From an uncultured virus (IMG/VR IMGVR_UViG_3300038315_001276) (taxonomy: Duplodnaviria; Heunggongvirae; Uroviricota; Caudoviricetes), in the IMG/VR virus record IMGVR_UViG_3300038315_001276: a stretch of DNA of 64,000 nt. One strand, written 5' to 3'. Of the stretch, positions 1 through 64,000 are shown one piece after another. Position 1 is the first letter of the stretch; every line of letters starts with the position of its first letter. Made by a program: the position numbers and the translations under genes. The notes below the pieces were generated by a model. It ran no database searches, was not told the origin of the DNA, and saw only the letters and a program-made list of their open reading frames with translations.

Positions 1-1
1 C

Positions 2-32
2 CGCCGCGCCCGAACACCCTTCGGGCGCGGCG
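2..32. terminator. GC-rich hairpin just outside the left att, probably a terminator
   Basis: CGCCGCGCCCGAA-N5-TTCGGGCGCGGCG inverted repeat. Confidence 0.45.
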
Positions 33-95
33 CATGGTTCACAACCAAGACAGACATCAAAACGCAGGCGCTGAAGCGCGCGGATTATGTATGAC

Positions 96-137
96 TATCA
101 ATAAGTTGAAGTGGTGCGGGTGAAGGGCCTCGAACCC
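96..137. repeat. att direct repeat, left copy (tRNA-Leu T-arm and acceptor end plus 16 bp)
   Basis: TATCAATAAGTTGAAGTGGTGCGGGTGAAGGGcCTCGAACCC, 41/42 identical to 18050-18091. Confidence 0.95.
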
Positions 138-153
138 GACCCAGACCCTTATA

Positions 154-191
154 AATCAATGACTTAGGTGGTGTTTTGTAACCATGTAACC
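154..191. promoter_or_regulatory. IHF consensus site plus putative integrase arm sites
   Basis: AATCAATGACTTA (154-166) fits WATCAANNNNTTR. TGTAACC occurs at 177 and 185, and again at 17989 and 18001. Confidence 0.6.
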
Positions 192-230
192 GCCGTCAGA
201 ATGGGCATTATTACGTAGGGTAAGACAGCA

Positions 231-410
231 TCAGTCTGACTGAACAGCGCGCACGAGTTCTCTGGCGCGTTCCATCAGCTTCTCATCACGCTCTAGCGCG
301 ACGATCTCTTTTTCCAGGCGTTCGAATATCGGCAGATACACCCGGTCAATCAGCACTAGTAGTGCGACCTTTAGTCTTGCGGCCTTAAGGCGTTCTAGTC
401 GTTCGGGCAT
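231..410 (-). CDS. Small hypothetical protein next to att (59 aa)
   Basis: C-terminal part of ORF 231..542. Helical sequence. Start uncertain. Confidence 0.5.
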   Translation of the reverse strand: MPERLERLKAARLKVALLVLIDRVYLPIFERLEKEIVALERDEKLMERARELVRAVQSD

Positions 411-617
411 ATTCTCAATAGGTGCGTGTGTGGTAATAACTCTATCACTGCGTGGCATGTTCTGAAAGGTCGCACGATTGTCAGAATTAGTTCTGCATGA
501 AGTGCAAGCGCTGAGATGCGAAAGGTGGCCATCATCGCGCATAGAGGGCTGGAGTATTCGCTATCAACATAGCAGCCCGCCGGTGTGATCCGGCGGGCAA
601 TATGTTAAGCGGGCGTA

Positions 618-1016
618 TCAGGCGGCGGCGTTGAGGTGCTCCCATTTCGACCGCAGATCAGCCTCTAGCTTCGACGCGTGGATGCGGGCTTTGAGCAATT
701 CACCTACGGCCTCTGCATGTTCTTTCAACTGTTCTGGTGTGAGTGCATACTCTGGGGCTAGATCGTGAAGTTCCCGGAAAAACTTCCCATAAAAACTAAG
801 GTGATCCGCAAGATAACCAAGAGAGGATTTGTCATCTTCCCACACATGCCCAATCAACACACGATCAAGGAAATAGTCCAGATCGACATGGTCGTGCAGG
901 CCCGTATCGTTGCCTGAAAGGATGTAGTTTTCAAGTTCTTCTGCAAACGTGGGTTGGGTCAGGTATTCCCGGAACGTTGCTTTGCCGCCGTTGATCGGTG
1001 TCATAAAGTCAGTCAT
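618..1016 (-). CDS. Hypothetical acidic protein
   Basis: Natural-looking ORF followed by hairpin 575-598. Confidence 0.6.
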   Translation of the reverse strand: MTDFMTPINGGKATFREYLTQPTFAEELENYILSGNDTGLHDHVDLDYFLDRVLIGHVWEDDKSSLGYLADHLSFYGKFFRELHDLAPEYALTPEQLKEHAEAVGELLKARIHASKLEADLRSKWEHLNAAA

Positions 1017-1073
1017 TGCATTCCCATGCGTTTTGGACGGGCCAACGGCCACGTTCTGTTGATGTATAAGACG

Positions 1074-1101
1074 AAAAAAAGCCCCGGCTGCGAAAGCCGG
1101 G
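1074..1101 (-). terminator. Rho-independent terminator
   Basis: CCCGGCT/AGCCGGG stem followed by a T7 run on the minus strand. Confidence 0.65.
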
Positions 1102-1198
1102 ACTCAACGGGTTTATACCACGTTCCTGCCTAAAAGTATCTAGGAAAAAAGAGGTAAATTGCATGCATACGCTTGCGCTGCGAGTTTCTGCGGATCGA

Positions 1199-1366
1199 CT
1201 AATTTCCGCGAACGTTGGCTGGCCAGACACCGCCAAACTCGCCCAGCACCTCGGTGATCCGGTCAGATAGCGGGTGTGGGTGTGCGGGGTCACGGTCCAG
1301 CGCTGTAAGCGCGGCTACGAGGGCAGCGTGAGTTTCGTCGCTCAGATAGGTGTCAGTCAGGGCCAT
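1199..1366 (-). CDS. Unlisted 55-aa protein MALTDTYLSDETHAALV...
   Basis: Translated by hand. GGAG RBS 8 nt upstream of the ATG and a sigma70-like promoter further upstream. Confidence 0.6.
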   Translation of the reverse strand: MALTDTYLSDETHAALVAALTALDRDPAHPHPLSDRITEVLGEFGGVWPANVRGN

Positions 1367-1553
1367 TGTCGGCACTCCAAAGGGGTTGGTCGTGCCGCAA
1401 GATTCTCACAAGCAAATTCAGCGCGCAAGACACAAAACGCTTCTAAGTATTTGTTTTTAATAAGTAAATGATTACTTAGATCGGCCCCCGCAGCGGCTTG
1501 CTATCGCTGCAGGAGCTTTCCGTGAGTGCAAGAGTGACAAAGCCCTCACCCAA

Positions 1554-1568
1554 GAACATAACACGAAC
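1554..1568. promoter_or_regulatory. Alphaproteobacterial LexA (SOS) box
   Basis: Perfect GAAC-ATAACAC-GAAC, intergenic, overlapping a minus-strand TATGTT -10. Confidence 0.65.
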
Positions 1569-1580
1569 ACACCCTGCCCG

Positions 1581-1769
1581 CTAGGTGTTTTTGATCAGAT
1601 CGCCGATTGTGGTGCCAGCCGGTGCAACGCGCAGATGTTTGGCGATCATCTCAATAGCAGTAGTCAATTGATTGCTCCCAGCAGCTCCAATGCTGTCCGT
1701 CAGTGCCTTCGTTTTACGTCCCTGATCAGCCAAGACTGCCGCCGCCACCTGTTCACCGTTCATTTGCAT
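1581..1769 (-). CDS. Hypothetical protein
   Basis: Overlap-coupled to the upstream ORF. Confidence 0.55.
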   Translation of the reverse strand: MQMNGEQVAAAVLADQGRKTKALTDSIGAAGSNQLTTAIEMIAKHLRVAPAGTTIGDLIKNT

Positions 1770-1996
1770 TTACGAACTGCCTCTTCCAACTCCTGCTGGG
1801 TAAAAGCAAAGCGGCGATACAACTCTGCAAAGTCATCGCTCACGCTGTCGATATCGTCGAGCGCCGCTAAGACTGCCCGCTTCACATTCGCGTCGCGATC
1901 TCCGCCGATGTCGAGCGTCTTGCCATCCCCGTTCGGCTTCACGTCGAAAAAGCGCGCCATGTTGCCTTCAAAGCGCCGCCGATCATCGTCCATCAC
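1760..1996 (-). CDS. Hypothetical protein
   Basis: Start overlaps the stop of 1993..2658. Confidence 0.6.
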   Translation of the reverse strand: MMDDDRRRFEGNMARFFDVKPNGDGKTLDIGGDRDANVKRAVLAALDDIDSVSDDFAELYRRFAFTQQELEEAVRKCK

Positions 1997-2658
1997 TTCG
2001 CGTCCTCTGCTTTCTTCTTTGCGCGACGTAGCGCCTGTGTTTCCTTTTTACGTTCGCGAAGACGCTTTACCTTCTCGTCGGGCGTCTCAGCTGCCAGCAC
2101 TTCCTTGGGTGTCATCACATTGGCTTCGGGACGGTCACGGCGGCTTGCATTGCGTTCATCTTTCCCAATCGTCAGCTTGTATTCATCAATGCGCTCACGC
2201 TTACGGTAGGTATCATCAGTGGAGCGCTCAAGCTCGATCTTGATCCGGCGGTTCACCTCCGCAAGTTCCGCCATAACCTCGTGATAGCGCGGTTCCTCCG
2301 GGGTGAGCGTTGCCAGTTCCTGCTCCAATGGTGCCCGCTTTTTGAATTGCCGATCATACCGAGATGTATAGCCATGCACGATCGGGGTTGCTGGATGATC
2401 TGCTCGGATAGCCTCAAGTTCTTCGTCGGTGAACCTCGGGCCGGGGTGTAAGTCGGGAATATCCTCGTCGTTTGCGAGGGCGTCTATGGCGGCGAGTATC
2501 GCGGCCTTACCGCCATCCCCGCCCCAGCTGATCTCACCACTGTCAGACAGGCTGTGGCAGGTCTGCGGGTCGAAGGCGCGGTCCATGCGGTCCTCAAACT
2601 CGTGCTGGCGGCGGCTGCTATAAAATTCGTCGTCGGAAAGGCTTGTCATGTCAGGCAC
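1993..2658 (-). CDS. Hypothetical protein, acidic N-terminus and basic coiled-coil C-terminus
   Basis: 221-aa ORF with upstream TTGCAA-N17-AATATC promoter (2684-2712). Confidence 0.7.
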   Translation of the reverse strand: MPDMTSLSDDEFYSSRRQHEFEDRMDRAFDPQTCHSLSDSGEISWGGDGGKAAILAAIDALANDEDIPDLHPGPRFTDEELEAIRADHPATPIVHGYTSRYDRQFKKRAPLEQELATLTPEEPRYHEVMAELAEVNRRIKIELERSTDDTYRKRERIDEYKLTIGKDERNASRRDRPEANVMTPKEVLAAETPDEKVKRLRERKKETQALRRAKKKAEDAK

Positions 2659-3344
2659 TCACTGCGGGGTATCGTTCCCGTCTGATATTGAGTCGCCGGA
2701 ATCAGCTTGCAAGAGGTGATTTGCGCAATGAAAAATAAACAGCGCTGACCCCATATTTCGTCTGCATCCCTAAAACTACCTGACTATAACATCCCCCCCG
2801 CATCACGCTGGACCGGGAGAAATTTCGACATTTTGGGGCGGTTTTTCGCATTATCTCCAGCGCCGGAGAGGTGAAGCATTCTGGTCGTATTATATATGCT
2901 TTTAAGAGATATTACTGTTTTTGATAACAAGTGCTTCTATACCGTTCTTCTTGACGCCCAGAATGCTTCAACTCCCCGGCTCATGACCTACCCCGGTCAG
3001 CAGACGCGGCACCGGGCACACTGCACCCTAACCCTGCTCCGGTTCCGCGCAAGAAATGTCCGCAATGCACAGAATACCCGCGCCCCAGCCCTCACGCATG
3101 AAGTGCCCCGGCAGAGGCTCCGAAAAGCACCGCAGGATTCGACCTTGCTTGTGTGGGCGACAGGGGTAGCCCAGATGAAAGTCGCGCGCCTAAGGTGCCA
3201 TGCAGCGCCTCTGGAGCGCTGAGATGAAAGCAGATATCATTTGGTATCAAGGGGGCGATAGGTGTTGACCCTGAACCCGGCTTGAGAAACAGTTCAACTT
3301 AGAATTGAGCGCGCCATACTTCTCGATAGATCGGATACCCGCGG

Positions 3345-3566
3345 ATGATAGAACGTGCACTCATTCTGTTGCAGCTACCACTGGCAGCTGCGCTACCTGC
3401 TTGGTCACAGGAGTGCGATCCAAACTATGATCCCTGCATTCCCGTGGCACCTGATGTTGATTGCGCTGATGATAGCGGCAATGGCCCCGCTTACGTGCAG
3501 GGACCGGTTAGAGTAATCGGCACTGACATCTATGGGCTAGATGGCGTCGGCGTCGGATGTGAGTGA
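3345..3566 (+). CDS. Small secreted Cys-rich excalibur-like protein
   Basis: Signal peptide and CDPNY..C.P...DVDC..GNGP.Y..GPV.VIG.DIYGLD..GCE pattern. The DxDxDG Ca-loop looks shortened. Confidence 0.65.
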   Translation: MIERALILLQLPLAAALPAWSQECDPNYDPCIPVAPDVDCADDSGNGPAYVQGPVRVIGTDIYGLDGVGVGCE

Positions 3567-3846
3567 CAACTATTTTGATCCTCAGAGTCTGCGGTGAGCC
3601 AATGATGCCTCATGCCGAAACCTGCTTCGATGGCGGCGTAGAGAAAAGAGCGAACCTTCATTGCGGATTGATGGAGTGATGGCCGCCCTGACTGTGCACA
3701 GAGCGCATCTAATACATTAAATAAATAGTAAGTTACGGTTCCGGCTTGAAAAAAAGTTCTAAAGACTGTTTTTTCGAACTCTCGGCAGTATATTCAACTC
3801 TGTATTGGACCATACTTTCAAACAGGTTTTAGGAAGAGAAGTGTAG

Positions 3847-5397
3847 ATGAGTGAACCAAAAAATATTGAAGTGCAAAAAATCCGTTTTGGCGATCCAGAT
3901 GCACTACACGAGTTCATGAAACAGGATAAAGACGGCTCTTTAGTCCTTCAAAACTCATTTGTGGCTCCGCCTAGAACCAGCCTAAGCGAGCTAAAATCAG
4001 GTTCAAAATATCTTATAGTTGGCCCAAAGGGATCGGGTAAGACCACACTGTTACTCTATTTAATGAGAGACGAGAAATCTGAGTATTCTCGTTTAATTTT
4101 GTTCAAAAGCAACATCCGTTCCGAAGATCGAAACAACTTGGACAAATTGGCCAAGATGATATTTGTGCAAGACCTTGATTCATATCGTATGGATACCAAC
4201 TACCGCACTATCTGGGAGTGGTATCTACTGAAGAATTTTCTAAGGCTACTAAGTGATAGTGATGTCATAGAGGGAAAAAGCCTATTCCGCGACATGGCTC
4301 TACTCTTAGAAGCTGATAAATCAAAATTCTCAGCGCTTTTCGATTCGATCAAAATTGATGGAGCAAAAGGGAACATAACGTTAAAAGTTGACACAGGCAT
4401 TCTGCAAACAGAGATAGCTGCTGAAATCAATGCTCGCAAGGTAGCTGGAAATGAAATACCATTATTAGACCTCGTGCGCCTTGTTCAAGGTGCGCTCCAC
4501 AAGGTTAAGCTCAAAGAAAGTGTAAAGTGTAGACTTTATTTCGACGAGTTAGAGTTTTCCCTTGAAAAGGATGGAGCTGGCGATCGAGATCGCCGTATGG
4601 TCCGTGATCTGATTTTTTCCATCTATAGCACTAACCTCCTGTTTCAGCAGTGTGGTATTAATGCCTTGTGCTATGCCGCAATTAGATCGGAAGTTCTGCA
4701 CTCATTTCCCAGCTCTTCTCAAGAGCTGGGAAAGATTACCAAGGCGTTTGGAACAAATCTTAGCTGGGAACCTCAAAACGATCAGCAAAGTGCAATTCTC
4801 GATATTTTCCAAAATAAGATAAATCAGTCTGAAATTGAAGAGACAGGACACTACCAACTTGATCCGTTAATTGAGTATTTTCCGAGTGAAGTGGGTGGCA
4901 AGGCTTTCTCAAAGTATATTCTTGACCAGGGTGGGCACAGGCCCCGCGGTGTATTGCTGTGTCTGCTGGCTGCCGCTGAACGTGCATGGGGCGCAACAAA
5001 ATTTGAGGCCAGACATTTTGAGGATGATGACAATATTTTTGGCATCGCAATGCTAGATGAATTTAAAGAGGAACTTTCCGCAACGATGTTTGAGGAAGAG
5101 GTTGAAGCGGCACTTTCTCTATTGAGGGGAAAAAATAGCTTTTTCAGTGTATCTGACCTTCGCTCGCGGATGAGCGAATTCAATACGGCGATCAGGAAGC
5201 AAGTCTTTTATCCAGAAAAAGACGCTACCCGAATTATAAATGCACTATATAGAGTTGGCATTGTCGGCAATGCATACTTTACTGAAGAAGGAAATTTACC
5301 GAGGCAAACATGGGCCAATAGAGGATACCCAACGCCACTCATCGACAAAAATTTCGTAGTCCACCTGTCTATACAGAAGGTTTTGCAAACAAATTGA
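3847..5397 (+). CDS. P-loop NTPase (Sll1717/FunZ-like), candidate defence cargo
   Basis: Walker A GPKGSGKT and Walker B RLYFDELE. AT-rich and opposite in strand to the element. Confidence 0.8.
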   Translation: MSEPKNIEVQKIRFGDPDALHEFMKQDKDGSLVLQNSFVAPPRTSLSELKSGSKYLIVGPKGSGKTTLLLYLMRDEKSEYSRLILFKSNIRSEDRNNLDKLAKMIFVQDLDSYRMDTNYRTIWEWYLLKNFLRLLSDSDVIEGKSLFRDMALLLEADKSKFSALFDSIKIDGAKGNITLKVDTGILQTEIAAEINARKVAGNEIPLLDLVRLVQGALHKVKLKESVKCRLYFDELEFSLEKDGAGDRDRRMVRDLIFSIYSTNLLFQQCGINALCYAAIRSEVLHSFPSSSQELGKITKAFGTNLSWEPQNDQQSAILDIFQNKINQSEIEETGHYQLDPLIEYFPSEVGGKAFSKYILDQGGHRPRGVLLCLLAAAERAWGATKFEARHFEDDDNIFGIAMLDEFKEELSATMFEEEVEAALSLLRGKNSFFSVSDLRSRMSEFNTAIRKQVFYPEKDATRIINALYRVGIVGNAYFTEEGNLPRQTWANRGYPTPLIDKNFVVHLSIQKVLQTN

Positions 5398-5618
5398 CTT
5401 TTGTTTGCATGTCTAATCTTTTTGGGAGATTCCGCTATAATCATCCGCTGTGTCGATCTTATAGGTAGTTATCGTGAACTCCATCGAAAATAGAGCGAAC
5501 TACTCGCTCTAGGACCGTGAGATTTCCGCTATTTGGGCGGAACCAGTCCTTGCAGACACTGTTTAGGATGTAAGCCTTGTTCGCATAGCGTTAGGTGGCG
5601 GACCCTTCGAAACCATAC

Positions 5619-7994
5619 CTACCTGTTCAATAGGTTCCCCGGCCTCATCTGCCGCTGTATCTCGGTCACAACCGCGCCGCGCAACGTGTTTTCTAGCTCC
5701 CGAGCCATTTTGCGCGCCAGATCGTTGTTCTGGTCCGGCGTGCCCGCTGATCCGTTAACAGTAACCGGGGCACTGATCGAAATGGTGGGCGCAGAGGCGC
5801 TGGCATGGCCCTTAGAGTTCGGTGAAGGCGAGCGGGCGGCACCGACAAGGCCGCCGCCAGCATAGCCCCTCAGGGCGCTCAGGTGCAGCGCTTCAAGCGC
5901 AGGCACACCGATAGCCTTGGTGGCGGCTGCGCTGAGAACATACTCGCCTTTGTGGACAATGCCTGCAGGTTCAAACCTGCCACCCGCGCCGGTGTATCCA
6001 CCAGCAGCAAAACCGCCACCGATTACCTGCAAGACTTTGCCAAACACTGATCCACCTGCACCGCTGGCAGCTTCAAGCAGCCGCTTCTTGAGCGCCAGCT
6101 TGATCAACTCAAGGATCAGTTGACCCACGGCCTGTTTTGCCGTCATTGCACCGGACGCCATGCCCTCAAATACGCTGGCAATCCGGTCTGCACCAGCGCC
6201 GCTGGCGTTCTGAACCTCTTCGATCTTGTCCGCCGCCAATTCAGCTGCACTGCCCGCGACGGTGTATTCCTTGGCTAGTGTGTCGATTTGGGCGGCAAGC
6301 TGCGGCGTCACTTCCACGCCAGCACGTTGCGCCGCCGCCAGCAGCTCAGCTTTAGTGCAGGCAAACTCCACTGCGTAACCATAGCGAAGCTGTGCACCGG
6401 ATACTTCGGCCAAGGCTTGAGCCTCGATACGTAGGGCATTTGTCTCAAGCACGATATTCTCGATCTCGCGTTCAAGATCGCTCTGCCGCGGCGCACCAGC
6501 GCCGCCCTTGCCACCACCACTGCCGGAAACCTGCTCTGGTGCGCCAAAGCTGGCATCGACGCTCGGTAGCGCAGGGCGCAGAGATGTGCCAACCGCCAAG
6601 CCGGGTGTCGCGGCGCGGTAGCCATTGCGCGACTTCGGGCCGGGGTGCATGTATGACGGCGCAACTGTCTCACCACCCGGCAATGCACCGGGCAGGCTCG
6701 CGCGCAGGGCACGAGCGTTCGCCGCCGCTGTGGCAAGTGCCTTCACCAAGCGGCTAAGGCCCCCGATGACATAACCAAAATCAACACCGTCGATGGCGTT
6801 CACTTCGGCAAGTGTCGCCTGTGCTGTTGCGGTTGTCTCCGCCAGCCGCTGTTCAAACTCATCCGCGCCGATGGCACCGCTTGCTAGATCGTTGACCAAC
6901 TTGCGCATCTCGGTCGCTACCCGGTCCATTGCGTTCGCTGCATCGGTCTGACCCATGGTGCGCAGCTCAGTCGCGACCTTGGCAAGACGGGTCGCATTGC
7001 GCTCAGCGATATAGCCGGTTTCATCATAGGCACTTGCCAGCGCCTCAATCTCTGTGCGGTGCGTCTCTACCGCGCGGGCATCACGGTTTAGCTCATCATA
7101 GATACCCGCGCCCAAAAGCGCGCTGCCCTGCCGCGGATTATCGAAGAGGTTGTCGATATGACTGCGCACCTCTCCAAGTTTAGGCATAGCCTTAGCAATA
7201 CCGAGCACGAGCGATTTCATGAACACATCGGCGCGTGTCTGCAGTGCTGCAAAGCGTTGGTCGAGTTCAGCAGCCTTTTCGATCAGTTCGCTGTCCAGCA
7301 CCGCGCCGGCGTCATTTGCGGCGCGGATGGTATCGCGCAACTTGGCCTCGCCACGGCTGACCAGCTCGGCAAAGCGCTCGCCAGCCGATCCACCGAACAA
7401 TTCGTCGCTGATCCTGATCCGCGCAGCCTCATCCATGCTTTCCATGCGCCCGATGATCTCAAGCAACAGTTTGGAAGGGTCTGCCAGTTTGGCCTTAAGT
7501 TCAGTAGCCCCATACCCCAAGCGGGCAAACGCTTCGGCTCCCGCGCCCTGCCCGGTAACGACAAATTCGTCAGCCCGCAGGTTCAGCTCTTTCAACCCGT
7601 CAACGATCTGATCAATGCCGATGCGGTTCTGCGCGCCTACAAACTTCCATTCCTGCAAGGCCTGAACGCTGACCCCTGCCCGTTTTGCCTCATCCCCGAT
7701 CTGCGCTGTCTCATTTACGATCCGGCCAAGGTTCTGTGACAAACCAGACAAAGCACCTACGGTCAGGCCACCCACCAGACCACCGGCCAAGCCGGGGCCA
7801 AGGCGCTTGAACGTGGCAAGGATGCTGTCACCGGCCTTGCCGTAGGTGTCGCGCAGCTTGTCAGCACTCTGGCGGGCACGGCGCTCCATTTGGTCGCTGG
7901 CGCGGTTCTGCGCAGCGTTGGCGCGCTTTAATCCTTTTTCGAGTTTGTCGATGCGGGCTTCTATATCGACGACAAGGCCGGGAAGGTCAGACAT
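5619..7994 (-). CDS. Tail tape measure protein
   Basis: 791 aa, Ala/Gly-rich and helical, with lambdoid TMP C-terminal motif FAAGGYTGAGGRFEPAGIVHKGEYV. Confidence 0.85.
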   Translation of the reverse strand: MSDLPGLVVDIEARIDKLEKGLKRANAAQNRASDQMERRARQSADKLRDTYGKAGDSILATFKRLGPGLAGGLVGGLTVGALSGLSQNLGRIVNETAQIGDEAKRAGVSVQALQEWKFVGAQNRIGIDQIVDGLKELNLRADEFVVTGQGAGAEAFARLGYGATELKAKLADPSKLLLEIIGRMESMDEAARIRISDELFGGSAGERFAELVSRGEAKLRDTIRAANDAGAVLDSELIEKAAELDQRFAALQTRADVFMKSLVLGIAKAMPKLGEVRSHIDNLFDNPRQGSALLGAGIYDELNRDARAVETHRTEIEALASAYDETGYIAERNATRLAKVATELRTMGQTDAANAMDRVATEMRKLVNDLASGAIGADEFEQRLAETTATAQATLAEVNAIDGVDFGYVIGGLSRLVKALATAAANARALRASLPGALPGGETVAPSYMHPGPKSRNGYRAATPGLAVGTSLRPALPSVDASFGAPEQVSGSGGGKGGAGAPRQSDLEREIENIVLETNALRIEAQALAEVSGAQLRYGYAVEFACTKAELLAAAQRAGVEVTPQLAAQIDTLAKEYTVAGSAAELAADKIEEVQNASGAGADRIASVFEGMASGAMTAKQAVGQLILELIKLALKKRLLEAASGAGGSVFGKVLQVIGGGFAAGGYTGAGGRFEPAGIVHKGEYVLSAAATKAIGVPALEALHLSALRGYAGGGLVGAARSPSPNSKGHASASAPTISISAPVTVNGSAGTPDQNNDLARKMARELENTLRGAVVTEIQRQMRPGNLLNR

Positions 7995-8006
7995 GGGGTA
8001 GTATCC

Positions 8007-9623
8007 TTAGAATATGAAAAGCCCTTCGGCTTCGGGTGCGTTGTATTTGCTCAGCTTGGTTTCAGCGGCGCAGGCTCGGGACACAGCCATCGCGGCGGCG
8101 ATAGCCCCGTCGATCCGGTCAGTCTTCTTGCCTTTGTGCATGCGGATCAGCCCGGATGTCGGATTGCGTGATGCGACCACGCTGTCGAAGTGCTGGCGAA
8201 GCGCTGCATGATCAGCGTGCCGGATCAGATCACCGTTCACCGTGCGTTCGAGGTCACCGGCAGCCACACCCATGTTCAGCGGGGTCTGCCGGTATTCGAT
8301 CACGGGCAGACCGTCATCATGCAGGCTTTGCATCAAGCGGCGAGCAAGGTGCGGGTCCACGGCGATCTCCTGCACGTCATTGGTCGCGCATATCTCCCTG
8401 ATCTGGTCTTCGATCAGCCCAGCGTCGATGATTGGGCCGGGTGTCACAAAGATCAGGCCAGCGTCGCGCCATTCCTCATAGGGCAGCCCGTCGCGATCAG
8501 CGCGGCCCTTGAGGTCATCACTGGGCACAAACAGCCAAGGGTGAACCGTGATCTGGTCATCATCATGACGCCAAGCCGCGACCACCGCGGTCAAGTCACC
8601 AGAGAGAGACATATCAACGCCAAGATAGCAGGGAAGGTCTGCTAGCGCGTCAAAGTCCGGTTCAAACACACGAGCATCATAGGTCGTCATATCAAACAAC
8701 GGGTCGCGGCTATTGGCCTGCCAAACGTTCAAGTTGAATTGCAGGAACGCTGCCCGGTCTGCGGGCTTGTTCTCTGCCTCTTTCGCCAAGCCGCGCATGC
8801 CGTCGATGGACGGGAAGCCATGTGCAAGACCGGGGTTGGCGCGATGCCATACCGTTTCATCCTGCCAATCATCGTCAGGTTCAGCTTGGAACAGGATAGG
8901 CAGATAGGCCGGGTTGTCGATTTCGCCCAGCGCGACGCGGCGGGCATAATTATACTGTTCTGATGCCAAGGTCTCGGCACCGCGTCCGGCAGTCGTGGCG
9001 ATCACGGTCAGGCTGTCACGCACCTTGGCTGCACCACTGCGCAAGGCTTCCCAAAGGTCGCGGCCTTTCCAGATGTGGATTTCGTCGATCAGCGTGAATG
9101 TGGGTGTCAGGCCATGCGCAGCACCGCCATCAGATGACAAGGCGCGCAGCGTGACGTTCTCAGCGTTGAATACGATCTGCTTGGCGCTGTTGAAGGCGTC
9201 ATAGATGCGCGTTGCCGCGATCAGGCGCTTGTCCATGCGCACAATATTTGCGGCCTCACGAAAGCCGATCCCAGCTTGATCACGATCCGCAGCGGCAAAC
9301 AGCACCTGACCGGCTGGCACCCGCTCGGGGCCGATGGTGTGCAGCAACGCAAGCGCTGCGGCAAGGCTGGTCTTGCGGTTGCCGCGTGGCACCAGAAAGA
9401 ACACGTTTTGCACAATCCTACGCCCGTCCGGGTGCCTGGGGCCATAGATGCGCCGCACGATCCGCTCTTGCCACGGTGCAAGCTGGAAGGCACCGCCCGG
9501 TGCGTCGCTGTTTGGATGCCGCAATCGGCGCAGAAACTGAACGGCTCTTTCGCCGTATCCAAGCGGATCGGCTATCGGGCTGTTGTCGTAAATCCAGGCT
9601 GGATATGACACAGAAGCTACCAA
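8007..9623 (-). CDS. terL: Terminase large subunit (HK97-like group)
   Basis: LAPWQ, PRGNRKT, LIDEIH, ATTAG, nuclease motifs GVDMS and RIDGAIA. Confidence 0.95.
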   Translation of the reverse strand: MVASVSYPAWIYDNSPIADPLGYGERAVQFLRRLRHPNSDAPGGAFQLAPWQERIVRRIYGPRHPDGRRIVQNVFFLVPRGNRKTSLAAALALLHTIGPERVPAGQVLFAAADRDQAGIGFREAANIVRMDKRLIAATRIYDAFNSAKQIVFNAENVTLRALSSDGGAAHGLTPTFTLIDEIHIWKGRDLWEALRSGAAKVRDSLTVIATTAGRGAETLASEQYNYARRVALGEIDNPAYLPILFQAEPDDDWQDETVWHRANPGLAHGFPSIDGMRGLAKEAENKPADRAAFLQFNLNVWQANSRDPLFDMTTYDARVFEPDFDALADLPCYLGVDMSLSGDLTAVVAAWRHDDDQITVHPWLFVPSDDLKGRADRDGLPYEEWRDAGLIFVTPGPIIDAGLIEDQIREICATNDVQEIAVDPHLARRLMQSLHDDGLPVIEYRQTPLNMGVAAGDLERTVNGDLIRHADHAALRQHFDSVVASRNPTSGLIRMHKGKKTDRIDGAIAAAMAVSRACAAETKLSKYNAPEAEGLFIF

Positions 9624-9694
9624 CAGGTTACCCCTATCAACTTCTGAAAATTTTCTCTATCTCCATCAAGATTCAAAGCCAAGGAAATGTCTAA

Positions 9695-10048
9695 ATGCGA
9701 AAACCGATTTTTGCTGTATGTATGCTGTTTATCTCCAGCTCTATCGCGTTCGCTCAAGAAGATCGAAAGTCTATCTATGACGACATGAGCTTGTGTGCAC
9801 TTCTTGCACAACAAGCATCCGATAATGTTGGAGCCTACATACCTTTCAATTACGAGCAGTTCGCTAGCAACTATTCGCATTTCGTGGGTGAGGAAATTCC
9901 CGACACTGATATAGCTTTTAAAACAATAGCATACACGTATACTACTATTATGGCAGTTTTTCGGAACGCAGATCTGCGAGATAAGTCGGCAGAGATCGAT
10001 GCGTTCAAGATGTCTTACCGCTACTGCCAAGAGCTTTCGGGCTTCTGA
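9695..10048 (+). CDS. Secreted hypothetical protein (moron) between terS and terL
   Basis: Signal peptide ending AFA, AT-richer, opposite strand. Confidence 0.7.
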   Translation: MRKPIFAVCMLFISSSIAFAQEDRKSIYDDMSLCALLAQQASDNVGAYIPFNYEQFASNYSHFVGEEIPDTDIAFKTIAYTYTTIMAVFRNADLRDKSAEIDAFKMSYRYCQELSGF

Positions 10049-10064
10049 AAGCATGCGCACCAAA

Positions 10065-10457
10065 CTAAACTGCCAGCGGGTTGTCATCATCTGAACTTTC
10101 GTCGAAGTCGCATCCAATACGCGTACGGCTTACCGGTGACAATCCATACTCAGCCGCAAGCTGGCGCGCAGTTTGCGCCGCCCGGTTCTGCACTCCGAAG
10201 AGTTTTGCGTCGATGTTTGCGGCATTCATGGCGCGGTTCGTTTCGATCTCGCGCACCACACCGATCATCATGCAGTAGTGTTCCACGCCTGCAAGATCAG
10301 CCTTGGTCAGCACCCGGTCTTTGATCAACCGCGGCATTATGCGTTTCCACTCAGCCGCGGCATAGGTGCTGAAATACTCTGGCACTGGCGGCGCTTTGGT
10401 CAGGGCGTCCTTGCTGGTCTTGGCTTGCGGTTTCACGCCGCGCAGGTGTGCGCTCAT
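10065..10457 (-). CDS. terS: Terminase small subunit, P27 family
   Basis: RGVKP, PP.P...A.EWKRI and EYGLSPVSR motifs. Confidence 0.9.
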   Translation of the reverse strand: MSAHLRGVKPQAKTSKDALTKAPPVPEYFSTYAAAEWKRIMPRLIKDRVLTKADLAGVEHYCMMIGVVREIETNRAMNAANIDAKLFGVQNRAAQTARQLAAEYGLSPVSRTRIGCDFDESSDDDNPLAV

Positions 10458-10783
10458 GGTTCGTTCACCCCGTTGACGCAGTGCAGTTCAAGCGCCAACC
10501 GATCCAGCGGCACGATCCGCACAATGCGATAGGTCTGGTTAACATGGATCACACGCATATCCGCGTTGATCCAGTCCACTACCCAAATGCGAAACACGTT
10601 GCGTGTTTCGGTGCGTTCAGTGCCGGTCAGGAACGTCTCTGCGCCTTCTTGCACCAGTTCAGCCCGCAAAATCTGTTCTGGTATCCAGCTCAGATGAACC
10701 GCACCCGAAGGCAGAACCGTTTCCAGCCTGCTTTCAAGTGTGATGCGCTCACGCAAAGCCCCTGCCCTGATCATGCGCGCCAC
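10454..10783 (-). CDS. Head closure / head-tail adaptor
   Basis: AGALRERITL motif, size and synteny. Confidence 0.8.
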   Translation of the reverse strand: MARMIRAGALRERITLESRLETVLPSGAVHLSWIPEQILRAELVQEGAETFLTGTERTETRNVFRIWVVDWINADMRVIHVNQTYRIVRIVPLDRLALELHCVNGVNEP

Positions 10784-11193
10784 CGGATCACAGCTTCGAT
10801 CTCAAGAACGCCGTGGGTAAACGCCAGCTCCGGCTGTGGGTCGCGCAACCAGATCAGGCGCGGCTGGTCTAGCTGGTCGATGCTAAACCCGTCTTGCTCG
10901 TCTGCCATGCCGATCAATGCACGGGATACGGCAAACCCGATGGCCTTGGCAGTGTCTGGACCGTCTTCAATCGCCCAAATGTTCAGATCGACGTTCACCC
11001 GTGCAAGGTGCTGGTCACCCGATGCGCGACCTAAGTATTGCGTCGATGCGCCGGACAGGACGACGCAAGGAAACTTGTCAGGACGCGTCGATCCGGCCCG
11101 AATGCGTTCAGGCTGCACGAGGTCAGTCACTGCCGGGTGCGCAAGCAGCGTGCCCCGCACGGCGGTTTGTAAGGCGAGACTAGGTTCGATCAT
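10771..11193 (-). CDS. Tail terminator (DUF3168-like)
   Basis: LALQTAV..L...V..RI, LNIW and THGVL motifs. Confidence 0.8.
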   Translation of the reverse strand: MIEPSLALQTAVRGTLLAHPAVTDLVQPERIRAGSTRPDKFPCVVLSGASTQYLGRASGDQHLARVNVDLNIWAIEDGPDTAKAIGFAVSRALIGMADEQDGFSIDQLDQPRLIWLRDPQPELAFTHGVLEIEAVIRWRA

Positions 11194-11606
11194 ATCGCAC
11201 CGGCTTTCTTGATGGCTGCGCTGATTGCGCGATTGATCCGATTGAGGACACGGGCTTTGGCGATACGGAAACCGGGGCGCATGAATGGCTGTGACTCATG
11301 GTTCACGGTGCCAAATTCCTGCATGTGGCCGGTGCGCACATCCGTGTTGCCGACTGTCACCAGCGCCTGATTAGGCGCGGCAGTCACTGATCCACCGCCC
11401 ACGGCATAAGGCGGCGTTGTCTCACCGGGGCCGGTGACGGCGATGGACGCTTTTAGATCGCCCTCATCGACCGGCACGAGCGCCCGCATATTGGCGGCAA
11501 CTTCCTCTGCGCCCTTCACAAGTGCCGGACGCACGCCCGCCAATACTTCTTGCGGTATCGCCAGCAGGCGCTTTTCCAGTGCGGCAGATCCCTTAAGCCG
11601 CGACAT
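11190..11606 (-). CDS. HK97 gp10-family tail completion protein
   Basis: VPVDEGDLKASI and EFGT...QPFMRPG motifs. Confidence 0.9.
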   Translation of the reverse strand: MSRLKGSAALEKRLLAIPQEVLAGVRPALVKGAEEVAANMRALVPVDEGDLKASIAVTGPGETTPPYAVGGGSVTAAPNQALVTVGNTDVRTGHMQEFGTVNHESQPFMRPGFRIAKARVLNRINRAISAAIKKAGAI

Positions 11607-11895
11607 GACCGGTCACACTTTCGCGGTAGGGGTTGATAAGCTTAAGGACGCCGAACGGCACAGCGCTCAGCCGCACGTCGCTGGCACTCTCGCGCTGGAC
11701 ATACCAATACGCCGCAAGCTGCAGGGCAGCTTCAGTCAGTGATGCCGGGATAGGATCGTGGTCAGCGAAGGGTGTGCCGGTAAAGTTGCCAATCCATTCT
11801 TCGGCCACGGCCAATTTGTGTGACAGCAAACCGTCATCAAAGTCATGGTCGAGATTCAGCTGTGCCTTCAGCAAGGGCAGCGATGTGATGGTCAT
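11593..11895 (-). CDS. Head-tail connector (HK97 gp6-like)
   Basis: LK.QLNLD..DD.LL and A.LQLAAYWY.QRE motifs. Confidence 0.9.
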   Translation of the reverse strand: MTITSLPLLKAQLNLDHDFDDGLLSHKLAVAEEWIGNFTGTPFADHDPIPASLTEAALQLAAYWYVQRESASDVRLSAVPFGVLKLINPYRESVTGHVAA

Positions 11896-12299
11896 GCGGT
11901 TCTATCCTGAAAAGTTATATTCGGGGTCTCTTGTGCGCGTGTCCCCCCGCCGGTCCCCTGATCTTGCGCAATGTTTTTGCCTACCCCCCGCATGGTGCTT
12001 GCGCGCTCCCGGATACGGGTTGTGCGGCGCTGTGCGCGGCGTTTGACGCTGATCAGCTGTTCTGGTGCTGGTGCATTTGCAATGCGCCTGATCAAGTGCT
12101 CACGGGTTGCGACCGGATCTACACCGGCGAGTGAGCAAACCATGTCAAAGTCGCTGTTCTGGATGGTCAGGTATTTGCGATTGCGCTCGATCTCGTTAAT
12201 GCGCGTCGCGCGGCTCTTGCTGGCAGACGATGTGCCAGTAAGGGCATCACTGATCGCCAAGGATAGCACTTCACACCAGAGGGCTTGATCTGAGTTCAC
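11892..12299 (-). CDS. Conserved-looking phage hypothetical protein
   Basis: GTG start overlaps the HNH stop. LW.EVL.LAISDA...DF.MVC.LAG.DP pattern. Confidence 0.65.
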   Translation of the reverse strand: MNSDQALWCEVLSLAISDALTGTSSASKSRATRINEIERNRKYLTIQNSDFDMVCSLAGVDPVATREHLIRRIANAPAPEQLISVKRRAQRRTTRIRERASTMRGVGKNIAQDQGTGGGTRAQETPNITFQDRTA

Positions 12300-12640
12300 A
12301 GTGTGCGCTCCAGCCGTTGTTTGTGTCGGTTGTGGCAAGGGGCGCAGAGGCTCTGCCAGTTGTGTTTATCCCAGAACAACATCATGTCGCCTTTGTGCGG
12401 CGTGATGTGATCCACCACAGTTGCCAAGGCATTGCAGCCGGGATGTGTGCAGACAGGATTGAACTGTAGCCATTCCTTGCGGGCAACTTCCCATTGGCGC
12501 GTATAGCCACGCTGGCGCGCGCTGGGCCTGTTTGTATCATGGCGCTTGTTCCGCGCACGGGTGGCCGCAACCCTGCAGGCACAGCGCTCGCCATGCGCCA
12601 CGATGGCACCACAGGTGCAAAGGTGCGGCGGGCGGCTCAT
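12296..12640 (-). CDS. HNH endonuclease (terminase cofactor, HK97 gp74-like)
   Basis: RGY...W, C...C, VVDHITPHKG and NWQSLCAPCHN. Confidence 0.92.
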   Translation of the reverse strand: MSRPPHLCTCGAIVAHGERCACRVAATRARNKRHDTNRPSARQRGYTRQWEVARKEWLQFNPVCTHPGCNALATVVDHITPHKGDMMLFWDKHNWQSLCAPCHNRHKQRLERTL

Positions 12641-13260
12641 GTCATCTTCGCCTTCAAGGCATGCAGCCCGGCGCGATCAAAATCAGGATCAAGGCCAGCG
12701 TCAATGTTCGCCTGTCGCTGATCGTTGTTCATGGTGGGTGCGTTGGCATCTTGGTCATCTCCACCGCCGTGAATGGACTTTAGCTGATCGACGTGACCGT
12801 CAAAGGCGTTCAGGATTTCCGGCAGCGTGGCGTTCCAAGCTGTGTCCGGCGTCCAGCCAAGCCAACCTGTCGTCAGTTTGTAGAGGTCTGCATACAGATC
12901 AGCCCATGCGACTGCCTTAGCTGCAGGTGCCTTCGCGGCCTCGCCCGTGATCTTGTCAGATACCGGGGTCATCAGCGCTGTGAGAAGTGCGAAGGCTGGT
13001 GCAAGCATGACTTGCTGGACCGTGCGCAAGGAAGCGCCAGACAGGGCGTTAAGCACTGTCTGAGCCGCCGCACGGTCAGGTGCTGCATACCGAATAATCT
13101 CGCGGATCGTCGCGGTGTCAAATTCATGCAGCTTCGAAAGCAGGGCGGGAAACCCGCCGTGCAATGCCTCAAGGTGCGTCGCGGCACGCAGCGACGGTTT
13201 GAGCCAAACGGTGTTGCCACCGTAGGCCAGAGCGATGTCAGATGCGTGCCGCTGCATCAT
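12637..13260 (-). CDS. Tail assembly chaperone, two-domain (G-like plus T-like)
   Basis: N-terminal LKPSLRAA.HLE and C-terminal LGWTPDTAWNATLPEI. Confidence 0.65.
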   Translation of the reverse strand: MMQRHASDIALAYGGNTVWLKPSLRAATHLEALHGGFPALLSKLHEFDTATIREIIRYAAPDRAAAQTVLNALSGASLRTVQQVMLAPAFALLTALMTPVSDKITGEAAKAPAAKAVAWADLYADLYKLTTGWLGWTPDTAWNATLPEILNAFDGHVDQLKSIHGGGDDQDANAPTMNNDQRQANIDAGLDPDFDRAGLHALKAKMT

Positions 13261-13261
13261 C

Positions 13262-14824
13262 TTATGCCGCGCACTTCAATTTGATGAAGCGATCAGGGTG
13301 CGTCACGTCTGCGCCGACACGCTTGCGGGCATGGAAACGCACCTGACCATTCACAGCAAGGCTGTAGGGGTCACGCAACGTGGTCAGGCCCACGCGGTCA
13401 ATAATCCGGTAGCCCTGCATGTCGCCAAACAGGATCGGGTAAGTGTCCGCGCCGACATCGTCCATATCCGGCATTTCAACCACCGGACGGCCAAGCAGCG
13501 TCGAAGGTGCGCCAGCGGTGATCGGATCAAGCACGAGATAGCGGCCATTGCCATCTTTCCACTGCCGGACGATGGCCAGCGTGTTGCGGTTCATGATCCA
13601 GACACCGGACTGCGCGTAAGTCGTGGCGATCATGTGATACATCGCGATCAGCACGTCAGCAGGGTTTGACGCGGGGAAGTTTGCCGCGACGCCGGTTTTC
13701 AGCTCGGCAATGCCAGACGCGGCCATGATGCCGAACGGCTGCCCAGCGCCGGTGCCTTTGACAAAGGCCAGCCCTTCTGTCCTCGCGAAAGACTCGGCGA
13801 AGTCAGACAGCAGCTCACCTTCAAGATTATAGGCGTTGTCTTCAAGCAGCGCGTTCGACACGTCCGTGAACGTGGCCAGTTCGTGCGGTGTCATTGTCAC
13901 CTGTTCAAACGTCATGCCGGATGCGGTGCGGCTGGCGATCTCGGCAACCCACGTTGCTGAGGTGCCGGTGACACGGCGCGGATACACGATAGAGGGTGCG
14001 CTGATCGAAATGACTTTCGCGTAGGACCGGATCGGGCTGAACTCTGTCAGCAGCTTGATCAGTTCACTGCCAAACTCTTGCGGTGCCAGATAGCCCGCGC
14101 TGGCGTCATTTGCGACGGTCAGGGCTTTGACTTCTTCTGGAGCGATCCGTTCGACACCACGGCGCAGGAAGTTACCAAACGCCTTGGTTTCGGGGTCTGT
14201 GACCGGGCCAGTGATGTGAACGCCTTGCGGGCGGTTTGCTTTCGCTTCGATCTTATCCAGCCGGGATTTGATTTCGTCGAAAGCTTTGGTGTCCATCTGG
14301 GGCGCGTTGGCCGGTGCAGATGGATTGATCGGATCTTCGATAGTTTCGGTATTCATGTTTTGTTCCTCAGTAGGCTTTGCGGTGCCGTCCGATTTCAGGG
14401 AAGTGATCTGTGCGCCCGGATGGCACGGCACAGCGACAACAGAGATTTCATGCAGGGACAGCGCGGTGATCGTGCGGCCCTTGGCGCGCGGTGTTGACTT
14501 GGTGGTGACAAAACCGATGGACAGGCCCGACACGGCTTTCGCGCTTATCATCGCCTGCACTTCGCGGGCGCGCGCCACATCGTCGATCAGCAGACGGCCT
14601 TTGACAGTCAGGCCAGCATCAGTTTCTTCGATCTGGTCCCAAACGCCGATGACCTGCCCCTGATCGTGTGCAAACAGCATCGGCAGCGTGACAGGTGCTG
14701 CGATAGCACCCTTTTCAATCACGTCACCGACGCGATCAGCGCTGCCAAATGGCCACGCAATGCCTTCGATCAGCCCTTCGGGCGTGACGGTCAGATCAGC
14801 TTTGAATTCTAAACGGGTCGTCAT
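13262..14824 (-). CDS. Fused prohead protease and HK97-fold major capsid protein
   Basis: Protease motifs LFAHD, GLSIGF and EISVVAVP, a linker, then capsid motifs AGYLAP, WVAE and ILFGD. Confidence 0.93.
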   Translation of the reverse strand: MTTRLEFKADLTVTPEGLIEGIAWPFGSADRVGDVIEKGAIAAPVTLPMLFAHDQGQVIGVWDQIEETDAGLTVKGRLLIDDVARAREVQAMISAKAVSGLSIGFVTTKSTPRAKGRTITALSLHEISVVAVPCHPGAQITSLKSDGTAKPTEEQNMNTETIEDPINPSAPANAPQMDTKAFDEIKSRLDKIEAKANRPQGVHITGPVTDPETKAFGNFLRRGVERIAPEEVKALTVANDASAGYLAPQEFGSELIKLLTEFSPIRSYAKVISISAPSIVYPRRVTGTSATWVAEIASRTASGMTFEQVTMTPHELATFTDVSNALLEDNAYNLEGELLSDFAESFARTEGLAFVKGTGAGQPFGIMAASGIAELKTGVAANFPASNPADVLIAMYHMIATTYAQSGVWIMNRNTLAIVRQWKDGNGRYLVLDPITAGAPSTLLGRPVVEMPDMDDVGADTYPILFGDMQGYRIIDRVGLTTLRDPYSLAVNGQVRFHARKRVGADVTHPDRFIKLKCAA

Positions 14825-15150
14825 GCTGCGGTGTCCCCGATGGCCGGTTCAGCCGTGCCGTTCCAACGGGCGTCAAGGATGTCGAGTGCGAGCGGGAATG
14901 TCTCAGCCATTGGGCGATTGCGCGCATATGTATCGACAAGCTGCATCGCCTGTTGCGGGTGCATGCCTGCCCCGATCAATCCAAGCCGGATGACGTGCGC
15001 CAGTTCGTCAGATTTGAACAGCATCGATACCGCGCGCTGATAGAAAGCGCCGATGCCGGTTTCGGTCAGGCGCTCCAATTCGGTGATCATATCGTCGGTC
15101 AGTGTGAAGTCGTGTTCAGCGGTGGCAAAGAATGCGCGGTGCGAGATCAT
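14821..15150 (-). CDS. GTA-gp10-like tail assembly chaperone
   Basis: F.LT...I.ELE..T.GI and IRLGLIGAGM motifs. Confidence 0.7.
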   Translation of the reverse strand: MISHRAFFATAEHDFTLTDDMITELERLTETGIGAFYQRAVSMLFKSDELAHVIRLGLIGAGMHPQQAMQLVDTYARNRPMAETFPLALDILDARWNGTAEPAIGDTAA

Positions 15151-16334
15151 GATGCGTCAGCCTCTGGGGCCGGGGCAGATGCGCCGGACGTGGTGTAGGG
15201 GTTGGCAAGGCTGTTGCCATCGGCAAGCGGCGCAAGGTTCAAACCGCTGCGCACCTCGTTTGCCGTTATCGCGCCCATGCTGCGATACTGACCATAGGCA
15301 CCGGCACGCGCCGTTGCGTTGGTGGTCAGCAGATCATCGGTGACAAATTCGATATAGAACGCGGCGCGCTCTTCTGGCGTGAACAGGACACGGGCGTATG
15401 CCCATGCCCAACTCACCAGCCAAGGCTTTAGCGTGATCGCATAGAACTGGCGCGCCATCTCTTCTGTGTTGGACCATGTGCCGCGTGTCAGCTCAAACAG
15501 CATTGTAGGCGGCACCCGAAAGACGCGGGCGATCTCGCGGATTTGCTCAAGCCGGTTTTCCGCAAACTGCGCGTCGGCAAGGGTCATGGAAAGCTGATCA
15601 TAGCTCATGCCCTCGTCCAAGATGGCGGTGCCACCGGCGTTGCGCCCTGCGTGAGTGTTGAACCAAGACGCCGCGATCTTCTTCTTGGCCTCTACGTCCA
15701 GCATCTTTTCGCTTTTAATGATGCCAGAGGGGCGCGCGCCATTGGCAAAAAGGCTGGCGACGTGCTGTTCGAAGGCAAGGCTGAGTGCGATGGCTTCACG
15801 GCCAAGGGTGATCGGTGAGACGCCGCCGAAAGGCTGGATATGCAGGATGTCGCGGTAACTGTAGCGACGTGGCCCCTGATCAGTCTGAACGATATAAAAG
15901 GGTTCACCGTCCGGCTCATAGTCTGTGCGCACACTGGAGGGATCAATCCGGTGCAATTCGAAGGGCGCGCCATCGGTCAGCCTGACAACCTGCGCATAGC
16001 CATTTCCGGTCAAAAGTGCGTCGATGGTCAGGTGTTCGCGCAGTTGGCCTGCAGAGGTCCACTCGTTCGCTTCATCATGCACGAGGCGATAAGCGCCCTG
16101 CCCCTTCGCCGCTTCTCTCGTGTCAGTCAGATGGACCTTGGCAGGCATCGCACCAATGGTCTCAGAGATGAGCGCCACGGCGCAAGCAACAGCTGGAACA
16201 CGCAAGGCTGAGTTGCCGCTGACATGAATGCCGGTAGCGGTTGGCGTTGCACCAAAAAGGCCAAAAGCCTCTGGATCAGTCAGGCTCAGGGCTTTGGATT
16301 CGTGCTTGCGAAATAGGCGGTCGATAAAGGACAT
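15147..16334 (-). CDS. Portal protein, HK97 family
   Basis: AV.ACV.LISE, LLTGNGY, FANGARPSG, IARVFRVPP and T.NEVR. Confidence 0.95.
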   Translation of the reverse strand: MSFIDRLFRKHESKALSLTDPEAFGLFGATPTATGIHVSGNSALRVPAVACAVALISETIGAMPAKVHLTDTREAAKGQGAYRLVHDEANEWTSAGQLREHLTIDALLTGNGYAQVVRLTDGAPFELHRIDPSSVRTDYEPDGEPFYIVQTDQGPRRYSYRDILHIQPFGGVSPITLGREAIALSLAFEQHVASLFANGARPSGIIKSEKMLDVEAKKKIAASWFNTHAGRNAGGTAILDEGMSYDQLSMTLADAQFAENRLEQIREIARVFRVPPTMLFELTRGTWSNTEEMARQFYAITLKPWLVSWAWAYARVLFTPEERAAFYIEFVTDDLLTTNATARAGAYGQYRSMGAITANEVRSGLNLAPLADGNSLANPYTTSGASAPAPEADAS

Positions 16335-16351
16335 TCAGCATTCCATACAGG

Positions 16352-16390
16352 GTGGTATCTATATACCACACCGCTGAATCGCTGTGAATC
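16352..16390 (-). promoter_or_regulatory. Morphogenesis operon promoter with palindromic operator
   Basis: TTCACA-N17-TATATA. GTGGTAT-N4-ATACCAC palindrome covers the -10. Two GANTC sites 10 bp apart. Confidence 0.55.
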
Positions 16391-16407
16391 CACTAAATGT
16401 TATATTA

Positions 16408-17976
16408 TTACATTTTAATGTTGTAGTCCGGCAGTCGAGCGATGGCATCGGCCTTGGTCTTGATCGTCACATCACCATAGTGGTCGGCAGCGGTCCTTCC
16501 AGCGTGGCCTTGAATAGCGTCGGCTACACGATCGGAGATACCCAGTTCGCGGCACTGCGTTTTGAGCCTGTGCCGCCATGCGTGGTTGGGTTGAATGCCA
16601 TCAGGCACCAGCCCGCCTTTGCGCAACCAGTCTGACAGCTTATTCGAGACGATTACAGCCGCGCCTCTGAACTTTTCGGGCTTGGTCGCATTGTGGAACA
16701 GTGGACCTTCGTCAGCATCTTCAATGAATCTGACAAAACCCTCTGCAACTATCTGAGCATGCAGCGGCACGTCACGATAGCCGCCGGATTTGACAGTGCC
16801 AGCGTCCGGCGTGATCCGCGCGACCCAATGTTCGCCTACCTTGGTTACGTCCTCTTTCCGCAACTGAATAATTTCAGAAACCCGCGCACCGGTAAACGCA
16901 CAGATGATCGGCACCCACCGCTTTACGTTCGCCATTTTCGTAGATTCACGCACACGTCCAAATTCGTCCGGTGTCGATTGATACGTGCGTGACGCCTTCA
17001 ATACCTTCTTGGCCTCGTCATCGGTGTATCCACGTTCACGGCCATACACTTTGCGCGGTTTAGGCTGTCGCACCGTTGCCGCTACATTCTCGGGCAGGCG
17101 GTCATTTTCTACAGCCCATGCCAGCACTGATTTCAGAGCAGAGAGGTAGATGTCGTTAACAGTCTTTGGCGATAGCGATTTCATTAAGTGGTCTCGCCAA
17201 GCCAGCACGTCTTTTTTCGTGACGCGACCAGCGTCGTTGTGTTTAAGAAATTTGCGCAGGTTGTCGATCACTGGGCGATGTCGCTGCCCTTTGTCGCGCA
17301 TGAAACCGGCCTGCATCCGACTGTTCAAATAATCGGCCCAGAGGCCGGTCAGGCTGACCGGCGCAGGGGCCTTTTCAGCCTGGGTGGCGTCCTTAAGTAT
17401 CGGTGCAGTCGGTGTGCCGGTATAGTCACCTTCATCACGCTCAGCGACACGTGCCAGCGCTTCTAGCTCTGCGCTGCACAAGGCCCGAGCGATCACCCGC
17501 CATTCATCGCTGCCATGCACCGCATCGATATTCCCAGCTGCCCTGAATCTTTCGAGCTGATCACCGATGACCGACTGCAGCTCATCATCACTACAGCGGC
17601 CTGCTACTGCTTGGCGCAGTTGATAAACGTAAAGATCATCAATGCCGGTGTTAGCGTATCGTGAATCATTTCGCAGAAGGTCGTCGAACGCCAAACGCTG
17701 ATGGTAGTGGCTGAGAGCGATTTGGTCTGGTGCCAGAGGATACCGGGCTTGGGCTGGCTTCTGCCTTCCTTGCGACTCTTCGCGCTCAGCCAGCGCGATC
17801 TGGTGCTGTAGCTGCGCCACGGCCCCGGGTAAGAGCTTGAGGGCCTGCCTGTAGTCTGCCCCTAGTGCCCTGCGAAGCTCGGTCTTGCCGACAATACCGC
17901 GAAGATCTTTAGGGACAACAAGGCGGGCGTGATACCGCCCGGATCGATTGATGAGATGCCTGATCTTGCCAGCCAT
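16408..17976 (-). CDS. int: Tyrosine integrase with DUF6538-like N-terminus
   Basis: TGARVSE, VK, HAWRH, GH and DHYG catalytic set. Adjacent to att. Confidence 0.93.
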   Translation of the reverse strand: MAGKIRHLINRSGRYHARLVVPKDLRGIVGKTELRRALGADYRQALKLLPGAVAQLQHQIALAEREESQGRQKPAQARYPLAPDQIALSHYHQRLAFDDLLRNDSRYANTGIDDLYVYQLRQAVAGRCSDDELQSVIGDQLERFRAAGNIDAVHGSDEWRVIARALCSAELEALARVAERDEGDYTGTPTAPILKDATQAEKAPAPVSLTGLWADYLNSRMQAGFMRDKGQRHRPVIDNLRKFLKHNDAGRVTKKDVLAWRDHLMKSLSPKTVNDIYLSALKSVLAWAVENDRLPENVAATVRQPKPRKVYGRERGYTDDEAKKVLKASRTYQSTPDEFGRVRESTKMANVKRWVPIICAFTGARVSEIIQLRKEDVTKVGEHWVARITPDAGTVKSGGYRDVPLHAQIVAEGFVRFIEDADEGPLFHNATKPEKFRGAAVIVSNKLSDWLRKGGLVPDGIQPNHAWRHRLKTQCRELGISDRVADAIQGHAGRTAADHYGDVTIKTKADAIARLPDYNIKM

Positions 17977-18049
17977 GGTAAACCCGTTTGTAACCAAAAC
18001 TGTAACCGTTGAACGGACTTCCAGCCTTATTTGCAAGGGTATTGTTTGT

Positions 18050-18091
18050 TATCAATAAGTTGAAGTGGTGCGGGTGAAGGGACTCGAACCC
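18050..18091. repeat. att direct repeat, right copy
   Basis: Matches 96-137 with one mismatch. Confidence 0.95.
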
Positions 18092-18119
18092 CCACGCCAT
18101 AGGCGCCAGAACCTAAATC
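18066..18119 (-). pseudogene. 3' half of tRNA-Leu(UAG), prophage att site
   Basis: Minus strand GATTTAGGTTCTGGCGCCTATGGCGTGGGGGTTCGAGTCCCTTCACCCGCACCA gives anticodon loop, long variable arm, T arm and CCA. The 5' half is absent. Confidence 0.9.
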
Positions 18120-18225
18120 ATACGATTGTCTTTTAAAAACAAAGGGGCGTTCGTCATAAAAAGCGAACGCCCCGTGTAACACCCCCTCGATGCAGCCAAA
18201 TACGATGGTGATTAGGAGACATAAT

Positions 18226-18408
18226 ATGGAAATAATCAAACGCGGAACAAAACCCGAAGACGCCCGACATATCGGCACTTGCGCCAACTGCAAAACAGAG
18301 GTGGAATTCGCTCGGTCAGAGGGCGTTGTGACGCATGATCAACGTGATGGAAGTTTCGTGTCTGTGGACTGCCCCGTTTGCGTGTATAAGATACACTCCG
18401 ACCTGTAA
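18226..18408 (+). CDS. Small zinc-ribbon protein
   Basis: AGGAG RBS and CxxC...CxxC. Confidence 0.7.
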   Translation: MEIIKRGTKPEDARHIGTCANCKTEVEFARSEGVVTHDQRDGSFVSVDCPVCVYKIHSDL

Positions 18409-18438
18409 CCCCGACCACTACAGCCCCTCGATAGACAC

Positions 18439-18472
18439 CAAAAAGCCCCGGCCAGAAACGGTCGGGGCTTTG
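18439..18472. terminator. Bidirectional terminator
   Basis: AAAGCCCCG...CGGGGCTTT hairpin between convergent genes. Confidence 0.7.
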
Positions 18473-18473
18473 C

Positions 18474-18707
18474 TTATTGTGGGCCGAGAACCTTGGCGAT
18501 GACCTCGATCTTACCATTGGCGCATTCGGCTGACAGAAGGTGCTCAGTCGCCAACGCGGCCAGCTCGTTAACCGTCTGGACCTTGCGCTTGCTGATGGGG
18601 CACGGGGTCAGGGTTTCTGACGGTATGTCCGGTTTGATCGGGACGTATTCAATCTTCGGTTCGCAGCCCATTAATGAGAGCGGCAAGATCAGGATCAAGC
18701 ATCGCAT
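18474..18707 (-). CDS. Rz1: o-spanin lipoprotein
   Basis: Lipobox LMGC, Pro-rich, overlaps the end of Rz. Confidence 0.8.
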   Translation of the reverse strand: MRCLILILPLSLMGCEPKIEYVPIKPDIPSETLTPCPISKRKVQTVNELAALATEHLLSAECANGKIEVIAKVLGPQ

Positions 18708-18975
18708 CGGGTATCCCTCCTATCAGGATCTGTTCAACGGCTTCGGTAAGGGTGGCGTTGCGGGCGGCGAAGCGGTCGGCACGGGCACGCTCCACCTCAC
18801 GCGCCAGGGCCGATTGTTCCGCCTGTTCGGTCAGGGCTGTGAGGGACCGGCTCAGGCGGGCGTTCTCTACGGTCAGGCCATCGACGGTGCCTGACTGCCA
18901 CCACAAGGCCCCTGCCAGCCCGAGACACGCCAGCAGCGCGGCGCACAGAGCGATAAGCGTTGCCTTGGTCATCAT
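18649..18975 (-). CDS. Rz: i-spanin
   Basis: N-terminal TM plus coiled coil, downstream of the endolysin. Confidence 0.8.
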   Translation of the reverse strand: MMTKATLIALCAALLACLGLAGALWWQSGTVDGLTVENARLSRSLTALTEQAEQSALAREVERARADRFAARNATLTEAVEQILIGGIPDAMLDPDLAALINGLRTED

Positions 18976-19034
18976 GTCAGCCACCAGATCAACAGGGTAG
19001 CCAGAGCGGCCAGTGTGAGGGCCAGCCAGATCAT
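18972..19034 (-). CDS. Unlisted 20-aa hydrophobic peptide MIWLALTLAALATLLIWWLT
   Basis: Start/stop overlaps with both the endolysin and Rz. Confidence 0.55.
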   Translation of the reverse strand: MIWLALTLAALATLLIWWLT

Positions 19035-19423
19035 CGGCGGTAATCCCAACGAGCCTTACCCTTACGCACATCGATGTGGGTGAAGGTGTTGTACCGGCCG
19101 ATGCCCTTGGTGTCGGCATACCGCTTGAGCAGGTATTCCTGGACCGTGTTGGGCGATACACCCTCGACGGTGAAATCCCCCGCGGTGGCCTTCATGTGTT
19201 GCGATGCAGATGCTCCACCAACATAGGCGTTATACGGCGGGCAGCGATGGCCGGAATGGACCGTCACCGGCTTCCCGAAGTGATCCCGTACATCCTGAAG
19301 AGCATCGACCAGCTCTTTCGGCGGCGGGATCTGTTCGCACCGTGGCAGGTGCGGTGCCTTCCAGTGACAGTTGCAGCGAAATTCGTGCAGGCTAAAGTTC
19401 TTGCTCAGGTTTCCCATCTTCAT
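19031..19423 (-). CDS. Endolysin, peptidase M15A
   Basis: SGHRC..N..VGGA..SQHM..A.D and FTHIDVR. Confidence 0.9.
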   Translation of the reverse strand: MKMGNLSKNFSLHEFRCNCHWKAPHLPRCEQIPPPKELVDALQDVRDHFGKPVTVHSGHRCPPYNAYVGGASASQHMKATAGDFTVEGVSPNTVQEYLLKRYADTKGIGRYNTFTHIDVRKGKARWDYRR

Positions 19424-19821
19424 ACCCTCCAAAGGCAGGGCCCACGGCGCGGGAAGAATGGCGCGGTAAGCCAGTTGTAGTGTTTCTGTTGAGCCAACGG
19501 CAGGCTGCGATGCAGCGCCCCGAGCGCAGCCAGAGCTGCGACGACGGACCAAAAGGCAAAGACTGCGTTGACGGTCTGGCCTGACAAGGTGAATACGCCG
19601 GGGTTCATGATGCCCGCGCTGCCAAGCAACGGCCGCAGGATCGACCACCAGAGAAGGCGCACCCAGACAAGCCCGCTGGTCAGCGCGACAAAGGCGCTCA
19701 TAAGGCTATTGGCGTCATGCCCGCGAAACCGTAGGTGCGGCGCAAAGCCGATAGTCACCAACAGCATCAGCGCCACCGCAGCAACGGCCAAGGCACTATG
19801 AATAAAAATAAGGATCGTCAT
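19420..19821 (-). CDS. Multi-TM membrane protein, holin candidate
   Basis: About 3 hydrophobic segments, coupled to the endolysin. Confidence 0.6.
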   Translation of the reverse strand: MTILIFIHSALAVAAVALMLLVTIGFAPHLRFRGHDANSLMSAFVALTSGLVWVRLLWWSILRPLLGSAGIMNPGVFTLSGQTVNAVFAFWSVVAALAALGALHRSLPLAQQKHYNWLTAPFFPRRGPCLWRV

Positions 19822-20066
19822 TGCTCTTGGCCTCGCTTTGGTAAAACTCCGATCACCAGACTGTTGACCTGTCCGGTGCGTTCTTCGATGGCATTGGCAA
19901 GGCGCTGTCTGGATGCCTCGGCAACCTCGCGGGCCTGTACTGCGTCAACCTGTTCTCGGGTCGGGCGCTTGGGTGATTTCAAAGCCTTGAAGGCGTTCTG
20001 GGGAGACTTGAAATTTTTGATCGCATTGGAAGCGAGTTTAAAAGCCTTGAACAAATTCTTAATCAC
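19818..20066 (-). CDS. Basic amphipathic protein in the lysis cassette
   Basis: Probable GTG start overlapping the upstream gene. Confidence 0.55.
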   Translation of the reverse strand: MIKNLFKAFKLASNAIKNFKSPQNAFKALKSPKRPTREQVDAVQAREVAEASRQRLANAIEERTGQVNSLVIGVLPKRGQEQ

Positions 20067-20277
20067 GGCCTTTCCCTTCGATGTATCGCAGCGCAGCATC
20101 CAGCGTTTTGGTGTTGTCGGCCATCTGGGAGGTGTGCGCTTTATGATCGTCAAAGCGGGCGTCGACTTGCTCGTTAAGCCGCGCCCACAACGCCTTCACG
20201 ACTATAGCCAGCCCGACAATAATCAGACCGGGCAGGCCATAGGCCTCTAGGAAGCTCGGAAGGTCAAAGCCGTTCAT
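20059..20277 (-). CDS. Single-TM holin/antiholin-like protein
   Basis: YGLPGLIIVGLAIVV TM plus coiled coil. First gene of the cassette. Confidence 0.6.
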   Translation of the reverse strand: MNGFDLPSFLEAYGLPGLIIVGLAIVVKALWARLNEQVDARFDDHKAHTSQMADNTKTLDAALRYIEGKGRD

Positions 20278-20324
20278 CAAGCGGAGCCCGAAGCTAAGTG
20301 AATGTATTTCGATTTGGTAATCAT
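20277..20324 (-). CDS. Putative leaderless 15-aa leader peptide
   Basis: ATG 35 nt from a GTGCAT box, with TGATG coupling to the next gene. Confidence 0.45.
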   Translation of the reverse strand: MITKSKYIHLASGSA

Positions 20325-20451
20325 GCCCCGTTTGTGGGGCGCTCGTCAGTCGCAACAAATGCACGAAATCTTATAAAGATATTTTATTGTTGATTGCCGA
20401 TCATGCTACAGGGAGCAGAACACGAATGGTTAGAATGAAAACAGGCGTTCT

Positions 20452-21501
20452 TTGATGGCATACCTTAACTACGTTGTACTACCGCTGGAAATCATGACGT
20501 TCTTTTTTGCCTTCCTATCGGACGCTATGAAGTTCAACCCAGCAATCCGGAAAGCTGCTTTCTTTCTGCTGTCGGCGCTATGGGTGATCGCAACCGTGTC
20601 CCGGCCTTGGGGCGTTTCGCCGGATGATTGGAACTATTCGTTCCACCTCGTCCTATCGGACCCATTTTCAAAATCTGGGTTTGAGGATGCGATGGGTCAC
20701 AGCTTCTTATATTACCAAGCCTTAGCAATCGTGCGTGACTTCACCGACACCGAGGCAGCATTCTTGATAATAGCGGGTGTTGCTCTAGCGCTTAAACTCT
20801 GGCTGATTGGCCGGATCACATCGTATAGCCTAATGTCGCTTTTCGCGTATGTGAGTATATTTTGGATGCTGCATGATGTTGTGCAGCTACGCGCGGCTGT
20901 CGCAAGTTTGCTGCTTATTCTAGCGATCCATCTTTATTCAAGCGGGAGAAAAACACCCGCTTTAGCCTCTATGGTCGCCGCCCCGATGGTCCATATACAG
21001 GGTGCAGTCGTTCCAATCGGGATTGGTTTGCGATGGCTATTTGCAGAAAAGTTTGTTCTGGCAATCGGTGTGGTTCTTTTCACACAAGCCTTAGTATCAG
21101 TGGGTGTAGCCCCTTCCAAAGCGATTTTCGCTTTCATTCCAATTGAAAGTGAAAGAGCGCTTGCAACCCTAGAAGATAGTGAGGGTGGGAGTGGCCTTAG
21201 ACTAACCACCCTTGTAATGGTCGCAGGGCTTGCTTTGGCTATACCCGGCTTACGCTCATGGCGCAGTGCGGCTATGGATTTGGCGTTTTATACTGTGATT
21301 GGCGGCTTTTTGGTTTACTGGCTGACCGCAGGAGTGGGCGGGGTCAGCAACAGGCTGATGCAGTTTCTGTGGGTTCCGATTGTACTTTTGGCCCCATACT
21401 ACAAAAGGAATTTCTTTACTTACTTCGGTTTTATCCTGATCTGCCTAGCCTACTTTTACCTGTCTGGTTGGATCAACCAGCTTATGGGACATGCCGGTTG
21501 A
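20452..21501 (+). CDS. EpsG-family / Wzy-like polysaccharide polymerase (conversion gene)
   Basis: About 9-10 TMs, R.WG..D..NY and QLRAAVA motifs. AT-richer and opposite strand. Confidence 0.75.
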   Translation: MMAYLNYVVLPLEIMTFFFAFLSDAMKFNPAIRKAAFFLLSALWVIATVSRPWGVSPDDWNYSFHLVLSDPFSKSGFEDAMGHSFLYYQALAIVRDFTDTEAAFLIIAGVALALKLWLIGRITSYSLMSLFAYVSIFWMLHDVVQLRAAVASLLLILAIHLYSSGRKTPALASMVAAPMVHIQGAVVPIGIGLRWLFAEKFVLAIGVVLFTQALVSVGVAPSKAIFAFIPIESERALATLEDSEGGSGLRLTTLVMVAGLALAIPGLRSWRSAAMDLAFYTVIGGFLVYWLTAGVGGVSNRLMQFLWVPIVLLAPYYKRNFFTYFGFILICLAYFYLSGWINQLMGHAG

Positions 21502-21524
21502 TCCTCGGTCAGTTCGTTACTCTG

Positions 21525-23228
21525 CTATTGGCCGACGAACTTTTCTACGCGGAAGCGAGAGTTGAACATCATCACATATCCGTTCACGTAAACTGAACGC
21601 AGAAGCACGTTCGCCTCCCCCGGTGCAAAGTCATACAGCTTGACGGTTTGCGTATAGGGTGGCGGTGACATGAACAACGCCGGCTCGGTCGTCTCCGCGG
21701 TCCAATAAAAAAGATTACCCGTATCCGTGTCCATCACAAGGCTGCGCACAGTTTCCGTCGCTGGACGCCCGGGCGGCTGATAGGTTTGAACCCCCATATT
21801 CACACTACCAGCAACAGTGTTATTACGTGCTGCCTCCAATAAGTGATACTCTGGCCTGTCGCTAGTCAGGATGAACTTTGCATCGTTCTGACTTTCACCA
21901 TTAAATTCAGCCGCCGGGACCAACAGGAAATCGACTGGATAATGGTTGGTCCGAGGGGCAACGGGAGTTGTCCATTGTAGCCAACTATCTGTGCCTCCTG
22001 GGCCTGCTCCGATCCCAGAAGGTGTTAAACGCTGCAACCCGATTTGGTCACCCCATCCCGCATCTCCGAGCGAGGCGAACAACGCGACTGAACCCTGATT
22101 ATGGAAAGAGTGGATGTGCCGTGCGCTTAGGAACTCCGCCGACAGTGCCCACGTCCTTGCTGTGAGATCAAACCGGAAAATGCGCGGCCCTCGAACAGGG
22201 TCGGGGCCGGGTGACATCCCTGTGGTTCGAACCTCTGCCCCAGAGGTATATTCACCGATAAAGATATGGCCGCCAACAACCCCTAAACCGTATGGCCTTG
22301 CGGTAGCATTCCCGCTGCGCAGCCCCGCAGAGACAGGGCAGGATATGTCTGTCCACGTTGCGGTGGCGGAAAGGTCACTGCTTTCGTGTAGGTCTAAGTT
22401 GTTGCAGAGAACGTAAAGCTTTCCACCCTCAACGATAACGTCTGCAATCCCCGCACCAGTGGTAAGGGCTCCTGGCGGGACTGTCATCTTGTCAATAAAG
22501 GTATGTCCAGAATCAATGCTCATCGCCATATTAAATGTTGAGGTGTTAAGCCCCCACGGCTGGCGGTTTGACGCATCTTGACCATAAACGCGCACAGTGC
22601 GCCCGGTTTCGATCTCAAAAAGCCCCTGAAGAGGCGGGAGGTATTTTTGCCTGATGGTGACCGAAGGCGCAGCGGCGCTCAGTGTGGGGCTGGCTGGAGG
22701 GTTCGGCAAAGGGAACGCAGCGGTAGCAACTTCGCCCCCACCGTATTCATTTACGCCTACCCGACCAATAGTGCTGTCGGTAGTTACGCCAACGTAATAT
22801 TTACCAGCCGGAAGGTTCGTCTCAGGCACGGCCACGATCATTTCGCCAGCAGGGGTCAACTCTCGCGGGCCAGACCGGACCAAAAGCTCACGGGCCGAAT
22901 TATAAATACCCACCTCGGCCAACTTGGCGGCGGTGTCGGCTACGATCACATCAATTGAAAGCCTATTTATCACGGTTTCGGAGTACAGGCGAAACGGCAC
23001 AAGTTTGACGTTGGTTAGCTGGCTCTGCGTTGTTGGGTTTGATGTGGTGATATTTTTAATGCTGGCTAACTCTGCCGCATCGGCAGATTCAGCAGCCGCC
23101 AGGCGATCCAGCGCCGTTTGCTCGGCGTCTCCGGAGACTTGATCCACTTGCACCTGAACTGATGCCTGCAAGTCGGCGCTGATCTGATCTATTGCTTCAG
23201 GCTTCAAGACTGTAATTTGGGTTGCCAT
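21525..23228 (-). CDS. Receptor-binding protein / tail spike (beta-rich, possibly propeller)
   Basis: Follows the tail-fibre anchor. SxDxGxTF Asp-box-like motif and RHIH. Confidence 0.65.
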   Translation of the reverse strand: MATQITVLKPEAIDQISADLQASVQVQVDQVSGDAEQTALDRLAAAESADAAELASIKNITTSNPTTQSQLTNVKLVPFRLYSETVINRLSIDVIVADTAAKLAEVGIYNSARELLVRSGPRELTPAGEMIVAVPETNLPAGKYYVGVTTDSTIGRVGVNEYGGGEVATAAFPLPNPPASPTLSAAAPSVTIRQKYLPPLQGLFEIETGRTVRVYGQDASNRQPWGLNTSTFNMAMSIDSGHTFIDKMTVPPGALTTGAGIADVIVEGGKLYVLCNNLDLHESSDLSATATWTDISCPVSAGLRSGNATARPYGLGVVGGHIFIGEYTSGAEVRTTGMSPGPDPVRGPRIFRFDLTARTWALSAEFLSARHIHSFHNQGSVALFASLGDAGWGDQIGLQRLTPSGIGAGPGGTDSWLQWTTPVAPRTNHYPVDFLLVPAAEFNGESQNDAKFILTSDRPEYHLLEAARNNTVAGSVNMGVQTYQPPGRPATETVRSLVMDTDTGNLFYWTAETTEPALFMSPPPYTQTVKLYDFAPGEANVLLRSVYVNGYVMMFNSRFRVEKFVGQ

Positions 23229-23229
23229 A

Positions 23230-23910
23230 TTAGATTACCTCGATTGAAATTGTGGGATATGGGCCGGGCCCAGGGTCCGTGACGATTGCTCGTGAAGCAG
23301 TTACAAATGTTGCGCTAATTTCATCTTCGCTGACCAGAAATAGCATAGTATCGTCGGCGGCCGCCGTAGCCGCATTCTCGGCCTGATCTGTAGCAATTTT
23401 TGCCTGTTCAGTGGCTACGATTGCGAACGTTTGAGCGTTCTTAACTTCATCGACAGTAGGCCCAAACAAGAAGCCATCACCCTCTACATTCGTCACAACC
23501 GTTCGGTTAGGAACTAAAGAAATCGGTGAAATTTTTTCGAACACGCGAAAACTTCTGCCCGCATCACGCTTGAGATCGGACAGCACCGCCCAGACGCGCG
23601 CCAGCTCGATATTGAGCTTTTCGGTTATACCAGGGCCGTTCTGATAGTCCGAGCCCCGCGCTGCCGTCATGTCGCTGTGAACACGAACGACATCAGAGAC
23701 GGCCAGATCGGCGTCAAAGCTGATCGTTGCGTTGTCGTCGAAGCCGTCGACGTAGTTCGAGCTGATGGTGAAATCTGTCCGTGCAATATCGTTCACGAAC
23801 ACGGCAAGCCTGTCGTCATCGAATAGACGGAACGTAAGATCAAACGGGCCCGCGGTCGCAGAGGCCAGCGTGATAATCGTAGTACGATCTGATTTAGGTA
23901 CTGTTGCCAT
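23230..23910 (-). CDS. Tail fibre anchor (T7 gp17 N-terminal-like)
   Basis: GPF..TF..FD...L.V.VN motif and synteny. Confidence 0.7.
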   Translation of the reverse strand: MATVPKSDRTTIITLASATAGPFDLTFRLFDDDRLAVFVNDIARTDFTISSNYVDGFDDNATISFDADLAVSDVVRVHSDMTAARGSDYQNGPGITEKLNIELARVWAVLSDLKRDAGRSFRVFEKISPISLVPNRTVVTNVEGDGFLFGPTVDEVKNAQTFAIVATEQAKIATDQAENAATAAADDTMLFLVSEDEISATFVTASRAIVTDPGPGPYPTISIEVI

Positions 23911-23957
23911 GCGGGAGAATTGGCGCAGGTATCCCCGCGACCAAATGCACGGCAGGT

Positions 23958-24479
23958 TTATTCGAAGCGCATCGCGTTGAGGTAGGCGGTATACGTGCCG
24001 CCCGAAATTGTGCTGGCGCTGGTGTTAAACAGGCGGATCGAAACGAGATTTGCAGCAGAAATATATGCTTGCACTGTCAGCCCATCCGGCAGCGCCTGAT
24101 TGAACGAGAAGTTCAGGTGATCCCCAAGTGCAACGCCGGTTACGGTCGTGGAAAGTGTCTGACCGGCCCCTGCCCCAATATCGGAAACCGTCAGCGCCAC
24201 CGCGCGGCGGAACATCTTTTTGAGGTTGGCGTATGTATCGAATTTCAGACCGCCGGTGATATTCGCATTAACCATCGTCGCTTCTTGGGCGGTGAGATCA
24301 TCGATCTCTACGTCGCCAAAGTTGTGATTGCCTCCCTCGCGCGCGATGTCCTTGAACAGGTGCTCGCGGGTGACTTTGCGGGATTTGCTGCCAGGTGCGG
24401 AATTGTCGAAGATCAACAGGAAGTCGTCATCCGACACGTCGGCGGGGTCGATCTCGATAATCTCGTTCAGTTCTGGCAT
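23958..24479 (-). CDS. Hypothetical virion/tail accessory protein
   Basis: RBS, own late promoter, beta-rich C-terminus. Confidence 0.65.
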   Translation of the reverse strand: MPELNEIIEIDPADVSDDDFLLIFDNSAPGSKSRKVTREHLFKDIAREGGNHNFGDVEIDDLTAQEATMVNANITGGLKFDTYANLKKMFRRAVALTVSDIGAGAGQTLSTTVTGVALGDHLNFSFNQALPDGLTVQAYISAANLVSIRLFNTSASTISGGTYTAYLNAMRFE

Positions 24480-24538
24480 CTGGAAACCTCTTGGTGTGCG
24501 GGTGGACGATCACCGATGCGCGGCAATCGCCCAATGCA

Positions 24539-27001
24539 CTATCTGCCCAAGGCGTTCATCAGGTTTGGCGCTCGATCTGGGAGCGGACTACCCGGCATCC
24601 ACCAGCTGCCATTCGAATAGGCGTTCTTCTGGGCCGTGGCCTTCTTGCGGAAGTCCCGCTCGGCGTCAGGGTCAAGGAAGCTGTGCAACTGGTCGGCTAC
24701 CAGCCGGTCGAACGCTGGCCCAATAGCTGGTGTCTGCGCCATCGGCGTATATCGCTTGATCGCCGTCGATAGCTCTTTGGGCAGATTGGTGTCTGCGCCC
24801 ATAGCAAACTGCCATGCGTTCTTTATCGTGAGGTTCCAAGCGTCCTGCGCGACCTGCGGCATAGGGCCGGCCACGTATGAGCCGAAGCCCCCGCCCCAAG
24901 AGGATTGCCCCGCAGAGACAATATCCCCGACAACAGCGAAACCACCGCCCTTGAGCCCTGCGCGCGCCCAGAACATGCCATCTGTCATATCTTGGGGGTC
25001 ATTGCCCTTGATGATCTCTGCCAGCTGCAGGGATACTGCGCCCAAGGCGGTAGCCCCGCCAACGAGGTTGGCCGCATATCCAATCTTACCGGCCAAGGAA
25101 GGCTGCGCCATCGTGCGCCGCCATTGGTTCACGGTGAAGGTCATCGCAAACGATTTGAACATCAGCCCCGATTTGACGATCTCATAAGGCAGCGTGCCCG
25201 GGGGGATGTCATACGCCGAAGGATCAACCATGCCCCGCGCCAAAAGGCTTTGCGTAGGAACGGCGAACTCGGTTTGCTCTTCGATCATGCCTTGGATCTT
25301 GAAGAAAATATCTTCCGCCTGATCGTAGGGGAGGTCAGTCGCCTCGCGCCAGTAGATCGGGCTGGCGAAGGTCGCGCCGTTGCCCGCGGTAAACATATGC
25401 TCTGCCCGAGTGAACTGCGCCCAATCGTCATCTGTCACCCCGACATCCCGAAGCGCTTTTTGCAAGGGGGCGTCGACATCAGACAGCGTGCGGCCGGCGT
25501 TAGCAGCCATCAGGCCAGCCATCTCCATCTGGAAGGCGATACGCCCCGCATCAGTCCAACCGGAAAGGCCCTGAATACGCATCGAGGCGCTGGACAGGCG
25601 CTCCGCTATCTCTCCTGGGGGAACCTCGCTCTGGAACCGTGCAAGCGCGATGCCGGGGTCTGCCAGCGTATCGGCCACCCATCCGGCGCGTAGGGCGTCA
25701 TCCTTGGTCATACTGTCCGACATCATCTTGACGTGGCGGGACAGGACATTGCCGGGGTTCATGCCCATCTGCTGAGCCGCAAGGCGCACCGTGTTCGTAT
25801 CTGACAGGGAAGCGATGATAGCCCGATCGAGGAACGCCGATGTCAGGACGTGGCGGGTCGAGGACAGGAACGTCGACACATAGTCCTGCCAAAGCGTCTC
25901 TGCCTGCCCGCCGCCGCTCTCCACACGGAACATGCGCCGCGCGAACTTGCCGTTGCCCGCCACCTTATCAGCATCCAGACCTTCTTGGCGGGCACGCTTC
26001 ATTGCCAGCTGCTCTTGGTATTCGATACCCATGCCGGGGTTTGGGCCAAACTCACGCATTGCAACGATGTCACGGCTCATTTTGTGGACGTGGCCCATCA
26101 GGCTTTTGAACGGATCTCCCGAACCGTATTTCTTGTTGTAATCAATCCACTGGTCAGCCGAGTTGAAATGCAGGCTACGGCTTTCCGCACGGCGCTTATA
26201 GAGCGCTGATCCGGTCGGACGGCCATAGATCGCGGCTTGGCTTTCCTTCCCGAATTTCAGGTTGTCGTAGATTTCGCGCAGAAAGCGCTGCTGCGTCTCC
26301 ATGCTCGGGGGTGGTGCGCCCTCTGGCTGGAAAGGCTTGCCCGTCATGTGATCCTCGATCTGGGACCATTTGAGGTTGGGCGCAATGTCTTGGAACCATT
26401 GATCGAAACCCGCCTTGGTCACGGCGCGACGGCTGTGGCTATGCGGCAGACCGTAATTGTCCAGCTGGCCGATGATCCCGCCCGCCTCGTTGAACATCAG
26501 GCGCATGTCCTCCAACGCCTCGCGGATCCCCTTCGCCAGTGCGCCCGCCGCTTCATCACCTGTTGCCTCGCCGTGCAGCTCTCGCACGATATTCTTCATC
26601 TGGGCGGGCTTGGTCAGGCGACCGGCGATGTCGCGGTGGTGCTCTTTCAGGAACGCTGACAATCGGCTGTTGAAGCGACGAACCAAAGAGCGCGATTTGT
26701 AGTCCAGCGATTCAACCGTGGCCGTCTGGTGCTTGGCAAGATCCGGTGCCGACGCAACGCCCTGCTGCAGCTTGCGCATGTTGGCGATACGGGCTTGGAA
26801 CACATGGCGGTTCTCGCCCGCTTCTTTGCGAAAGGCGTCTTTGACGTCCTCGCCGGCCATTGCCTCCGCGTTCTCGCGGGACCACCCCTGCCGCTCGTAG
26901 CGGTCTGAGGTGTCTTTCCACATCTGCTGCGCTCGGGCGGCGCGCTCACGGTCTGCGCTGCCCTCGTCAACGGCATCCGCTAAACAATCAAAAAAGCTCA
27001 T
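24539..27001 (-). CDS. Internal virion (ejection) protein
   Basis: 820 aa, helical, MFKSF..T motif, podovirus synteny. Confidence 0.75.
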   Translation of the reverse strand: MSFFDCLADAVDEGSADRERAARAQQMWKDTSDRYERQGWSRENAEAMAGEDVKDAFRKEAGENRHVFQARIANMRKLQQGVASAPDLAKHQTATVESLDYKSRSLVRRFNSRLSAFLKEHHRDIAGRLTKPAQMKNIVRELHGEATGDEAAGALAKGIREALEDMRLMFNEAGGIIGQLDNYGLPHSHSRRAVTKAGFDQWFQDIAPNLKWSQIEDHMTGKPFQPEGAPPPSMETQQRFLREIYDNLKFGKESQAAIYGRPTGSALYKRRAESRSLHFNSADQWIDYNKKYGSGDPFKSLMGHVHKMSRDIVAMREFGPNPGMGIEYQEQLAMKRARQEGLDADKVAGNGKFARRMFRVESGGGQAETLWQDYVSTFLSSTRHVLTSAFLDRAIIASLSDTNTVRLAAQQMGMNPGNVLSRHVKMMSDSMTKDDALRAGWVADTLADPGIALARFQSEVPPGEIAERLSSASMRIQGLSGWTDAGRIAFQMEMAGLMAANAGRTLSDVDAPLQKALRDVGVTDDDWAQFTRAEHMFTAGNGATFASPIYWREATDLPYDQAEDIFFKIQGMIEEQTEFAVPTQSLLARGMVDPSAYDIPPGTLPYEIVKSGLMFKSFAMTFTVNQWRRTMAQPSLAGKIGYAANLVGGATALGAVSLQLAEIIKGNDPQDMTDGMFWARAGLKGGGFAVVGDIVSAGQSSWGGGFGSYVAGPMPQVAQDAWNLTIKNAWQFAMGADTNLPKELSTAIKRYTPMAQTPAIGPAFDRLVADQLHSFLDPDAERDFRKKATAQKNAYSNGSWWMPGSPLPDRAPNLMNALGR

Positions 27002-29223
27002 GCTGGCCCCTTTCCACACAGGTCAATACGGGCGCTGAACGCATCCCCTTCATCCAGATAATTAAGCAGAGATCCGGCAGACATAATCCGCTTCCCGCCG
27101 TCTGGTGTTTCAATTTCAAGGTCAAAGTCACCATCGGCCTCAATATCCCCTCGCATATCGGCGGCAACACTATCTTGGATCGCACGCGCCTCTGGCGATG
27201 CGGGGTCCGAAAACATATCCATTTGGGAACGTGAGCCAACATCGAACAGGCCGTCATCTGCCGCAGCGTTACCGCCGCGCATAGGCGCTTCTTGTTGGGC
27301 TTGGAGGCGGTCGCGCTGTGTTACCGGCGCAACGCCGTCGATTAGGGTTTGGTCGCCTGCTGCCGTGCTTTCCGTTGCTCGATCAGCTTGGCTGCCATCT
27401 GCTGCGCGCGCTGTGCTGCTTCCCGCTTCGCTGGCGTCAGGTTCGGGTCGGCCAGTGCTGTCTGCATCCGGTCTGCCATCTTCTGCACGCGGCTGATCTG
27501 GTTCGTCCCACGGGACGTCTGCTGCTGCTGTGTTGGGGCTTTCGACATATTCAACCTCGCGTTCTAGGGCCCTTTCTACCAGATATTCTGGATCACCGCC
27601 ACGCTCTTGAAGCACAGAAATGATCTCCCGCGATTCCGCGTCGGTGAGAATATCGGACCATCCGTTGTCATCCATCCAGCCACGCACCGCCATTTCGATG
27701 TCTGCCTCTGGATTGCCACCAAATTCGTAGGCGTCACGATCCACATAGAACTGGCCGTCGGTTGGCTGCATCGCTTCGAAGTCAGCGACGGCATCGGGAT
27801 CTTTGGAAGTGCCCTCTCCGTCGAAGATCCGCCATTCATCTGCTACCGCCTCTTCTGCCTGAGAATAGATACGGCGTGTGCCCCGAACGTCGCTGTCCAG
27901 TGCGTCGATCAGGTCGTTTACCGTCGCACCCTCGGGCAGGTATCCCTGCTCAACGGCGCGCTCTCGCATGGTATCCAAGGGCAAACCGCCGCCATTGTTG
28001 CCTGCGGTGCTGTCGACACGCTTGTTGTTCTTCAGGAAGCCCGGACGGCGATATTCCAACGCAGAGATGTCACCGCCCTCGTCGCCCTTCCAGATCCCGC
28101 CCTGGTTCACCACGAAGGATTTCAGGCTCGTCGGGCGCGGGTTGGCCGGCTTCTTCGATTTGGGGGTTGGGGCTGTTGGCGCATCGGCAGCGATGACCGC
28201 AGGCGCTTGCTCTGGTGACGCCTCTGGGGGATCGGCAGGCAGTAAAGGCGGGCGCTCGGGGTTGATCGGGTTTTCCAGCTGATAGGGCGCGGCCTCGATG
28301 TCGGCCCCCGCCTCCGCTACTAGCCGGTCGATTTGCTCGAAGGGCTGCGCTGTGTCCGATGTCAAGATGTCTTCGGTCTGATCAACCATGATCTGCGTGC
28401 GCAGCTGGTCCATGCGCCCGATAGGCTTGGTCTGGTTGCGGCCTTTGTAATACGACCACCCGCGCTGTGCCGCCGCGACACCGCCGCCAAGGATCGCACC
28501 GGCCCCCGCAGCCATTGCCAGCTGCGATGCAACGCTCGGGTCAGGGATACCCAATCGCTCGGCCATCTCGAACTGTGAGGGGAGGAAAGCCGCCTCTGCC
28601 CCCATGTTGATTGCAGCCTCTCGCCCCATCACCCGCGCGATGCTGCCCCCGCCCCCGCCAAGTGCCAAGAACGGCAGGTTCTTCACGTCGGCGGTGATGC
28701 CCACCATGCCGCCCACAAACTCAGCTGCAGCGCGGCCACCGGGCATCATCTCAAGGATCTGCTGGGCATCCTCGTATTCGGCGCGCAACCGTTCGTTGGT
28801 CTGCGTCTCGATTGCCTCGTCAGATAGATCGATGTCGGCCCAGGCGTCGGGGTCAGCCTCTGCAGCGCTTCGGGCCATCTCGATCGCCTTGCTGGCGAAG
28901 TTGGGGCCAAGAAGGGCAACCGCTTCCTCAACCGTGTCGGGGATCTCGACCACCTGCGAAGGCATGCCCTGTTCGATTGCCTTGGCGTTGCGCTCTTCGA
29001 TGATTGGTCTGATCTGATCCATCCCAAGGCGAGGAACAACATCACGGGCCATATCGTCGCGCACGCCAATCCGGCGACGGGCAGCGACGAAGTTGCTATC
29101 GTTCTCAAGCTGCGCCGATGATCCGGCTGCCATCAGCCCTTCCCCCCATGTGGGCAGATCCTCTTGAGGCGCGTTTGCCTTGATCTTCGGGGGCGTCTCG
29201 GGTCCGTTCAGGAAAAAGGTCAT
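26998..29223 (-). CDS. Internal virion (ejection) protein with acidic inserted region
   Basis: Gly/Ala hydrophobic segment, acidic C-terminal half, synteny. Confidence 0.75.
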   Translation of the reverse strand: MTFFLNGPETPPKIKANAPQEDLPTWGEGLMAAGSSAQLENDSNFVAARRRIGVRDDMARDVVPRLGMDQIRPIIEERNAKAIEQGMPSQVVEIPDTVEEAVALLGPNFASKAIEMARSAAEADPDAWADIDLSDEAIETQTNERLRAEYEDAQQILEMMPGGRAAAEFVGGMVGITADVKNLPFLALGGGGGSIARVMGREAAINMGAEAAFLPSQFEMAERLGIPDPSVASQLAMAAGAGAILGGGVAAAQRGWSYYKGRNQTKPIGRMDQLRTQIMVDQTEDILTSDTAQPFEQIDRLVAEAGADIEAAPYQLENPINPERPPLLPADPPEASPEQAPAVIAADAPTAPTPKSKKPANPRPTSLKSFVVNQGGIWKGDEGGDISALEYRRPGFLKNNKRVDSTAGNNGGGLPLDTMRERAVEQGYLPEGATVNDLIDALDSDVRGTRRIYSQAEEAVADEWRIFDGEGTSKDPDAVADFEAMQPTDGQFYVDRDAYEFGGNPEADIEMAVRGWMDDNGWSDILTDAESREIISVLQERGGDPEYLVERALEREVEYVESPNTAAADVPWDEPDQPRAEDGRPDADSTGRPEPDASEAGSSTARAADGSQADRATESTAAGDQTLIDGVAPVTQRDRLQAQQEAPMRGGNAAADDGLFDVGSRSQMDMFSDPASPEARAIQDSVAADMRGDIEADGDFDLEIETPDGGKRIMSAGSLLNYLDEGDAFSARIDLCGKGPA

Positions 29224-31910
29224 TCTGCCGCTTCCATCAGTTTTTTGAGGTCAAAGAAGAACACGTTGCCATCCGCGTCTTGGGCATCGATGCGGGTGCT
29301 GCCCGAGATGATCTCCAAGCGGTATCCATTGGGCCCCGCGGGGATCATGCGAACGCTGCCGTTTGCCACGTATGACGGGGGGATCGGCTTTCCGTTGTGC
29401 ATTGGGCCACCGTCGTCGCCCCATAGTGGCGATGCCGTGGTGACGTCGGCACCGAACAATCCCCCAACCAATCCGTTCATGGCCCGTGAAAAGCTGGTTT
29501 CGCCAGTGATCTCGCCGGTCATCGCCATGCGCAGAACCTCGTCAGCCTTTTTGCCTGAGACACCAATGGGCAAGAGCGTGCTGTTACCCATCACCTCCTG
29601 CACACCGCCGGTCATATCGCCGCGCTTGTTCTTGGCTTGACCCAATGCCTTCTGGATCGCGCCCTGCATAAGCGTCTTGGCGGCTTCTGACGTGGGTTCC
29701 ATGCCGCGGGCGGAAGGGTCTGCTGCGTAGATCGCTTGGGCGGTCGCCATCACCTCTGACTGCGCCTCGATCGAACCTGGCACGCCCTCAAAAGCTGTGG
29801 CCGTGGCCGTGCTGAACTCTTCGATACGGTCAGCCTTGGGGGGAACCCGCACCAGCCCTTCATCCAGCATCTGTTGGCCGGTCAGGATCGTGGACGCCAG
29901 CGCCTGATTGCCGCCAAGGGCCATCATCTTGCCCGCGTACATGGTGATCTTATCGGCGTCGATTTCATCGAAGACAGCGAGGGCGTCAGTGCCAAAGCCC
30001 CCGACAATGGCGCCAGCAAGTGCCGCGCGCAGCTCGGGCGGTGTATCCGGCCCCATCGCGGCCTGAAGCCCCTCCGCCTCAGTCTTGGACAGGTAGGATT
30101 TGGTTTCGGTGTAACCGGCCTCGCGCAGCTGGTTCATATATTCCCGACGCTCGGCAAGGCCGTTCACGATCTTCTCTGGATCGTCCAGCGTCAGTTCTGG
30201 CATGGGAGGGGGCGGGTTAGTCTTCATCACCTCGGCCGCGCGCTGCACGGGATCTTCCTCCCACGCCTTTTTGTTCGCCTTCGCCGCCTTGCCCGCAGCT
30301 TCAACGATGTCCAGCTGCCACTCTTCGGCAACCTCCTGCGCCGCCATCTGTGCGACGGTCGCGGCTTGTTCGTCTGGTGTCATCTCAAGGAAGTCGGGCA
30401 TGTTGTCGCGCAGCGCCACGAACGCCGCAGCCTCGCGCGCCAACTCGGGGTGATCCAAGATGGCGGCAGGATCATTCAGGATCTCTTCACCGGCAACCGT
30501 AGCGCCTGCCTTCGCGCCCTTGATGATCAGATCAAACGTGTTCTTGGTTTCCTTCGACGCCTCTTTCCGGCGTTTCTCGGCCTGCACCTCCGCGCGCTTA
30601 CGGGCATCGATGATAACGTTGGCGGATTGTTCCTCGGTCCACGCCAGACCGGGCAAGGCCTCGCGCGCCTGCAACAAGCCGTCCAGCTGGCTCTGTGCCT
30701 CGGCAATTTGGCCCTCGTCGCCCGTAAGGATCGCGTCTGTCAGACCGTCTGACCAGCGCTCGATCAGGGCTTTAGAAGAGTTATTGGCCCGTGCCCGAAT
30801 ATCGCGGTGTCGATCCTCCATCATACCGAAGGCGCGGCGCTGCACCTCCTTCGAAAGGGTTTGACGCAGCTCGCCCTGATAATCAGTCGGGGCGCTATCC
30901 ACCATCGTATCGATGTATTGCTCTGCCGCCTGCGAGAAGGAATCGGGATCGAGGGGGAATTGCTCGGAAAGGTCCATCAGGTCGACGGCGCTCTTGTTCA
31001 GCACCTCGGACTGATAGGCGACCCGCGCCGCCGCGTTATGCGCCTGCAGGATAGGCCCCGAGTATGGCGAATACAGGCGGCTTTCCAGCGCCCCTGACGA
31101 CGTTCGAACCATCGTGGGCGGGGTGTATGTCCCGCCGCCCTGCCCTGTGCCGCCTACGACGGTATCTTGCCCGCCGCCGCCTGAAACGGACGGGGTAACA
31201 CCGTTCAGCGCAGCGGAAAGCCACGCGGGCGCGTTCTCGCCCTTGCCTCCTGCGCCCCATGCGGCCTCCTTACCGAAGCCAAGGTGCATCCGCCCTGCCC
31301 CCATGTAATCGTCGCCAGCACCGATACCTGTGACCCCGCGAGATCGCGCCTTCTTCGCAATCTCTTGGAAGATCGGCAGATCATCGGGGTTGTTCCAATC
31401 CAGCTTGCGACCGTCTTTGTAGAAGTCGGCATCTGCTGCGCCCCCGTGATCGTGACGGGTGGATCCGGTGCGCCGGCTGCCTTCACCCTTGGCGTCTTGC
31501 CCGCCAGAGATGACCTTCATTTTGACGCCCATATCGCCAAGGAACGACATCGCGTTCTTGAGCTCGCCGGAGATCGGCTTGTTACGGGTCGCGCTTTGGT
31601 TGGCGTATTCGAGCCAGTCGCCCCCGGCCCCGAGATCGTCGCCGGCAGCGCTGCCAGCAAGCGTGTCAGTTGAACCGCCGGCTTGTGGCTGCACCCGATA
31701 CGGGCGGTTATCCCCGAACTGTGCTTTGGCTGCCTCGCGGCCCAGGCTCTCGCCCCGTTGCTTCATCTCGTTTTCAGCGACGGGGGCAACGCGATCATAC
31801 AGCGCGTTTAGGCCATCTGCCAAAAGCCGAAAAGCGCCCCCACCAGAGGGAGCGCCTTGTTGAAAATTCGAAATCGGGTTGTCCCGAACAATGCGTTTGA
31901 TTTGTGCCAT
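29220..31910 (-). CDS. Internal virion protein with M15-like peptidoglycan peptidase domain
   Basis: VISG..GSTRHDHGGAAD..GIG..MHLG. Confidence 0.75.
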   Translation of the reverse strand: MAQIKRIVRDNPISNFQQGAPSGGGAFRLLADGLNALYDRVAPVAENEMKQRGESLGREAAKAQFGDNRPYRVQPQAGGSTDTLAGSAAGDDLGAGGDWLEYANQSATRNKPISGELKNAMSFLGDMGVKMKVISGGQDAKGEGSRRTGSTRHDHGGAADADFYKDGRKLDWNNPDDLPIFQEIAKKARSRGVTGIGAGDDYMGAGRMHLGFGKEAAWGAGGKGENAPAWLSAALNGVTPSVSGGGGQDTVVGGTGQGGGTYTPPTMVRTSSGALESRLYSPYSGPILQAHNAAARVAYQSEVLNKSAVDLMDLSEQFPLDPDSFSQAAEQYIDTMVDSAPTDYQGELRQTLSKEVQRRAFGMMEDRHRDIRARANNSSKALIERWSDGLTDAILTGDEGQIAEAQSQLDGLLQAREALPGLAWTEEQSANVIIDARKRAEVQAEKRRKEASKETKNTFDLIIKGAKAGATVAGEEILNDPAAILDHPELAREAAAFVALRDNMPDFLEMTPDEQAATVAQMAAQEVAEEWQLDIVEAAGKAAKANKKAWEEDPVQRAAEVMKTNPPPPMPELTLDDPEKIVNGLAERREYMNQLREAGYTETKSYLSKTEAEGLQAAMGPDTPPELRAALAGAIVGGFGTDALAVFDEIDADKITMYAGKMMALGGNQALASTILTGQQMLDEGLVRVPPKADRIEEFSTATATAFEGVPGSIEAQSEVMATAQAIYAADPSARGMEPTSEAAKTLMQGAIQKALGQAKNKRGDMTGGVQEVMGNSTLLPIGVSGKKADEVLRMAMTGEITGETSFSRAMNGLVGGLFGADVTTASPLWGDDGGPMHNGKPIPPSYVANGSVRMIPAGPNGYRLEIISGSTRIDAQDADGNVFFFDLKKLMEAAE

Positions 31911-32338
31911 TAGCCGGTCCTTTTGTACTGATAGAGGTCAAACATTGAGGGGCCCGCTTTTGCTGCCCCGCCCAGAAGGGCATATGCGCCCCTTTGCCCC
32001 GCGGCCTGTCCCTGCATCCGGTATGATGCACTCTCCGCATTTCGGTTGCCCACGTTGATGTTGCGCTCGCGGTTCCTTGTCTCGCGCAGCTCTTTCATCA
32101 CCTCGAACGTGCCGACGCCGGGGGCTTGCTGGTTCGCCCCCATGACGTTCCGCATCTGACCGAGCTCGGCGTTGAGCCCACGGGTGGCATCTGCACCGGT
32201 CTGGATAGCCCGCGTTCGCCCGATGAAAGCGTTGATCTCGGCCTGCTTCTTTTCCGCCTTGGCCTGACCAAATCCGGCCAAAGCACCCGCACCGGCTGAG
32301 CCTGCTTGAAGCGCCAATCCTGCTGTTACTGGGTCCAT
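31910..32338 (-). CDS. Small internal virion protein (T7 gp14-like)
   Basis: MDPVT start, Ala/Gly-rich, synteny. Confidence 0.7.
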   Translation of the reverse strand: MDPVTAGLALQAGSAGAGALAGFGQAKAEKKQAEINAFIGRTRAIQTGADATRGLNAELGQMRNVMGANQQAPGVGTFEVMKELRETRNRERNINVGNRNAESASYRMQGQAAGQRGAYALLGGAAKAGPSMFDLYQYKRTG

Positions 32339-34521
32339 TATGCTTGTACCTTCTGGCCTATCGCCAAGATCCTGAATGGTCCTGGGCGTGTCTTTGAAAC
32401 GATGATTTCGGGGTGATCCCTGTTGCCGTAGATCGTGAAGCGTCTGACGTTGGTTTTCGGGATCGGCGGGCGGCTCAGATCGTCACCAAAGCCGTATGCG
32501 TTGACGCGGTTCCGAACCCCGTTGCACATCACCTCGTAACCCAGCGTGTTCTGGACAGAGACGATGGCCTCCATAACGCGCACCGTGACCTCGCCAATGC
32601 GCGGGCTTTCGATGATCTCGACCGGCCAAGGCTCTGCTGATGCGACGAAATTCAGGCCTACTTGCCGGACGCCATCATAGTCAGGTTCGCCCTCGACCGT
32701 GCCGTCACCCTGAATTACAAAATCACCGGCGTCCCACCCCTCGATGTAATACGCGACGGTTTCCCCCGGCAGGTGATCCATGAAGGGGCGATAGACCGTC
32801 AGCTCTTCCCCGTTCACCGTCAGCAGCTCGCCGTTCACTGTCAGCGATTCCGCGACAGATCGGGACGTGCTTTCGACGCCGCAATCCACGGTCATATTGT
32901 CGTCAAATCGTTCAAGGAACCGCTGGGTGTCGCCGTCCACGACGCGATCGACAATCGCCCAATAGCCGGAGAAGATCGGCGACACCTTCACGAAGTTTCC
33001 CTTGGTCTGCCACGGCGCGAAACCGACGTTCTCGTCACGCAGGCTTTCCTGCCATGACACCGCTGCAATGGTGCCGTCGCCGTTAATCACGAACACGTAT
33101 TTTTCAGCTGCAGAAGATCCGAGCGATGGACCACACAGAGCGCGCGGCGCTTTGATCAGGTGCTTGTGCAAGCTGGTGAGCGATTTAACCGACCATTTCA
33201 GGTAGATGTTGCCGTCGAGCATGACAATCTTCACGTTCTCGTTCGAGCTGTCGACAAAGATGATCCCGTCTTCCACCTTGACCGGCTTGATCTCGCTGCA
33301 TGAGCTGTCATCGATAAACACGGGGTTGAAGGTGCTGGGGGATATGATGCCGTTCTCGCGGGTCGGCACGTTGTAGATGCCGCTGTCAGAGAACAGGATC
33401 AGGTCGCCAACGCTTTCAGCGTGCAGCCAGCGCGGCGCGTTATCACCGACCTGCCGAACAATGGCATCATCATCCTCGGGCCCGACCTTATAGTCCTCGA
33501 TGCTGCGCGAAGAAGAGATTGCGATAAGGTCTGGGACCGCCTCAAAATCCAGAAGGATCATGCGGCCGGCGGCACTGCCCGATGCTCTCGGCCACCCGCG
33601 GGCATTCGACATCAAAGGCTCGTCCCACACCGGAGATGCCAACGGGTCAATCTTAGTCTTGCCCGTGACCTTTGAAGATCCCCCGGGGCTGGACAATTCC
33701 TCGTCGGTGTCGGGGCCTTCGAAGAAAACCTGCGTCACCACGTCCAGAGCCAGACCGTCGATCGCAATGATCAGGCCTTGGAAATTGGTATCAGCGGCCA
33801 CAACGGCTTCGCCAACGCGGTATTCCGTGCTGTCCTCGACCGTAATACGGTAGCTGGGGGAAAGCTCGTTGATCACCTTACCGCGGGCAAGCTGGCTGGT
33901 GATCCGCTCGGTGATCTCAATCTCGCGCGCGTTGTAGCGAACCCGCAGGCCAACGTAATCCTCGGTCCAAAGCGGCTCACTGGCCTCGATCGTGATCTCG
34001 CCGTTGAGCGCGGACGGCTTGAGCGTGATGCTGTCCTCAAACGCCCAATACGGTTGGGCCAGTTCACCACCAGCGGCGTCGGTGAAAGCGAACGGCTCGA
34101 ACGTCCAAGTGCCCTCGGAATAGCTGAGAACGTGCATCCCGCCCGTGCCCGAACCCAAGACTGTCTTCTTGCGGAAACGGTTGTACCAGACTTCATCGGC
34201 GTTCTGCCAAGGCACTGTATTCAATTCGAAAATGATGTCTGCGTTTTCGTCCACGATCTGCAGGCTGTTATCATCGATCAGCATGCCGAATTTCAGGCCG
34301 GTGCCGGGGCGGATCTCGATGATGTCGTCAGCGTCAGCCAATCGCCGCACAAAGTGCGTGCCAGGGCGAGCCTCTGCCGCTCCGGTCTGCAGAACCTTCA
34401 TGTTGAGTGCGCCCTTGAGCGACTGAGCGCGGATGTCGACGTCATCACGCTCAAGGAAATCCTCGCGCAACTCCATGAATGTGAAGGCGCGCTGCATGAC
34501 GGTTTGTTTTTGTCTAGCCAC
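32338..34521 (-). CDS. Tail tubular protein B / nozzle
   Basis: RPGT.FV and GWP motifs, size, follows tubular protein A. Confidence 0.8.
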   Translation of the reverse strand: MARQKQTVMQRAFTFMELREDFLERDDVDIRAQSLKGALNMKVLQTGAAEARPGTHFVRRLADADDIIEIRPGTGLKFGMLIDDNSLQIVDENADIIFELNTVPWQNADEVWYNRFRKKTVLGSGTGGMHVLSYSEGTWTFEPFAFTDAAGGELAQPYWAFEDSITLKPSALNGEITIEASEPLWTEDYVGLRVRYNAREIEITERITSQLARGKVINELSPSYRITVEDSTEYRVGEAVVAADTNFQGLIIAIDGLALDVVTQVFFEGPDTDEELSSPGGSSKVTGKTKIDPLASPVWDEPLMSNARGWPRASGSAAGRMILLDFEAVPDLIAISSSRSIEDYKVGPEDDDAIVRQVGDNAPRWLHAESVGDLILFSDSGIYNVPTRENGIISPSTFNPVFIDDSSCSEIKPVKVEDGIIFVDSSNENVKIVMLDGNIYLKWSVKSLTSLHKHLIKAPRALCGPSLGSSAAEKYVFVINGDGTIAAVSWQESLRDENVGFAPWQTKGNFVKVSPIFSGYWAIVDRVVDGDTQRFLERFDDNMTVDCGVESTSRSVAESLTVNGELLTVNGEELTVYRPFMDHLPGETVAYYIEGWDAGDFVIQGDGTVEGEPDYDGVRQVGLNFVASAEPWPVEIIESPRIGEVTVRVMEAIVSVQNTLGYEVMCNGVRNRVNAYGFGDDLSRPPIPKTNVRRFTIYGNRDHPEIIVSKTRPGPFRILAIGQKVQA

Positions 34522-35110
34522 GACGGTTCCTCGCGGAAGCGATTGGCCCCTTGTTGTATAACTGCTTGGCCGAACGCGCCTTCGAAGAGTTGGTGCGAGC
34601 GCGCTGGAAATACATCTCGGCCTCTTGGTCCAGCTGCGAGGCCTCGCCAAACTCTTCCTTGATGGCGCGGGAAATGATGGCTTCCATCCGCTTTTGAACG
34701 CCGCGTACGAAATTTGCCGACCATAGATCAGGCTCAGAGCAGATCGCGTATTCGATCCAGCACCCATCGGGGCTGTTCAGATAAACATGCGTGCTGTCCT
34801 GAACCCAATCCACCTCGATCTTGGAACCCGTGGCCGACATCAGCCACGCATTGCGGACGTGAAGCGCAGACGCTGGCACAACATATCCGTCAGAAAACTC
34901 GTACTGACCGGGCACGCGCGTAACCAGCTCGGCTTCCTGTTTGGTGAAGAAATAGGCTCCATCTTCCAGCTCGGCCTCGACAACACCGGGCCAGTTTCTC
35001 GCCATCGTGCGATACTCCATAGACCCATCGTTCTCGGAAACGATTTCGAGCTGGCCTTGGGCCAGAAGGGCGGCATTCATGATGCCTAACATTGAAAATT
35101 GTGTTGCCAT
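34514..35110 (-). CDS. Tail tubular protein A / adaptor
   Basis: IMN.AL...G N-terminus and synteny. Confidence 0.8.
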   Translation of the reverse strand: MATQFSMLGIMNAALLAQGQLEIVSENDGSMEYRTMARNWPGVVEAELEDGAYFFTKQEAELVTRVPGQYEFSDGYVVPASALHVRNAWLMSATGSKIEVDWVQDSTHVYLNSPDGCWIEYAICSEPDLWSANFVRGVQKRMEAIISRAIKEEFGEASQLDQEAEMYFQRARTNSSKARSAKQLYNKGPIASARNRRG

Positions 35111-35157
35111 GAGCGGACATTCTGAGGAATTACCCGCCTGCCAAATGCACGAATACA

Positions 35158-35185
35158 AAAAGGGCCACCCGAAGGCAGCCCTTTT
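35158..35185 (-). terminator. Terminator after the capsid operon
   Basis: AAAAGGGC...GCCCTTTT hairpin. Confidence 0.7.
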
Positions 35186-35223
35186 CTTAACCCTGGCGGC
35201 TCAGGAGGACACGAATGCCGGGG

Positions 35224-35688
35224 TTATTCCTCAGCAGCCTCGTCCTCTGCGATTTTGATCAGACGGCTCGTGATAAGTCGCTCGACGTCGGCTCGCTTCA
35301 TCGTTTTCTTCTGCGTTTTGATGCCGACTTTGACCATCAGGATTTTAAGCTCGTCAGAATCCATAGAGGCAAGGTTGACGTTGTAGCGATGCTGCGGGTC
35401 AATCTCCATGATGCCATCGGCAGTCTTTGCGTTGTGAACCATCCATTCCTTCGAGAAGGCAGACTTCTCAATGGTGTGACGCGTGCCTGCTTTTACCAGC
35501 CCCTTGCCTGTAATTGTGCCAGGGGATGTGGTGATGATGTCGATCAAGTTTGTCTCAACATCTTCCATGTCGATCTTTTCGGCCTTCGCTTTTTCAGCTG
35601 CTTGAGCTTCGGACGCCTCCTGCTCGGCGATTGCGTCGGCCTCCGCTTTTTCAGCTGCTTCTTTTTCTTCTTCTGTAAACTCTGACAT
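35224..35688 (-). CDS. Hypothetical protein in the capsid operon
   Basis: Coupled ORF, acidic N-terminus. Confidence 0.7.
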   Translation of the reverse strand: MSEFTEEEKEAAEKAEADAIAEQEASEAQAAEKAKAEKIDMEDVETNLIDIITTSPGTITGKGLVKAGTRHTIEKSAFSKEWMVHNAKTADGIMEIDPQHRYNVNLASMDSDELKILMVKVGIKTQKKTMKRADVERLITSRLIKIAEDEAAEE

Positions 35689-36116
35689 CAGGTGTTCACC
35701 TCTGTCGCGACAGCCGCGCTGATTTTCCCAGCTGTGGCAGCCGTTCCGGTGACGGTGTACCGCAGGCCGAAATACTTCTTCATGGTAGCATCCGGCACAA
35801 ACCGCGTGAAAGAAGGTCGATAGCCTGGTTTCAGTGACGCTGCGGGGATAGCGCCGGAGGAACCAAGCACCGTCGAAGACGACAGGTCTGCGTTATCAGA
35901 TGTTTCCATCGTGATTGTCAGGCTGGTAAGTGTGGCAAACGCCTCTGTTACCTGCATCAACATCGGGATGGGTGTGCCCGCACCAAGGTTGCGAGCAATA
36001 GGTGCCCCCTCACGGGGTGGGGTACCATTGTCGGGCCAGCCGATCACGTTGGTCGAAACCGCCGTCGACGTGATCGCCTGATTTTCAGACAAAATGAGAT
36101 CAGCATTCAAGATCAT
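35688..36116 (-). CDS. Capsid cement protein (Bbp16-like)
   Basis: MILNA.L.LS..QAIT.TA.STNVI and Y.GLRYTV.G motifs. Confidence 0.85.
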   Translation of the reverse strand: MILNADLILSENQAITSTAVSTNVIGWPDNGTPPREGAPIARNLGAGTPIPMLMQVTEAFATLTSLTITMETSDNADLSSSTVLGSSGAIPAASLKPGYRPSFTRFVPDATMKKYFGLRYTVTGTAATAGKISAAVATEVNT

Positions 36117-36145
36117 GAGAATTTTCCTTTCATTGCGGGGGTCGC

Positions 36146-37174
36146 TTAGACCACCCGCGCTTCGGTGTTGAGGATTGCGTCAGTTTCGCGGATGGGGATA
36201 CCGCGATAGGACATCACTTCCTGACCTTGGATTTCGGTCGGCCGCAGGCGAGTGAAGTTGTCGTCTGCGCCAGCATTTGTTGCCAGACCGTCCAGCGCTT
36301 CAAGAATGTCGGTGTTGCAGTACATCGCCAGACGGCCGGGGGCTTTCTGGTCCATGATTTTGTTCACGCGGCGCGATTTCAACTTGTAGTATGCTTTGCG
36401 CAGGAACCCATAGAGGTCCACGTTGCCGGCGGCCAATTCGCTGACATCAACGTTGCGAACCACAGAGATGCGCTGCCAATCACCTACCGAGAAGCCGACA
36501 TGAGTGCGGAAAAGCTCTTCTTCGACATAGTAGGGGTTTCCCGCGGGGTCGAGAACCCGCTGTTGCCCCTTATTCTCGCGCTGCATCCCCGCAGGCGTGC
36601 CCTTGGGATAGATTGTCGACAGTCCGTCGTAACCCCATTCAACAAGCCAGATTGATGTGTTGTCGGAGCCCGTGCCGCCGGCGTCAACGATTTGGTTCCC
36701 AGCGCCGGAAGTGGCTTTTACACCGTACCGCGCACCAAGCCCCTTGGGATGGCGTACATTGGTTGATGGGTCGTAGTAGAACAGCGAGGTCATCAGTTCC
36801 TGCGCCATGCTTTCCATGAAAGTCCGGCCTTCGGCAGAACGAATTGCCACCTTGTTCTCTGCATACAGATCGAGCTGGCGCTGATCCACGGTGCTTAGGC
36901 CTTCAACAAAGCCGGTTGTATCATCGACCATTTGCTTGCTCGATTTGGATTGCGCAATACCTTCGTATAGTGCGCCCCAGCTCAAACTAGGCAGACCGGT
37001 GCGGATACCGCGGGTGTGCTTTGTGCCAGAATTGCATTCCATCCAGGACCAATCGTCCATGATGTGCTGCGACGTGTCGTTCATAGTTTCGATCACGTCG
37101 ATATATTTGCCGTTTCCATCGACCGACTTGTACTGGTCGATCATGGATTGGGTTGACTGATTTAGAGGAGCCAT
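36146..37174 (-). CDS. Major capsid protein (BPP-1 Bbp17-like)
   Basis: RTGLP, DAGGTGSDNTSIWLV.WG and GIPIRETDAILNTE. Confidence 0.92.
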   Translation of the reverse strand: MAPLNQSTQSMIDQYKSVDGNGKYIDVIETMNDTSQHIMDDWSWMECNSGTKHTRGIRTGLPSLSWGALYEGIAQSKSSKQMVDDTTGFVEGLSTVDQRQLDLYAENKVAIRSAEGRTFMESMAQELMTSLFYYDPSTNVRHPKGLGARYGVKATSGAGNQIVDAGGTGSDNTSIWLVEWGYDGLSTIYPKGTPAGMQRENKGQQRVLDPAGNPYYVEEELFRTHVGFSVGDWQRISVVRNVDVSELAAGNVDLYGFLRKAYYKLKSRRVNKIMDQKAPGRLAMYCNTDILEALDGLATNAGADDNFTRLRPTEIQGQEVMSYRGIPIRETDAILNTEARVV

Positions 37175-37177
37175 TGG

Positions 37178-37960
37178 TTAATTCCCTTTCGTTGGGGTGC
37201 TGTAGTATTCGGCCAATTCGTCATCGACGGTCTTGGGCGAGGTTGGGATTGTGGAGGAGGTTTTCATGCCGCGCGGTTGCAGCAGAGCTTCCAGCGCCTT
37301 GACGCCGTTCGCCGTTGTCGCCGCAGCTTTCAGCGCTGCCGCTTGGTCTGCGGGAAGACGCGAGGTCAGCGCACGATCGACATCTGAGATGCGTGAATCT
37401 GCGCGGGAGCCAAGCTGTTTCATCTGGGCTTTGCTCTCCGCATACATCGGGGCAAATTCAGCGGCTTGGTACTTCGCCAGCGCGCCCATGAACTCGGACG
37501 CGGCTTGTTTCGGCAGATTGTATTTGTGGAGCAGCCCGCCAAATTCCTCGAAAACCGGAGCCATTGCGGGATCATCGGCTTTCACGTGGAAGGAAAAGCC
37601 CTCGGGCAATTCCAGATCGCCGAAGTCCAGATCGTCGGGAACAGAGAACTCGTAGCCGGTGCCGTCGTCGGGCACGTCCTGCAGCGCTTCTTGTCGCTGA
37701 GCCTCTTGCGCGGTCAGGTCATCGAAGCGCGCCCGAAACCCTTCGATGTCATTCGCGCCGTCTTGGCGGAACTCGTCGGGCAGGAAGGAATAATCAACTT
37801 CCGTGGGGGCTGGTGCGGCCGCCGGATCGGCGGGCGGGTTTGCGGGGTCCGCCGCGGGGGGCGGATCTCCTGCGGGCGACGGGTCAAGAGGCGGTGCCCC
37901 GGCGTCGTCCTGTGGTGCCCACACGGGGCGGTGAAGGTTCAGTTTTTGCATCAAATTCAT
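37178..37960 (-). CDS. Scaffolding / capsid assembly protein
   Basis: Acidic Pro-rich N-terminus, directly upstream of the capsid gene. Confidence 0.75.
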   Translation of the reverse strand: MNLMQKLNLHRPVWAPQDDAGAPPLDPSPAGDPPPAADPANPPADPAAAPAPTEVDYSFLPDEFRQDGANDIEGFRARFDDLTAQEAQRQEALQDVPDDGTGYEFSVPDDLDFGDLELPEGFSFHVKADDPAMAPVFEEFGGLLHKYNLPKQAASEFMGALAKYQAAEFAPMYAESKAQMKQLGSRADSRISDVDRALTSRLPADQAAALKAAATTANGVKALEALLQPRGMKTSSTIPTSPKTVDDELAEYYSTPTKGN

Positions 37961-38225
37961 CGCTCAAGATCCTCCTAAGATCGAGGGCGATAAAACTCTG
38001 AGCGTTGTTCGCATCCAATGCACGGGGATCGGCGCTCGGATCGATCGATCTTTCAAGGATCGCTTTTTCAAACAAATCCAGCACCTTAGCCCCATCGGGC
38101 GAATTGAAGGTCGAACGGATTGCACCGATGGCAAAATCAGCCTTCTTCTTCAACCCTGACCGCTGCAGCTCAGCGATGTATTCAATGATTGGGCCGGGGC
38201 TACTCAGTCGGCGGGGTAGATCCAT
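37884..38225 (-). CDS. Bbp19-like protein
   Basis: F.SPDG.KVL motif, follows the portal. Confidence 0.6.
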   Translation of the reverse strand: MDLPRRLSSPGPIIEYIAELQRSGLKKKADFAIGAIRSTFNSPDGAKVLDLFEKAILERSIDPSADPRALDANNAQSFIALDLRRILSDEFDAKTEPSPPRVGTTGRRRGTAS

Positions 38226-39729
38226 CGGGCGGGGCTCCTTCGGGTTGTTGTTGTTCTTTGCGGATCACGGTGATCTCGTCACCGGACGTTTTCACGATGT
38301 TGTTGAACGTCGCCACGGGGTCGATGAACTCGCCCACCCGCTCTTGGAACACTTCAAACGCCAGCCCGAGGTTGGAGCGCGACACCATCACCTTGTCTTG
38401 GTTCTGGGCTTTCTGCAGGGGCGAGATCGGCTGAACGGAGATCACGGCTTCGTTGTGCGTCAAAGCCTCGTCCATCTTGCCAAGCTGGATGGCGAGATAT
38501 TCGACGCGCTGGACGAACGGCATGAAGAACTCGCGCCACAGGGGGGCCGAAGGCTTGCCAAGGCGTTGCTGCACGCGGCGGCGCTCGTCTATCCACTGCG
38601 AAGCGGTTGGTGGTGTTTCGCCGCGTTGGCGGGGGCCGTCCTGATAGAAACGCTGGCGCAGACGATCTTCGAGACGATCTTCGGAGAAGAACCCCGTGTC
38701 GAGATTGACGCCCTTCTGCATCTCATAAATCTGGTCGCGGGTGAAACCACGGGACGCGGGATATGCGCGGCCAGCATCAACGCCTTCGCTCAGATCAAGG
38801 AACCCGTCGTCGGCATAGATGACGGTGTTGCGCAGCGCTTGGTCCAGACCGTCGAGGACAGCTTCATCCACAGCGTTGTAGACGCGCATGTCGGGCAGTG
38901 CCTTCCACGCGGGGCCACGACCCCAAGGGCGATTGGTCTGGGGATTGAACCGGCCCACCAGCAACGGGCAGGAACCAGCATATTCACCGAGCGTAAGGGG
39001 TTCGTCGGGTGTGATCCGGTTGCCGTCAACGGTGATCTCGCAGCGCCACATCGGATTGCCGGGATCAGCCCAATCGAGCCAGAAACCCCAGCACACTTTG
39101 CAAGTGTCACCGGGCTTATCCATCTTCTTCTTGATCGCGGGGATCTCAAGAGTGACGTCCCACCCGTCGAAGAGGGCTTTGAGGGAGGAAGCCATCACAG
39201 GCTTTTCGCGGAAACGGTCGAGGATGCCGAGATGCCCTGGTGTGATCAGCAGCTCGCATGGTGGAACTGTCTCGCAATACACGGGCTGCGACAGGTGCGC
39301 GCTATCCACCCACATGGCGATTGTACCATGAGCGGCCTCGAACATGACCTGCGGCGCAACGTCGTTGTAATTGGAGGATTGGATCATATCGAACAGGCTT
39401 TCTTCCCGTTCACCGACGATCTCTGATACCTGATTGACCGCCTCTTTCGGAACCGGCGTCGTCACCATGTATTCGGTCCACATGGTTTCGGACGGGGTGT
39501 AATACGACACGATGTCAGACGCGAAGTCGCTGCTCAGATCCTCGGGCAGCGAAATGAAGGTTTCAGGCTCGTCATCGCGCGGCGTGAAGATGTTCGTGTC
39601 GAACTCGTTCTCACGTCCTGGGCAGATGAATGAATAGATTTCTTCGAGCTTTGGACGCACCATATCCCGCCACTGTTTGGCGGCGGAATAGCGTGTCGAA
39701 AAGTCCTTGCTGGGCTTGCGATCAACCAT
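38200..39729 (-). CDS. Portal (head-to-tail connector), podovirus type
   Basis: WGRGPA..ALPD, TA.QW..R and ISPL.KAQ. Confidence 0.9.
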   Translation of the reverse strand: MVDRKPSKDFSTRYSAAKQWRDMVRPKLEEIYSFICPGRENEFDTNIFTPRDDEPETFISLPEDLSSDFASDIVSYYTPSETMWTEYMVTTPVPKEAVNQVSEIVGEREESLFDMIQSSNYNDVAPQVMFEAAHGTIAMWVDSAHLSQPVYCETVPPCELLITPGHLGILDRFREKPVMASSLKALFDGWDVTLEIPAIKKKMDKPGDTCKVCWGFWLDWADPGNPMWRCEITVDGNRITPDEPLTLGEYAGSCPLLVGRFNPQTNRPWGRGPAWKALPDMRVYNAVDEAVLDGLDQALRNTVIYADDGFLDLSEGVDAGRAYPASRGFTRDQIYEMQKGVNLDTGFFSEDRLEDRLRQRFYQDGPRQRGETPPTASQWIDERRRVQQRLGKPSAPLWREFFMPFVQRVEYLAIQLGKMDEALTHNEAVISVQPISPLQKAQNQDKVMVSRSNLGLAFEVFQERVGEFIDPVATFNNIVKTSGDEITVIRKEQQQPEGAPPDGSTPPTE

Positions 39730-39730
39730 A

Positions 39731-39982
39731 TTAGCGATCAGACGGGACGCGGGCTTGGGCAGGACCAAAGCCCAAGGATGATACGCCTGTTTTGGCGGCG
39801 GGTTTCTTGGACGTGCCACGCGCGCCAAACATGGATAGACCTTTCAGGCCATAGACGGCGCGCAGGTCCGAGGTCAGACCGCCCGCCGCCTCTTCCGATG
39901 TCTCCCGACGATCAAGCATCGACAGTCGGCGCTGCCGAAGTCGGTCCTTCTTCGCTTCTGGATCTTCCTCTGGTCCGCCCAT
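39731..39982 (-). CDS. Small pre-portal hypothetical protein
   Basis: GGAG RBS and synteny. Confidence 0.65.
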   Translation of the reverse strand: MGGPEEDPEAKKDRLRQRRLSMLDRRETSEEAAGGLTSDLRAVYGLKGLSMFGARGTSKKPAAKTGVSSLGFGPAQARVPSDR

Positions 39983-40367
39983 GAACAATCACTCCTTTTT
40001 CTTGGAGCAACCTCTTGCGGAAACCATTTGGCGTAAATGCACGGATACCGATCAGGGCCGCGCATTGGGTGACGCAATTCATGGGCAGATGCAGGGGAAA
40101 CAGGAACTTCTTGCTGGCCTGCACCTTGATCACGGTATGAGCGCGAGAGAACTTCTCGGCCATGATCTCTTCCACCTCGTCGTAGATATGGGTGATCGAC
40201 AGAGACGACCGATAGCGGCCCGGGTCGTAGAAGAACCAGGTGTCATCGATTGTATAGCCCATTGCTTCGACGTGGCCGAAATACTGCGTCCATGTGGCCT
40301 GCCCCGCACGGATCTGCGCGATTGTGGGCCGGTGATGGAAGACGAAATAGAAATACTCAGGCTCCAC
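39912..40367 (-). CDS. Hypothetical protein, possible permuted papain-like fold
   Basis: FGHV...NCV His-before-Cys pattern. Confidence 0.6.
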   Translation of the reverse strand: MEPEYFYFVFHHRPTIAQIRAGQATWTQYFGHVEAMGYTIDDTWFFYDPGRYRSSLSITHIYDEVEEIMAEKFSRAHTVIKVQASKKFLFPLHLPMNCVTQCAALIGIRAFTPNGFRKRLLQEKGVIVHGRTRGRSRSEEGPTSAAPTVDA

Positions 40368-41874
40368 GGCGCAATCTCACTTTTCTGGGTTTGATGGGGG
40401 AAGGCTGACGCCGCTCCCGATTGGGGTTTGTGACAACTGCATAGCCTTCGCCACCACCAATCAGGCCGTTCTCGAACGCATCCACGGGGTGAGAGTATGG
40501 GCCCTTGACCGGAGACGGGGAGAACATGCCCGGTGCGCCCTTGATCTTGCGGTAGTGGTGCCCGCCCGCCATGCCGCGGCGAAGGATCAGAGCGCGAGGG
40601 TTCACTTTCAGACCATTGCGGCGATTCAGCACCATCTCAACGCTGGACCGGCGCAGCTCGATGTTGTTGTCCGACGTGGCCGGCAGCACCTGCATCCCAT
40701 ACTTCAGGAAGATCCCGAAACCCGTGTCCTCGGTTGCCTCCTGTCCGTCGCCGCCGCGCGGATCGCCCCAGAAGTTGAACTCGAAGCCGGGATAATACTT
40801 GGCCCCGTGCTTTTTGACCTTTGGCGCGAATTTGTCAGCGCTTTCATTGTCGCCAACAAGCTCGGAAAACACGGTCCAGACGTCGTTGACGTTCTGCATG
40901 AAGATCGCCGCGGGACTGCGCCCGAAATCGAGGCCAACGGTGATGGGAACCCCCGGCACGGGGTCGGTATCCTCGGGATTGACGTGATCGACCTCAGAAA
41001 AGTCGGGGTAGACGGGCTTGCCAGCCATGTAGAGGCCGACCTTGTTCAGCACCCGTCGATCGATCCACGACCGCGCCTTGCCCTTGATCTTGTCCAGATA
41101 GCTTTCGCGCAGGTTCTTCTGGTTTTCGGCCAGCGGATTGTACTCATAGACCGGACGGCCATCGACCATCTTCTCGATCAGGCCGGGGGGCTGCACGATG
41201 AAGGTCCACGTATCGGGTTTTTCGAAGCCGGCACGCTCGTCCTCGCCCATCTCAGGGGGCAAGGGGATGTCGCCGCGCATGTAGGGAACCCAATGGCCCT
41301 CGACCGGAGCGTTCATGTCCATCCAGCCGCCGTACCATGTCGCACCGCCCCCGTTCTTCATGGAGGGATAGCGCGCGCAGCGAGACAGCAGCTCGTCGAT
41401 GATCTCTTTCTCGGTGAACTGTCCCTCGTTCTTGAAAAAGCCGGTGATCTCGTAGGACGCGAGAACAGCTTCGGCGGTGTCGGCGTCGGGAAGGGCCAAG
41501 AAGATGACCTCGCAGTCGACCTTCGTTCCATCCCCTGACGGGTGGTCGCGCTTCAAATGGTGGAACATGGGCTCAGCACGGATGAAGGGCCCCCAGATTT
41601 CCTCGGGGAACCATTCGAGCCACGTTTTCACGGTGGTTTCGCGCAGCTGCTTGTAGGTTTCGCGCGAGATGATCCAGCGGGTCCGACGAACATTGTCCCA
41701 ATCGGGGGCTTGGTTGCAGGCCAAACGCCAGATCTTGTGACAGGATGCCGTCGAAGTGCCTGAACCGATGGGCCCCTGCACACAGCAGAAGTGATCCTCG
41801 TTCCAGAAAAACTCCGTCAGCTTCGCGCCATCGGGCTCATAAAGGAAATTTCCGCGGTCTGTGATTCTGAGCAT
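40357..41874 (-). CDS. terL: Terminase large subunit
   Basis: GPIGSG(T)S, R.TY.QL..TT, MDMNAP, GLDFG.SPAA and SHPVDA. Confidence 0.92.
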   Translation of the reverse strand: MLRITDRGNFLYEPDGAKLTEFFWNEDHFCCVQGPIGSGTSTASCHKIWRLACNQAPDWDNVRRTRWIISRETYKQLRETTVKTWLEWFPEEIWGPFIRAEPMFHHLKRDHPSGDGTKVDCEVIFLALPDADTAEAVLASYEITGFFKNEGQFTEKEIIDELLSRCARYPSMKNGGGATWYGGWMDMNAPVEGHWVPYMRGDIPLPPEMGEDERAGFEKPDTWTFIVQPPGLIEKMVDGRPVYEYNPLAENQKNLRESYLDKIKGKARSWIDRRVLNKVGLYMAGKPVYPDFSEVDHVNPEDTDPVPGVPITVGLDFGRSPAAIFMQNVNDVWTVFSELVGDNESADKFAPKVKKHGAKYYPGFEFNFWGDPRGGDGQEATEDTGFGIFLKYGMQVLPATSDNNIELRRSSVEMVLNRRNGLKVNPRALILRRGMAGGHHYRKIKGAPGMFSPSPVKGPYSHPVDAFENGLIGGGEGYAVVTNPNRERRQPSPIKPRKVRLRRGA

Positions 41875-42125
41875 CAGCAGTCCTCGACTTGATCAGCGAC
41901 CAATGAGGCTTGCGCAACCTGCATGGCCCCAATCATCGAGAACGAACCGCAGAGCCCGCCCCAATCCCATGTGCTGTGACTATCTGCGCCTTGCTCGACA
42001 AGAACGACGCCTATGGTTTGACCGGAACGCGCCCGATTAAGAACGCTTTCAAGCAAAGCGATGCAATTCTGGTTTGGCTCCGACATAGCCGGCGGAACAA
42101 GTTTCGCTACATTATCTGACATCAT
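41874..42125 (-). CDS. Hypothetical protein
   Basis: AGGAGG RBS, coupled to terL. Confidence 0.7.
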   Translation of the reverse strand: MMSDNVAKLVPPAMSEPNQNCIALLESVLNRARSGQTIGVVLVEQGADSHSTWDWGGLCGSFSMIGAMQVAQASLVADQVEDC

Positions 42126-42216
42126 GGCCTCCTGGTATGACGCCCAGAAGGTCGCACCGGATCAGGCCGGATCAGATGCACGGGAGAGAGGGCAGCCGAA
42201 GCCGCCCCCAATCTTC

Positions 42217-42408
42217 TCAGGTGAAGTTTGCCTTCACAGCCCACATCGCGGCTTGTTCGAAGTTGGTCAGGGCAATGGAACGACAGCGATTGTCTGGCAC
42301 GTTGTCGCGCAGATACTGCATAAGCGTTTCTGTCATTTCCTTGATCGCGTCGACCTCGCTTTTGCCCGATGGGTTGAAGGAGGGGATGGTGGTTTCTTTA
42401 TCAGCCAT
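42217..42408 (-). CDS. Acb2/Tad1-like helical hairpin protein
   Basis: FNPSG...VD.IK...R.RSIALTNFEQAAMWAVKA. Confidence 0.65.
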   Translation of the reverse strand: MADKETTIPSFNPSGKSEVDAIKEMTETLMQYLRDNVPDNRCRSIALTNFEQAAMWAVKANFT

Positions 42409-42675
42409 TGCGTTTTCCTTTGGCTTAGATGCCCGTTGACCCTCGGGCATGGGATCGACCTACTGCCGACGAAGGGAAGATGGCAGGCATGGGATGGGGA
42501 TCAGATGCACGTCACAGCTTCGCCCGCGCAGAGCGCAGGTCAGCGATGATCTTCGAAAGCCGCTCCGAATACTGCCCATGACCAAGCAGGACCGTCAGAC
42601 GGCGCTCAGCGAGAGCCAGTGTGCCGCCATGCGCGCAGTCCCAACGCCAGAGACGGAAACGACGAACCAAGCGCT

Positions 42676-43092
42676 TCATGTCGCCACCAACACGCCGTCA
42701 ACGACAACGGCAGCACCGGACGACAACAGCAGCTTTTCAGCATTCCCGTATCGCAGACCAAGCCAGCCCATCTCAGCCTCAGCCTGACGCGGGGAAAGAC
42801 GCTTAGAACGTATCACCGCCAAAAGCTCGGCCGCATCAGCTTGACGACCAGAACGCGCAACAGCTGGACGAGCCTTAGCCGTATCAATCGCAACCTGAAC
42901 AGGATCAGGATCGGGCGGCACAAAAGATTTTTTTTTGCCACCAGCAACAGGCCCATTCACAGCACCAGCAAACGGAACCCCCAAAGCCGCCTCAGCAGCA
43001 GCCCGGATAAATTCAGACCGACCCTCGGGACGCGCATCAACACGCGCCATCAGATCAGGGTCAAACCGGATAGAATAATTTTTAGTCGGCAT
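42676..43092 (-). CDS. Ribbon-helix-helix DNA-binding protein
   Basis: YSIRFD.DL..RVD...RSEFIRAA. Confidence 0.7.
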   Translation of the reverse strand: MPTKNYSIRFDPDLMARVDARPEGRSEFIRAAAEAALGVPFAGAVNGPVAGGKKKSFVPPDPDPVQVAIDTAKARPAVARSGRQADAAELLAVIRSKRLSPRQAEAEMGWLGLRYGNAEKLLLSSGAAVVVDGVLVAT

Positions 43093-43763
43093 CAGAACTT
43101 CCTCTCGGCTTCCATGCGGCGCAAAGCGGTCAGCATTGTTTCATTTGGCCGAAGATCGTAGCCGCAGCCAATGGTGCCGCCCTTCCAAGATCCGGTGCGC
43201 TCACCAACCTCGTCGGAGAACTGGACTTCGATGCTGTGCTTAGACCAACGCGGCCAACCCAACGCCTTGAATGCTCGACGGCACAAAACATGACGGCGCA
43301 CCGAAACCGTGGCCGAACGCTGTTGCACCTCGCCAGATTTCAAAACGTAGGTGTACGGATAGCTTTTCGAAAACGGCTCGGCGTCCCAATCACAAACGTC
43401 GACCCAAGATCCGTCACGCAACTGTTTCTCATAAGCCAAGGTGTGCAAATCCCAAGGCCAATCCCAGCTGCGACGGCGCTGACCCCAGTGAACCGAAAAG
43501 CCGAACTCCTTCGACGCATAGATCGACCACTGCGGCTCGTCTTCAATGCTGACGTACCGGCGCATAACCCCCAACGGGATCACAGCCGTAAAACGAAAAA
43601 ATTTTAAAAACAGCATCCGGTCGCCCTGGTCGTAATCGTTGCTGTGGACGTGAACCCCAAAGCCAAAATCCCAGCCATGCCGACTGCGCGACAATTCGAC
43701 CGCCTGACCATTTCGAAGCCAGCCGCGCCATAAGTCCCGATCCCGGTGTGTGTGCTCAAACAT
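43092..43763 (-). CDS. Hypothetical protein
   Basis: GGAGG RBS, Trp-rich 223 aa. Confidence 0.7.
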   Translation of the reverse strand: MFEHTHRDRDLWRGWLRNGQAVELSRSRHGWDFGFGVHVHSNDYDQGDRMLFLKFFRFTAVIPLGVMRRYVSIEDEPQWSIYASKEFGFSVHWGQRRRSWDWPWDLHTLAYEKQLRDGSWVDVCDWDAEPFSKSYPYTYVLKSGEVQQRSATVSVRRHVLCRRAFKALGWPRWSKHSIEVQFSDEVGERTGSWKGGTIGCGYDLRPNETMLTALRRMEAERKF

Positions 43764-44061
43764 CGTGTAACCTCCATGTGTATTACGAAAAGAGGTTTAC
43801 CGGCCCAAAAACGTATTACAGATGCACCGCCGTAATACGATAATTGATGATAAAAATAAAAATTAGGGGGGTGGGAAGGGACAAGTGCCGCGAGGGAAGG
43901 GGTGGACTAGAGGATCTGCGCGCGCGGATTTACCCCCGCCCCCCTCCGATCGAGACCCCCCTACCCCCTCCGGTATGGGGCGAGGCCGGGGCCTGTGGTG
44001 GCGTCCAGACCTTGAAAAGCTGGGGTTTTGGGGCTGTTACTCGGGCCAATGGGTAACGGAT

Positions 44062-44574
44062 TTAGGATTGCTCAATGATTTCAGCATCTTCTATCAAAGG
44101 CGCATTAGATTGCTTCTCTTGAGCGTGCCGGATTGTGACTACTTCTTGGCTCGGGTGGGCGTATTCATAGCCCTGCGCGGCTGGCTGATTATTGACCTGA
44201 ACCGCCACATTTACGCTGTTTCCTTTGCTCTCGCCCGCGAGAAACTCCACCATCCTAGCCTTTACCGCGTCTGACTTAGAGGCCTGCATGAGTTCGTTTG
44301 CGACCTCGAAGGCTCTGGCCTTGTATGGCGCGCGCATTGCTTCAACCTCTTGGACGTATTCGGCTTTTATTTCTTCGTGGAGCTGTTTGACCTCTTCGCG
44401 CAGTCTGGCCTTGTATAATCCGGCGGGAGAGAGGCCTACGGCCCTAGCGCAGTCGTCCCATGGTAGGAGGTCCCTAACTCTGTGGGCGAGTGCTGCGCGT
44501 ATTTTGCGTGAAACGGTGCGGGGTTTGCGCGGTTTCATCTGCTTATCGGTTGTTGTGGTGGGTGCTGTGTCCAT
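44062..44574 (-). CDS. Probable terminase small subunit
   Basis: N-terminal HTH, C-terminal VNVAVQVNN strand, upstream of terL. Leaderless start. Confidence 0.65.
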   Translation of the reverse strand: MDTAPTTTTDKQMKPRKPRTVSRKIRAALAHRVRDLLPWDDCARAVGLSPAGLYKARLREEVKQLHEEIKAEYVQEVEAMRAPYKARAFEVANELMQASKSDAVKARMVEFLAGESKGNSVNVAVQVNNQPAAQGYEYAHPSQEVVTIRHAQEKQSNAPLIEDAEIIEQS

Positions 44575-44661
44575 GGGCGGGAAGGTAGCGCCGTGGCGGC
44601 CTTGTGGTCGATGCACAGGGGGGAGAGAGGGCAGCGCCTGCCCTTCTCTGCTGGTGGCGGC

Positions 44662-44931
44662 CTAGCGTAGTGATCTGATGGCGTTCCTATCCCATGCGAG
44701 GCGGTGGCACAGGGCACAGGCGGCGTTGATGGCGTCGGCGGTGGCTTGGTCCCCCGCGTCGGGCTCTTCGAAGTGCAGGCAGCACCATGCCCCATAAACT
44801 GCGCTGTTTGCGTCTATGAGGTCGTGCGGGTTCTCGCCGGCTTGAACGTCGGCGAACTGTTCGGGCGTCAATTGGGCGTCGATCAGGTCGCACATCATCA
44901 TTGCAAGGGTGGCGATGTCTTGGCGGGTCAT
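44662..44931 (-). CDS. Hypothetical acidic protein
   Basis: ATGA-coupled ORF with HD.IDAN motif. Confidence 0.6.
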   Translation of the reverse strand: MTRQDIATLAMMMCDLIDAQLTPEQFADVQAGENPHDLIDANSAVYGAWCCLHFEEPDAGDQATADAINAACALCHRLAWDRNAIRSLR

Positions 44932-45020
44932 TGGTACAGGCTCCAGATGGACGGGGAGAGGGAGAGGGCAAGCCCTGCGTATAGCAGGACCGACCAGAGG
45001 GCGCGGCGGCGGGGGCTCAT
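44928..45020 (-). CDS. Unlisted 30-aa membrane peptide MSPRRRALWSVLLYAGLALSLSPSIWSLYQ
   Basis: ATGA overlaps at both ends. Confidence 0.55.
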   Translation of the reverse strand: MSPRRRALWSVLLYAGLALSLSPSIWSLYQ

Positions 45021-45442
45021 GCAAACACCGCCTTGCGGGAGTAAGCACGGGCGCGCCATTCTGCCGCTGTCTGCCCCGCTACAGTGTCGGTGCGCAGTGG
45101 TGTGAGCATCTGCAGAAGCTGGGCGTTTGCGCCGCCGTTGTAATACGGCCCCATTTCTTCACTCATGAGCTTGAGGCTTACATACCGATAGCCGCGACCG
45201 TTCAGGCCGGATTGCTTGGCGACGACACAGACAATAGCGCGCTTTGCGTTGGCTGGCAGATCATAGACCTGATCAAAGCGGCGGCGCTCTGCATCATCGA
45301 GTTTCGCCAGATCGATCGAGAGCGCAACGGCGGCGCTTTCGTGGTCGGTCGTGAACATGCGGATCTTAGCATCAGGACCGCAAAGCTCAGCTTGCAGAAC
45401 CTTGCCTGCGGTTTCGGTGGTGGGGAATGTGATGGTGCCCAT
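45017..45442 (-). CDS. DUF6927-like protein
   Basis: K.MSEEMGPYY...LL..LTP...A.EWRAR. Confidence 0.65.
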   Translation of the reverse strand: MGTITFPTTETAGKVLQAELCGPDAKIRMFTTDHESAAVALSIDLAKLDDAERRRFDQVYDLPANAKRAIVCVVAKQSGLNGRGYRYVSLKLMSEEMGPYYNGGANAQLLQMLTPLRTDTVAGQTAAEWRARAYSRKAVFA

Positions 45443-45486
45443 TTCAGTTTCCTTTCAGGTGTTGCGGGGTTTCGACCCGTGCCCTC

Positions 45487-45580
45487 AATATGCGCCCCAC
45501 TTTATCAAACGTCAATCCGTATAGTTTACTTTTTTATCTTTTATGCGCTTGCATAGGTTTTATATTTGTCTATATGGTAG
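45487..45580. promoter_or_regulatory. Divergent sigma70 promoters
   Basis: Minus TTGACG-N17-CATATT (45487-45515). Plus TTGCAT-N16/18-TATATG/TATGGT. AT-rich spacer. Confidence 0.65.
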
Positions 45581-45627
45581 GACATGGCGACCGAAACCGC
45601 CCCCACACATTTTGAAAGGTTCAGACA

Positions 45628-46677
45628 ATGAAAGATTGCACCCAGATCACTCCAGCACCCGGCGCGCCCGTCGTTCATGGTGACTATTCAAACGCGGATC
45701 GCACCGGATGGATTGCCAGCGTGATCGAGAACGAAAACGAAGTTTATTCACTTGGCAGCGGCGCAATGCAGCGCGAGTTTTTGCGCGTCGTCGTCGTGTT
45801 CGAGGATCTGAGCTTTACCGAGATTTCCGAAGGCATCGCGGCCCCTTGGATGGAAAAGGCGCAGGCCTTGGACGTACCACACAAGAGCGAGGCCGACGCC
45901 TTGGCTATGCTGGACGATGCGAAGGCAGAGCAGGCACGCAAGCACGCCCAGCGCCAAGCAGAGAGCGAGGCAGAGGCCGAACGGGTCAGCGCATGGCGCG
46001 ACACCATCCGCGACAAGATCCCCGCCAACGCTAAGGCCGTCATTGTGGCGCAGCTGATGCAAGATCAATCCGACAGCATGACGGACTATTTCGCCAGCCG
46101 TCCGACTAAAGCCATCATTTTGGCATTCAGCACGCACACACGCGACCTGTTCCCCGAGATGCGCAAGGCAGCCAAGAACCACACCAGCACCGCGCACCTT
46201 GCAGACGCGCCAGCCAGCGCAGAGAACCGCCAAAAGTACAGCATGGGCGGCGGCTACTTCTTGAAGGAAGGCGGACGCCACAGCACAGGATGGAAGATCA
46301 GCAAACAGGTTTTCTATGCCAACGATCTAAACAACGATCGCGCAAACCTTGTGCCCTATGGGGAATGGAGCGTCCCAGCAGAGGCCGCAAGCAACGCCCG
46401 CACCTACACCAAGACGGAAGCAGTACCGGAGGCCGTCGCGCTGGATGTAGACGCGCCCGAAGGCTTCACCGTGACAAGCCACACCCACACAAAGAAGGGC
46501 TTTCAGATGTTCATTGTAGAACAGGCCGAACGGGTGGGGCGCGAAACCTTCATGCGCCAACTTGAGCAGGCAAAGAGCTTGCGCGGCTGGTATTCTCGCA
46601 AGTGGGGAAGCACGCCCGCAGGCTTTGCGTTTAAGGATCAAGCTGCAGTCGTTAAGTTTTTGGAGGCGGTAGCATGA
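45628..46677 (+). CDS. Polyvalent-protein-like hypothetical of mobile elements
   Basis: D.SD.MTDYF...LAFS.H.RDLF.EMRKAA...KYSMG.GY.L and C-terminal GWYSR..GF.F. Confidence 0.75.
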   Translation: MKDCTQITPAPGAPVVHGDYSNADRTGWIASVIENENEVYSLGSGAMQREFLRVVVVFEDLSFTEISEGIAAPWMEKAQALDVPHKSEADALAMLDDAKAEQARKHAQRQAESEAEAERVSAWRDTIRDKIPANAKAVIVAQLMQDQSDSMTDYFASRPTKAIILAFSTHTRDLFPEMRKAAKNHTSTAHLADAPASAENRQKYSMGGGYFLKEGGRHSTGWKISKQVFYANDLNNDRANLVPYGEWSVPAEAASNARTYTKTEAVPEAVALDVDAPEGFTVTSHTHTKKGFQMFIVEQAERVGRETFMRQLEQAKSLRGWYSRKWGSTPAGFAFKDQAAVVKFLEAVA

Positions 46678-47987
46678 GCGAGCATTTCAGAGCACCCGCG
46701 ACCCTGCGCCCATTGCGTGACATCGTTGCAGAGTATGAGGCCAAGCGGGGAGAGATCCCCGCAGCGCTTCAGACATTCAAACAGCAAACAACTGACCTTG
46801 AAACAGCGGCAAACATTGGCGGCGCTTATGGCGGCAACCTATGGAGCGGGGGCAGGTACAGCAGCGCGCCAAACGTAGGCGAAGCGGCTATGCAATCAAC
46901 CTTGCTAAAGTCTGCATGGCGGCACGTTATGGCCGGATTGAATATATCGAAGATCGCCACGGCCAAGGACAAAAGCGCGCTAGAGCTCAGCATGGAGAAC
47001 CCGCCAGAATTTACGCTTGATAATATCCGCGCCACCTTCGGGAAATACCTGATTGACCCGCGCACGCACATCTTGCGCGGCGTGGCCGAGGCGTTTTGCG
47101 AACTTGACCCCGCGTTCAAATCGCACAGCAAAATGAAGGTTGGCGTTGCTGGACTGCCCAAGCGTGTGATTATGTCCAACGCGCTGGCAGAATATGGCGG
47201 ATGGAAAGCCGACCAGCTGGCCGACGTGCTGAACGCTGTTTCAAGGCTACATGGCGAACCCCGTTTGGAGTATGCAGAGCTCGACGCCCTATTGAAAGCG
47301 GCGAAGCGTGGCGACGATCCCGAGCTATTCGGGATGACCCTACGCGGCTTTGCAAATGGCAATTGCCACATATTCTTTGACCGCGAAGCACAGGACCACA
47401 TAAACCGTGCGCTGGCCGAGTATTACGGCGACGTATTGCCAGACACGCCCGACGAACCCAAAGCAAAGCAACCAGGCACCGACCTTGCAAAGGATCTGCA
47501 GTTTTACCCGACACCAGCGGCCGCAGCTAAGGAGCTTGTAGACCGGGCGCACCTGGTCGAAGGAATGGCCGTGCTAGAACCCTCTTGCGGAACTGGCAAT
47601 ATCATGGACGCCCTGAGAGACAAGCAGCCACGCTTGAGGGTTACAGGAGTTGAATGCCACGCAGGCCGCGCAGAAGAAGCGAGAGCCAAGGGGCACCATG
47701 TGCAAACGGCGAACTTCCTACAGATCGCGCCTAGCCCTGTTTTTGATTTGGTTCTGATGAACCCGCCATTTTATGGGAAGCACTATCAAAAGCACGTAGA
47801 GCACGCGCGCCGATTCCTGAAACCTGATGGCGCAGTTTACGCAATCCTGCCTATCACAGCGGTAACGGATCACGGCTATATCGAGCCCGGGCGCGGTTGG
47901 GACAAATGGAAGGATCTTCCCGTCGGGACGTTCAGCGAAAGCGGAACCAACATTAACACGGGAATAGCCCGCTTTTTTGCCCCCTGA
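46674..47987 (+). CDS. DUF4942-like domain plus adenine DNA methyltransferase
   Basis: QFYPTP, VLEPSCGTG (motif I), MNPPF (motif IV) and F.ESGT. Confidence 0.85.
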   Translation: MSEHFRAPATLRPLRDIVAEYEAKRGEIPAALQTFKQQTTDLETAANIGGAYGGNLWSGGRYSSAPNVGEAAMQSTLLKSAWRHVMAGLNISKIATAKDKSALELSMENPPEFTLDNIRATFGKYLIDPRTHILRGVAEAFCELDPAFKSHSKMKVGVAGLPKRVIMSNALAEYGGWKADQLADVLNAVSRLHGEPRLEYAELDALLKAAKRGDDPELFGMTLRGFANGNCHIFFDREAQDHINRALAEYYGDVLPDTPDEPKAKQPGTDLAKDLQFYPTPAAAAKELVDRAHLVEGMAVLEPSCGTGNIMDALRDKQPRLRVTGVECHAGRAEEARAKGHHVQTANFLQIAPSPVFDLVLMNPPFYGKHYQKHVEHARRFLKPDGAVYAILPITAVTDHGYIEPGRGWDKWKDLPVGTFSESGTNINTGIARFFAP

Positions 47988-48062
47988 TGTATCGGTGAGG
48001 GCCGACAGAGCGCGGCCCGATCCCATGCACCGGAACGCATGACAGCTTGAAAGGAAAGACAG

Positions 48063-48272
48063 ATGAAACACTTTGCCAACGAAGACGAGGCGCTGGCCTA
48101 TGTGATGCCAGAGCTTATCGACACTTTGCGGGATGACTTGGAGAACATGCAAAACGCGGAGCGTGAGCACTACGAGGAATCCGACATTGAAGAGATGCAA
48201 AACCGCATCGCGGACCTTGAGGCTATCGCGCCACGGGTGCGGCTCGACCCAGCCGAGGACTTGAGCGCATGA
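48063..48272 (+). CDS. Small very acidic protein
   Basis: RBS. 20 Asp/Glu versus 6 Lys/Arg in 69 aa (hand count). Confidence 0.7.
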   Translation: MKHFANEDEALAYVMPELIDTLRDDLENMQNAEREHYEESDIEEMQNRIADLEAIAPRVRLDPAEDLSA

Positions 48273-48601
48273 CCCACCACGCCCAGCATATGATTGCCCT
48301 AAAGTACCTTGAGACGCCGAAGCATCGCGTTTATCGCACCGCCTACCGGATGCACCTTGGCGGGCTGGATAACATGCGCAACGACGCCCAGACCAGCGGC
48401 TGGCACCATTGGAAGATCCACAAGGAATGCGTTGAAACTGGCGCTATCGTTGAAACCTTGGCAACCAAGGGAAAGCCGACAGGGTGGCATTTCGAGACAA
48501 TCACGAAAACCGAGCTCACGCCCGCAGGGGAACAGCATGTCATTCCGGGGTGTGAGCGCAACGCGAGCCCCAAGGCATCGCAGCTTGATCTATTCGGGTA
48601 A
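48269..48601 (+). CDS. Hypothetical protein
   Basis: ATGA coupling. C-terminal QLDLF resembles a beta-clamp motif. Confidence 0.65.
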   Translation: MTHHAQHMIALKYLETPKHRVYRTAYRMHLGGLDNMRNDAQTSGWHHWKIHKECVETGAIVETLATKGKPTGWHFETITKTELTPAGEQHVIPGCERNASPKASQLDLFG

Positions 48602-48695
48602 TAGGTGCCGCGCGCCTACCCCTTGCGGGGCCGAAACAGGCGCGCGGCTTGCCTGAAAGGTCAGACAGTGACCGGATAACACAAAGGAAAAACAC

Positions 48696-48989
48696 ATGAA
48701 ACACCAGACAGCACAGCAGATTGACGAGATGACCGGCCCAGAGGCTCAGGCCTTGGCCGAGCGCTTAGCGGTTCAACTTTGCGGGTCTGATCGCTTTAAG
48801 ACGGATCTGGCAACCCGCTTGGGCTATTCCCGCCCAGCTGTAAACGGTTGGTTTGCAGAGGGAGGACGGCCGCCGGCCATTGTGATCATGTATATGCTTG
48901 CGGAGATGCAGCGAGCCGATGCCGTGGCCTTGCTGGAAACCCTGAACGGCGCGCTGGACGATCTCAGGCTATACCGCGCGGGAGCCTAA
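48696..48989 (+). CDS. HTH protein
   Basis: LATRLGYSRPAVNGW and RBS. Confidence 0.7.
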   Translation: MKHQTAQQIDEMTGPEAQALAERLAVQLCGSDRFKTDLATRLGYSRPAVNGWFAEGGRPPAIVIMYMLAEMQRADAVALLETLNGALDDLRLYRAGA

Positions 48990-49010
48990 CCCCATTCCAA
49001 CTTTACGACC

Positions 49011-49520
49011 TCACGCGCCGCGGCTGGCTCTCTCGCCGCGGCGTCTGTTTTCCAGCGTCATGCGCTTGGACCTTGCGGCTGTCTTATCCCGCGTTTCAAC
49101 AATTGTGCGCAGTGCCAAAGCCGTCATAGGAACAGGCCGTAGGACGAGCTCGAAGCCCAGCGCCCCCGCCCAATCCAGCAGCGTTTGCACGTTGGGGATC
49201 TTCTTGGTGCCGTCGCGCTCGACCTTAGCCAATAGATCAGGCTCAAGACCTGCTACCTCTTCCAGCTCGCGGATGGTCAACAGCAGGCTTTCCCGGCGTT
49301 GGCGCAGCATCTGGCGGATGGTGTCATACGTTGGAACTTGGTGATCGATCGGATCACGCCGCGCGCCAGGATCAACAGCAGGAACCACCCCGCCCTGTTT
49401 CAACTCCGCATAGAGATTGCATCCCGCGCTTGGGCACTTGGCGATGACGCTATCTTTTGTCACCGCCTGGATTGACCAGCCCGCGGCCTGAACGTCCTTC
49501 ACAAACTTGGTGTCCATCAC
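49011..49520 (-). CDS. XRE-HTH regulator, candidate late activator
   Basis: LRQRRE.L.LT..ELEE.AGL...LAKVER. Last gene of the replication operon. Confidence 0.75.
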   Translation of the reverse strand: MMDTKFVKDVQAAGWSIQAVTKDSVIAKCPSAGCNLYAELKQGGVVPAVDPGARRDPIDHQVPTYDTIRQMLRQRRESLLLTIRELEEVAGLEPDLLAKVERDGTKKIPNVQTLLDWAGALGFELVLRPVPMTALALRTIVETRDKTAARSKRMTLENRRRGERASRGA

Positions 49521-49726
49521 TTCAATCCTTCAACCCGTATCCGGTAATTCACTAAATTCTGGCAATGCGTTCGAAACACCGCGCATTCCGGCCTTTGTTC
49601 CAGAGCCACAAGCGCGGCCCGTTCGTCTTCGACAATCTGCGTCAGCTCAGCGCGATCCGCCGCGCCTCGGATCCTGCCCTTGATCCGCTCGGCCTCAGAG
49701 ATGTCAGCCTCTTTCATCCTGTGCAT
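49517..49726 (-). CDS. Hypothetical protein
   Basis: Coupled ORF. Confidence 0.55.
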   Translation of the reverse strand: MHRMKEADISEAERIKGRIRGAADRAELTQIVEDERAALVALEQRPECAVFRTHCQNLVNYRIRVEGLK

Positions 49727-50652
49727 TCTCCGTCATCGACTTGACAAAGAACGCCCTCAGTCGATAACGCCCAATCGCCTTGACGGTCCATGAAGTCGGC
49801 CATTTCCGCACGTGTGTATCGCTTAGAAAATGCGGCAGCGGTGCCGCTGGTAAGCTCACTTGCAAGAGCCTCGCACTGCTCCCACCAAATGCCACGTTCT
49901 GGAAATTCACGGTGCAGCGCAGCTATATTGGCCTCAGCCTTGAGAAAGCAACCGTCGCAGTTTCCCAGCCAGCATTTGCCTTTGACATTCGGCAGGCGTA
50001 GATCAAAAGACTGCGCGCGCCAAAATGCAGCAACGTCTCGTTTAGATATCCCTGCTTTGACCATCGGCTGCCAGACCGTCCAGCGATCCTTGAACCGCAC
50101 ACCTTCCGGCTTGATGCGTCCTGGTTCATCAGCTCGAATACCGACGCAGTTTGTCCAGTAATCCCAGCCAAGACCGCGCAGATACCGCTTTGCTGTCCGA
50201 ACCTTCAATTCGGTTGAACAGAACCGGGCCTGTTGGTTTGGTAGAAACTTCCGCATCAGGATCAGCGCGACAAACGGTTCACCGAGCTGAGCTGCCGAAT
50301 TGTGGGAGACCACGCGGTATCCAGTTTCCGAAACACACCACCATTCCCTGAGCCGTTCAGCGTAAGATTCGCCAAAGTGCTTGGTGATCATATCAAACTC
50401 GGCACGGGACAGTGGTCTCCTTGGTGCGTATTCCATCCACGTGACGCGGACGCCCCAGCGGGATCCGCACTGCTGCACGAAATCCAACGTCTCGGGCATT
50501 TCACGCCCAGTGTTCTGGAATGTGACCTCGACGTCATCGCGCAGGCTACCGTTGGCGTCGAGGATCTGGTGCAGCATGTATGCACTGGACCGGCCACCGC
50601 TAAACGCGATCTGGATATTCCCTTCGGGCAGGATATACGGGGAGCGGGTCAA
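49714..50652 (-). CDS. PAPS-reductase-family (PP-loop) phage protein
   Basis: FSGGRSS, NTGRE, RFCS.ELK, GIRADE and GNCDGCFLK. Confidence 0.85.
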   Translation of the reverse strand: MTRSPYILPEGNIQIAFSGGRSSAYMLHQILDANGSLRDDVEVTFQNTGREMPETLDFVQQCGSRWGVRVTWMEYAPRRPLSRAEFDMITKHFGESYAERLREWWCVSETGYRVVSHNSAAQLGEPFVALILMRKFLPNQQARFCSTELKVRTAKRYLRGLGWDYWTNCVGIRADEPGRIKPEGVRFKDRWTVWQPMVKAGISKRDVAAFWRAQSFDLRLPNVKGKCWLGNCDGCFLKAEANIAALHREFPERGIWWEQCEALASELTSGTAAAFSKRYTRAEMADFMDRQGDWALSTEGVLCQVDDGECTG

Positions 50653-52040
50653 AATTCCATGTCCTGCGTTGTGGCAAGGTTCCAGAACCTGTTGGTGCCC
50701 ATGTCACAGCCGACAGTGACAGTCCCAACCTCGCCCATACGAGCCTTGCCGATGATGATCTCCATCTTGCCCTTGCTGGCCTCAAGATCCGCGATGAAGT
50801 CGGCGAGCTCTTCGGTTTTCGTCGGGCGCGTCTTGCGCTGCAGAAAGTATTCCTCGCGGAAACAGAACACGACGTTATCCGGCGCGTTTTCCAAATCACC
50901 GGACCCGCGCAGGTGTGACAGCTTGGGGCGTGCGTCTTCGCTTTCCAGCATCTTGCGATCGATCTGGGCCAGCGCCAGGACGTGGACGTCGAGATCCTTG
51001 GCAACCTGCTTGAGATCGTTTGCCACGGCAGACAGCACCTCGAAGTTGTTGCCCTTGCCCTTGATCAGCTGGATGTAATCGATGACCAGCAGGCCCAGCC
51101 CTTTAAAATTGCCGTTGGGCTGCCATTTGTGCTTGAGCTTCTTGGCCTCCGACAGGATCGACGGCATGTCATCGACACGGGCCGAGAATATCTCGACGGG
51201 AAGAAACTCTTGCCCCTTCGCCGCCTGCGTCACCTTCTGCAACGTGTTCTGGCTCATGGGCCGGTCAAACGCCTTGTAGGGTATCTGGCTATCGATGCTG
51301 TTCATGCGGGCGGCGAGGTCGCGCTCTGGCATCTCACGCGAGACAAACCCCACGCCGAACCCTTCGCGCGCAGCTGCCCGTGTGATCCACAGGGCCAAGG
51401 CCGTCTTACCCATCGAGGTACTGCCCCCGAGGATCGTGTACCGGCCCCGTGCCAAGCGTAGCGCCTCGTCAAGCTCTGACAGCCCCGTAGGGATCGCCGT
51501 GATCTTGCCGCTCTGGATGTCTACCGCGTCCTGAATGGCCTGCGTGTGTGCCTTGATCAGCGACATCGAGCGAGGTTCACCCTCGGGCTCTTGGCGGTGC
51601 AGGAATAGTTCGAGGTCAGCAACCGAAACGCTTGCGCTTTCATCAGCGTTGATTCGAGCGCGCACCCCGTCACAGATTTCCAGCAATTCCCGCCGGCGCT
51701 TCATCTCGGCCACGCTCTGCGCGTAGTCAGCGATCGCGAAGGATGCCGTCGCATGCCCTGCCAGCTTTGCCAGATACCCGACACCGCCCAGCTGCGCGAG
51801 ACCTTCATCGCTCGCCATGTCTTCCTTGAGCGTCACCATCGACGCCAGCTTATCCGCGTTGATCCGCCCGATCAGGTTGGCGAAGATCCTTTGATGCACA
51901 GGGTCATAGAATTGCTCTGCCTTGAGCTTGCCCGTGATCTTATAGGCCAGCGAATTATCGTTGAGCAGCGCCCCCAGCACCTGCTGTTCCGCCTCGATGT
52001 TGTTGGGCAGTTCTTGGTTTACGGAGGTCATGGCGTTCAT
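50649..52040 (-). CDS. dnaB: Replicative DNA helicase, DnaB-like
   Basis: EAEQQVLG, MGKT, IDYIQL and LRGSGDLE. Confidence 0.93.
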   Translation of the reverse strand: MNAMTSVNQELPNNIEAEQQVLGALLNDNSLAYKITGKLKAEQFYDPVHQRIFANLIGRINADKLASMVTLKEDMASDEGLAQLGGVGYLAKLAGHATASFAIADYAQSVAEMKRRRELLEICDGVRARINADESASVSVADLELFLHRQEPEGEPRSMSLIKAHTQAIQDAVDIQSGKITAIPTGLSELDEALRLARGRYTILGGSTSMGKTALALWITRAAAREGFGVGFVSREMPERDLAARMNSIDSQIPYKAFDRPMSQNTLQKVTQAAKGQEFLPVEIFSARVDDMPSILSEAKKLKHKWQPNGNFKGLGLLVIDYIQLIKGKGNNFEVLSAVANDLKQVAKDLDVHVLALAQIDRKMLESEDARPKLSHLRGSGDLENAPDNVVFCFREEYFLQRKTRPTKTEELADFIADLEASKGKMEIIIGKARMGEVGTVTVGCDMGTNRFWNLATTQDMEF

Positions 52041-52393
52041 TTCAGGCCCAGCGCTTTCAGATCGTTGTTGATCGTGTGCTCGGAGCACCCCAGCTGGCAG
52101 GCGATTTCGGTCGGTTTGATCCCATTGGCGAACAAAGGGCCCACCTTGGCGCGGCGCTGCGTCAGGTTGGCAATGCGTTGGTGCACCTTGTCAGTTTTCA
52201 TGTTCCGGCCCGAATAATTGAACCGCTTCACGCTGCGCAGCTTGCTTTCACCCTTCCAGCTTTCATCCTTGCTCAATTCCGATTCCGGCTTCGGCGTGTA
52301 GAGCGCACGGTTCACCGGCCGCAGCTTCATCGCCTCCGCTCGTACTTCCATGATCCGGTCTACTACCGCGCTCAGTTGGGGATCAGTTTGCAT
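52037..52393 (-). CDS. Hypothetical protein with C-terminal HTH
   Basis: EIACQLGCSEHTINND. Confidence 0.7.
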   Translation of the reverse strand: MQTDPQLSAVVDRIMEVRAEAMKLRPVNRALYTPKPESELSKDESWKGESKLRSVKRFNYSGRNMKTDKVHQRIANLTQRRAKVGPLFANGIKPTEIACQLGCSEHTINNDLKALGLK

Positions 52394-52414
52394 GTTTCAT
52401 TCCTTCCGTTGGGG

Positions 52415-53263
52415 TTACTTCTTCGCCACCTGCGCCAAAAAGGCTTTGGCGGTCGCGTTTGGCTGGCCGTCTTCCAGCATCGAGGGGGGGCACTGGCCGC
52501 GTTGCAGCATCCGCCGCGCGCTATCCGTCAGCGTCGACCAATCCAGGACACCGCCAGCGTCACCAGCGTCCATGAAGGCTTCCCACCCTGGCGCATTCAG
52601 CCAAGGCAGCGGCCCTTTGAGAAATTGGAGGTCAGTGACCGAGGCGATGTAGCGGCGCGCGGCGTTGTTCAGCGCGGCAGGCGAGATCGCGTCAGCCTTT
52701 TTGTGTTCGCCCTTGCAGGCTTTGAAATACACTTTGCAGCAGTCTGACTTCTGAGTTTTCCGATTGTGCTTAGGCCAGATAGTTTCCCAGAACTCTTTGA
52801 ACCCTTCACCGATCAGATCGTTCGTTCTATCTGGTGGTGTCTGTTCGCTAAGATCAGGGAAAAGGTCATCCCCCCTTTGGGGGCTAGGGGGTTGTTCATT
52901 TCCAAGGTTATTTATTACAGGGTTATGGGGGTCGCATTTTGCAACAGGGGGCTGTTGCGTTTTGCAACAGGGGCTGTTGCGTTTTGCAACAGGGGTCAGG
53001 TGCAGTTTATAGGCCGTGCTGGTCTGGCTTCCGTTCTCCCGCAAACGCTGGTGACGCGAGATAAGCCCCATACCCTCAAGTGCTTCTAAATGCCGGATAA
53101 TCGTGCTCCGGTTCATCTCACATTCTTGCTCAAGCGTTTTCAGGCTTGGAAAGCAAAGCTCTGTCTCGCTGTTGTGATGATCTGCCAGCCAATACAGCAC
53201 GATCTTAGTCGCGGGCTTCATGCCTGTCTGTGTCATGGCAAGCGCGGTCATATAGTGGCTCAT
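52415..53263 (-). CDS. Replication initiator (N-terminal winged HTH)
   Basis: KIVL..LAD...CFPS..TL...R.TI.RHL..LE, internal iterons, upstream of dnaB. Confidence 0.85.
   Translation of the reverse strand: MSHYMTALAMTQTGMKPATKIVLYWLADHHNSETELCFPSLKTLEQECEMNRSTIIRHLEALEGMGLISRHQRLRENGSQTSTAYKLHLTPVAKRNSPCCKTQQPPVAKCDPHNPVINNLGNEQPPSPQRGDDLFPDLSEQTPPDRTNDLIGEGFKEFWETIWPKHNRKTQKSDCCKVYFKACKGEHKKADAISPAALNNAARRYIASVTDLQFLKGPLPWLNAPGWEAFMDAGDAGGVLDWSTLTDSARRMLQRGQCPPSMLEDGQPNATAKAFLAQVAKK
52900..52995. repeat. Iterons / replication origin
   Basis: TTTTGCAACAGGGG at 52937, 52960 and 52982, with an adjacent AT-rich tract. Confidence 0.75.
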
Positions 53264-53784
53264 TTGAAGAGGCCTCCTACAGGTTTTGCTTGGAAATTCG
53301 GGACGTGAGTGGCGCATGCCCAATCCCACGTCGCAGCTGCGTCAGCCGCATCGAGGTCGGGAATTTCCCACCCCATCAGCTCGGCCCGCTGCTTGACCAA
53401 TTTCTTGATCTCGATCTTGGCCTTGGCTTGTTTCATGCCGGGGAAGTCGCGCGAGGTGTACGCCTTCCCCAAGAAGTGCTTGCGCACCGTGGCGGGGAAA
53501 ACCAGCTCGCAGGACACCGCTCTGTTGAACGCACAGCCCCGCACGCACGCCACCAGCCCAATCAGGTAGGCCGAGGCGTTCTTGCCCCCGATAAACGCCT
53601 CACAGATGATTAAATCGGGCTCATGCGTGACGATCAGGCCGTGGGTCAGCTTGAGGATTTCAGAAAACCGATAGTCTTCCGTCAGCCCCTCGCCCAGATC
53701 CACGGACCAGCACTGCGGATCACGACCGGCTGAGCCGACCGCAATCCCTGTGTGCGTTGCAATATCGAGGGCAAGGATCTTCAT
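53260..53784 (-). CDS. RuvC-like Holliday junction resolvase
   Basis: ILALD.AT.TG, ICE and DAADA. Confidence 0.8.
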   Translation of the reverse strand: MKILALDIATHTGIAVGSAGRDPQCWSVDLGEGLTEDYRFSEILKLTHGLIVTHEPDLIICEAFIGGKNASAYLIGLVACVRGCAFNRAVSCELVFPATVRKHFLGKAYTSRDFPGMKQAKAKIEIKKLVKQRAELMGWEIPDLDAADAAATWDWACATHVPNFQAKPVGGLFK

Positions 53785-54080
53785 AGGACGGCAGCCGCCC
53801 CGCCTGGAAGGTTTTGCTTCATCGCATTCAGCTTCTCTGCGCTGCGAACCTTCTTGGCGTGCCCCCGCTCCAATGCCCGCCGCTGCTGGCGTGTGAAGAC
53901 AGGAAGGTCAGGGATGGACTGGTTGGCTTTGAGCTTCGCCTTGAGGCGCTTTGCCGCCCGATCTGCACCCTGCCCGCCCTTGGGCTTGGGACCAGACCGT
54001 GGCGCAGGGGCATACCCGATACTGCCAATGCTACCCGCGAGCAGGGTCAGCGCCGATGACAACAAACCGATGCGCTTCAC
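53781..54080 (-). CDS. Basic hypothetical protein
   Basis: Coupled ORF with TRQQRRA motif. Confidence 0.6.
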   Translation of the reverse strand: MKRIGLLSSALTLLAGSIGSIGYAPAPRSGPKPKGGQGADRAAKRLKAKLKANQSIPDLPVFTRQQRRALERGHAKKVRSAEKLNAMKQNLPGGAAAVL

Positions 54081-54589
54081 GATTTCACCCCACCGAAGTT
54101 GATAGGTGTCACCGTCGCGCTGGCCTGCTTGTCGAAGTCTTCGGCATCGGCGGCCAATTCAGGATCACCCTTGGCAGGCGCGTCCGCTTTGGCTTTGGGC
54201 TTTTCAGTCTTGGGCTTTGTCGCGGTTTTCGCTGGTGCCTGCTTTGGCTCGGGCTCACCAAGCGACATCTCAACCGTGCCCTGCCCGCCGACATGCGATT
54301 CCAGCATGGGAATGATTGTCTTGAGCGACCGGATCACATCCATCGCCTTCGCCTGACCGTCTTTCTTCGGCAGCTTCTTGAGGATCGTCTTACCCCACGA
54401 AAACGCCTGAGTGTTCAGACCCGTCTTATCGATGAAAGCATTGACCTTGGCCGCGCTCTCGCTGGCATCGGACCCGCGCGCATGTTCCTCGCGCATCCGT
54501 GCTTCCATTTGATCGATCAGTTCATCATGCTCGACCTGCGGCCCGTCGAATGCTTCGCGCACCGCTTGCCCTTCTGACTTTTTCGCCAT
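54077..54589 (-). CDS. Hypothetical protein
   Basis: AAGGAG RBS. Confidence 0.7.
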   Translation of the reverse strand: MAKKSEGQAVREAFDGPQVEHDELIDQMEARMREEHARGSDASESAAKVNAFIDKTGLNTQAFSWGKTILKKLPKKDGQAKAMDVIRSLKTIIPMLESHVGGQGTVEMSLGEPEPKQAPAKTATKPKTEKPKAKADAPAKGDPELAADAEDFDKQASATVTPINFGGVKS

Positions 54590-54726
54590 TTGGCTACTCC
54601 TTAGAAAACGCCGGATACGCCCCGGCTTGCGATCTGATGCCCTCGATCGGCAGCTCGGCACTGACGCCAGAGTTGCAATTCAGCCCCAGACAGATTGAAT
54701 GGGCAGAACACATCGGAGGGATGGAT

Positions 54727-54942
54727 ATGATTAGAGCTGTGATTTTGACCGGAAGCCTCGCCTTGGCCGCTTGCGAACCTGCTAAGACCCCGGAGGGATG
54801 CCCCATCATGATTAGCGATATGGGGCGCACTCTTATGGAGAGCTGCATTTCCAGCTATCACGCTGAGAAGGCACGCCTTGAGGGCAGGACAGTCACGACC
54901 TGCCGAACGGTGGGCGGCACGACCACTTGCGTTGACGGCTGA
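54727..54942 (+). CDS. Small lipoprotein moron
   Basis: Lipobox LAAC, four further Cys, opposite strand. Confidence 0.7.
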   Translation: MIRAVILTGSLALAACEPAKTPEGCPIMISDMGRTLMESCISSYHAEKARLEGRTVTTCRTVGGTTTCVDG

Positions 54943-54947
54943 TACAT

Positions 54948-55382
54948 TCATTGATCACCGTCAGAGATTTTCTTGAAACGGAAAGCCTCTAGCGGGATGT
55001 CCAGACCGTCAGCATTCTCGACAATCATGCGATACCACTTGCTGCCAAAAGTGCCCTGAACCTTTGCAAAGCGAAGGCAGCTCTTAGTCATGCCGAGGTG
55101 ATCTAGAAAAAAGCTATCGCCCAGGTGCGCGGCGATCCGCTTCGCGTGGTTATCGACCTTGTGCACGCGGTTGTGGATCGGGCGTTCGTTCTGGATTGCA
55201 GTGCGCTCTGCTTGCTCTGCATCAGATCGCCTATCGAACCAAATGGTTGAAACATCATTGATCTGATCCCGCCAGTCAGACGCTTTCAGATGCTGGCGCA
55301 GGCGAGCTGCTGGTGCGGTCGTAATTCCGACGTAGAGAAGCGCGCCGCTCTTATCGAAATGACGGTACAAAGCGCAGGTCAT
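54948..55382 (-). CDS. GIY-YIG nuclease fused to a Cro-like domain
   Basis: ALYR...LYVGIT...RL.QH...E...I...P.HN. Confidence 0.8.
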   Translation of the reverse strand: MTCALYRHFDKSGALLYVGITTAPAARLRQHLKASDWRDQINDVSTIWFDRRSDAEQAERTAIQNERPIHNRVHKVDNHAKRIAAHLGDSFFLDHLGMTKSCLRFAKVQGTFGSKWYRMIVENADGLDIPLEAFRFKKISDGDQ

Positions 55383-55663
55383 TGCTGCGCCTCGTTATTT
55401 TTATTTTTATCGACTTCTTGAAAGCACACGCCAGAGTTAGCATTTTGCTTATTACGGGACTTAGGCTCCCAACGAAACAGATGCTCAGGAACGTCGATTT
55501 GATTTGCTACACACCAATCTCTCACCTTGAGGAACCAATGCGCAGGCATGAGTTCGTCATTGAGAGCTCGGGTAACGAGCTGGGTCGACACATCTATCGC
55601 GTCTTGAAACCGCTTACGCCCGACTTGGTTCAGGAATTCTGAGAATGTGATGGGTTTTTTCAT
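55379..55663 (-). CDS. Cro-like regulator
   Basis: Divergent from the repressor. Leaderless TAGTAT-N7-ATG. Confidence 0.7.
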   Translation of the reverse strand: MKKPITFSEFLNQVGRKRFQDAIDVSTQLVTRALNDELMPAHWFLKVRDWCVANQIDVPEHLFRWEPKSRNKQNANSGVCFQEVDKNKNNEAQQ

Positions 55664-55671
55664 GAAAGGAA

Positions 55672-55712
55672 TACTACGCAAGTTGCGTAGTAAGTAAATA
55701 CGCAAAATGTTC
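55672..55712. promoter_or_regulatory. Repressor operators (cro/cI side)
   Basis: Palindrome TACTACGCAA-G-TTGCGTAGTA plus TACGCAAAATGTT. Confidence 0.8.
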
Positions 55713-55748
55713 AGTGCAGAAATTCAGCAATTCTCTATACTCGCGCCC

Positions 55749-56009
55749 ATGATAACACACACGGACGATAGCCGGGATGCCGTGGCCGCGAGACTTAAGC
55801 GGGCAAGGGAAATCCTAGACTTGAGCAAGAAAGAGTTTGCTGAGCGTGCAGGCATTTCTATGCAAACCTATGGACCGTTCGAAAACGGCCATAGGGATCT
55901 GTCTCTGCAAAGCGCAAAGTTGCTTCGCAAAACTTACGGCTTGACCTTAGAGTATTTATACTTCGGCAACATCGAAGATTTGCCTACTAGGATCTCAAGA
56001 CATTTGTGA
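55749..56009 (+). CDS. XRE-family CI-like repressor without S24 peptidase domain
   Basis: RLKRARE.L.LS.KEFAE.AGIS...Y..FENG.R. Leaderless TATACT-N7-ATG. Confidence 0.85.
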   Translation: MITHTDDSRDAVAARLKRAREILDLSKKEFAERAGISMQTYGPFENGHRDLSLQSAKLLRKTYGLTLEYLYFGNIEDLPTRISRHL

Positions 56010-56104
56010 TCCAGCCCTCGCGTAAATTCTTCCCAGAAATCTAGGGACCATCCCGAATTTTCGCGGGCTTTCTTCAATAATTTCAGTCTGTATTCGTCAG
56101 TCAT
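55934..56104 (-). CDS. Unlisted 56-aa ORF convergent on and overlapping the repressor
   Basis: GAGGG RBS. Translated by hand as MTDEYRLKLLKKARENSGWS... Confidence 0.5.
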   Translation of the reverse strand: MTDEYRLKLLKKARENSGWSLDFWEEFTRGLDHKCLEILVGKSSMLPKYKYSKVKP

Positions 56105-56181
56105 AAATCCCTCAAGCGATAAATAAGGTAGCCAAACTACTTTAAGAGCGAGAATTTGGTAGTTCTAGCGCCCTTAAACAA

Positions 56182-56228
56182 ACTACGCAAATTGTTTATT
56201 TTTAATCTTGTACTACGCAAATTGTTTA
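56182..56228. promoter_or_regulatory. Repressor operators of the rightward early operon
   Basis: ACTACGCAAATTGTTTA at 56182 and 56212. Confidence 0.8.
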
Positions 56229-56254
56229 GCTAACCTCTTTTTCATCAACGGGAG

Positions 56255-56494
56255 ATGAAAATGAGTTTACGTGAAGACATGGAGGCCCTGAGCGCTGCTC
56301 AAGCGCGCGGCCCGAACAACGCTAAATTCCACATTCACGCTGAGCGCGCCGCGACCATGATGTCGCCGAGCGAGTATGCTCGTGTCAAAGCCGAGGAAGA
56401 GGCCGCACGGGCGGCACCTGACCCTTGGCCGTCTGATCCCTCCGCAAAGCCGATCTACAGCACGTATGGCTGGCTTACGGCGCGGGGGGAATGA
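56255..56494 (+). CDS. Hypothetical protein
   Basis: First gene after the operators, GGAG RBS. Confidence 0.65.
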   Translation: MKMSLREDMEALSAAQARGPNNAKFHIHAERAATMMSPSEYARVKAEEEAARAAPDPWPSDPSAKPIYSTYGWLTARGE

Positions 56495-56835
56495 GGATGA
56501 CCCAGACCCTCACCACCCAAGATATGCGCGGCGCTATGCCCGCCACAGATACCGTGACCTCCCGCACGGTAGGCAGTCGGGGGGCGGATGCCTCACCCGA
56601 TCACACTCCTCGACTGCACCAGATTTACTACGAGTTTTCGGACGCGGTGATTGAGGCGCGTCACATGACGTCTGCCGAGGTCGAGCGTCAAGCGTCGGCT
56701 CGGTCGCTGAATGCCCTCCAGATGTTGCTCTGCGCGGTTGCGCTGGCTTTCGCCGGCGGCATCGGCGCGGCCATCGCTGGCAAGGGCATCGCAAACCTCG
56801 CCCACTTCAATGTTAATTTTTCCACCCAAAACTGA
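56491..56835 (+). CDS. Hypothetical protein with C-terminal TM
   Basis: ATGA coupling. Confidence 0.6.
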   Translation: MRMTQTLTTQDMRGAMPATDTVTSRTVGSRGADASPDHTPRLHQIYYEFSDAVIEARHMTSAEVERQASARSLNALQMLLCAVALAFAGGIGAAIAGKGIANLAHFNVNFSTQN

Positions 56836-56845
56836 GGACACAAAC

Positions 56846-57880
56846 ATGGCCGATCCAGCACAAGACACCACCGACGAAACCACAGGCACAGACCTGATCC
56901 AGATCCCGCACAAGGACGAGGTGCCCGCCCTGTTCGCTAAGGAAGGCGGCATCGAGGCCTTGGTCAGTTCTATTAAAGAAGCGGTGCGCACTTTCGATAC
57001 AGACATCAGTACCGCCGCCGGCCGAAAAGCCGCAAAAGCACTGGCTGCCAAGATTTCACGGTCGAAGACGTTGATCGATGACGTTGGTAAAGAGCTGAAC
57101 GAAGAGCGCAACCGCCAGAACAAGGAGGTGAACGCCAAGCGGAACTACGCGAAGGCAGAGCTCGACCAGTTGCGCGACGAAACGAAGGCCCCCGTCGAAG
57201 CATGGGAAGCCGAACAAGCCGAACGCAAACGCCAGTTCCTACTGCGCCTCGATGTGTTCGACCTTGAGCGCGCCACGTCCAGCGACGACACGGCGACCAT
57301 CCAAGGCATCATCGACCAGATCACAGGCACCGCCATCGATGACAGCTGGGAAGAATACGAGGCCGACGCCAAGAGCGCGAAGGCAGCCGCCCTGGTCAAG
57401 TATGAGAGCGACCTCGCCATTGCGAAGGTGCGCGAGGAGCAAGCGGCCGAGCTGGAAGCCCTGCGCGCCGAGAAGGCCGAACGTGATGCGGCAGAGGCCA
57501 AGCGCGCCGAGCAAGAGCGGATCGCCAAAGAAGAACAGGAACGCGAGCAGCGTGCAGCAGAGCGGGAAAAAGCCGCCGCTGCAGAGGCAGAGGCGCGTGC
57601 AAAAGCGGACGCAGAAGCCGCCGAGCAACGCCATGCCGAGCGCCTTGCCGCCGCCAAGCGCGAAGCCGAAGAAGCCGCCCAGAAAGAGCGCGACCGGATC
57701 GCGGCCGAGCAGAAGGCCGAAGAGGAAGCCGCCGCTGCCCGCGCCGCCGATAAGAAGTACCGCCAGAAGATCCGCACCGAGATCGTCAACTCCATCACAG
57801 CAGCAGCCCCCGGCAATTGGGAAGAGCTGGTGGACATGATGATCGTTGGCGAGATCGAGCATGTGAAGGTGGTGATCTGA
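56846..57880 (+). CDS. Coiled-coil phage early protein
   Basis: D.STA.GRKA..SKT.ID.VGK and a long A/E/R/K-rich coil. Confidence 0.8.
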   Translation: MADPAQDTTDETTGTDLIQIPHKDEVPALFAKEGGIEALVSSIKEAVRTFDTDISTAAGRKAAKALAAKISRSKTLIDDVGKELNEERNRQNKEVNAKRNYAKAELDQLRDETKAPVEAWEAEQAERKRQFLLRLDVFDLERATSSDDTATIQGIIDQITGTAIDDSWEEYEADAKSAKAAALVKYESDLAIAKVREEQAAELEALRAEKAERDAAEAKRAEQERIAKEEQEREQRAAEREKAAAAEAEARAKADAEAAEQRHAERLAAAKREAEEAAQKERDRIAAEQKAEEEAAAARAADKKYRQKIRTEIVNSITAAAPGNWEELVDMMIVGEIEHVKVVI

Positions 57881-58617
57881 TGGACCTCATTCTGCCAAAG
57901 CTAATCCGCGTCATCGACTATGAGACAACCGGCACTCAGGACGACGAGAGCGCTGAGATTATCGAGTTTGGACGTATCGATGTCGATCTGGATACGCTGG
58001 ACATCATTAACCCTTGGACGTCGTTAGCCAAACCATCTGGGCCAATCCCTCCTGTGACTATGGCCGTGCACCATATCACAGATGCAGATGTCGAAGACGC
58101 GCCAAAGCGAGGCGATCTGTGGAAGCCGTTTTGGGACGGCTGTGGTCAAGGCGACATCGCCGCGGCGCATAACGCCAAGTTCGAGCAGCATTTCCATGCC
58201 GGAAACGGGCGCAAGTGGATTTGCACATATAAATCCGCATTGGTTGTTTGGCCTGATGCCCCAAGCCACGGAAACCAGGCGCTACGCTACTGGCTCGACG
58301 TTGATCGCAAGCATATCGACTTTGAAAAGGATCGCGCAGATCCGCCTCACCGTGCGCTCCCAGATGCCTATGTTACGGCTCACATTCTGGTCGAACTACT
58401 AAAGCACAAGACGCCAGAAGAGCTGGTGCAGATTTCCAGCTATCCAGCCCTCCTGAACACGCTTCGTTTCGGCAAGCACAAGGGTATGAGGTTTGAAGAA
58501 GCCCCAGCAGATTACCTGCACTGGATCCGCGATAAGTCTGATCTTGATGAAGACACAAAGTTCTCCGCGAAATACTGGCTGAAACGCCGCGCAAATGCGG
58601 AAGGCGGTGCGTCATGA
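57880..58617 (+). CDS. DEDDh 3'-5' exonuclease (ExoX-like)
   Basis: IDYETTG, AHNA.FE, HRAL.DAY and C-terminal FGKHKG...YL.W. Confidence 0.9.
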   Translation: MDLILPKLIRVIDYETTGTQDDESAEIIEFGRIDVDLDTLDIINPWTSLAKPSGPIPPVTMAVHHITDADVEDAPKRGDLWKPFWDGCGQGDIAAAHNAKFEQHFHAGNGRKWICTYKSALVVWPDAPSHGNQALRYWLDVDRKHIDFEKDRADPPHRALPDAYVTAHILVELLKHKTPEELVQISSYPALLNTLRFGKHKGMRFEEAPADYLHWIRDKSDLDEDTKFSAKYWLKRRANAEGGAS

Positions 58618-58856
58618 CCGACATTCTGGAAGCAGATTGGGCTGAAACCTTGCCTGATGGCGACGAAGGCGCGCGATATTACAAAGTGGGAAAACCAATA
58701 TCGGCGCTTTCCCCAATGTGGATATGCACCCGCATTACCGTTCAGACAGATGAACCTGGACTGCACGGATACATGCGGCGCGTGTGTATCTGGAAGGGGG
58801 AAACTCTAGCAGTCGAATTCCCTTTCATCTCTGCAGGCGCAGTGGGGTATCTCTGA
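58614..58856 (+). CDS. Hypothetical protein
   Basis: Coupled ORF. Confidence 0.6.
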   Translation: MTDILEADWAETLPDGDEGARYYKVGKPISALSPMWICTRITVQTDEPGLHGYMRRVCIWKGETLAVEFPFISAGAVGYL

Positions 58857-59824
58857 TGACCTACGAGATCATCGACCTCCCAGAAGGCGAGCTGATCACT
58901 GAGCCGGGGTTCTACCGGATCAGCCTCGATCGGCACCACAACCAGCCCTGCGACGGCGTGAGCGTCACGTCAGGCGTGCTGCGCAAGATGAACAAGCACG
59001 GCCCCAGCAAAGTTTGGGCCACGCACATCCTCAACCCCAACCGGCATGAGCCTAAGCGCACGGACGCCCTGCGCCTTGGGTCTGCAATGGCAGCGTTTAT
59101 CGAGGGCGGCATCGACGGCCTGAACGCTGAATACCAGACCGTTGCGGAGAACGCCCCCAACCGCCCCACCAAGGCGCAGCTGCAGGCTTTGAAGGAAGGC
59201 CGCGCCAGCAAGACAGCCCTCGCCACCATTGCTTTCTGGGAAGAGGTCGACCGTGACGGGCGCGAGGTCATCAAAGAGCATGAGCTTGAGCTGATGGCGG
59301 CAATGGGTCTGGCGCTGTCGCAAGATCCGGCAGCCTCGGCCGTGCTTGGCGGTGAACCTGAAATCACGATGGCGGCGTATGACGAACGCACGAAGCTTTG
59401 GTTTTTGTCCCGACCGGACAACATGAACTTCCAAGGCCTCATGTCCGATTATAAGAAGTGTAATACAGGCGGAGCCCCTTTTGATGGCTACTTCTGCGAC
59501 CGACGTATCGAAGATCACGGCTACTATTGCCAGATGGCTTTTGCCGCAGACGTTTTCGAGCGTTTGACCGGTGTTTGGTCAGATCAATCCGGACTTATTT
59601 TTCAGGAAGATACCGCGCCATATGACTGCATTCTACGCGGTCTTAGCGAGGAAGATTTGCGGTTCGGGCAATTCCTAAACAACCAGGCGGCCAGACAGTT
59701 CAGGGAATGCCTGGACGCAAACCACTGGCCGGGACCGGGCGAAGTCGTCGGCATGTTCCATATGAGGGAAGAGCGTCGTCTTGCCTTGCTTGAGCAGATG
59801 CAGACAGCGGGGTTAGCGCCATGA
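58856..59824 (+). CDS. RecE/ExoVIII-like PD-(D/E)XK exonuclease
   Basis: SRPD...DYK...GY..QMA, upstream of recT. Confidence 0.85.
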   Translation: MTYEIIDLPEGELITEPGFYRISLDRHHNQPCDGVSVTSGVLRKMNKHGPSKVWATHILNPNRHEPKRTDALRLGSAMAAFIEGGIDGLNAEYQTVAENAPNRPTKAQLQALKEGRASKTALATIAFWEEVDRDGREVIKEHELELMAAMGLALSQDPAASAVLGGEPEITMAAYDERTKLWFLSRPDNMNFQGLMSDYKKCNTGGAPFDGYFCDRRIEDHGYYCQMAFAADVFERLTGVWSDQSGLIFQEDTAPYDCILRGLSEEDLRFGQFLNNQAARQFRECLDANHWPGPGEVVGMFHMREERRLALLEQMQTAGLAP

Positions 59825-60015
59825 AATCCAACATTGTCGACATCGACGTAGAGGTGTCTCACCGAACTGAAAAAGCCGTCTTGGTCCATACGGGGATCAA
59901 GGAAGACGCGGTTTGGCTTCCACTTTCTCAAATTGAAATCGAGCCATCAGGGGTTGCAGGGATCGAAACGATCAGCCTGCCCGAAAATTTGGCCGCTGAA
60001 AAAGGACTTATCTAA
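59821..60015 (+). CDS. Small phage protein
   Basis: TEKAVL..VWLPLSQ...A.EKGL. Confidence 0.7.
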   Translation: MKSNIVDIDVEVSHRTEKAVLVHTGIKEDAVWLPLSQIEIEPSGVAGIETISLPENLAAEKGLI

Positions 60016-61016
60016 TGAACGATACCACCAACAGACAATCCGCCGACCTGATCCTGCGCGAAAAGCGCCGGCAGGAGCTGGGGGAAACCACGTTCAATAC
60101 CGGCGCACAAGGCGGCGCGCTCATGCAGCCGCGTAACGGCAAAGAGCTGATGGACATGGCGAACATGATGGCCGGTTGCGGCACGATGGTTCGTGACTTC
60201 TACCGCGGCAGCCCGGGCGATTGCGCGGCCCTGATCATGATCTGCCAGCCCTACGGCTTTAACCCATATCAGGTCAGCTGGAAGACGTACAAGGCCAGCA
60301 AGAGCGCTGATGCCCCCGTGTCGTTCGAAGGCCAGCTGGTGAACGCCATGCTGAACATGAGCGCCCCTGTGAAGGGTCGGTTGAAGTATCGCTACGAGAA
60401 CGAGGGCACGGAAAACCTGACCTGCACCGTGACGGGCATCGATAAGGAGACGGGTGAAGAGATCATCTACACCTCCCCGCCCGTCAAGCAGATCCCCGTC
60501 AAGAACAGCCCGCTCTGGAAAGGCGACCCGCAGCAGCAGCTTGGGTATTACAGCGCCCGCGCATGGGCCCGCCGTCACTTCCCCGAGCTTCTGTTGGGCG
60601 TCTACACCCGCGAAGAGATCGAGGAAGCGCCTTCCGTTCGGGACGTCACCCCACCGCAAGCGACGGGTGGTTGGGCGCAGCAGGCGCGTGAGGCCCGCGG
60701 CGAGGTCGTACAGGAGCCCGAGCGGGACGAGCCAGCTGATGACACCGCCCACAGCACCGACGACATCGAGGACGCCCAGATGGCGGATGACGTTGACCCT
60801 GACGAAGACGTCGGCGGGTTCGAGGATGAAGGCGGCACCCACTGGACGGCAGACGTCGACCCCGACGAAGGCAACCCCGGCAGCCAAGCGTGGGACGCTG
60901 GCATTGAGGCGTTCAAGCAGGGCGCACCGATCACAGACTGCCCGCATGAGGACAACATGGAAGACGCCCAAGATTGGCTTGGCGGATACGCAGGCGCGCG
61001 GAGGGCAGCAGAATGA
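60015..61016 (+). CDS. recT: RecT-family annealase with C-terminal RMF-like domain
   Basis: G.PGDC, FEGQLV.A, NSPLWK.DP.QQL.Y...RAWARR.FPE.LLGVY. Confidence 0.85.
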   Translation: MNDTTNRQSADLILREKRRQELGETTFNTGAQGGALMQPRNGKELMDMANMMAGCGTMVRDFYRGSPGDCAALIMICQPYGFNPYQVSWKTYKASKSADAPVSFEGQLVNAMLNMSAPVKGRLKYRYENEGTENLTCTVTGIDKETGEEIIYTSPPVKQIPVKNSPLWKGDPQQQLGYYSARAWARRHFPELLLGVYTREEIEEAPSVRDVTPPQATGGWAQQAREARGEVVQEPERDEPADDTAHSTDDIEDAQMADDVDPDEDVGGFEDEGGTHWTADVDPDEGNPGSQAWDAGIEAFKQGAPITDCPHEDNMEDAQDWLGGYAGARRAAE

Positions 61017-61255
61017 AAAAGCCGGTAAATCTTATGTTTGTCAGCGAAGTACACAAGGAACCTGACGGGGTAAACTTGGGGCTCAAGGCGGTTGGTGACC
61101 CGTCGTCTTGCGTCAACATCATAATCCATGCCCCGGCTCACATCGCTAACAGCCTAGTTGGCTTGCAAGTGTTTGTTGAGGGCGGCTGGGGCGACATCTG
61201 CCGCATCGTCGGTTGGCCCACCCCTCCATGCATCACGGAAGGATCACCGTCATGA
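61013..61255 (+). CDS. Hypothetical protein
   Basis: ATGA-coupled chain. Confidence 0.55.
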   Translation: MKKPVNLMFVSEVHKEPDGVNLGLKAVGDPSSCVNIIIHAPAHIANSLVGLQVFVEGGWGDICRIVGWPTPPCITEGSPS

Positions 61256-61422
61256 CAACCGAGACGCTGACCGTATTATCGATTGCCGGATATGTGGGGG
61301 CTGTGGTGTTTGCCGCAGACCTTCGCACCCCCGCCGCCATCGATCCCGTTCAAGCCAAGGCATTCGCGCTGATCTGTTTCTGCGTCGGCGCGATCCTTCA
61401 AATTACGGTGGTGGTCCAATGA
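61252..61422 (+). CDS. Small two-TM protein
   Basis: ATGA-coupled chain. Confidence 0.55.
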   Translation: MTTETLTVLSIAGYVGAVVFAADLRTPAAIDPVQAKAFALICFCVGAILQITVVVQ

Positions 61423-61676
61423 CTATCAAAACTGTCGACACCTACGACACCGAAGGGCTTTTCGTCACGATCGTTGAGGGCAAGAACCAAGCCCCGATGA
61501 TCCTTGAGACGGAAGGCAATTTTTCCAGCTTCGACCAGGCCCAAGAGCGGATCAAGAGAGGGCACTGGCTACGCGCCTGTGTGTGCCGAGTGGTCCCTGT
61601 ATCCGGCAACGAGCTCTTGGCGCTGGATATGTTGCGCATGCAGCCCCTGCGCGAACAAGAGGAGGAACTGTTTTGA
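61419..61676 (+). CDS. Hypothetical protein
   Basis: ATGA-coupled chain. Confidence 0.55.
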   Translation: MTIKTVDTYDTEGLFVTIVEGKNQAPMILETEGNFSSFDQAQERIKRGHWLRACVCRVVPVSGNELLALDMLRMQPLREQEEELF

Positions 61677-62002
61677 CCTATTTCACACAGAAGGAAGCCA
61701 AGCAGACCAAGTGCCCTGTCGCGCGCACCTTTGACGATGGGAAGAGCGCGACATGCGACGGCGATAAATGCCTGTTGTGGCGCTGGCGCGATCTGCCCGC
61801 AAACGATCACCGGGTGCTTGGGGCCTACGCCCGCGTCCAGCAGGATCTGCTTGCGGCCGAGCGCGAGAAGAACCCCGACACCAAGAAAACGGCCAACAGC
61901 TTCCACAAGGATGCCGTCGCCACCGTAGCAGCTGCGCCGTGGGATTTCATTTTCATGGTCGACGATGACCGCGGGTTCTGTGGTCTGGGGGGCAAGCCAT
62001 GA
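61673..62002 (+). CDS. Cys-rich phage protein
   Basis: EA..KCP..C....C..WRW...GFCGLGG, GGAGG RBS. Confidence 0.65.
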   Translation: MTYFTQKEAKQTKCPVARTFDDGKSATCDGDKCLLWRWRDLPANDHRVLGAYARVQQDLLAAEREKNPDTKKTANSFHKDAVATVAAAPWDFIFMVDDDRGFCGLGGKP

Positions 62003-62604
62003 TCAAGCCAGACATCACGCCCGAGGCGATAGACCGCTTGATCGAGAGCATCAAGGTCAGCGCCGTCGATAACTATCTTGATGCGATTGCGGCCCTGCGC
62101 GCCCAAGCCGCCCGAATTGCTGAGTTGGAGGCGATGGCCCAGCAATACCTTACGGATGTTGATGATCGTCACGACGCAATCGCCAGCGCCCGCAATGACG
62201 CGATGCGTCAATTTGCTGTTCTAGTTAGGGCGGAATGGGAGCTCCAAGGGCTTGAGAAAATGAACCAATTTCTGCGTGAAGTCGCAGAAGGAGGGGTAAC
62301 CACTACACAAGTAGGCATCATGAACCCGCAGGTTCTCCCCAATACCCTGTCCGAGGCACAGCGCGAGATCACACGCCTGCGCAAGGAACTGGACGCGGCT
62401 CAAAAGCTCGCCATGTTCGACGGCCAAGATTTAGTCGCGGTCTATGTCGCGGGCCGGTCCAACGCCCTCGATGAAGCCGCGAACACTGCGGATCAGCACT
62501 ATGCACAAGGTGATACCGGAAACCCCGGCCACCATATTCGCGCCCTGAAAAAGGAGAGCAGTCATGTCACGCCATGCCTCGCTAACCGACAAGCAAACGC
62601 TTGA
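61999..62604 (+). CDS. Coiled-coil hypothetical protein (Ead-like)
   Basis: ARIAELE and ALDEAA motifs. Confidence 0.65.
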   Translation: MIKPDITPEAIDRLIESIKVSAVDNYLDAIAALRAQAARIAELEAMAQQYLTDVDDRHDAIASARNDAMRQFAVLVRAEWELQGLEKMNQFLREVAEGGVTTTQVGIMNPQVLPNTLSEAQREITRLRKELDAAQKLAMFDGQDLVAVYVAGRSNALDEAANTADQHYAQGDTGNPGHHIRALKKESSHVTPCLANRQANA

Positions 62605-62779
62605 AGCGCTGGACCTGCGCGACAACGAAGGCTGGACGATGACGCAGATCGGCACGCGCTTCGGCAAGTCCAAGAGCGCGATCATCGGTTTGCTCAGCCG
62701 GATCAATAAGGACACCGACAAGAGCGATCCAGACAATATTCAAAACGGCACTATGCCCAGAAAATGGTGGAAGAAATGA
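62564..62779 (+). CDS. GcrA N-terminal-like HTH protein
   Basis: EGWTMTQIG.RFGKSKSAIIG.L.RI. Confidence 0.6.
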   Translation: MSRHASLTDKQTLEALDLRDNEGWTMTQIGTRFGKSKSAIIGLLSRINKDTDKSDPDNIQNGTMPRKWWKK

Positions 62780-63162
62780 GCTATTACAATCCGCACCTCA
62801 TGACCAAGGTGGTTTCGTCTCACATCATGAAGGCCGCAAACGGCAAGCCCTGCACCCTGCGCATTGCCAGCTTCTATCCTGGGCACACATGCAGCAGCGA
62901 TGACACGACCGTTGGATGCCACCTGTCAGCTGGTGGCAAGGGAACCTCCACAAAGGAAACCGTCCTCGCAGTGAGCTTCGGGTGCAAAGCCTGTCACGAC
63001 ATTCTCGATGGCCGAGATTGGAAGCGCACCGAATACATCAAAGAGAAATACCCTATGGCCTTCATGGAACGGGTGCTGTCGTCCCTTATCGAAACGCAAG
63101 CGATGCTTGTCGATGACGGTCTGATCGTCGTTCCAGGCGCGAAGATCCTGCGAAGCTATTGA
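62776..63162 (+). CDS. YbcO/DUF1364-like HNH-type nuclease
   Basis: A.G.PCTLRI...TTV.CH...C..CHD.LDGR. Confidence 0.8.
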   Translation: MSYYNPHLMTKVVSSHIMKAANGKPCTLRIASFYPGHTCSSDDTTVGCHLSAGGKGTSTKETVLAVSFGCKACHDILDGRDWKRTEYIKEKYPMAFMERVLSSLIETQAMLVDDGLIVVPGAKILRSY

Positions 63163-63163
63163 T

Positions 63164-63403
63164 ATGGCCGAAAGTCTCTACATCAAAGAGGCCGAGGTTG
63201 CCCGCCTGCTACGGCACGACATCACCTGGTTGAAGAAGAACGCGACCTGTTTGGAGAGCCAGTACGGCTTTCCGACAGTTGACCCCGCCATCGGCCACCG
63301 CCATCGTGGAGCGATCGAGGCTTGGGCGCAGGAGCGCAACATGCGATCGACTACCAAACCCAAGTTGTCCGAAACCAACCGGGAGAATTACGATGAATTT
63401 TAA
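63164..63403 (+). CDS. Probable excisionase
   Basis: Small HTH with GFP..D, overlaps the integrase start. Confidence 0.65.
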   Translation: MAESLYIKEAEVARLLRHDITWLKKNATCLESQYGFPTVDPAIGHRHRGAIEAWAQERNMRSTTKPKLSETNRENYDEF

Positions 63404-64000
63404 ACAAAGCCTATGGGACGATAGCGACCCGCTATACGCCCCATGTATGAAGAAGATCCGCAACGGATACTTCTGGGTTCCCCCCAAGAAATACCGCGAT
63501 CAAGGCTATGGGATCAAAACCTATAAGCTGGAAGGCACAGTGGGCGACGGCGAGGATATGGCCCGCGCCCGCCACGCCCGCGCCCTCACGCGCGAGATGG
63601 TGAACTGGTACGAGGGGGTGACCGAGGGCAAGCAGCCGGGCACATGGGCTTGGCTGATTGCACGCTACCTGAACGACGAAGACAGCGACATCTGGGAGGT
63701 GCGTTCCAACACGCGCAAGCAGTACAAGGAAGTCACCTACATGATCGAGCGGGCCATCGGCTCTGTCTTTCTGGCAGAAACCGACTTCACCCGTATGCGG
63801 GCTTGGCAGCGCGTCATGCGCGAGAAGGGCCGCAGCGCCAGCTACATCAAGCGCTGGTACAATCACCTGAGCATGATCCTGTCATACGGAATCAAGATCG
63901 GTGACGCAGAAACCCGCGATGACTGCCTGCGCATCAAGGCGATCCGCGGGGAAATGCGCATCAAGGGCGGTGCACGCCGTCAGGTCTTTATCACCCGCCA
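63393..64000 (+). CDS. int: Prophage tyrosine integrase, N-terminal part (runs off the window)
   Basis: Open frame from ATG 63393 to the edge with a GTW.WLI.RY...TRK.Y core-binding-like motif. Catalytic domain not visible. Confidence 0.7.
   Translation, partial: MNFKQSLWDDSDPLYAPCMKKIRNGYFWVPPKKYRDQGYGIKTYKLEGTVGDGEDMARARHARALTREMVNWYEGVTEGKQPGTWAWLIARYLNDEDSDIWEVRSNTRKQYKEVTYMIERAIGSVFLAETDFTRMRAWQRVMREKGRSASYIKRWYNHLSMILSYGIKIGDAETRDDCLRIKAIRGEMRIKGGARRQVFITR

Follow-up and report, generated by a model that had tools for sequence, protein, structure and literature searches.

A capsid-forming satellite of Alphaproteobacteria that probably completes its tails with parts from RHEph10/pLM21S1-type phages

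How could a mobile element that encodes its own head and its own tape measure protein (TMP) build a tail when it has no tail tube and no tip? The question is raised by an island near one end of the window, by which we mean the whole 64,000-nt stretch of DNA analyzed here. The island is 17,996 bp long and is bounded by 42-nt direct repeats (98% identical) that resemble the 3' end of a tRNA; no whole tRNA was detected by ARAGORN anywhere in the window. In the contigs of two of four sequencing runs, the integrase-side repeat runs on into the remaining tRNA, read by eye as tRNA-Leu(TAG), and no podovirus lies between. In the window, the prophage adjoining the island does carry a podovirus-type gene set, as the initial annotation had noted; its absence beside the island in those two runs rules it out as a required partner. 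The features of the island are as follows.

96..137, no strand: distal att copy, 42-nt repeat of the tRNA 3' end
1199..2658, minus: small-gene module (221, 78, 62 and 58 aa), without family match
3847..5397, plus: cargo, Sll1717-family P-loop ATPase of low G+C; the slot holds defence genes in relatives
5619..7994, minus: TMP, 791 aa (phrog_10574), with a lambda gpH-type C-terminal region; dN/dS 0.085
5622..5807, minus: helper-matched C-terminal 62 aa of the TMP, the proposed tip-binding end
8007..9623, minus: terminase large subunit (PF03354/PF20441)
9695..10048, plus: moron, 117 aa, with a signal-peptide-like start; not conserved in the family
10065..10457, minus: P27-type terminase small subunit (PF05119)
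10454..10783, minus: head closure protein (PF05521)
10771..11193, minus: tail terminator (PF11367, phrog_176); dN/dS 0.11
11190..11606, minus: HK97 gp10-like tail completion/neck protein (PF04883)
11593..11895, minus: gp6-like head-tail adaptor (PF05135)
11892..12338, minus: variable 148-aa hypothetical protein overlapping the cos-like site; dN/dS 0.45, the weakest constraint
11910..11989, minus: candidate cos/packaging site, a motif conserved at the DNA level, VW-6S-like
12296..12640, minus: HNH nuclease of the cos-terminase cofactor type, from family matches
12637..13260, minus: fixed G-T fusion chaperone (GT), 207 aa, with a G-like N-terminal domain, a linker and a PF09550-like T domain; dN/dS 0.20
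12643..12699, minus: GT C-terminal motif of the GLDPxFDRxGLxALK type, common to RHEph10/pLM21S1-type T chaperones
13262..14824, minus: prohead protease-major capsid protein (MCP) fusion (PF04586 and PF05065)
14821..15150, minus: gpG-like tail assembly chaperone, 109 aa (PF11836; AF2 model and fold search); dN/dS 0.12
15147..16334, minus: HK97-type portal (PF04860); dN/dS 0.07
16408..18036, minus: tyrosine integrase with DUF6538; dN/dS 0.08; a later ATG is probably the true start
18050..18091, no strand: integrase-side att copy, 42-nt repeat of the tRNA 3' end

The structural genes lie on the minus strand in the order given by the initial annotation, and they abut or overlap, so that there is no room for a tube gene. 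Gene calls and profile searches both bear out its description of a tight, intact run that lacks tube, tip and lysis genes. When all six frames of the window were searched with HMMs for the tube (two profiles), Dit and gpI, nothing was returned, and the 144-, 148- and 221-aa ORFs have neither a family or Atlas name nor a tube-profile match. The 109-aa protein needed particular care, because PF11836 carries a 'tail tube' description in Pfam and PHROGs. Its predicted structure (pLDDT 87.7) is a beta-hairpin with five helices, and its full-length structural matches include, weakly, the HK97 tail chaperone 2OB9 (Z 4.5, rmsd 3.8, 79 aligned residues). It has no profile match to a tube, and no tube stands among its 50 listed fold matches; for the 109- and 207-aa proteins together, the only tube among the matches listed is one weak annotation (E 0.5). 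The 207-aa protein resembles the 109-aa chaperone (E 5e-4), and complete phages encode its T part as an ORF of its own, placed between G and TMP. The helical models and the lack of a profile match rule out either protein as a hidden tube; the 109-aa protein reads as a gpG-like tail chaperone.

The search for other missing functions gave a similar picture. No AlpA-type regulator, primase or rep gene was matched in Pfam or PHROGs among the island ORFs or the 202 cluster representatives of other ORFs in relatives; these databases also revealed no lysis gene in the island or in the relatives' other ORFs, and no recognizable replicase is encoded by the island. The island therefore does not carry the tube, tip, lysis, replication and immunity modules that define a complete temperate siphophage. 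The group of small genes is a candidate regulation/replication module; relatives also have its 221-aa and 58-aa ORFs. A promoter and terminator scan stayed at chance level. Gene content thus supports the earlier proposal of a helper-dependent element with its own head, TMP and two chaperones.

Is this simply what remains of a phage? In a FastTree phylogeny of terL (run without an AU test), the island falls within an 85-row tube-less clade across Alphaproteobacteria with a support of 100. A tube is present in 0/71 non-redundant loci of this clade, while a gpM-type Dit is kept in 17/71 and a gpI-like gene in 5/71. Members of the family occur in many genera, among them many rhizobia, and at many tRNA sites, and the island pattern occurs in 7 of 401 sampled Rhodobacteraceae genomes (about 2%). 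Tube-bearing relatives exist (L054, L109, L110 and others), and no joints of an excised circle or empty site were seen in 4 of 24 listed runs, as judged from contigs, which drop rare forms; nor was depth over the island raised in those four. Both observations would suit a decayed prophage. Against decay, the same gene order is held from about 35% to 100% MCP identity, dN/dS is 0.07-0.20 for 13 core genes, the size is 17.0-18.5 kb at the four loci where both att sites are visible, a circular tube-less plasmid form exists among the relatives, and the complete tube-bearing plasmid L054 likewise lacks an annotated fibre or lysis gene. Because the island belongs to a tube-less clade under such selection, which is the pattern that the initial annotation had asked to be checked, the prophage-remnant reading is largely refuted and we regard it as extremely unlikely.

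We then asked which phage could supply the missing parts, using database searches with the TMP end and the GT motif that were not seeded with any helper. The last 62 aa of the TMP matched 10 of 50,697 phage records, and all ten were RHEph10-like Rhizobium phages of 115-122 kb. The 17 plasmid records matched comprised six tube-bearing elements of 115-119 kb, eight family members and three unclassified. Among 1.84 billion proteins, the GT end motif gave 98 matches: 76 were family GTs and 10 were helper-type T chaperones, and the remaining 12, mostly fragments, were unassigned. The motif is present in 83 of 95 distinct clade GTs (its strict form is absent from the other 12), in 0/21 tube-bearing relatives and in 0/5 further tube-bearing loci. 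The best eight RHEph10-type TMP ends scored 99-110 bits, and RHEph10-type T chaperones reached 40.5 bits; among 47 helper T ORFs, just five matched the GT motif strongly (23-40 bits), and the score for the T of RHEph10 itself was 2.9. Partly similar TMP ends (51-84 bits) occur in some tube-bearing relatives and two other prophages. When the reference set was compared with three helper records, only the TMP end, the GT end, Dit and gpI matched, and the Dit of some members is 57-62% identical to the helper Dit. No DNA-level similarity was found between the island and five helper records. The closest helper records were G052 and G053.

Further results come from other loci. In family member L245/L247 the tube slot is occupied by a helper-type tube gene, and the neck and terminator genes are of the family type; by sequence, the tube gene appears to have been captured from the helper type. 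No further such capture was found in 21 loci from metagenomes or in 30 more loci of the family. In a second tube-less lineage, 9/10 TMP ends are closest to helpers L154/L165, as against 0/74 main-clade ends. The divergence of the C-terminal 62 aa of the TMP is discordant, suggesting that this segment has been exchanged. Some tube-less relatives have other GT endings, and a profile of a third type of ending gave no significant score with helper T ORFs. The helper-type tube was absent from 50 island-bearing genomes (0/50) and from the 401 Rhodobacteraceae genomes (0/401; control 5/5); therefore the helper would need to arrive by infection.

From gene content, conservation, selection and these tail-interface matches, we consider the island to be probably a capsid-forming integrative satellite of Alphaproteobacteria, helped by a ~110-120-kb phage or phage-plasmid of the RHEph10/pLM21S1 type (AB/SSU5-related). 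The idea that another siphophage donates the tail is thus probably right, and the TMP and GT ends give that donor a name. We infer the following assembly. The island would excise during helper infection or induction, and replication and lysis would be supplied by the helper, whose type encodes DnaB, DnaG, DnaE and ligase. It would make its own small head and cos-package its 18-kb genome. Rather than taking finished tails, it would join tail assembly at the start: the TMP C-terminus would dock onto the helper tip complex (M/L/K/I/J type), the G chaperone, encoded separately, would coat the TMP together with the fixed GT fusion, and the helper-like GT end would recruit helper tube subunits. G is reported to bind the TMP and T to recruit the tube (PMC4493119). 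The tube would then be capped by the island's terminator and neck, and the resulting tails, about half the helper length by TMP size (791 aa vs 1521-1586 aa), would therefore fit only island heads. Their length is estimated from the TMP at 115-120 nm, and the receptor-binding tip on the particle would be the helper's. For the family as a whole, we lean towards an alphaproteobacterial satellite lineage specialised on RHEph10/pLM21S1-type phage-plasmids, which would have lost tip, tube and Dit stepwise while gaining helper-like TMP and GT ends, with each lineage tracking one helper sublineage, half-length chimeric siphovirus tails under its own terminator and no replicase of its own.

The initial annotation had also offered the host's RcGTA-type gene transfer agent as the source of tube and tip. 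A GTA cluster is indeed present in 5/5 island hosts tested, as opposed to the RHEph10-type tube in none of 50, and the terminator and G-chaperone profiles find GTA homologues, if weakly (E 4e-5 to 4e-3), but no helper homologues; the terminator query also had no match in the phage collection. The GTA likeness of chaperone and terminator is therefore real, but it is remote, and the segments that would form the interface are unlike: no GTA TMP end exceeds 3.7 bits and no GTA T ORF exceeds 6.3 bits, the best GTA alignment score is 45 vs a median helper score of 202 (75 TMP ends), BLASTP gave no island-GTA match, and where family members retain a Dit or gpI, these are helper-type genes and not the GTA Dit. 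A GTA donor is thus very unlikely. Somewhat different is the case of another siphophage with a lambda-type tip, or several donors, possibly two helpers of which one (the neighbouring podovirus, for example) induces the island and the other donates the tail. The TMP ends of prophages L170 and L171 score 51-67 bits, TMP region 585-789 matches lambda gpH, cf-PICIs are reported to use two helpers (10.1101/2025.02.11.637232), and the diverse GT endings of tube-less relatives would fit. The TMP-end matches in phage records, however, are all RHEph10-type, the GT-motif matches outside the family include the 10 helper-type T chaperones together with the 12 unassigned, and the podovirus is missing in two of four runs; we consider this arrangement unlikely. 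The lambda gpL profile (PF05100) was found in 0/43 hosts, which rules out a resident lambda-type prophage as the donor.

The same matching would be expected if the island served mainly as an anti-phage decoy, its TMP and GT titrating helper tips and tube subunits and spoiling helper tails, with island heads tail-less or rarely spread. The family does bear defence cargo (retron RT-TIR, Septu, TIR-TM), and a satellite protein, Rta, is known to interfere with tail assembly (PMC12987554). A pure decoy, however, would have no need of the terminator, neck, closure and packaging genes, which are under purifying selection, and the spread over genera and tRNA sites also argues against it. We judge it distinctly improbable as the main role; decoy and tail parasite are not mutually exclusive.

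Among known satellites, the cf-PICIs (EcCIEDL933) share with the island an integrase, HK97-type capsid, protease, portal, adaptor/closure, HNH, TerS and TerL (10.1101/2022.09.08.507074, 10.1101/2025.02.11.637232, PMC10085698); they are described as lacking lysis genes and taking tail parts from a helper (10.1101/2022.09.08.507074, 10.1101/2025.02.11.637232). The island, like them, is att-bounded and has an integrase. In the same accounts, cf-PICIs possess alpA and pri-rep genes and attach to completed tails via adaptor and connector, whereas the island has no recognizable AlpA or primase, another gene order, and additional terminator, gp10, G, GT and TMP genes. Because the published cf-PICI model forbids tail genes, the family would fail it: SatelliteFinder excludes cf-PICI candidates that bear them (PMC10085698), and here the TMP, two chaperones, terminator and gp10 are under selection. 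PLEs of Vibrio cholerae (PLE11) also have their own TMP and tail chaperone without a tube, and chimeric tails with the helper tube have been demonstrated experimentally for PLE (PMC12987554). PLEs differ in using the helper capsid protein, a lytic contractile-tailed myovirus helper (ICP1) and encoded replication functions (PMC12987554); the island has a whole head, neck and terminator of its own, a non-contractile tail target and the fixed GT fusion with its helper-like end. EPIPs of Mycolicibacterium are small satellites as well; they too encode MCP, adaptors and TMP while lacking a tube, and EM showed that their tail length was changed; they differ in their 11-kb size, serine integrase, actinobacterial prophage helper, TerS as the only terminase subunit listed, and no reported tail chaperones or terminator (PMC12822802).

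RHEph10/pLM21S1 phage-plasmids, which are related to the AB group and the SSU5 supercommunity (PMC7969092, PMC5537653), share the TMP C-terminus and the T-chaperone C-terminal motif with the island, and Dit and gpI with some members. They differ in size (110-122 kb), own replisome, TMP length (about 1500-1590 aa) and head/neck. With RcGTA-type agents the likeness is remote and lies in the G chaperone (PF11836), the T domain (PF09550) and the terminator (PF11367). These agents are domesticated clusters that supply their own tube and tip within a complete tail module (tube, Dit, hub, megatron), and their TMP, at ~220 aa, ends in an unrelated sequence. They lack an integrase and att sites, whereas the island is mobile between att sites, has a cos-like site and encodes an incomplete tail module.

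The idea of chimeric satellite tails has thus already been published for PLEs (PMC12987554). What is likely new here is the combination of cf-PICI head-making with PLE-like chimeric tails, together with the helper. Our literature search found no published satellite of RHEph10/pLM21S1-type phage-plasmids and no account of this island family; it covered main texts, and members of the family may be among the cf-PICIs with putative tmp genes that a figure legend mentions (PMC12987554 Ext. Data Fig. 10b). A 'defective prophage' pattern would become a satellite-helper pair with isolated phages, RHEph10 and pLM21S1, and, if the reading is true, the first phage-plasmid satellite among the searches made. 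Chimeric tail building would be extended to non-contractile tails and joined with the cf-PICI strategy. The T-domain end and the TMP end are two short segments that may determine tail-part compatibility, and across the family they would provide a natural map of tube-chaperone and tip-TMP binding codes. A separate G gene with a fixed GT fusion may be a natural setting of the G:GT ratio without a frameshift.

The candidate packaging site gave a last result. A motif similar to the one there precedes terS where the genome of phage VW-6S ends. In all 70 matching sequences, two four-fold degenerate positions of the motif are C, against backgrounds of about 53% and 67%.

The 17,996-bp island (96..18091) is bounded by a 42-nt repeat that reads as a tRNA 3' end. 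Pfam and PHROGs confirmed the gene order and every named gene of the initial annotation; the element is real, as described there. Past the 791-aa tape measure protein (TMP) are an Sll1717-family ATPase and small ORFs without family match. A tRNA search of the window found no whole tRNA. In contigs of two of four public sequencing runs (X6 and X14), the island is present without the neighboring prophage, and the integrase-side repeat runs on into the remaining tRNA, identified by eye as tRNA-Leu(TAG). As the window DNA may come from these very runs, they lend the island itself no independent support. Neither excision joints nor raised depth were found in contigs of the four runs. The neighbor has a podovirus-type gene set, in agreement with its earlier assignment. 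Features of the window are as follows.

96-137 and 18050-18091: copies of the 42-nt repeat
53-136: att-like stretch, shared by a contig in runs X6, X14, and X20 that then departs from the window sequence; this suggests that another element is stacked at this tRNA site
3345-3566: small Cys/Asp-rich ORF of secreted appearance, shared with locus L056, without family match; may resemble an Excalibur calcium-binding domain
11910-11989: candidate cos site, because degenerate positions of this DNA motif are conserved and it is similar to what precedes terS at the genome end of phage VW-6S
18092-64000: podovirus-type prophage at the same tRNA site, missing from two of the four island-holding runs; its integrase extends beyond the window end
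20452-21501, opposite strand: low-G+C multi-pass membrane protein moron within the podovirus late region
52931-53008: three ~22-nt spaced repeats within the gene for the podovirus replication initiator, probably iterons of the podovirus origin

Tube, Dit, and gpI profiles found nothing in six-frame searches of the window. The 109-aa protein (G) is called 'tail tube' in both its PF11836 and its phrog_8985 entry, but a hidden tube among the 109-aa and 207-aa proteins was ruled out by predicted folds and by structural and profile matches. The 109-aa model consists of a beta-hairpin and five helices (pLDDT 87.7), and its full-length structural matches include the HK97 tail chaperone, with a weak score (Z 4.5, rmsd 3.8, 79 aligned). 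The 207-aa model has the same topology at its N-terminus and continues with a disordered linker and a second domain made of helices; the two proteins match by profile (E 5e-4). Because complete phages such as VW-6S encode the second domain in an ORF of its own, located between G and TMP, and Xanthobacter relatives have it split from G, the 207-aa protein (GT) is best interpreted as a fixed gpGT fusion next to a free gpG. According to PMC4493119, the G domain of lambda and TP901-1 probably binds the TMP, their T domain probably recruits the tube protein, and the ratio of G to GT is important.

The island belongs to a conserved family and is not a relic. A query with the major capsid protein (MCP) gave 52 IMG/VR loci, 49 of which share the gene order within the limits of their contigs, and a GT alignment search of GTDB gave 112 confirmed stretches (80 kept). 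In a terL FastTree of 103 rows, the window fell in an 85-row clade (support 100) with hosts among roseobacters, Paracoccaceae, rhizobia, and Hyphomonas; all 10 tube-bearing rows lay outside it. None of the 71 non-redundant clade loci spanning portal to TMP end has a tube, while 17 keep a gpM-type Dit and five a gpI-like gene. Median dN/dS, from pairs with dS within 0.05-1.5 against up to 16 close loci, was 0.07-0.20 for 13 core genes (TMP 0.085 from four pairs, G 0.12, GT 0.20, terminator 0.11); the sole looser gene was a 148-aa ORF (0.45). Tube absence is conserved and the core genes are under purifying selection, a check proposed in the initial annotation, and its satellite reading is supported. 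No tube, lysis, or primase families were found among 102 and 100 cluster representatives of the relatives' other ORFs, which did include defence cargo. A tRNA adjoins the integrase in 29 of 44 genome loci, the size is 17.0-18.5 kb in the four loci with both att sites visible, and 7 of 401 sampled Rhodobacteraceae genomes hold the family.

The tube and tip donor is fairly probably a RHEph10/pLM21S1-type phage or phage-plasmid. Searching from the Dit that some members retain turned up IMG/VR contigs of 109-116 kb, whose tube gene groups them with RHEph10, pLM21S1, Acinetobacter AB plasmids, and SSU5, related as described in PMC7969092. The last 62 TMP residues matched 10 of 50,697 phage records, all RHEph10-like, and 17 plasmid records (six tube-bearing 115-119-kb elements, eight family members, three unclassified); the last 48 have 75% identity to the helper-type record G052. 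Among distinct TMP ends, 73 of 75 were nearer a helper than any GTA (RcGTA-type gene transfer agent), lambdoid, or tube-bearing comparison, and divergence of this end out of step with the remainder of the gene suggests exchange. A GT C-terminal motif occurs in 83/95 distinct clade proteins and 0/21 tube-bearing relatives. Searching 1.84 billion proteins for it gave 98 matches: 76 family GTs, 10 helper-type T chaperones (assigned from the N-terminal part), and 12 unassigned. Since the island T domain outside this motif shows no relationship to helper T, GT looks chimeric. Against three helper records, the reference set matched only at the TMP end, GT end, Dit, and gpI, plus two short accessory matches. 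On two overlapping contigs of one member (L245:5668-6198 and L247:1079-1609), a helper-type tube gene of ~60% identity occupies the slot separating MCP from GT, and the gp6, gp10, terminator, and closure genes after it are of family type; judging from this sequence, the member has captured a RHEph10-type tube gene. Further search found no second such member. In a tube-less lineage whose GT ends differently, TMP ends were closest to helper L154 (8/10) or L165 (1/10; the tenth is a broken ORF), chosen by 0/74 main-clade ends; its GT ending resembles the T ORFs of these helpers by eye, and a profile test was not significant.

The initial annotation preferred a GTA as supplier of tube and tip. A GTA was found in 5/5 island hosts tested, unlike the helper-type tube, which was absent from 50 island hosts and 401 Rhodobacteraceae genomes (control 5/5), and the island terminator and G show a remote likeness to their GTA counterparts but none to those of the helper. 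Just 5 of 47 helper T ORFs exceeded 23 bits for the GT motif (RHEph10's own T, 2.9), TMP ends are partly similar also in some tube-bearing relatives and two other prophages, and five helper records gave no DNA-level match. However, the 73 TMP ends nearer a helper and the motif profile, which scored 40.5 bits on the pLM21S1 T ORF and at most 6.3 on five GTA T ORFs, point to the helper type, and the GTA is not supported as donor.

With a RHEph10/pLM21S1-type helper, the island would match at the TMP end and the GT end, the two that have to contact borrowed parts. Helper neck proteins belong to other families than the island's, which would make docking on finished helper tails unlikely; the island would instead retain its head-to-terminator set, ruler, and chaperones. 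In lambda, tail length per TMP residue is about 0.15 nm, and the TMP lengths (791 aa vs 1521-1586 aa in helpers) predict a tail about half the helper's. Helper-encoded DnaB, DnaG, DnaE, and ligase could make up for the lack of a recognisable replicase. The relatives suggest a candidate order of loss, from own tube and Dit, through no tube with a helper-like GT end, to no Dit.

Like cf-PICIs, the island would make its own heads (10.1101/2022.09.08.507074, PMC10085698), but it differs in two defining features, having no recognisable alpA/pri-rep and carrying tail genes; cf-PICIs dock finished tails via adaptor and connector (10.1101/2025.02.11.637232). The island resembles PLE11 in carrying TMP and chaperone, there for chimeric tails; the same paper mentions cf-PICIs with tmp genes in its Ext. 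Data Fig. 10b legend (PMC12987554). EPIPs have a TMP without tail genes (PMC12822802). The chimeric-tail satellite concept is therefore not categorically new. In open-access main texts, we found neither this family nor any satellite of RHEph10/SSU5-related phage-plasmids described.

Locus L053 of Paracoccus marcusii, a 17.5-kb circular tube-less plasmid that encodes a replication initiation protein and lacks an annotated integrase, is a plasmid form of the satellite. In Methylorubrum, a complete plasmid of 23 kb carries tube and Dit but no annotated fibre or lysis gene. Bradyrhizobiaceae-type members (L106, L107, L121, L125) have a rearranged gene order, some with a second PF11836-like chaperone ahead of TMP and a gpI-like gene behind portal. 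Further observations on individual loci are listed below.

L018:12624-14123: defence cargo, retron RT-TIR
L013:3071-5025: defence cargo, Septu PtuAB
L089:19143-19991: defence cargo, TIR-TM
L099:5307-5702, L119:9567-9947, L121:9534-9992: ~130-aa phrog_5707 protein between MCP and GT, outside the main clade, without match in a tube-profile search; possibly a head decoration protein
L055:19098-21815: rhizobial TMPs with a D-Ala-D-Ala carboxypeptidase-like domain, called vanY in plasmid databases (~31% identity); probably wall-degrading, not a resistance gene
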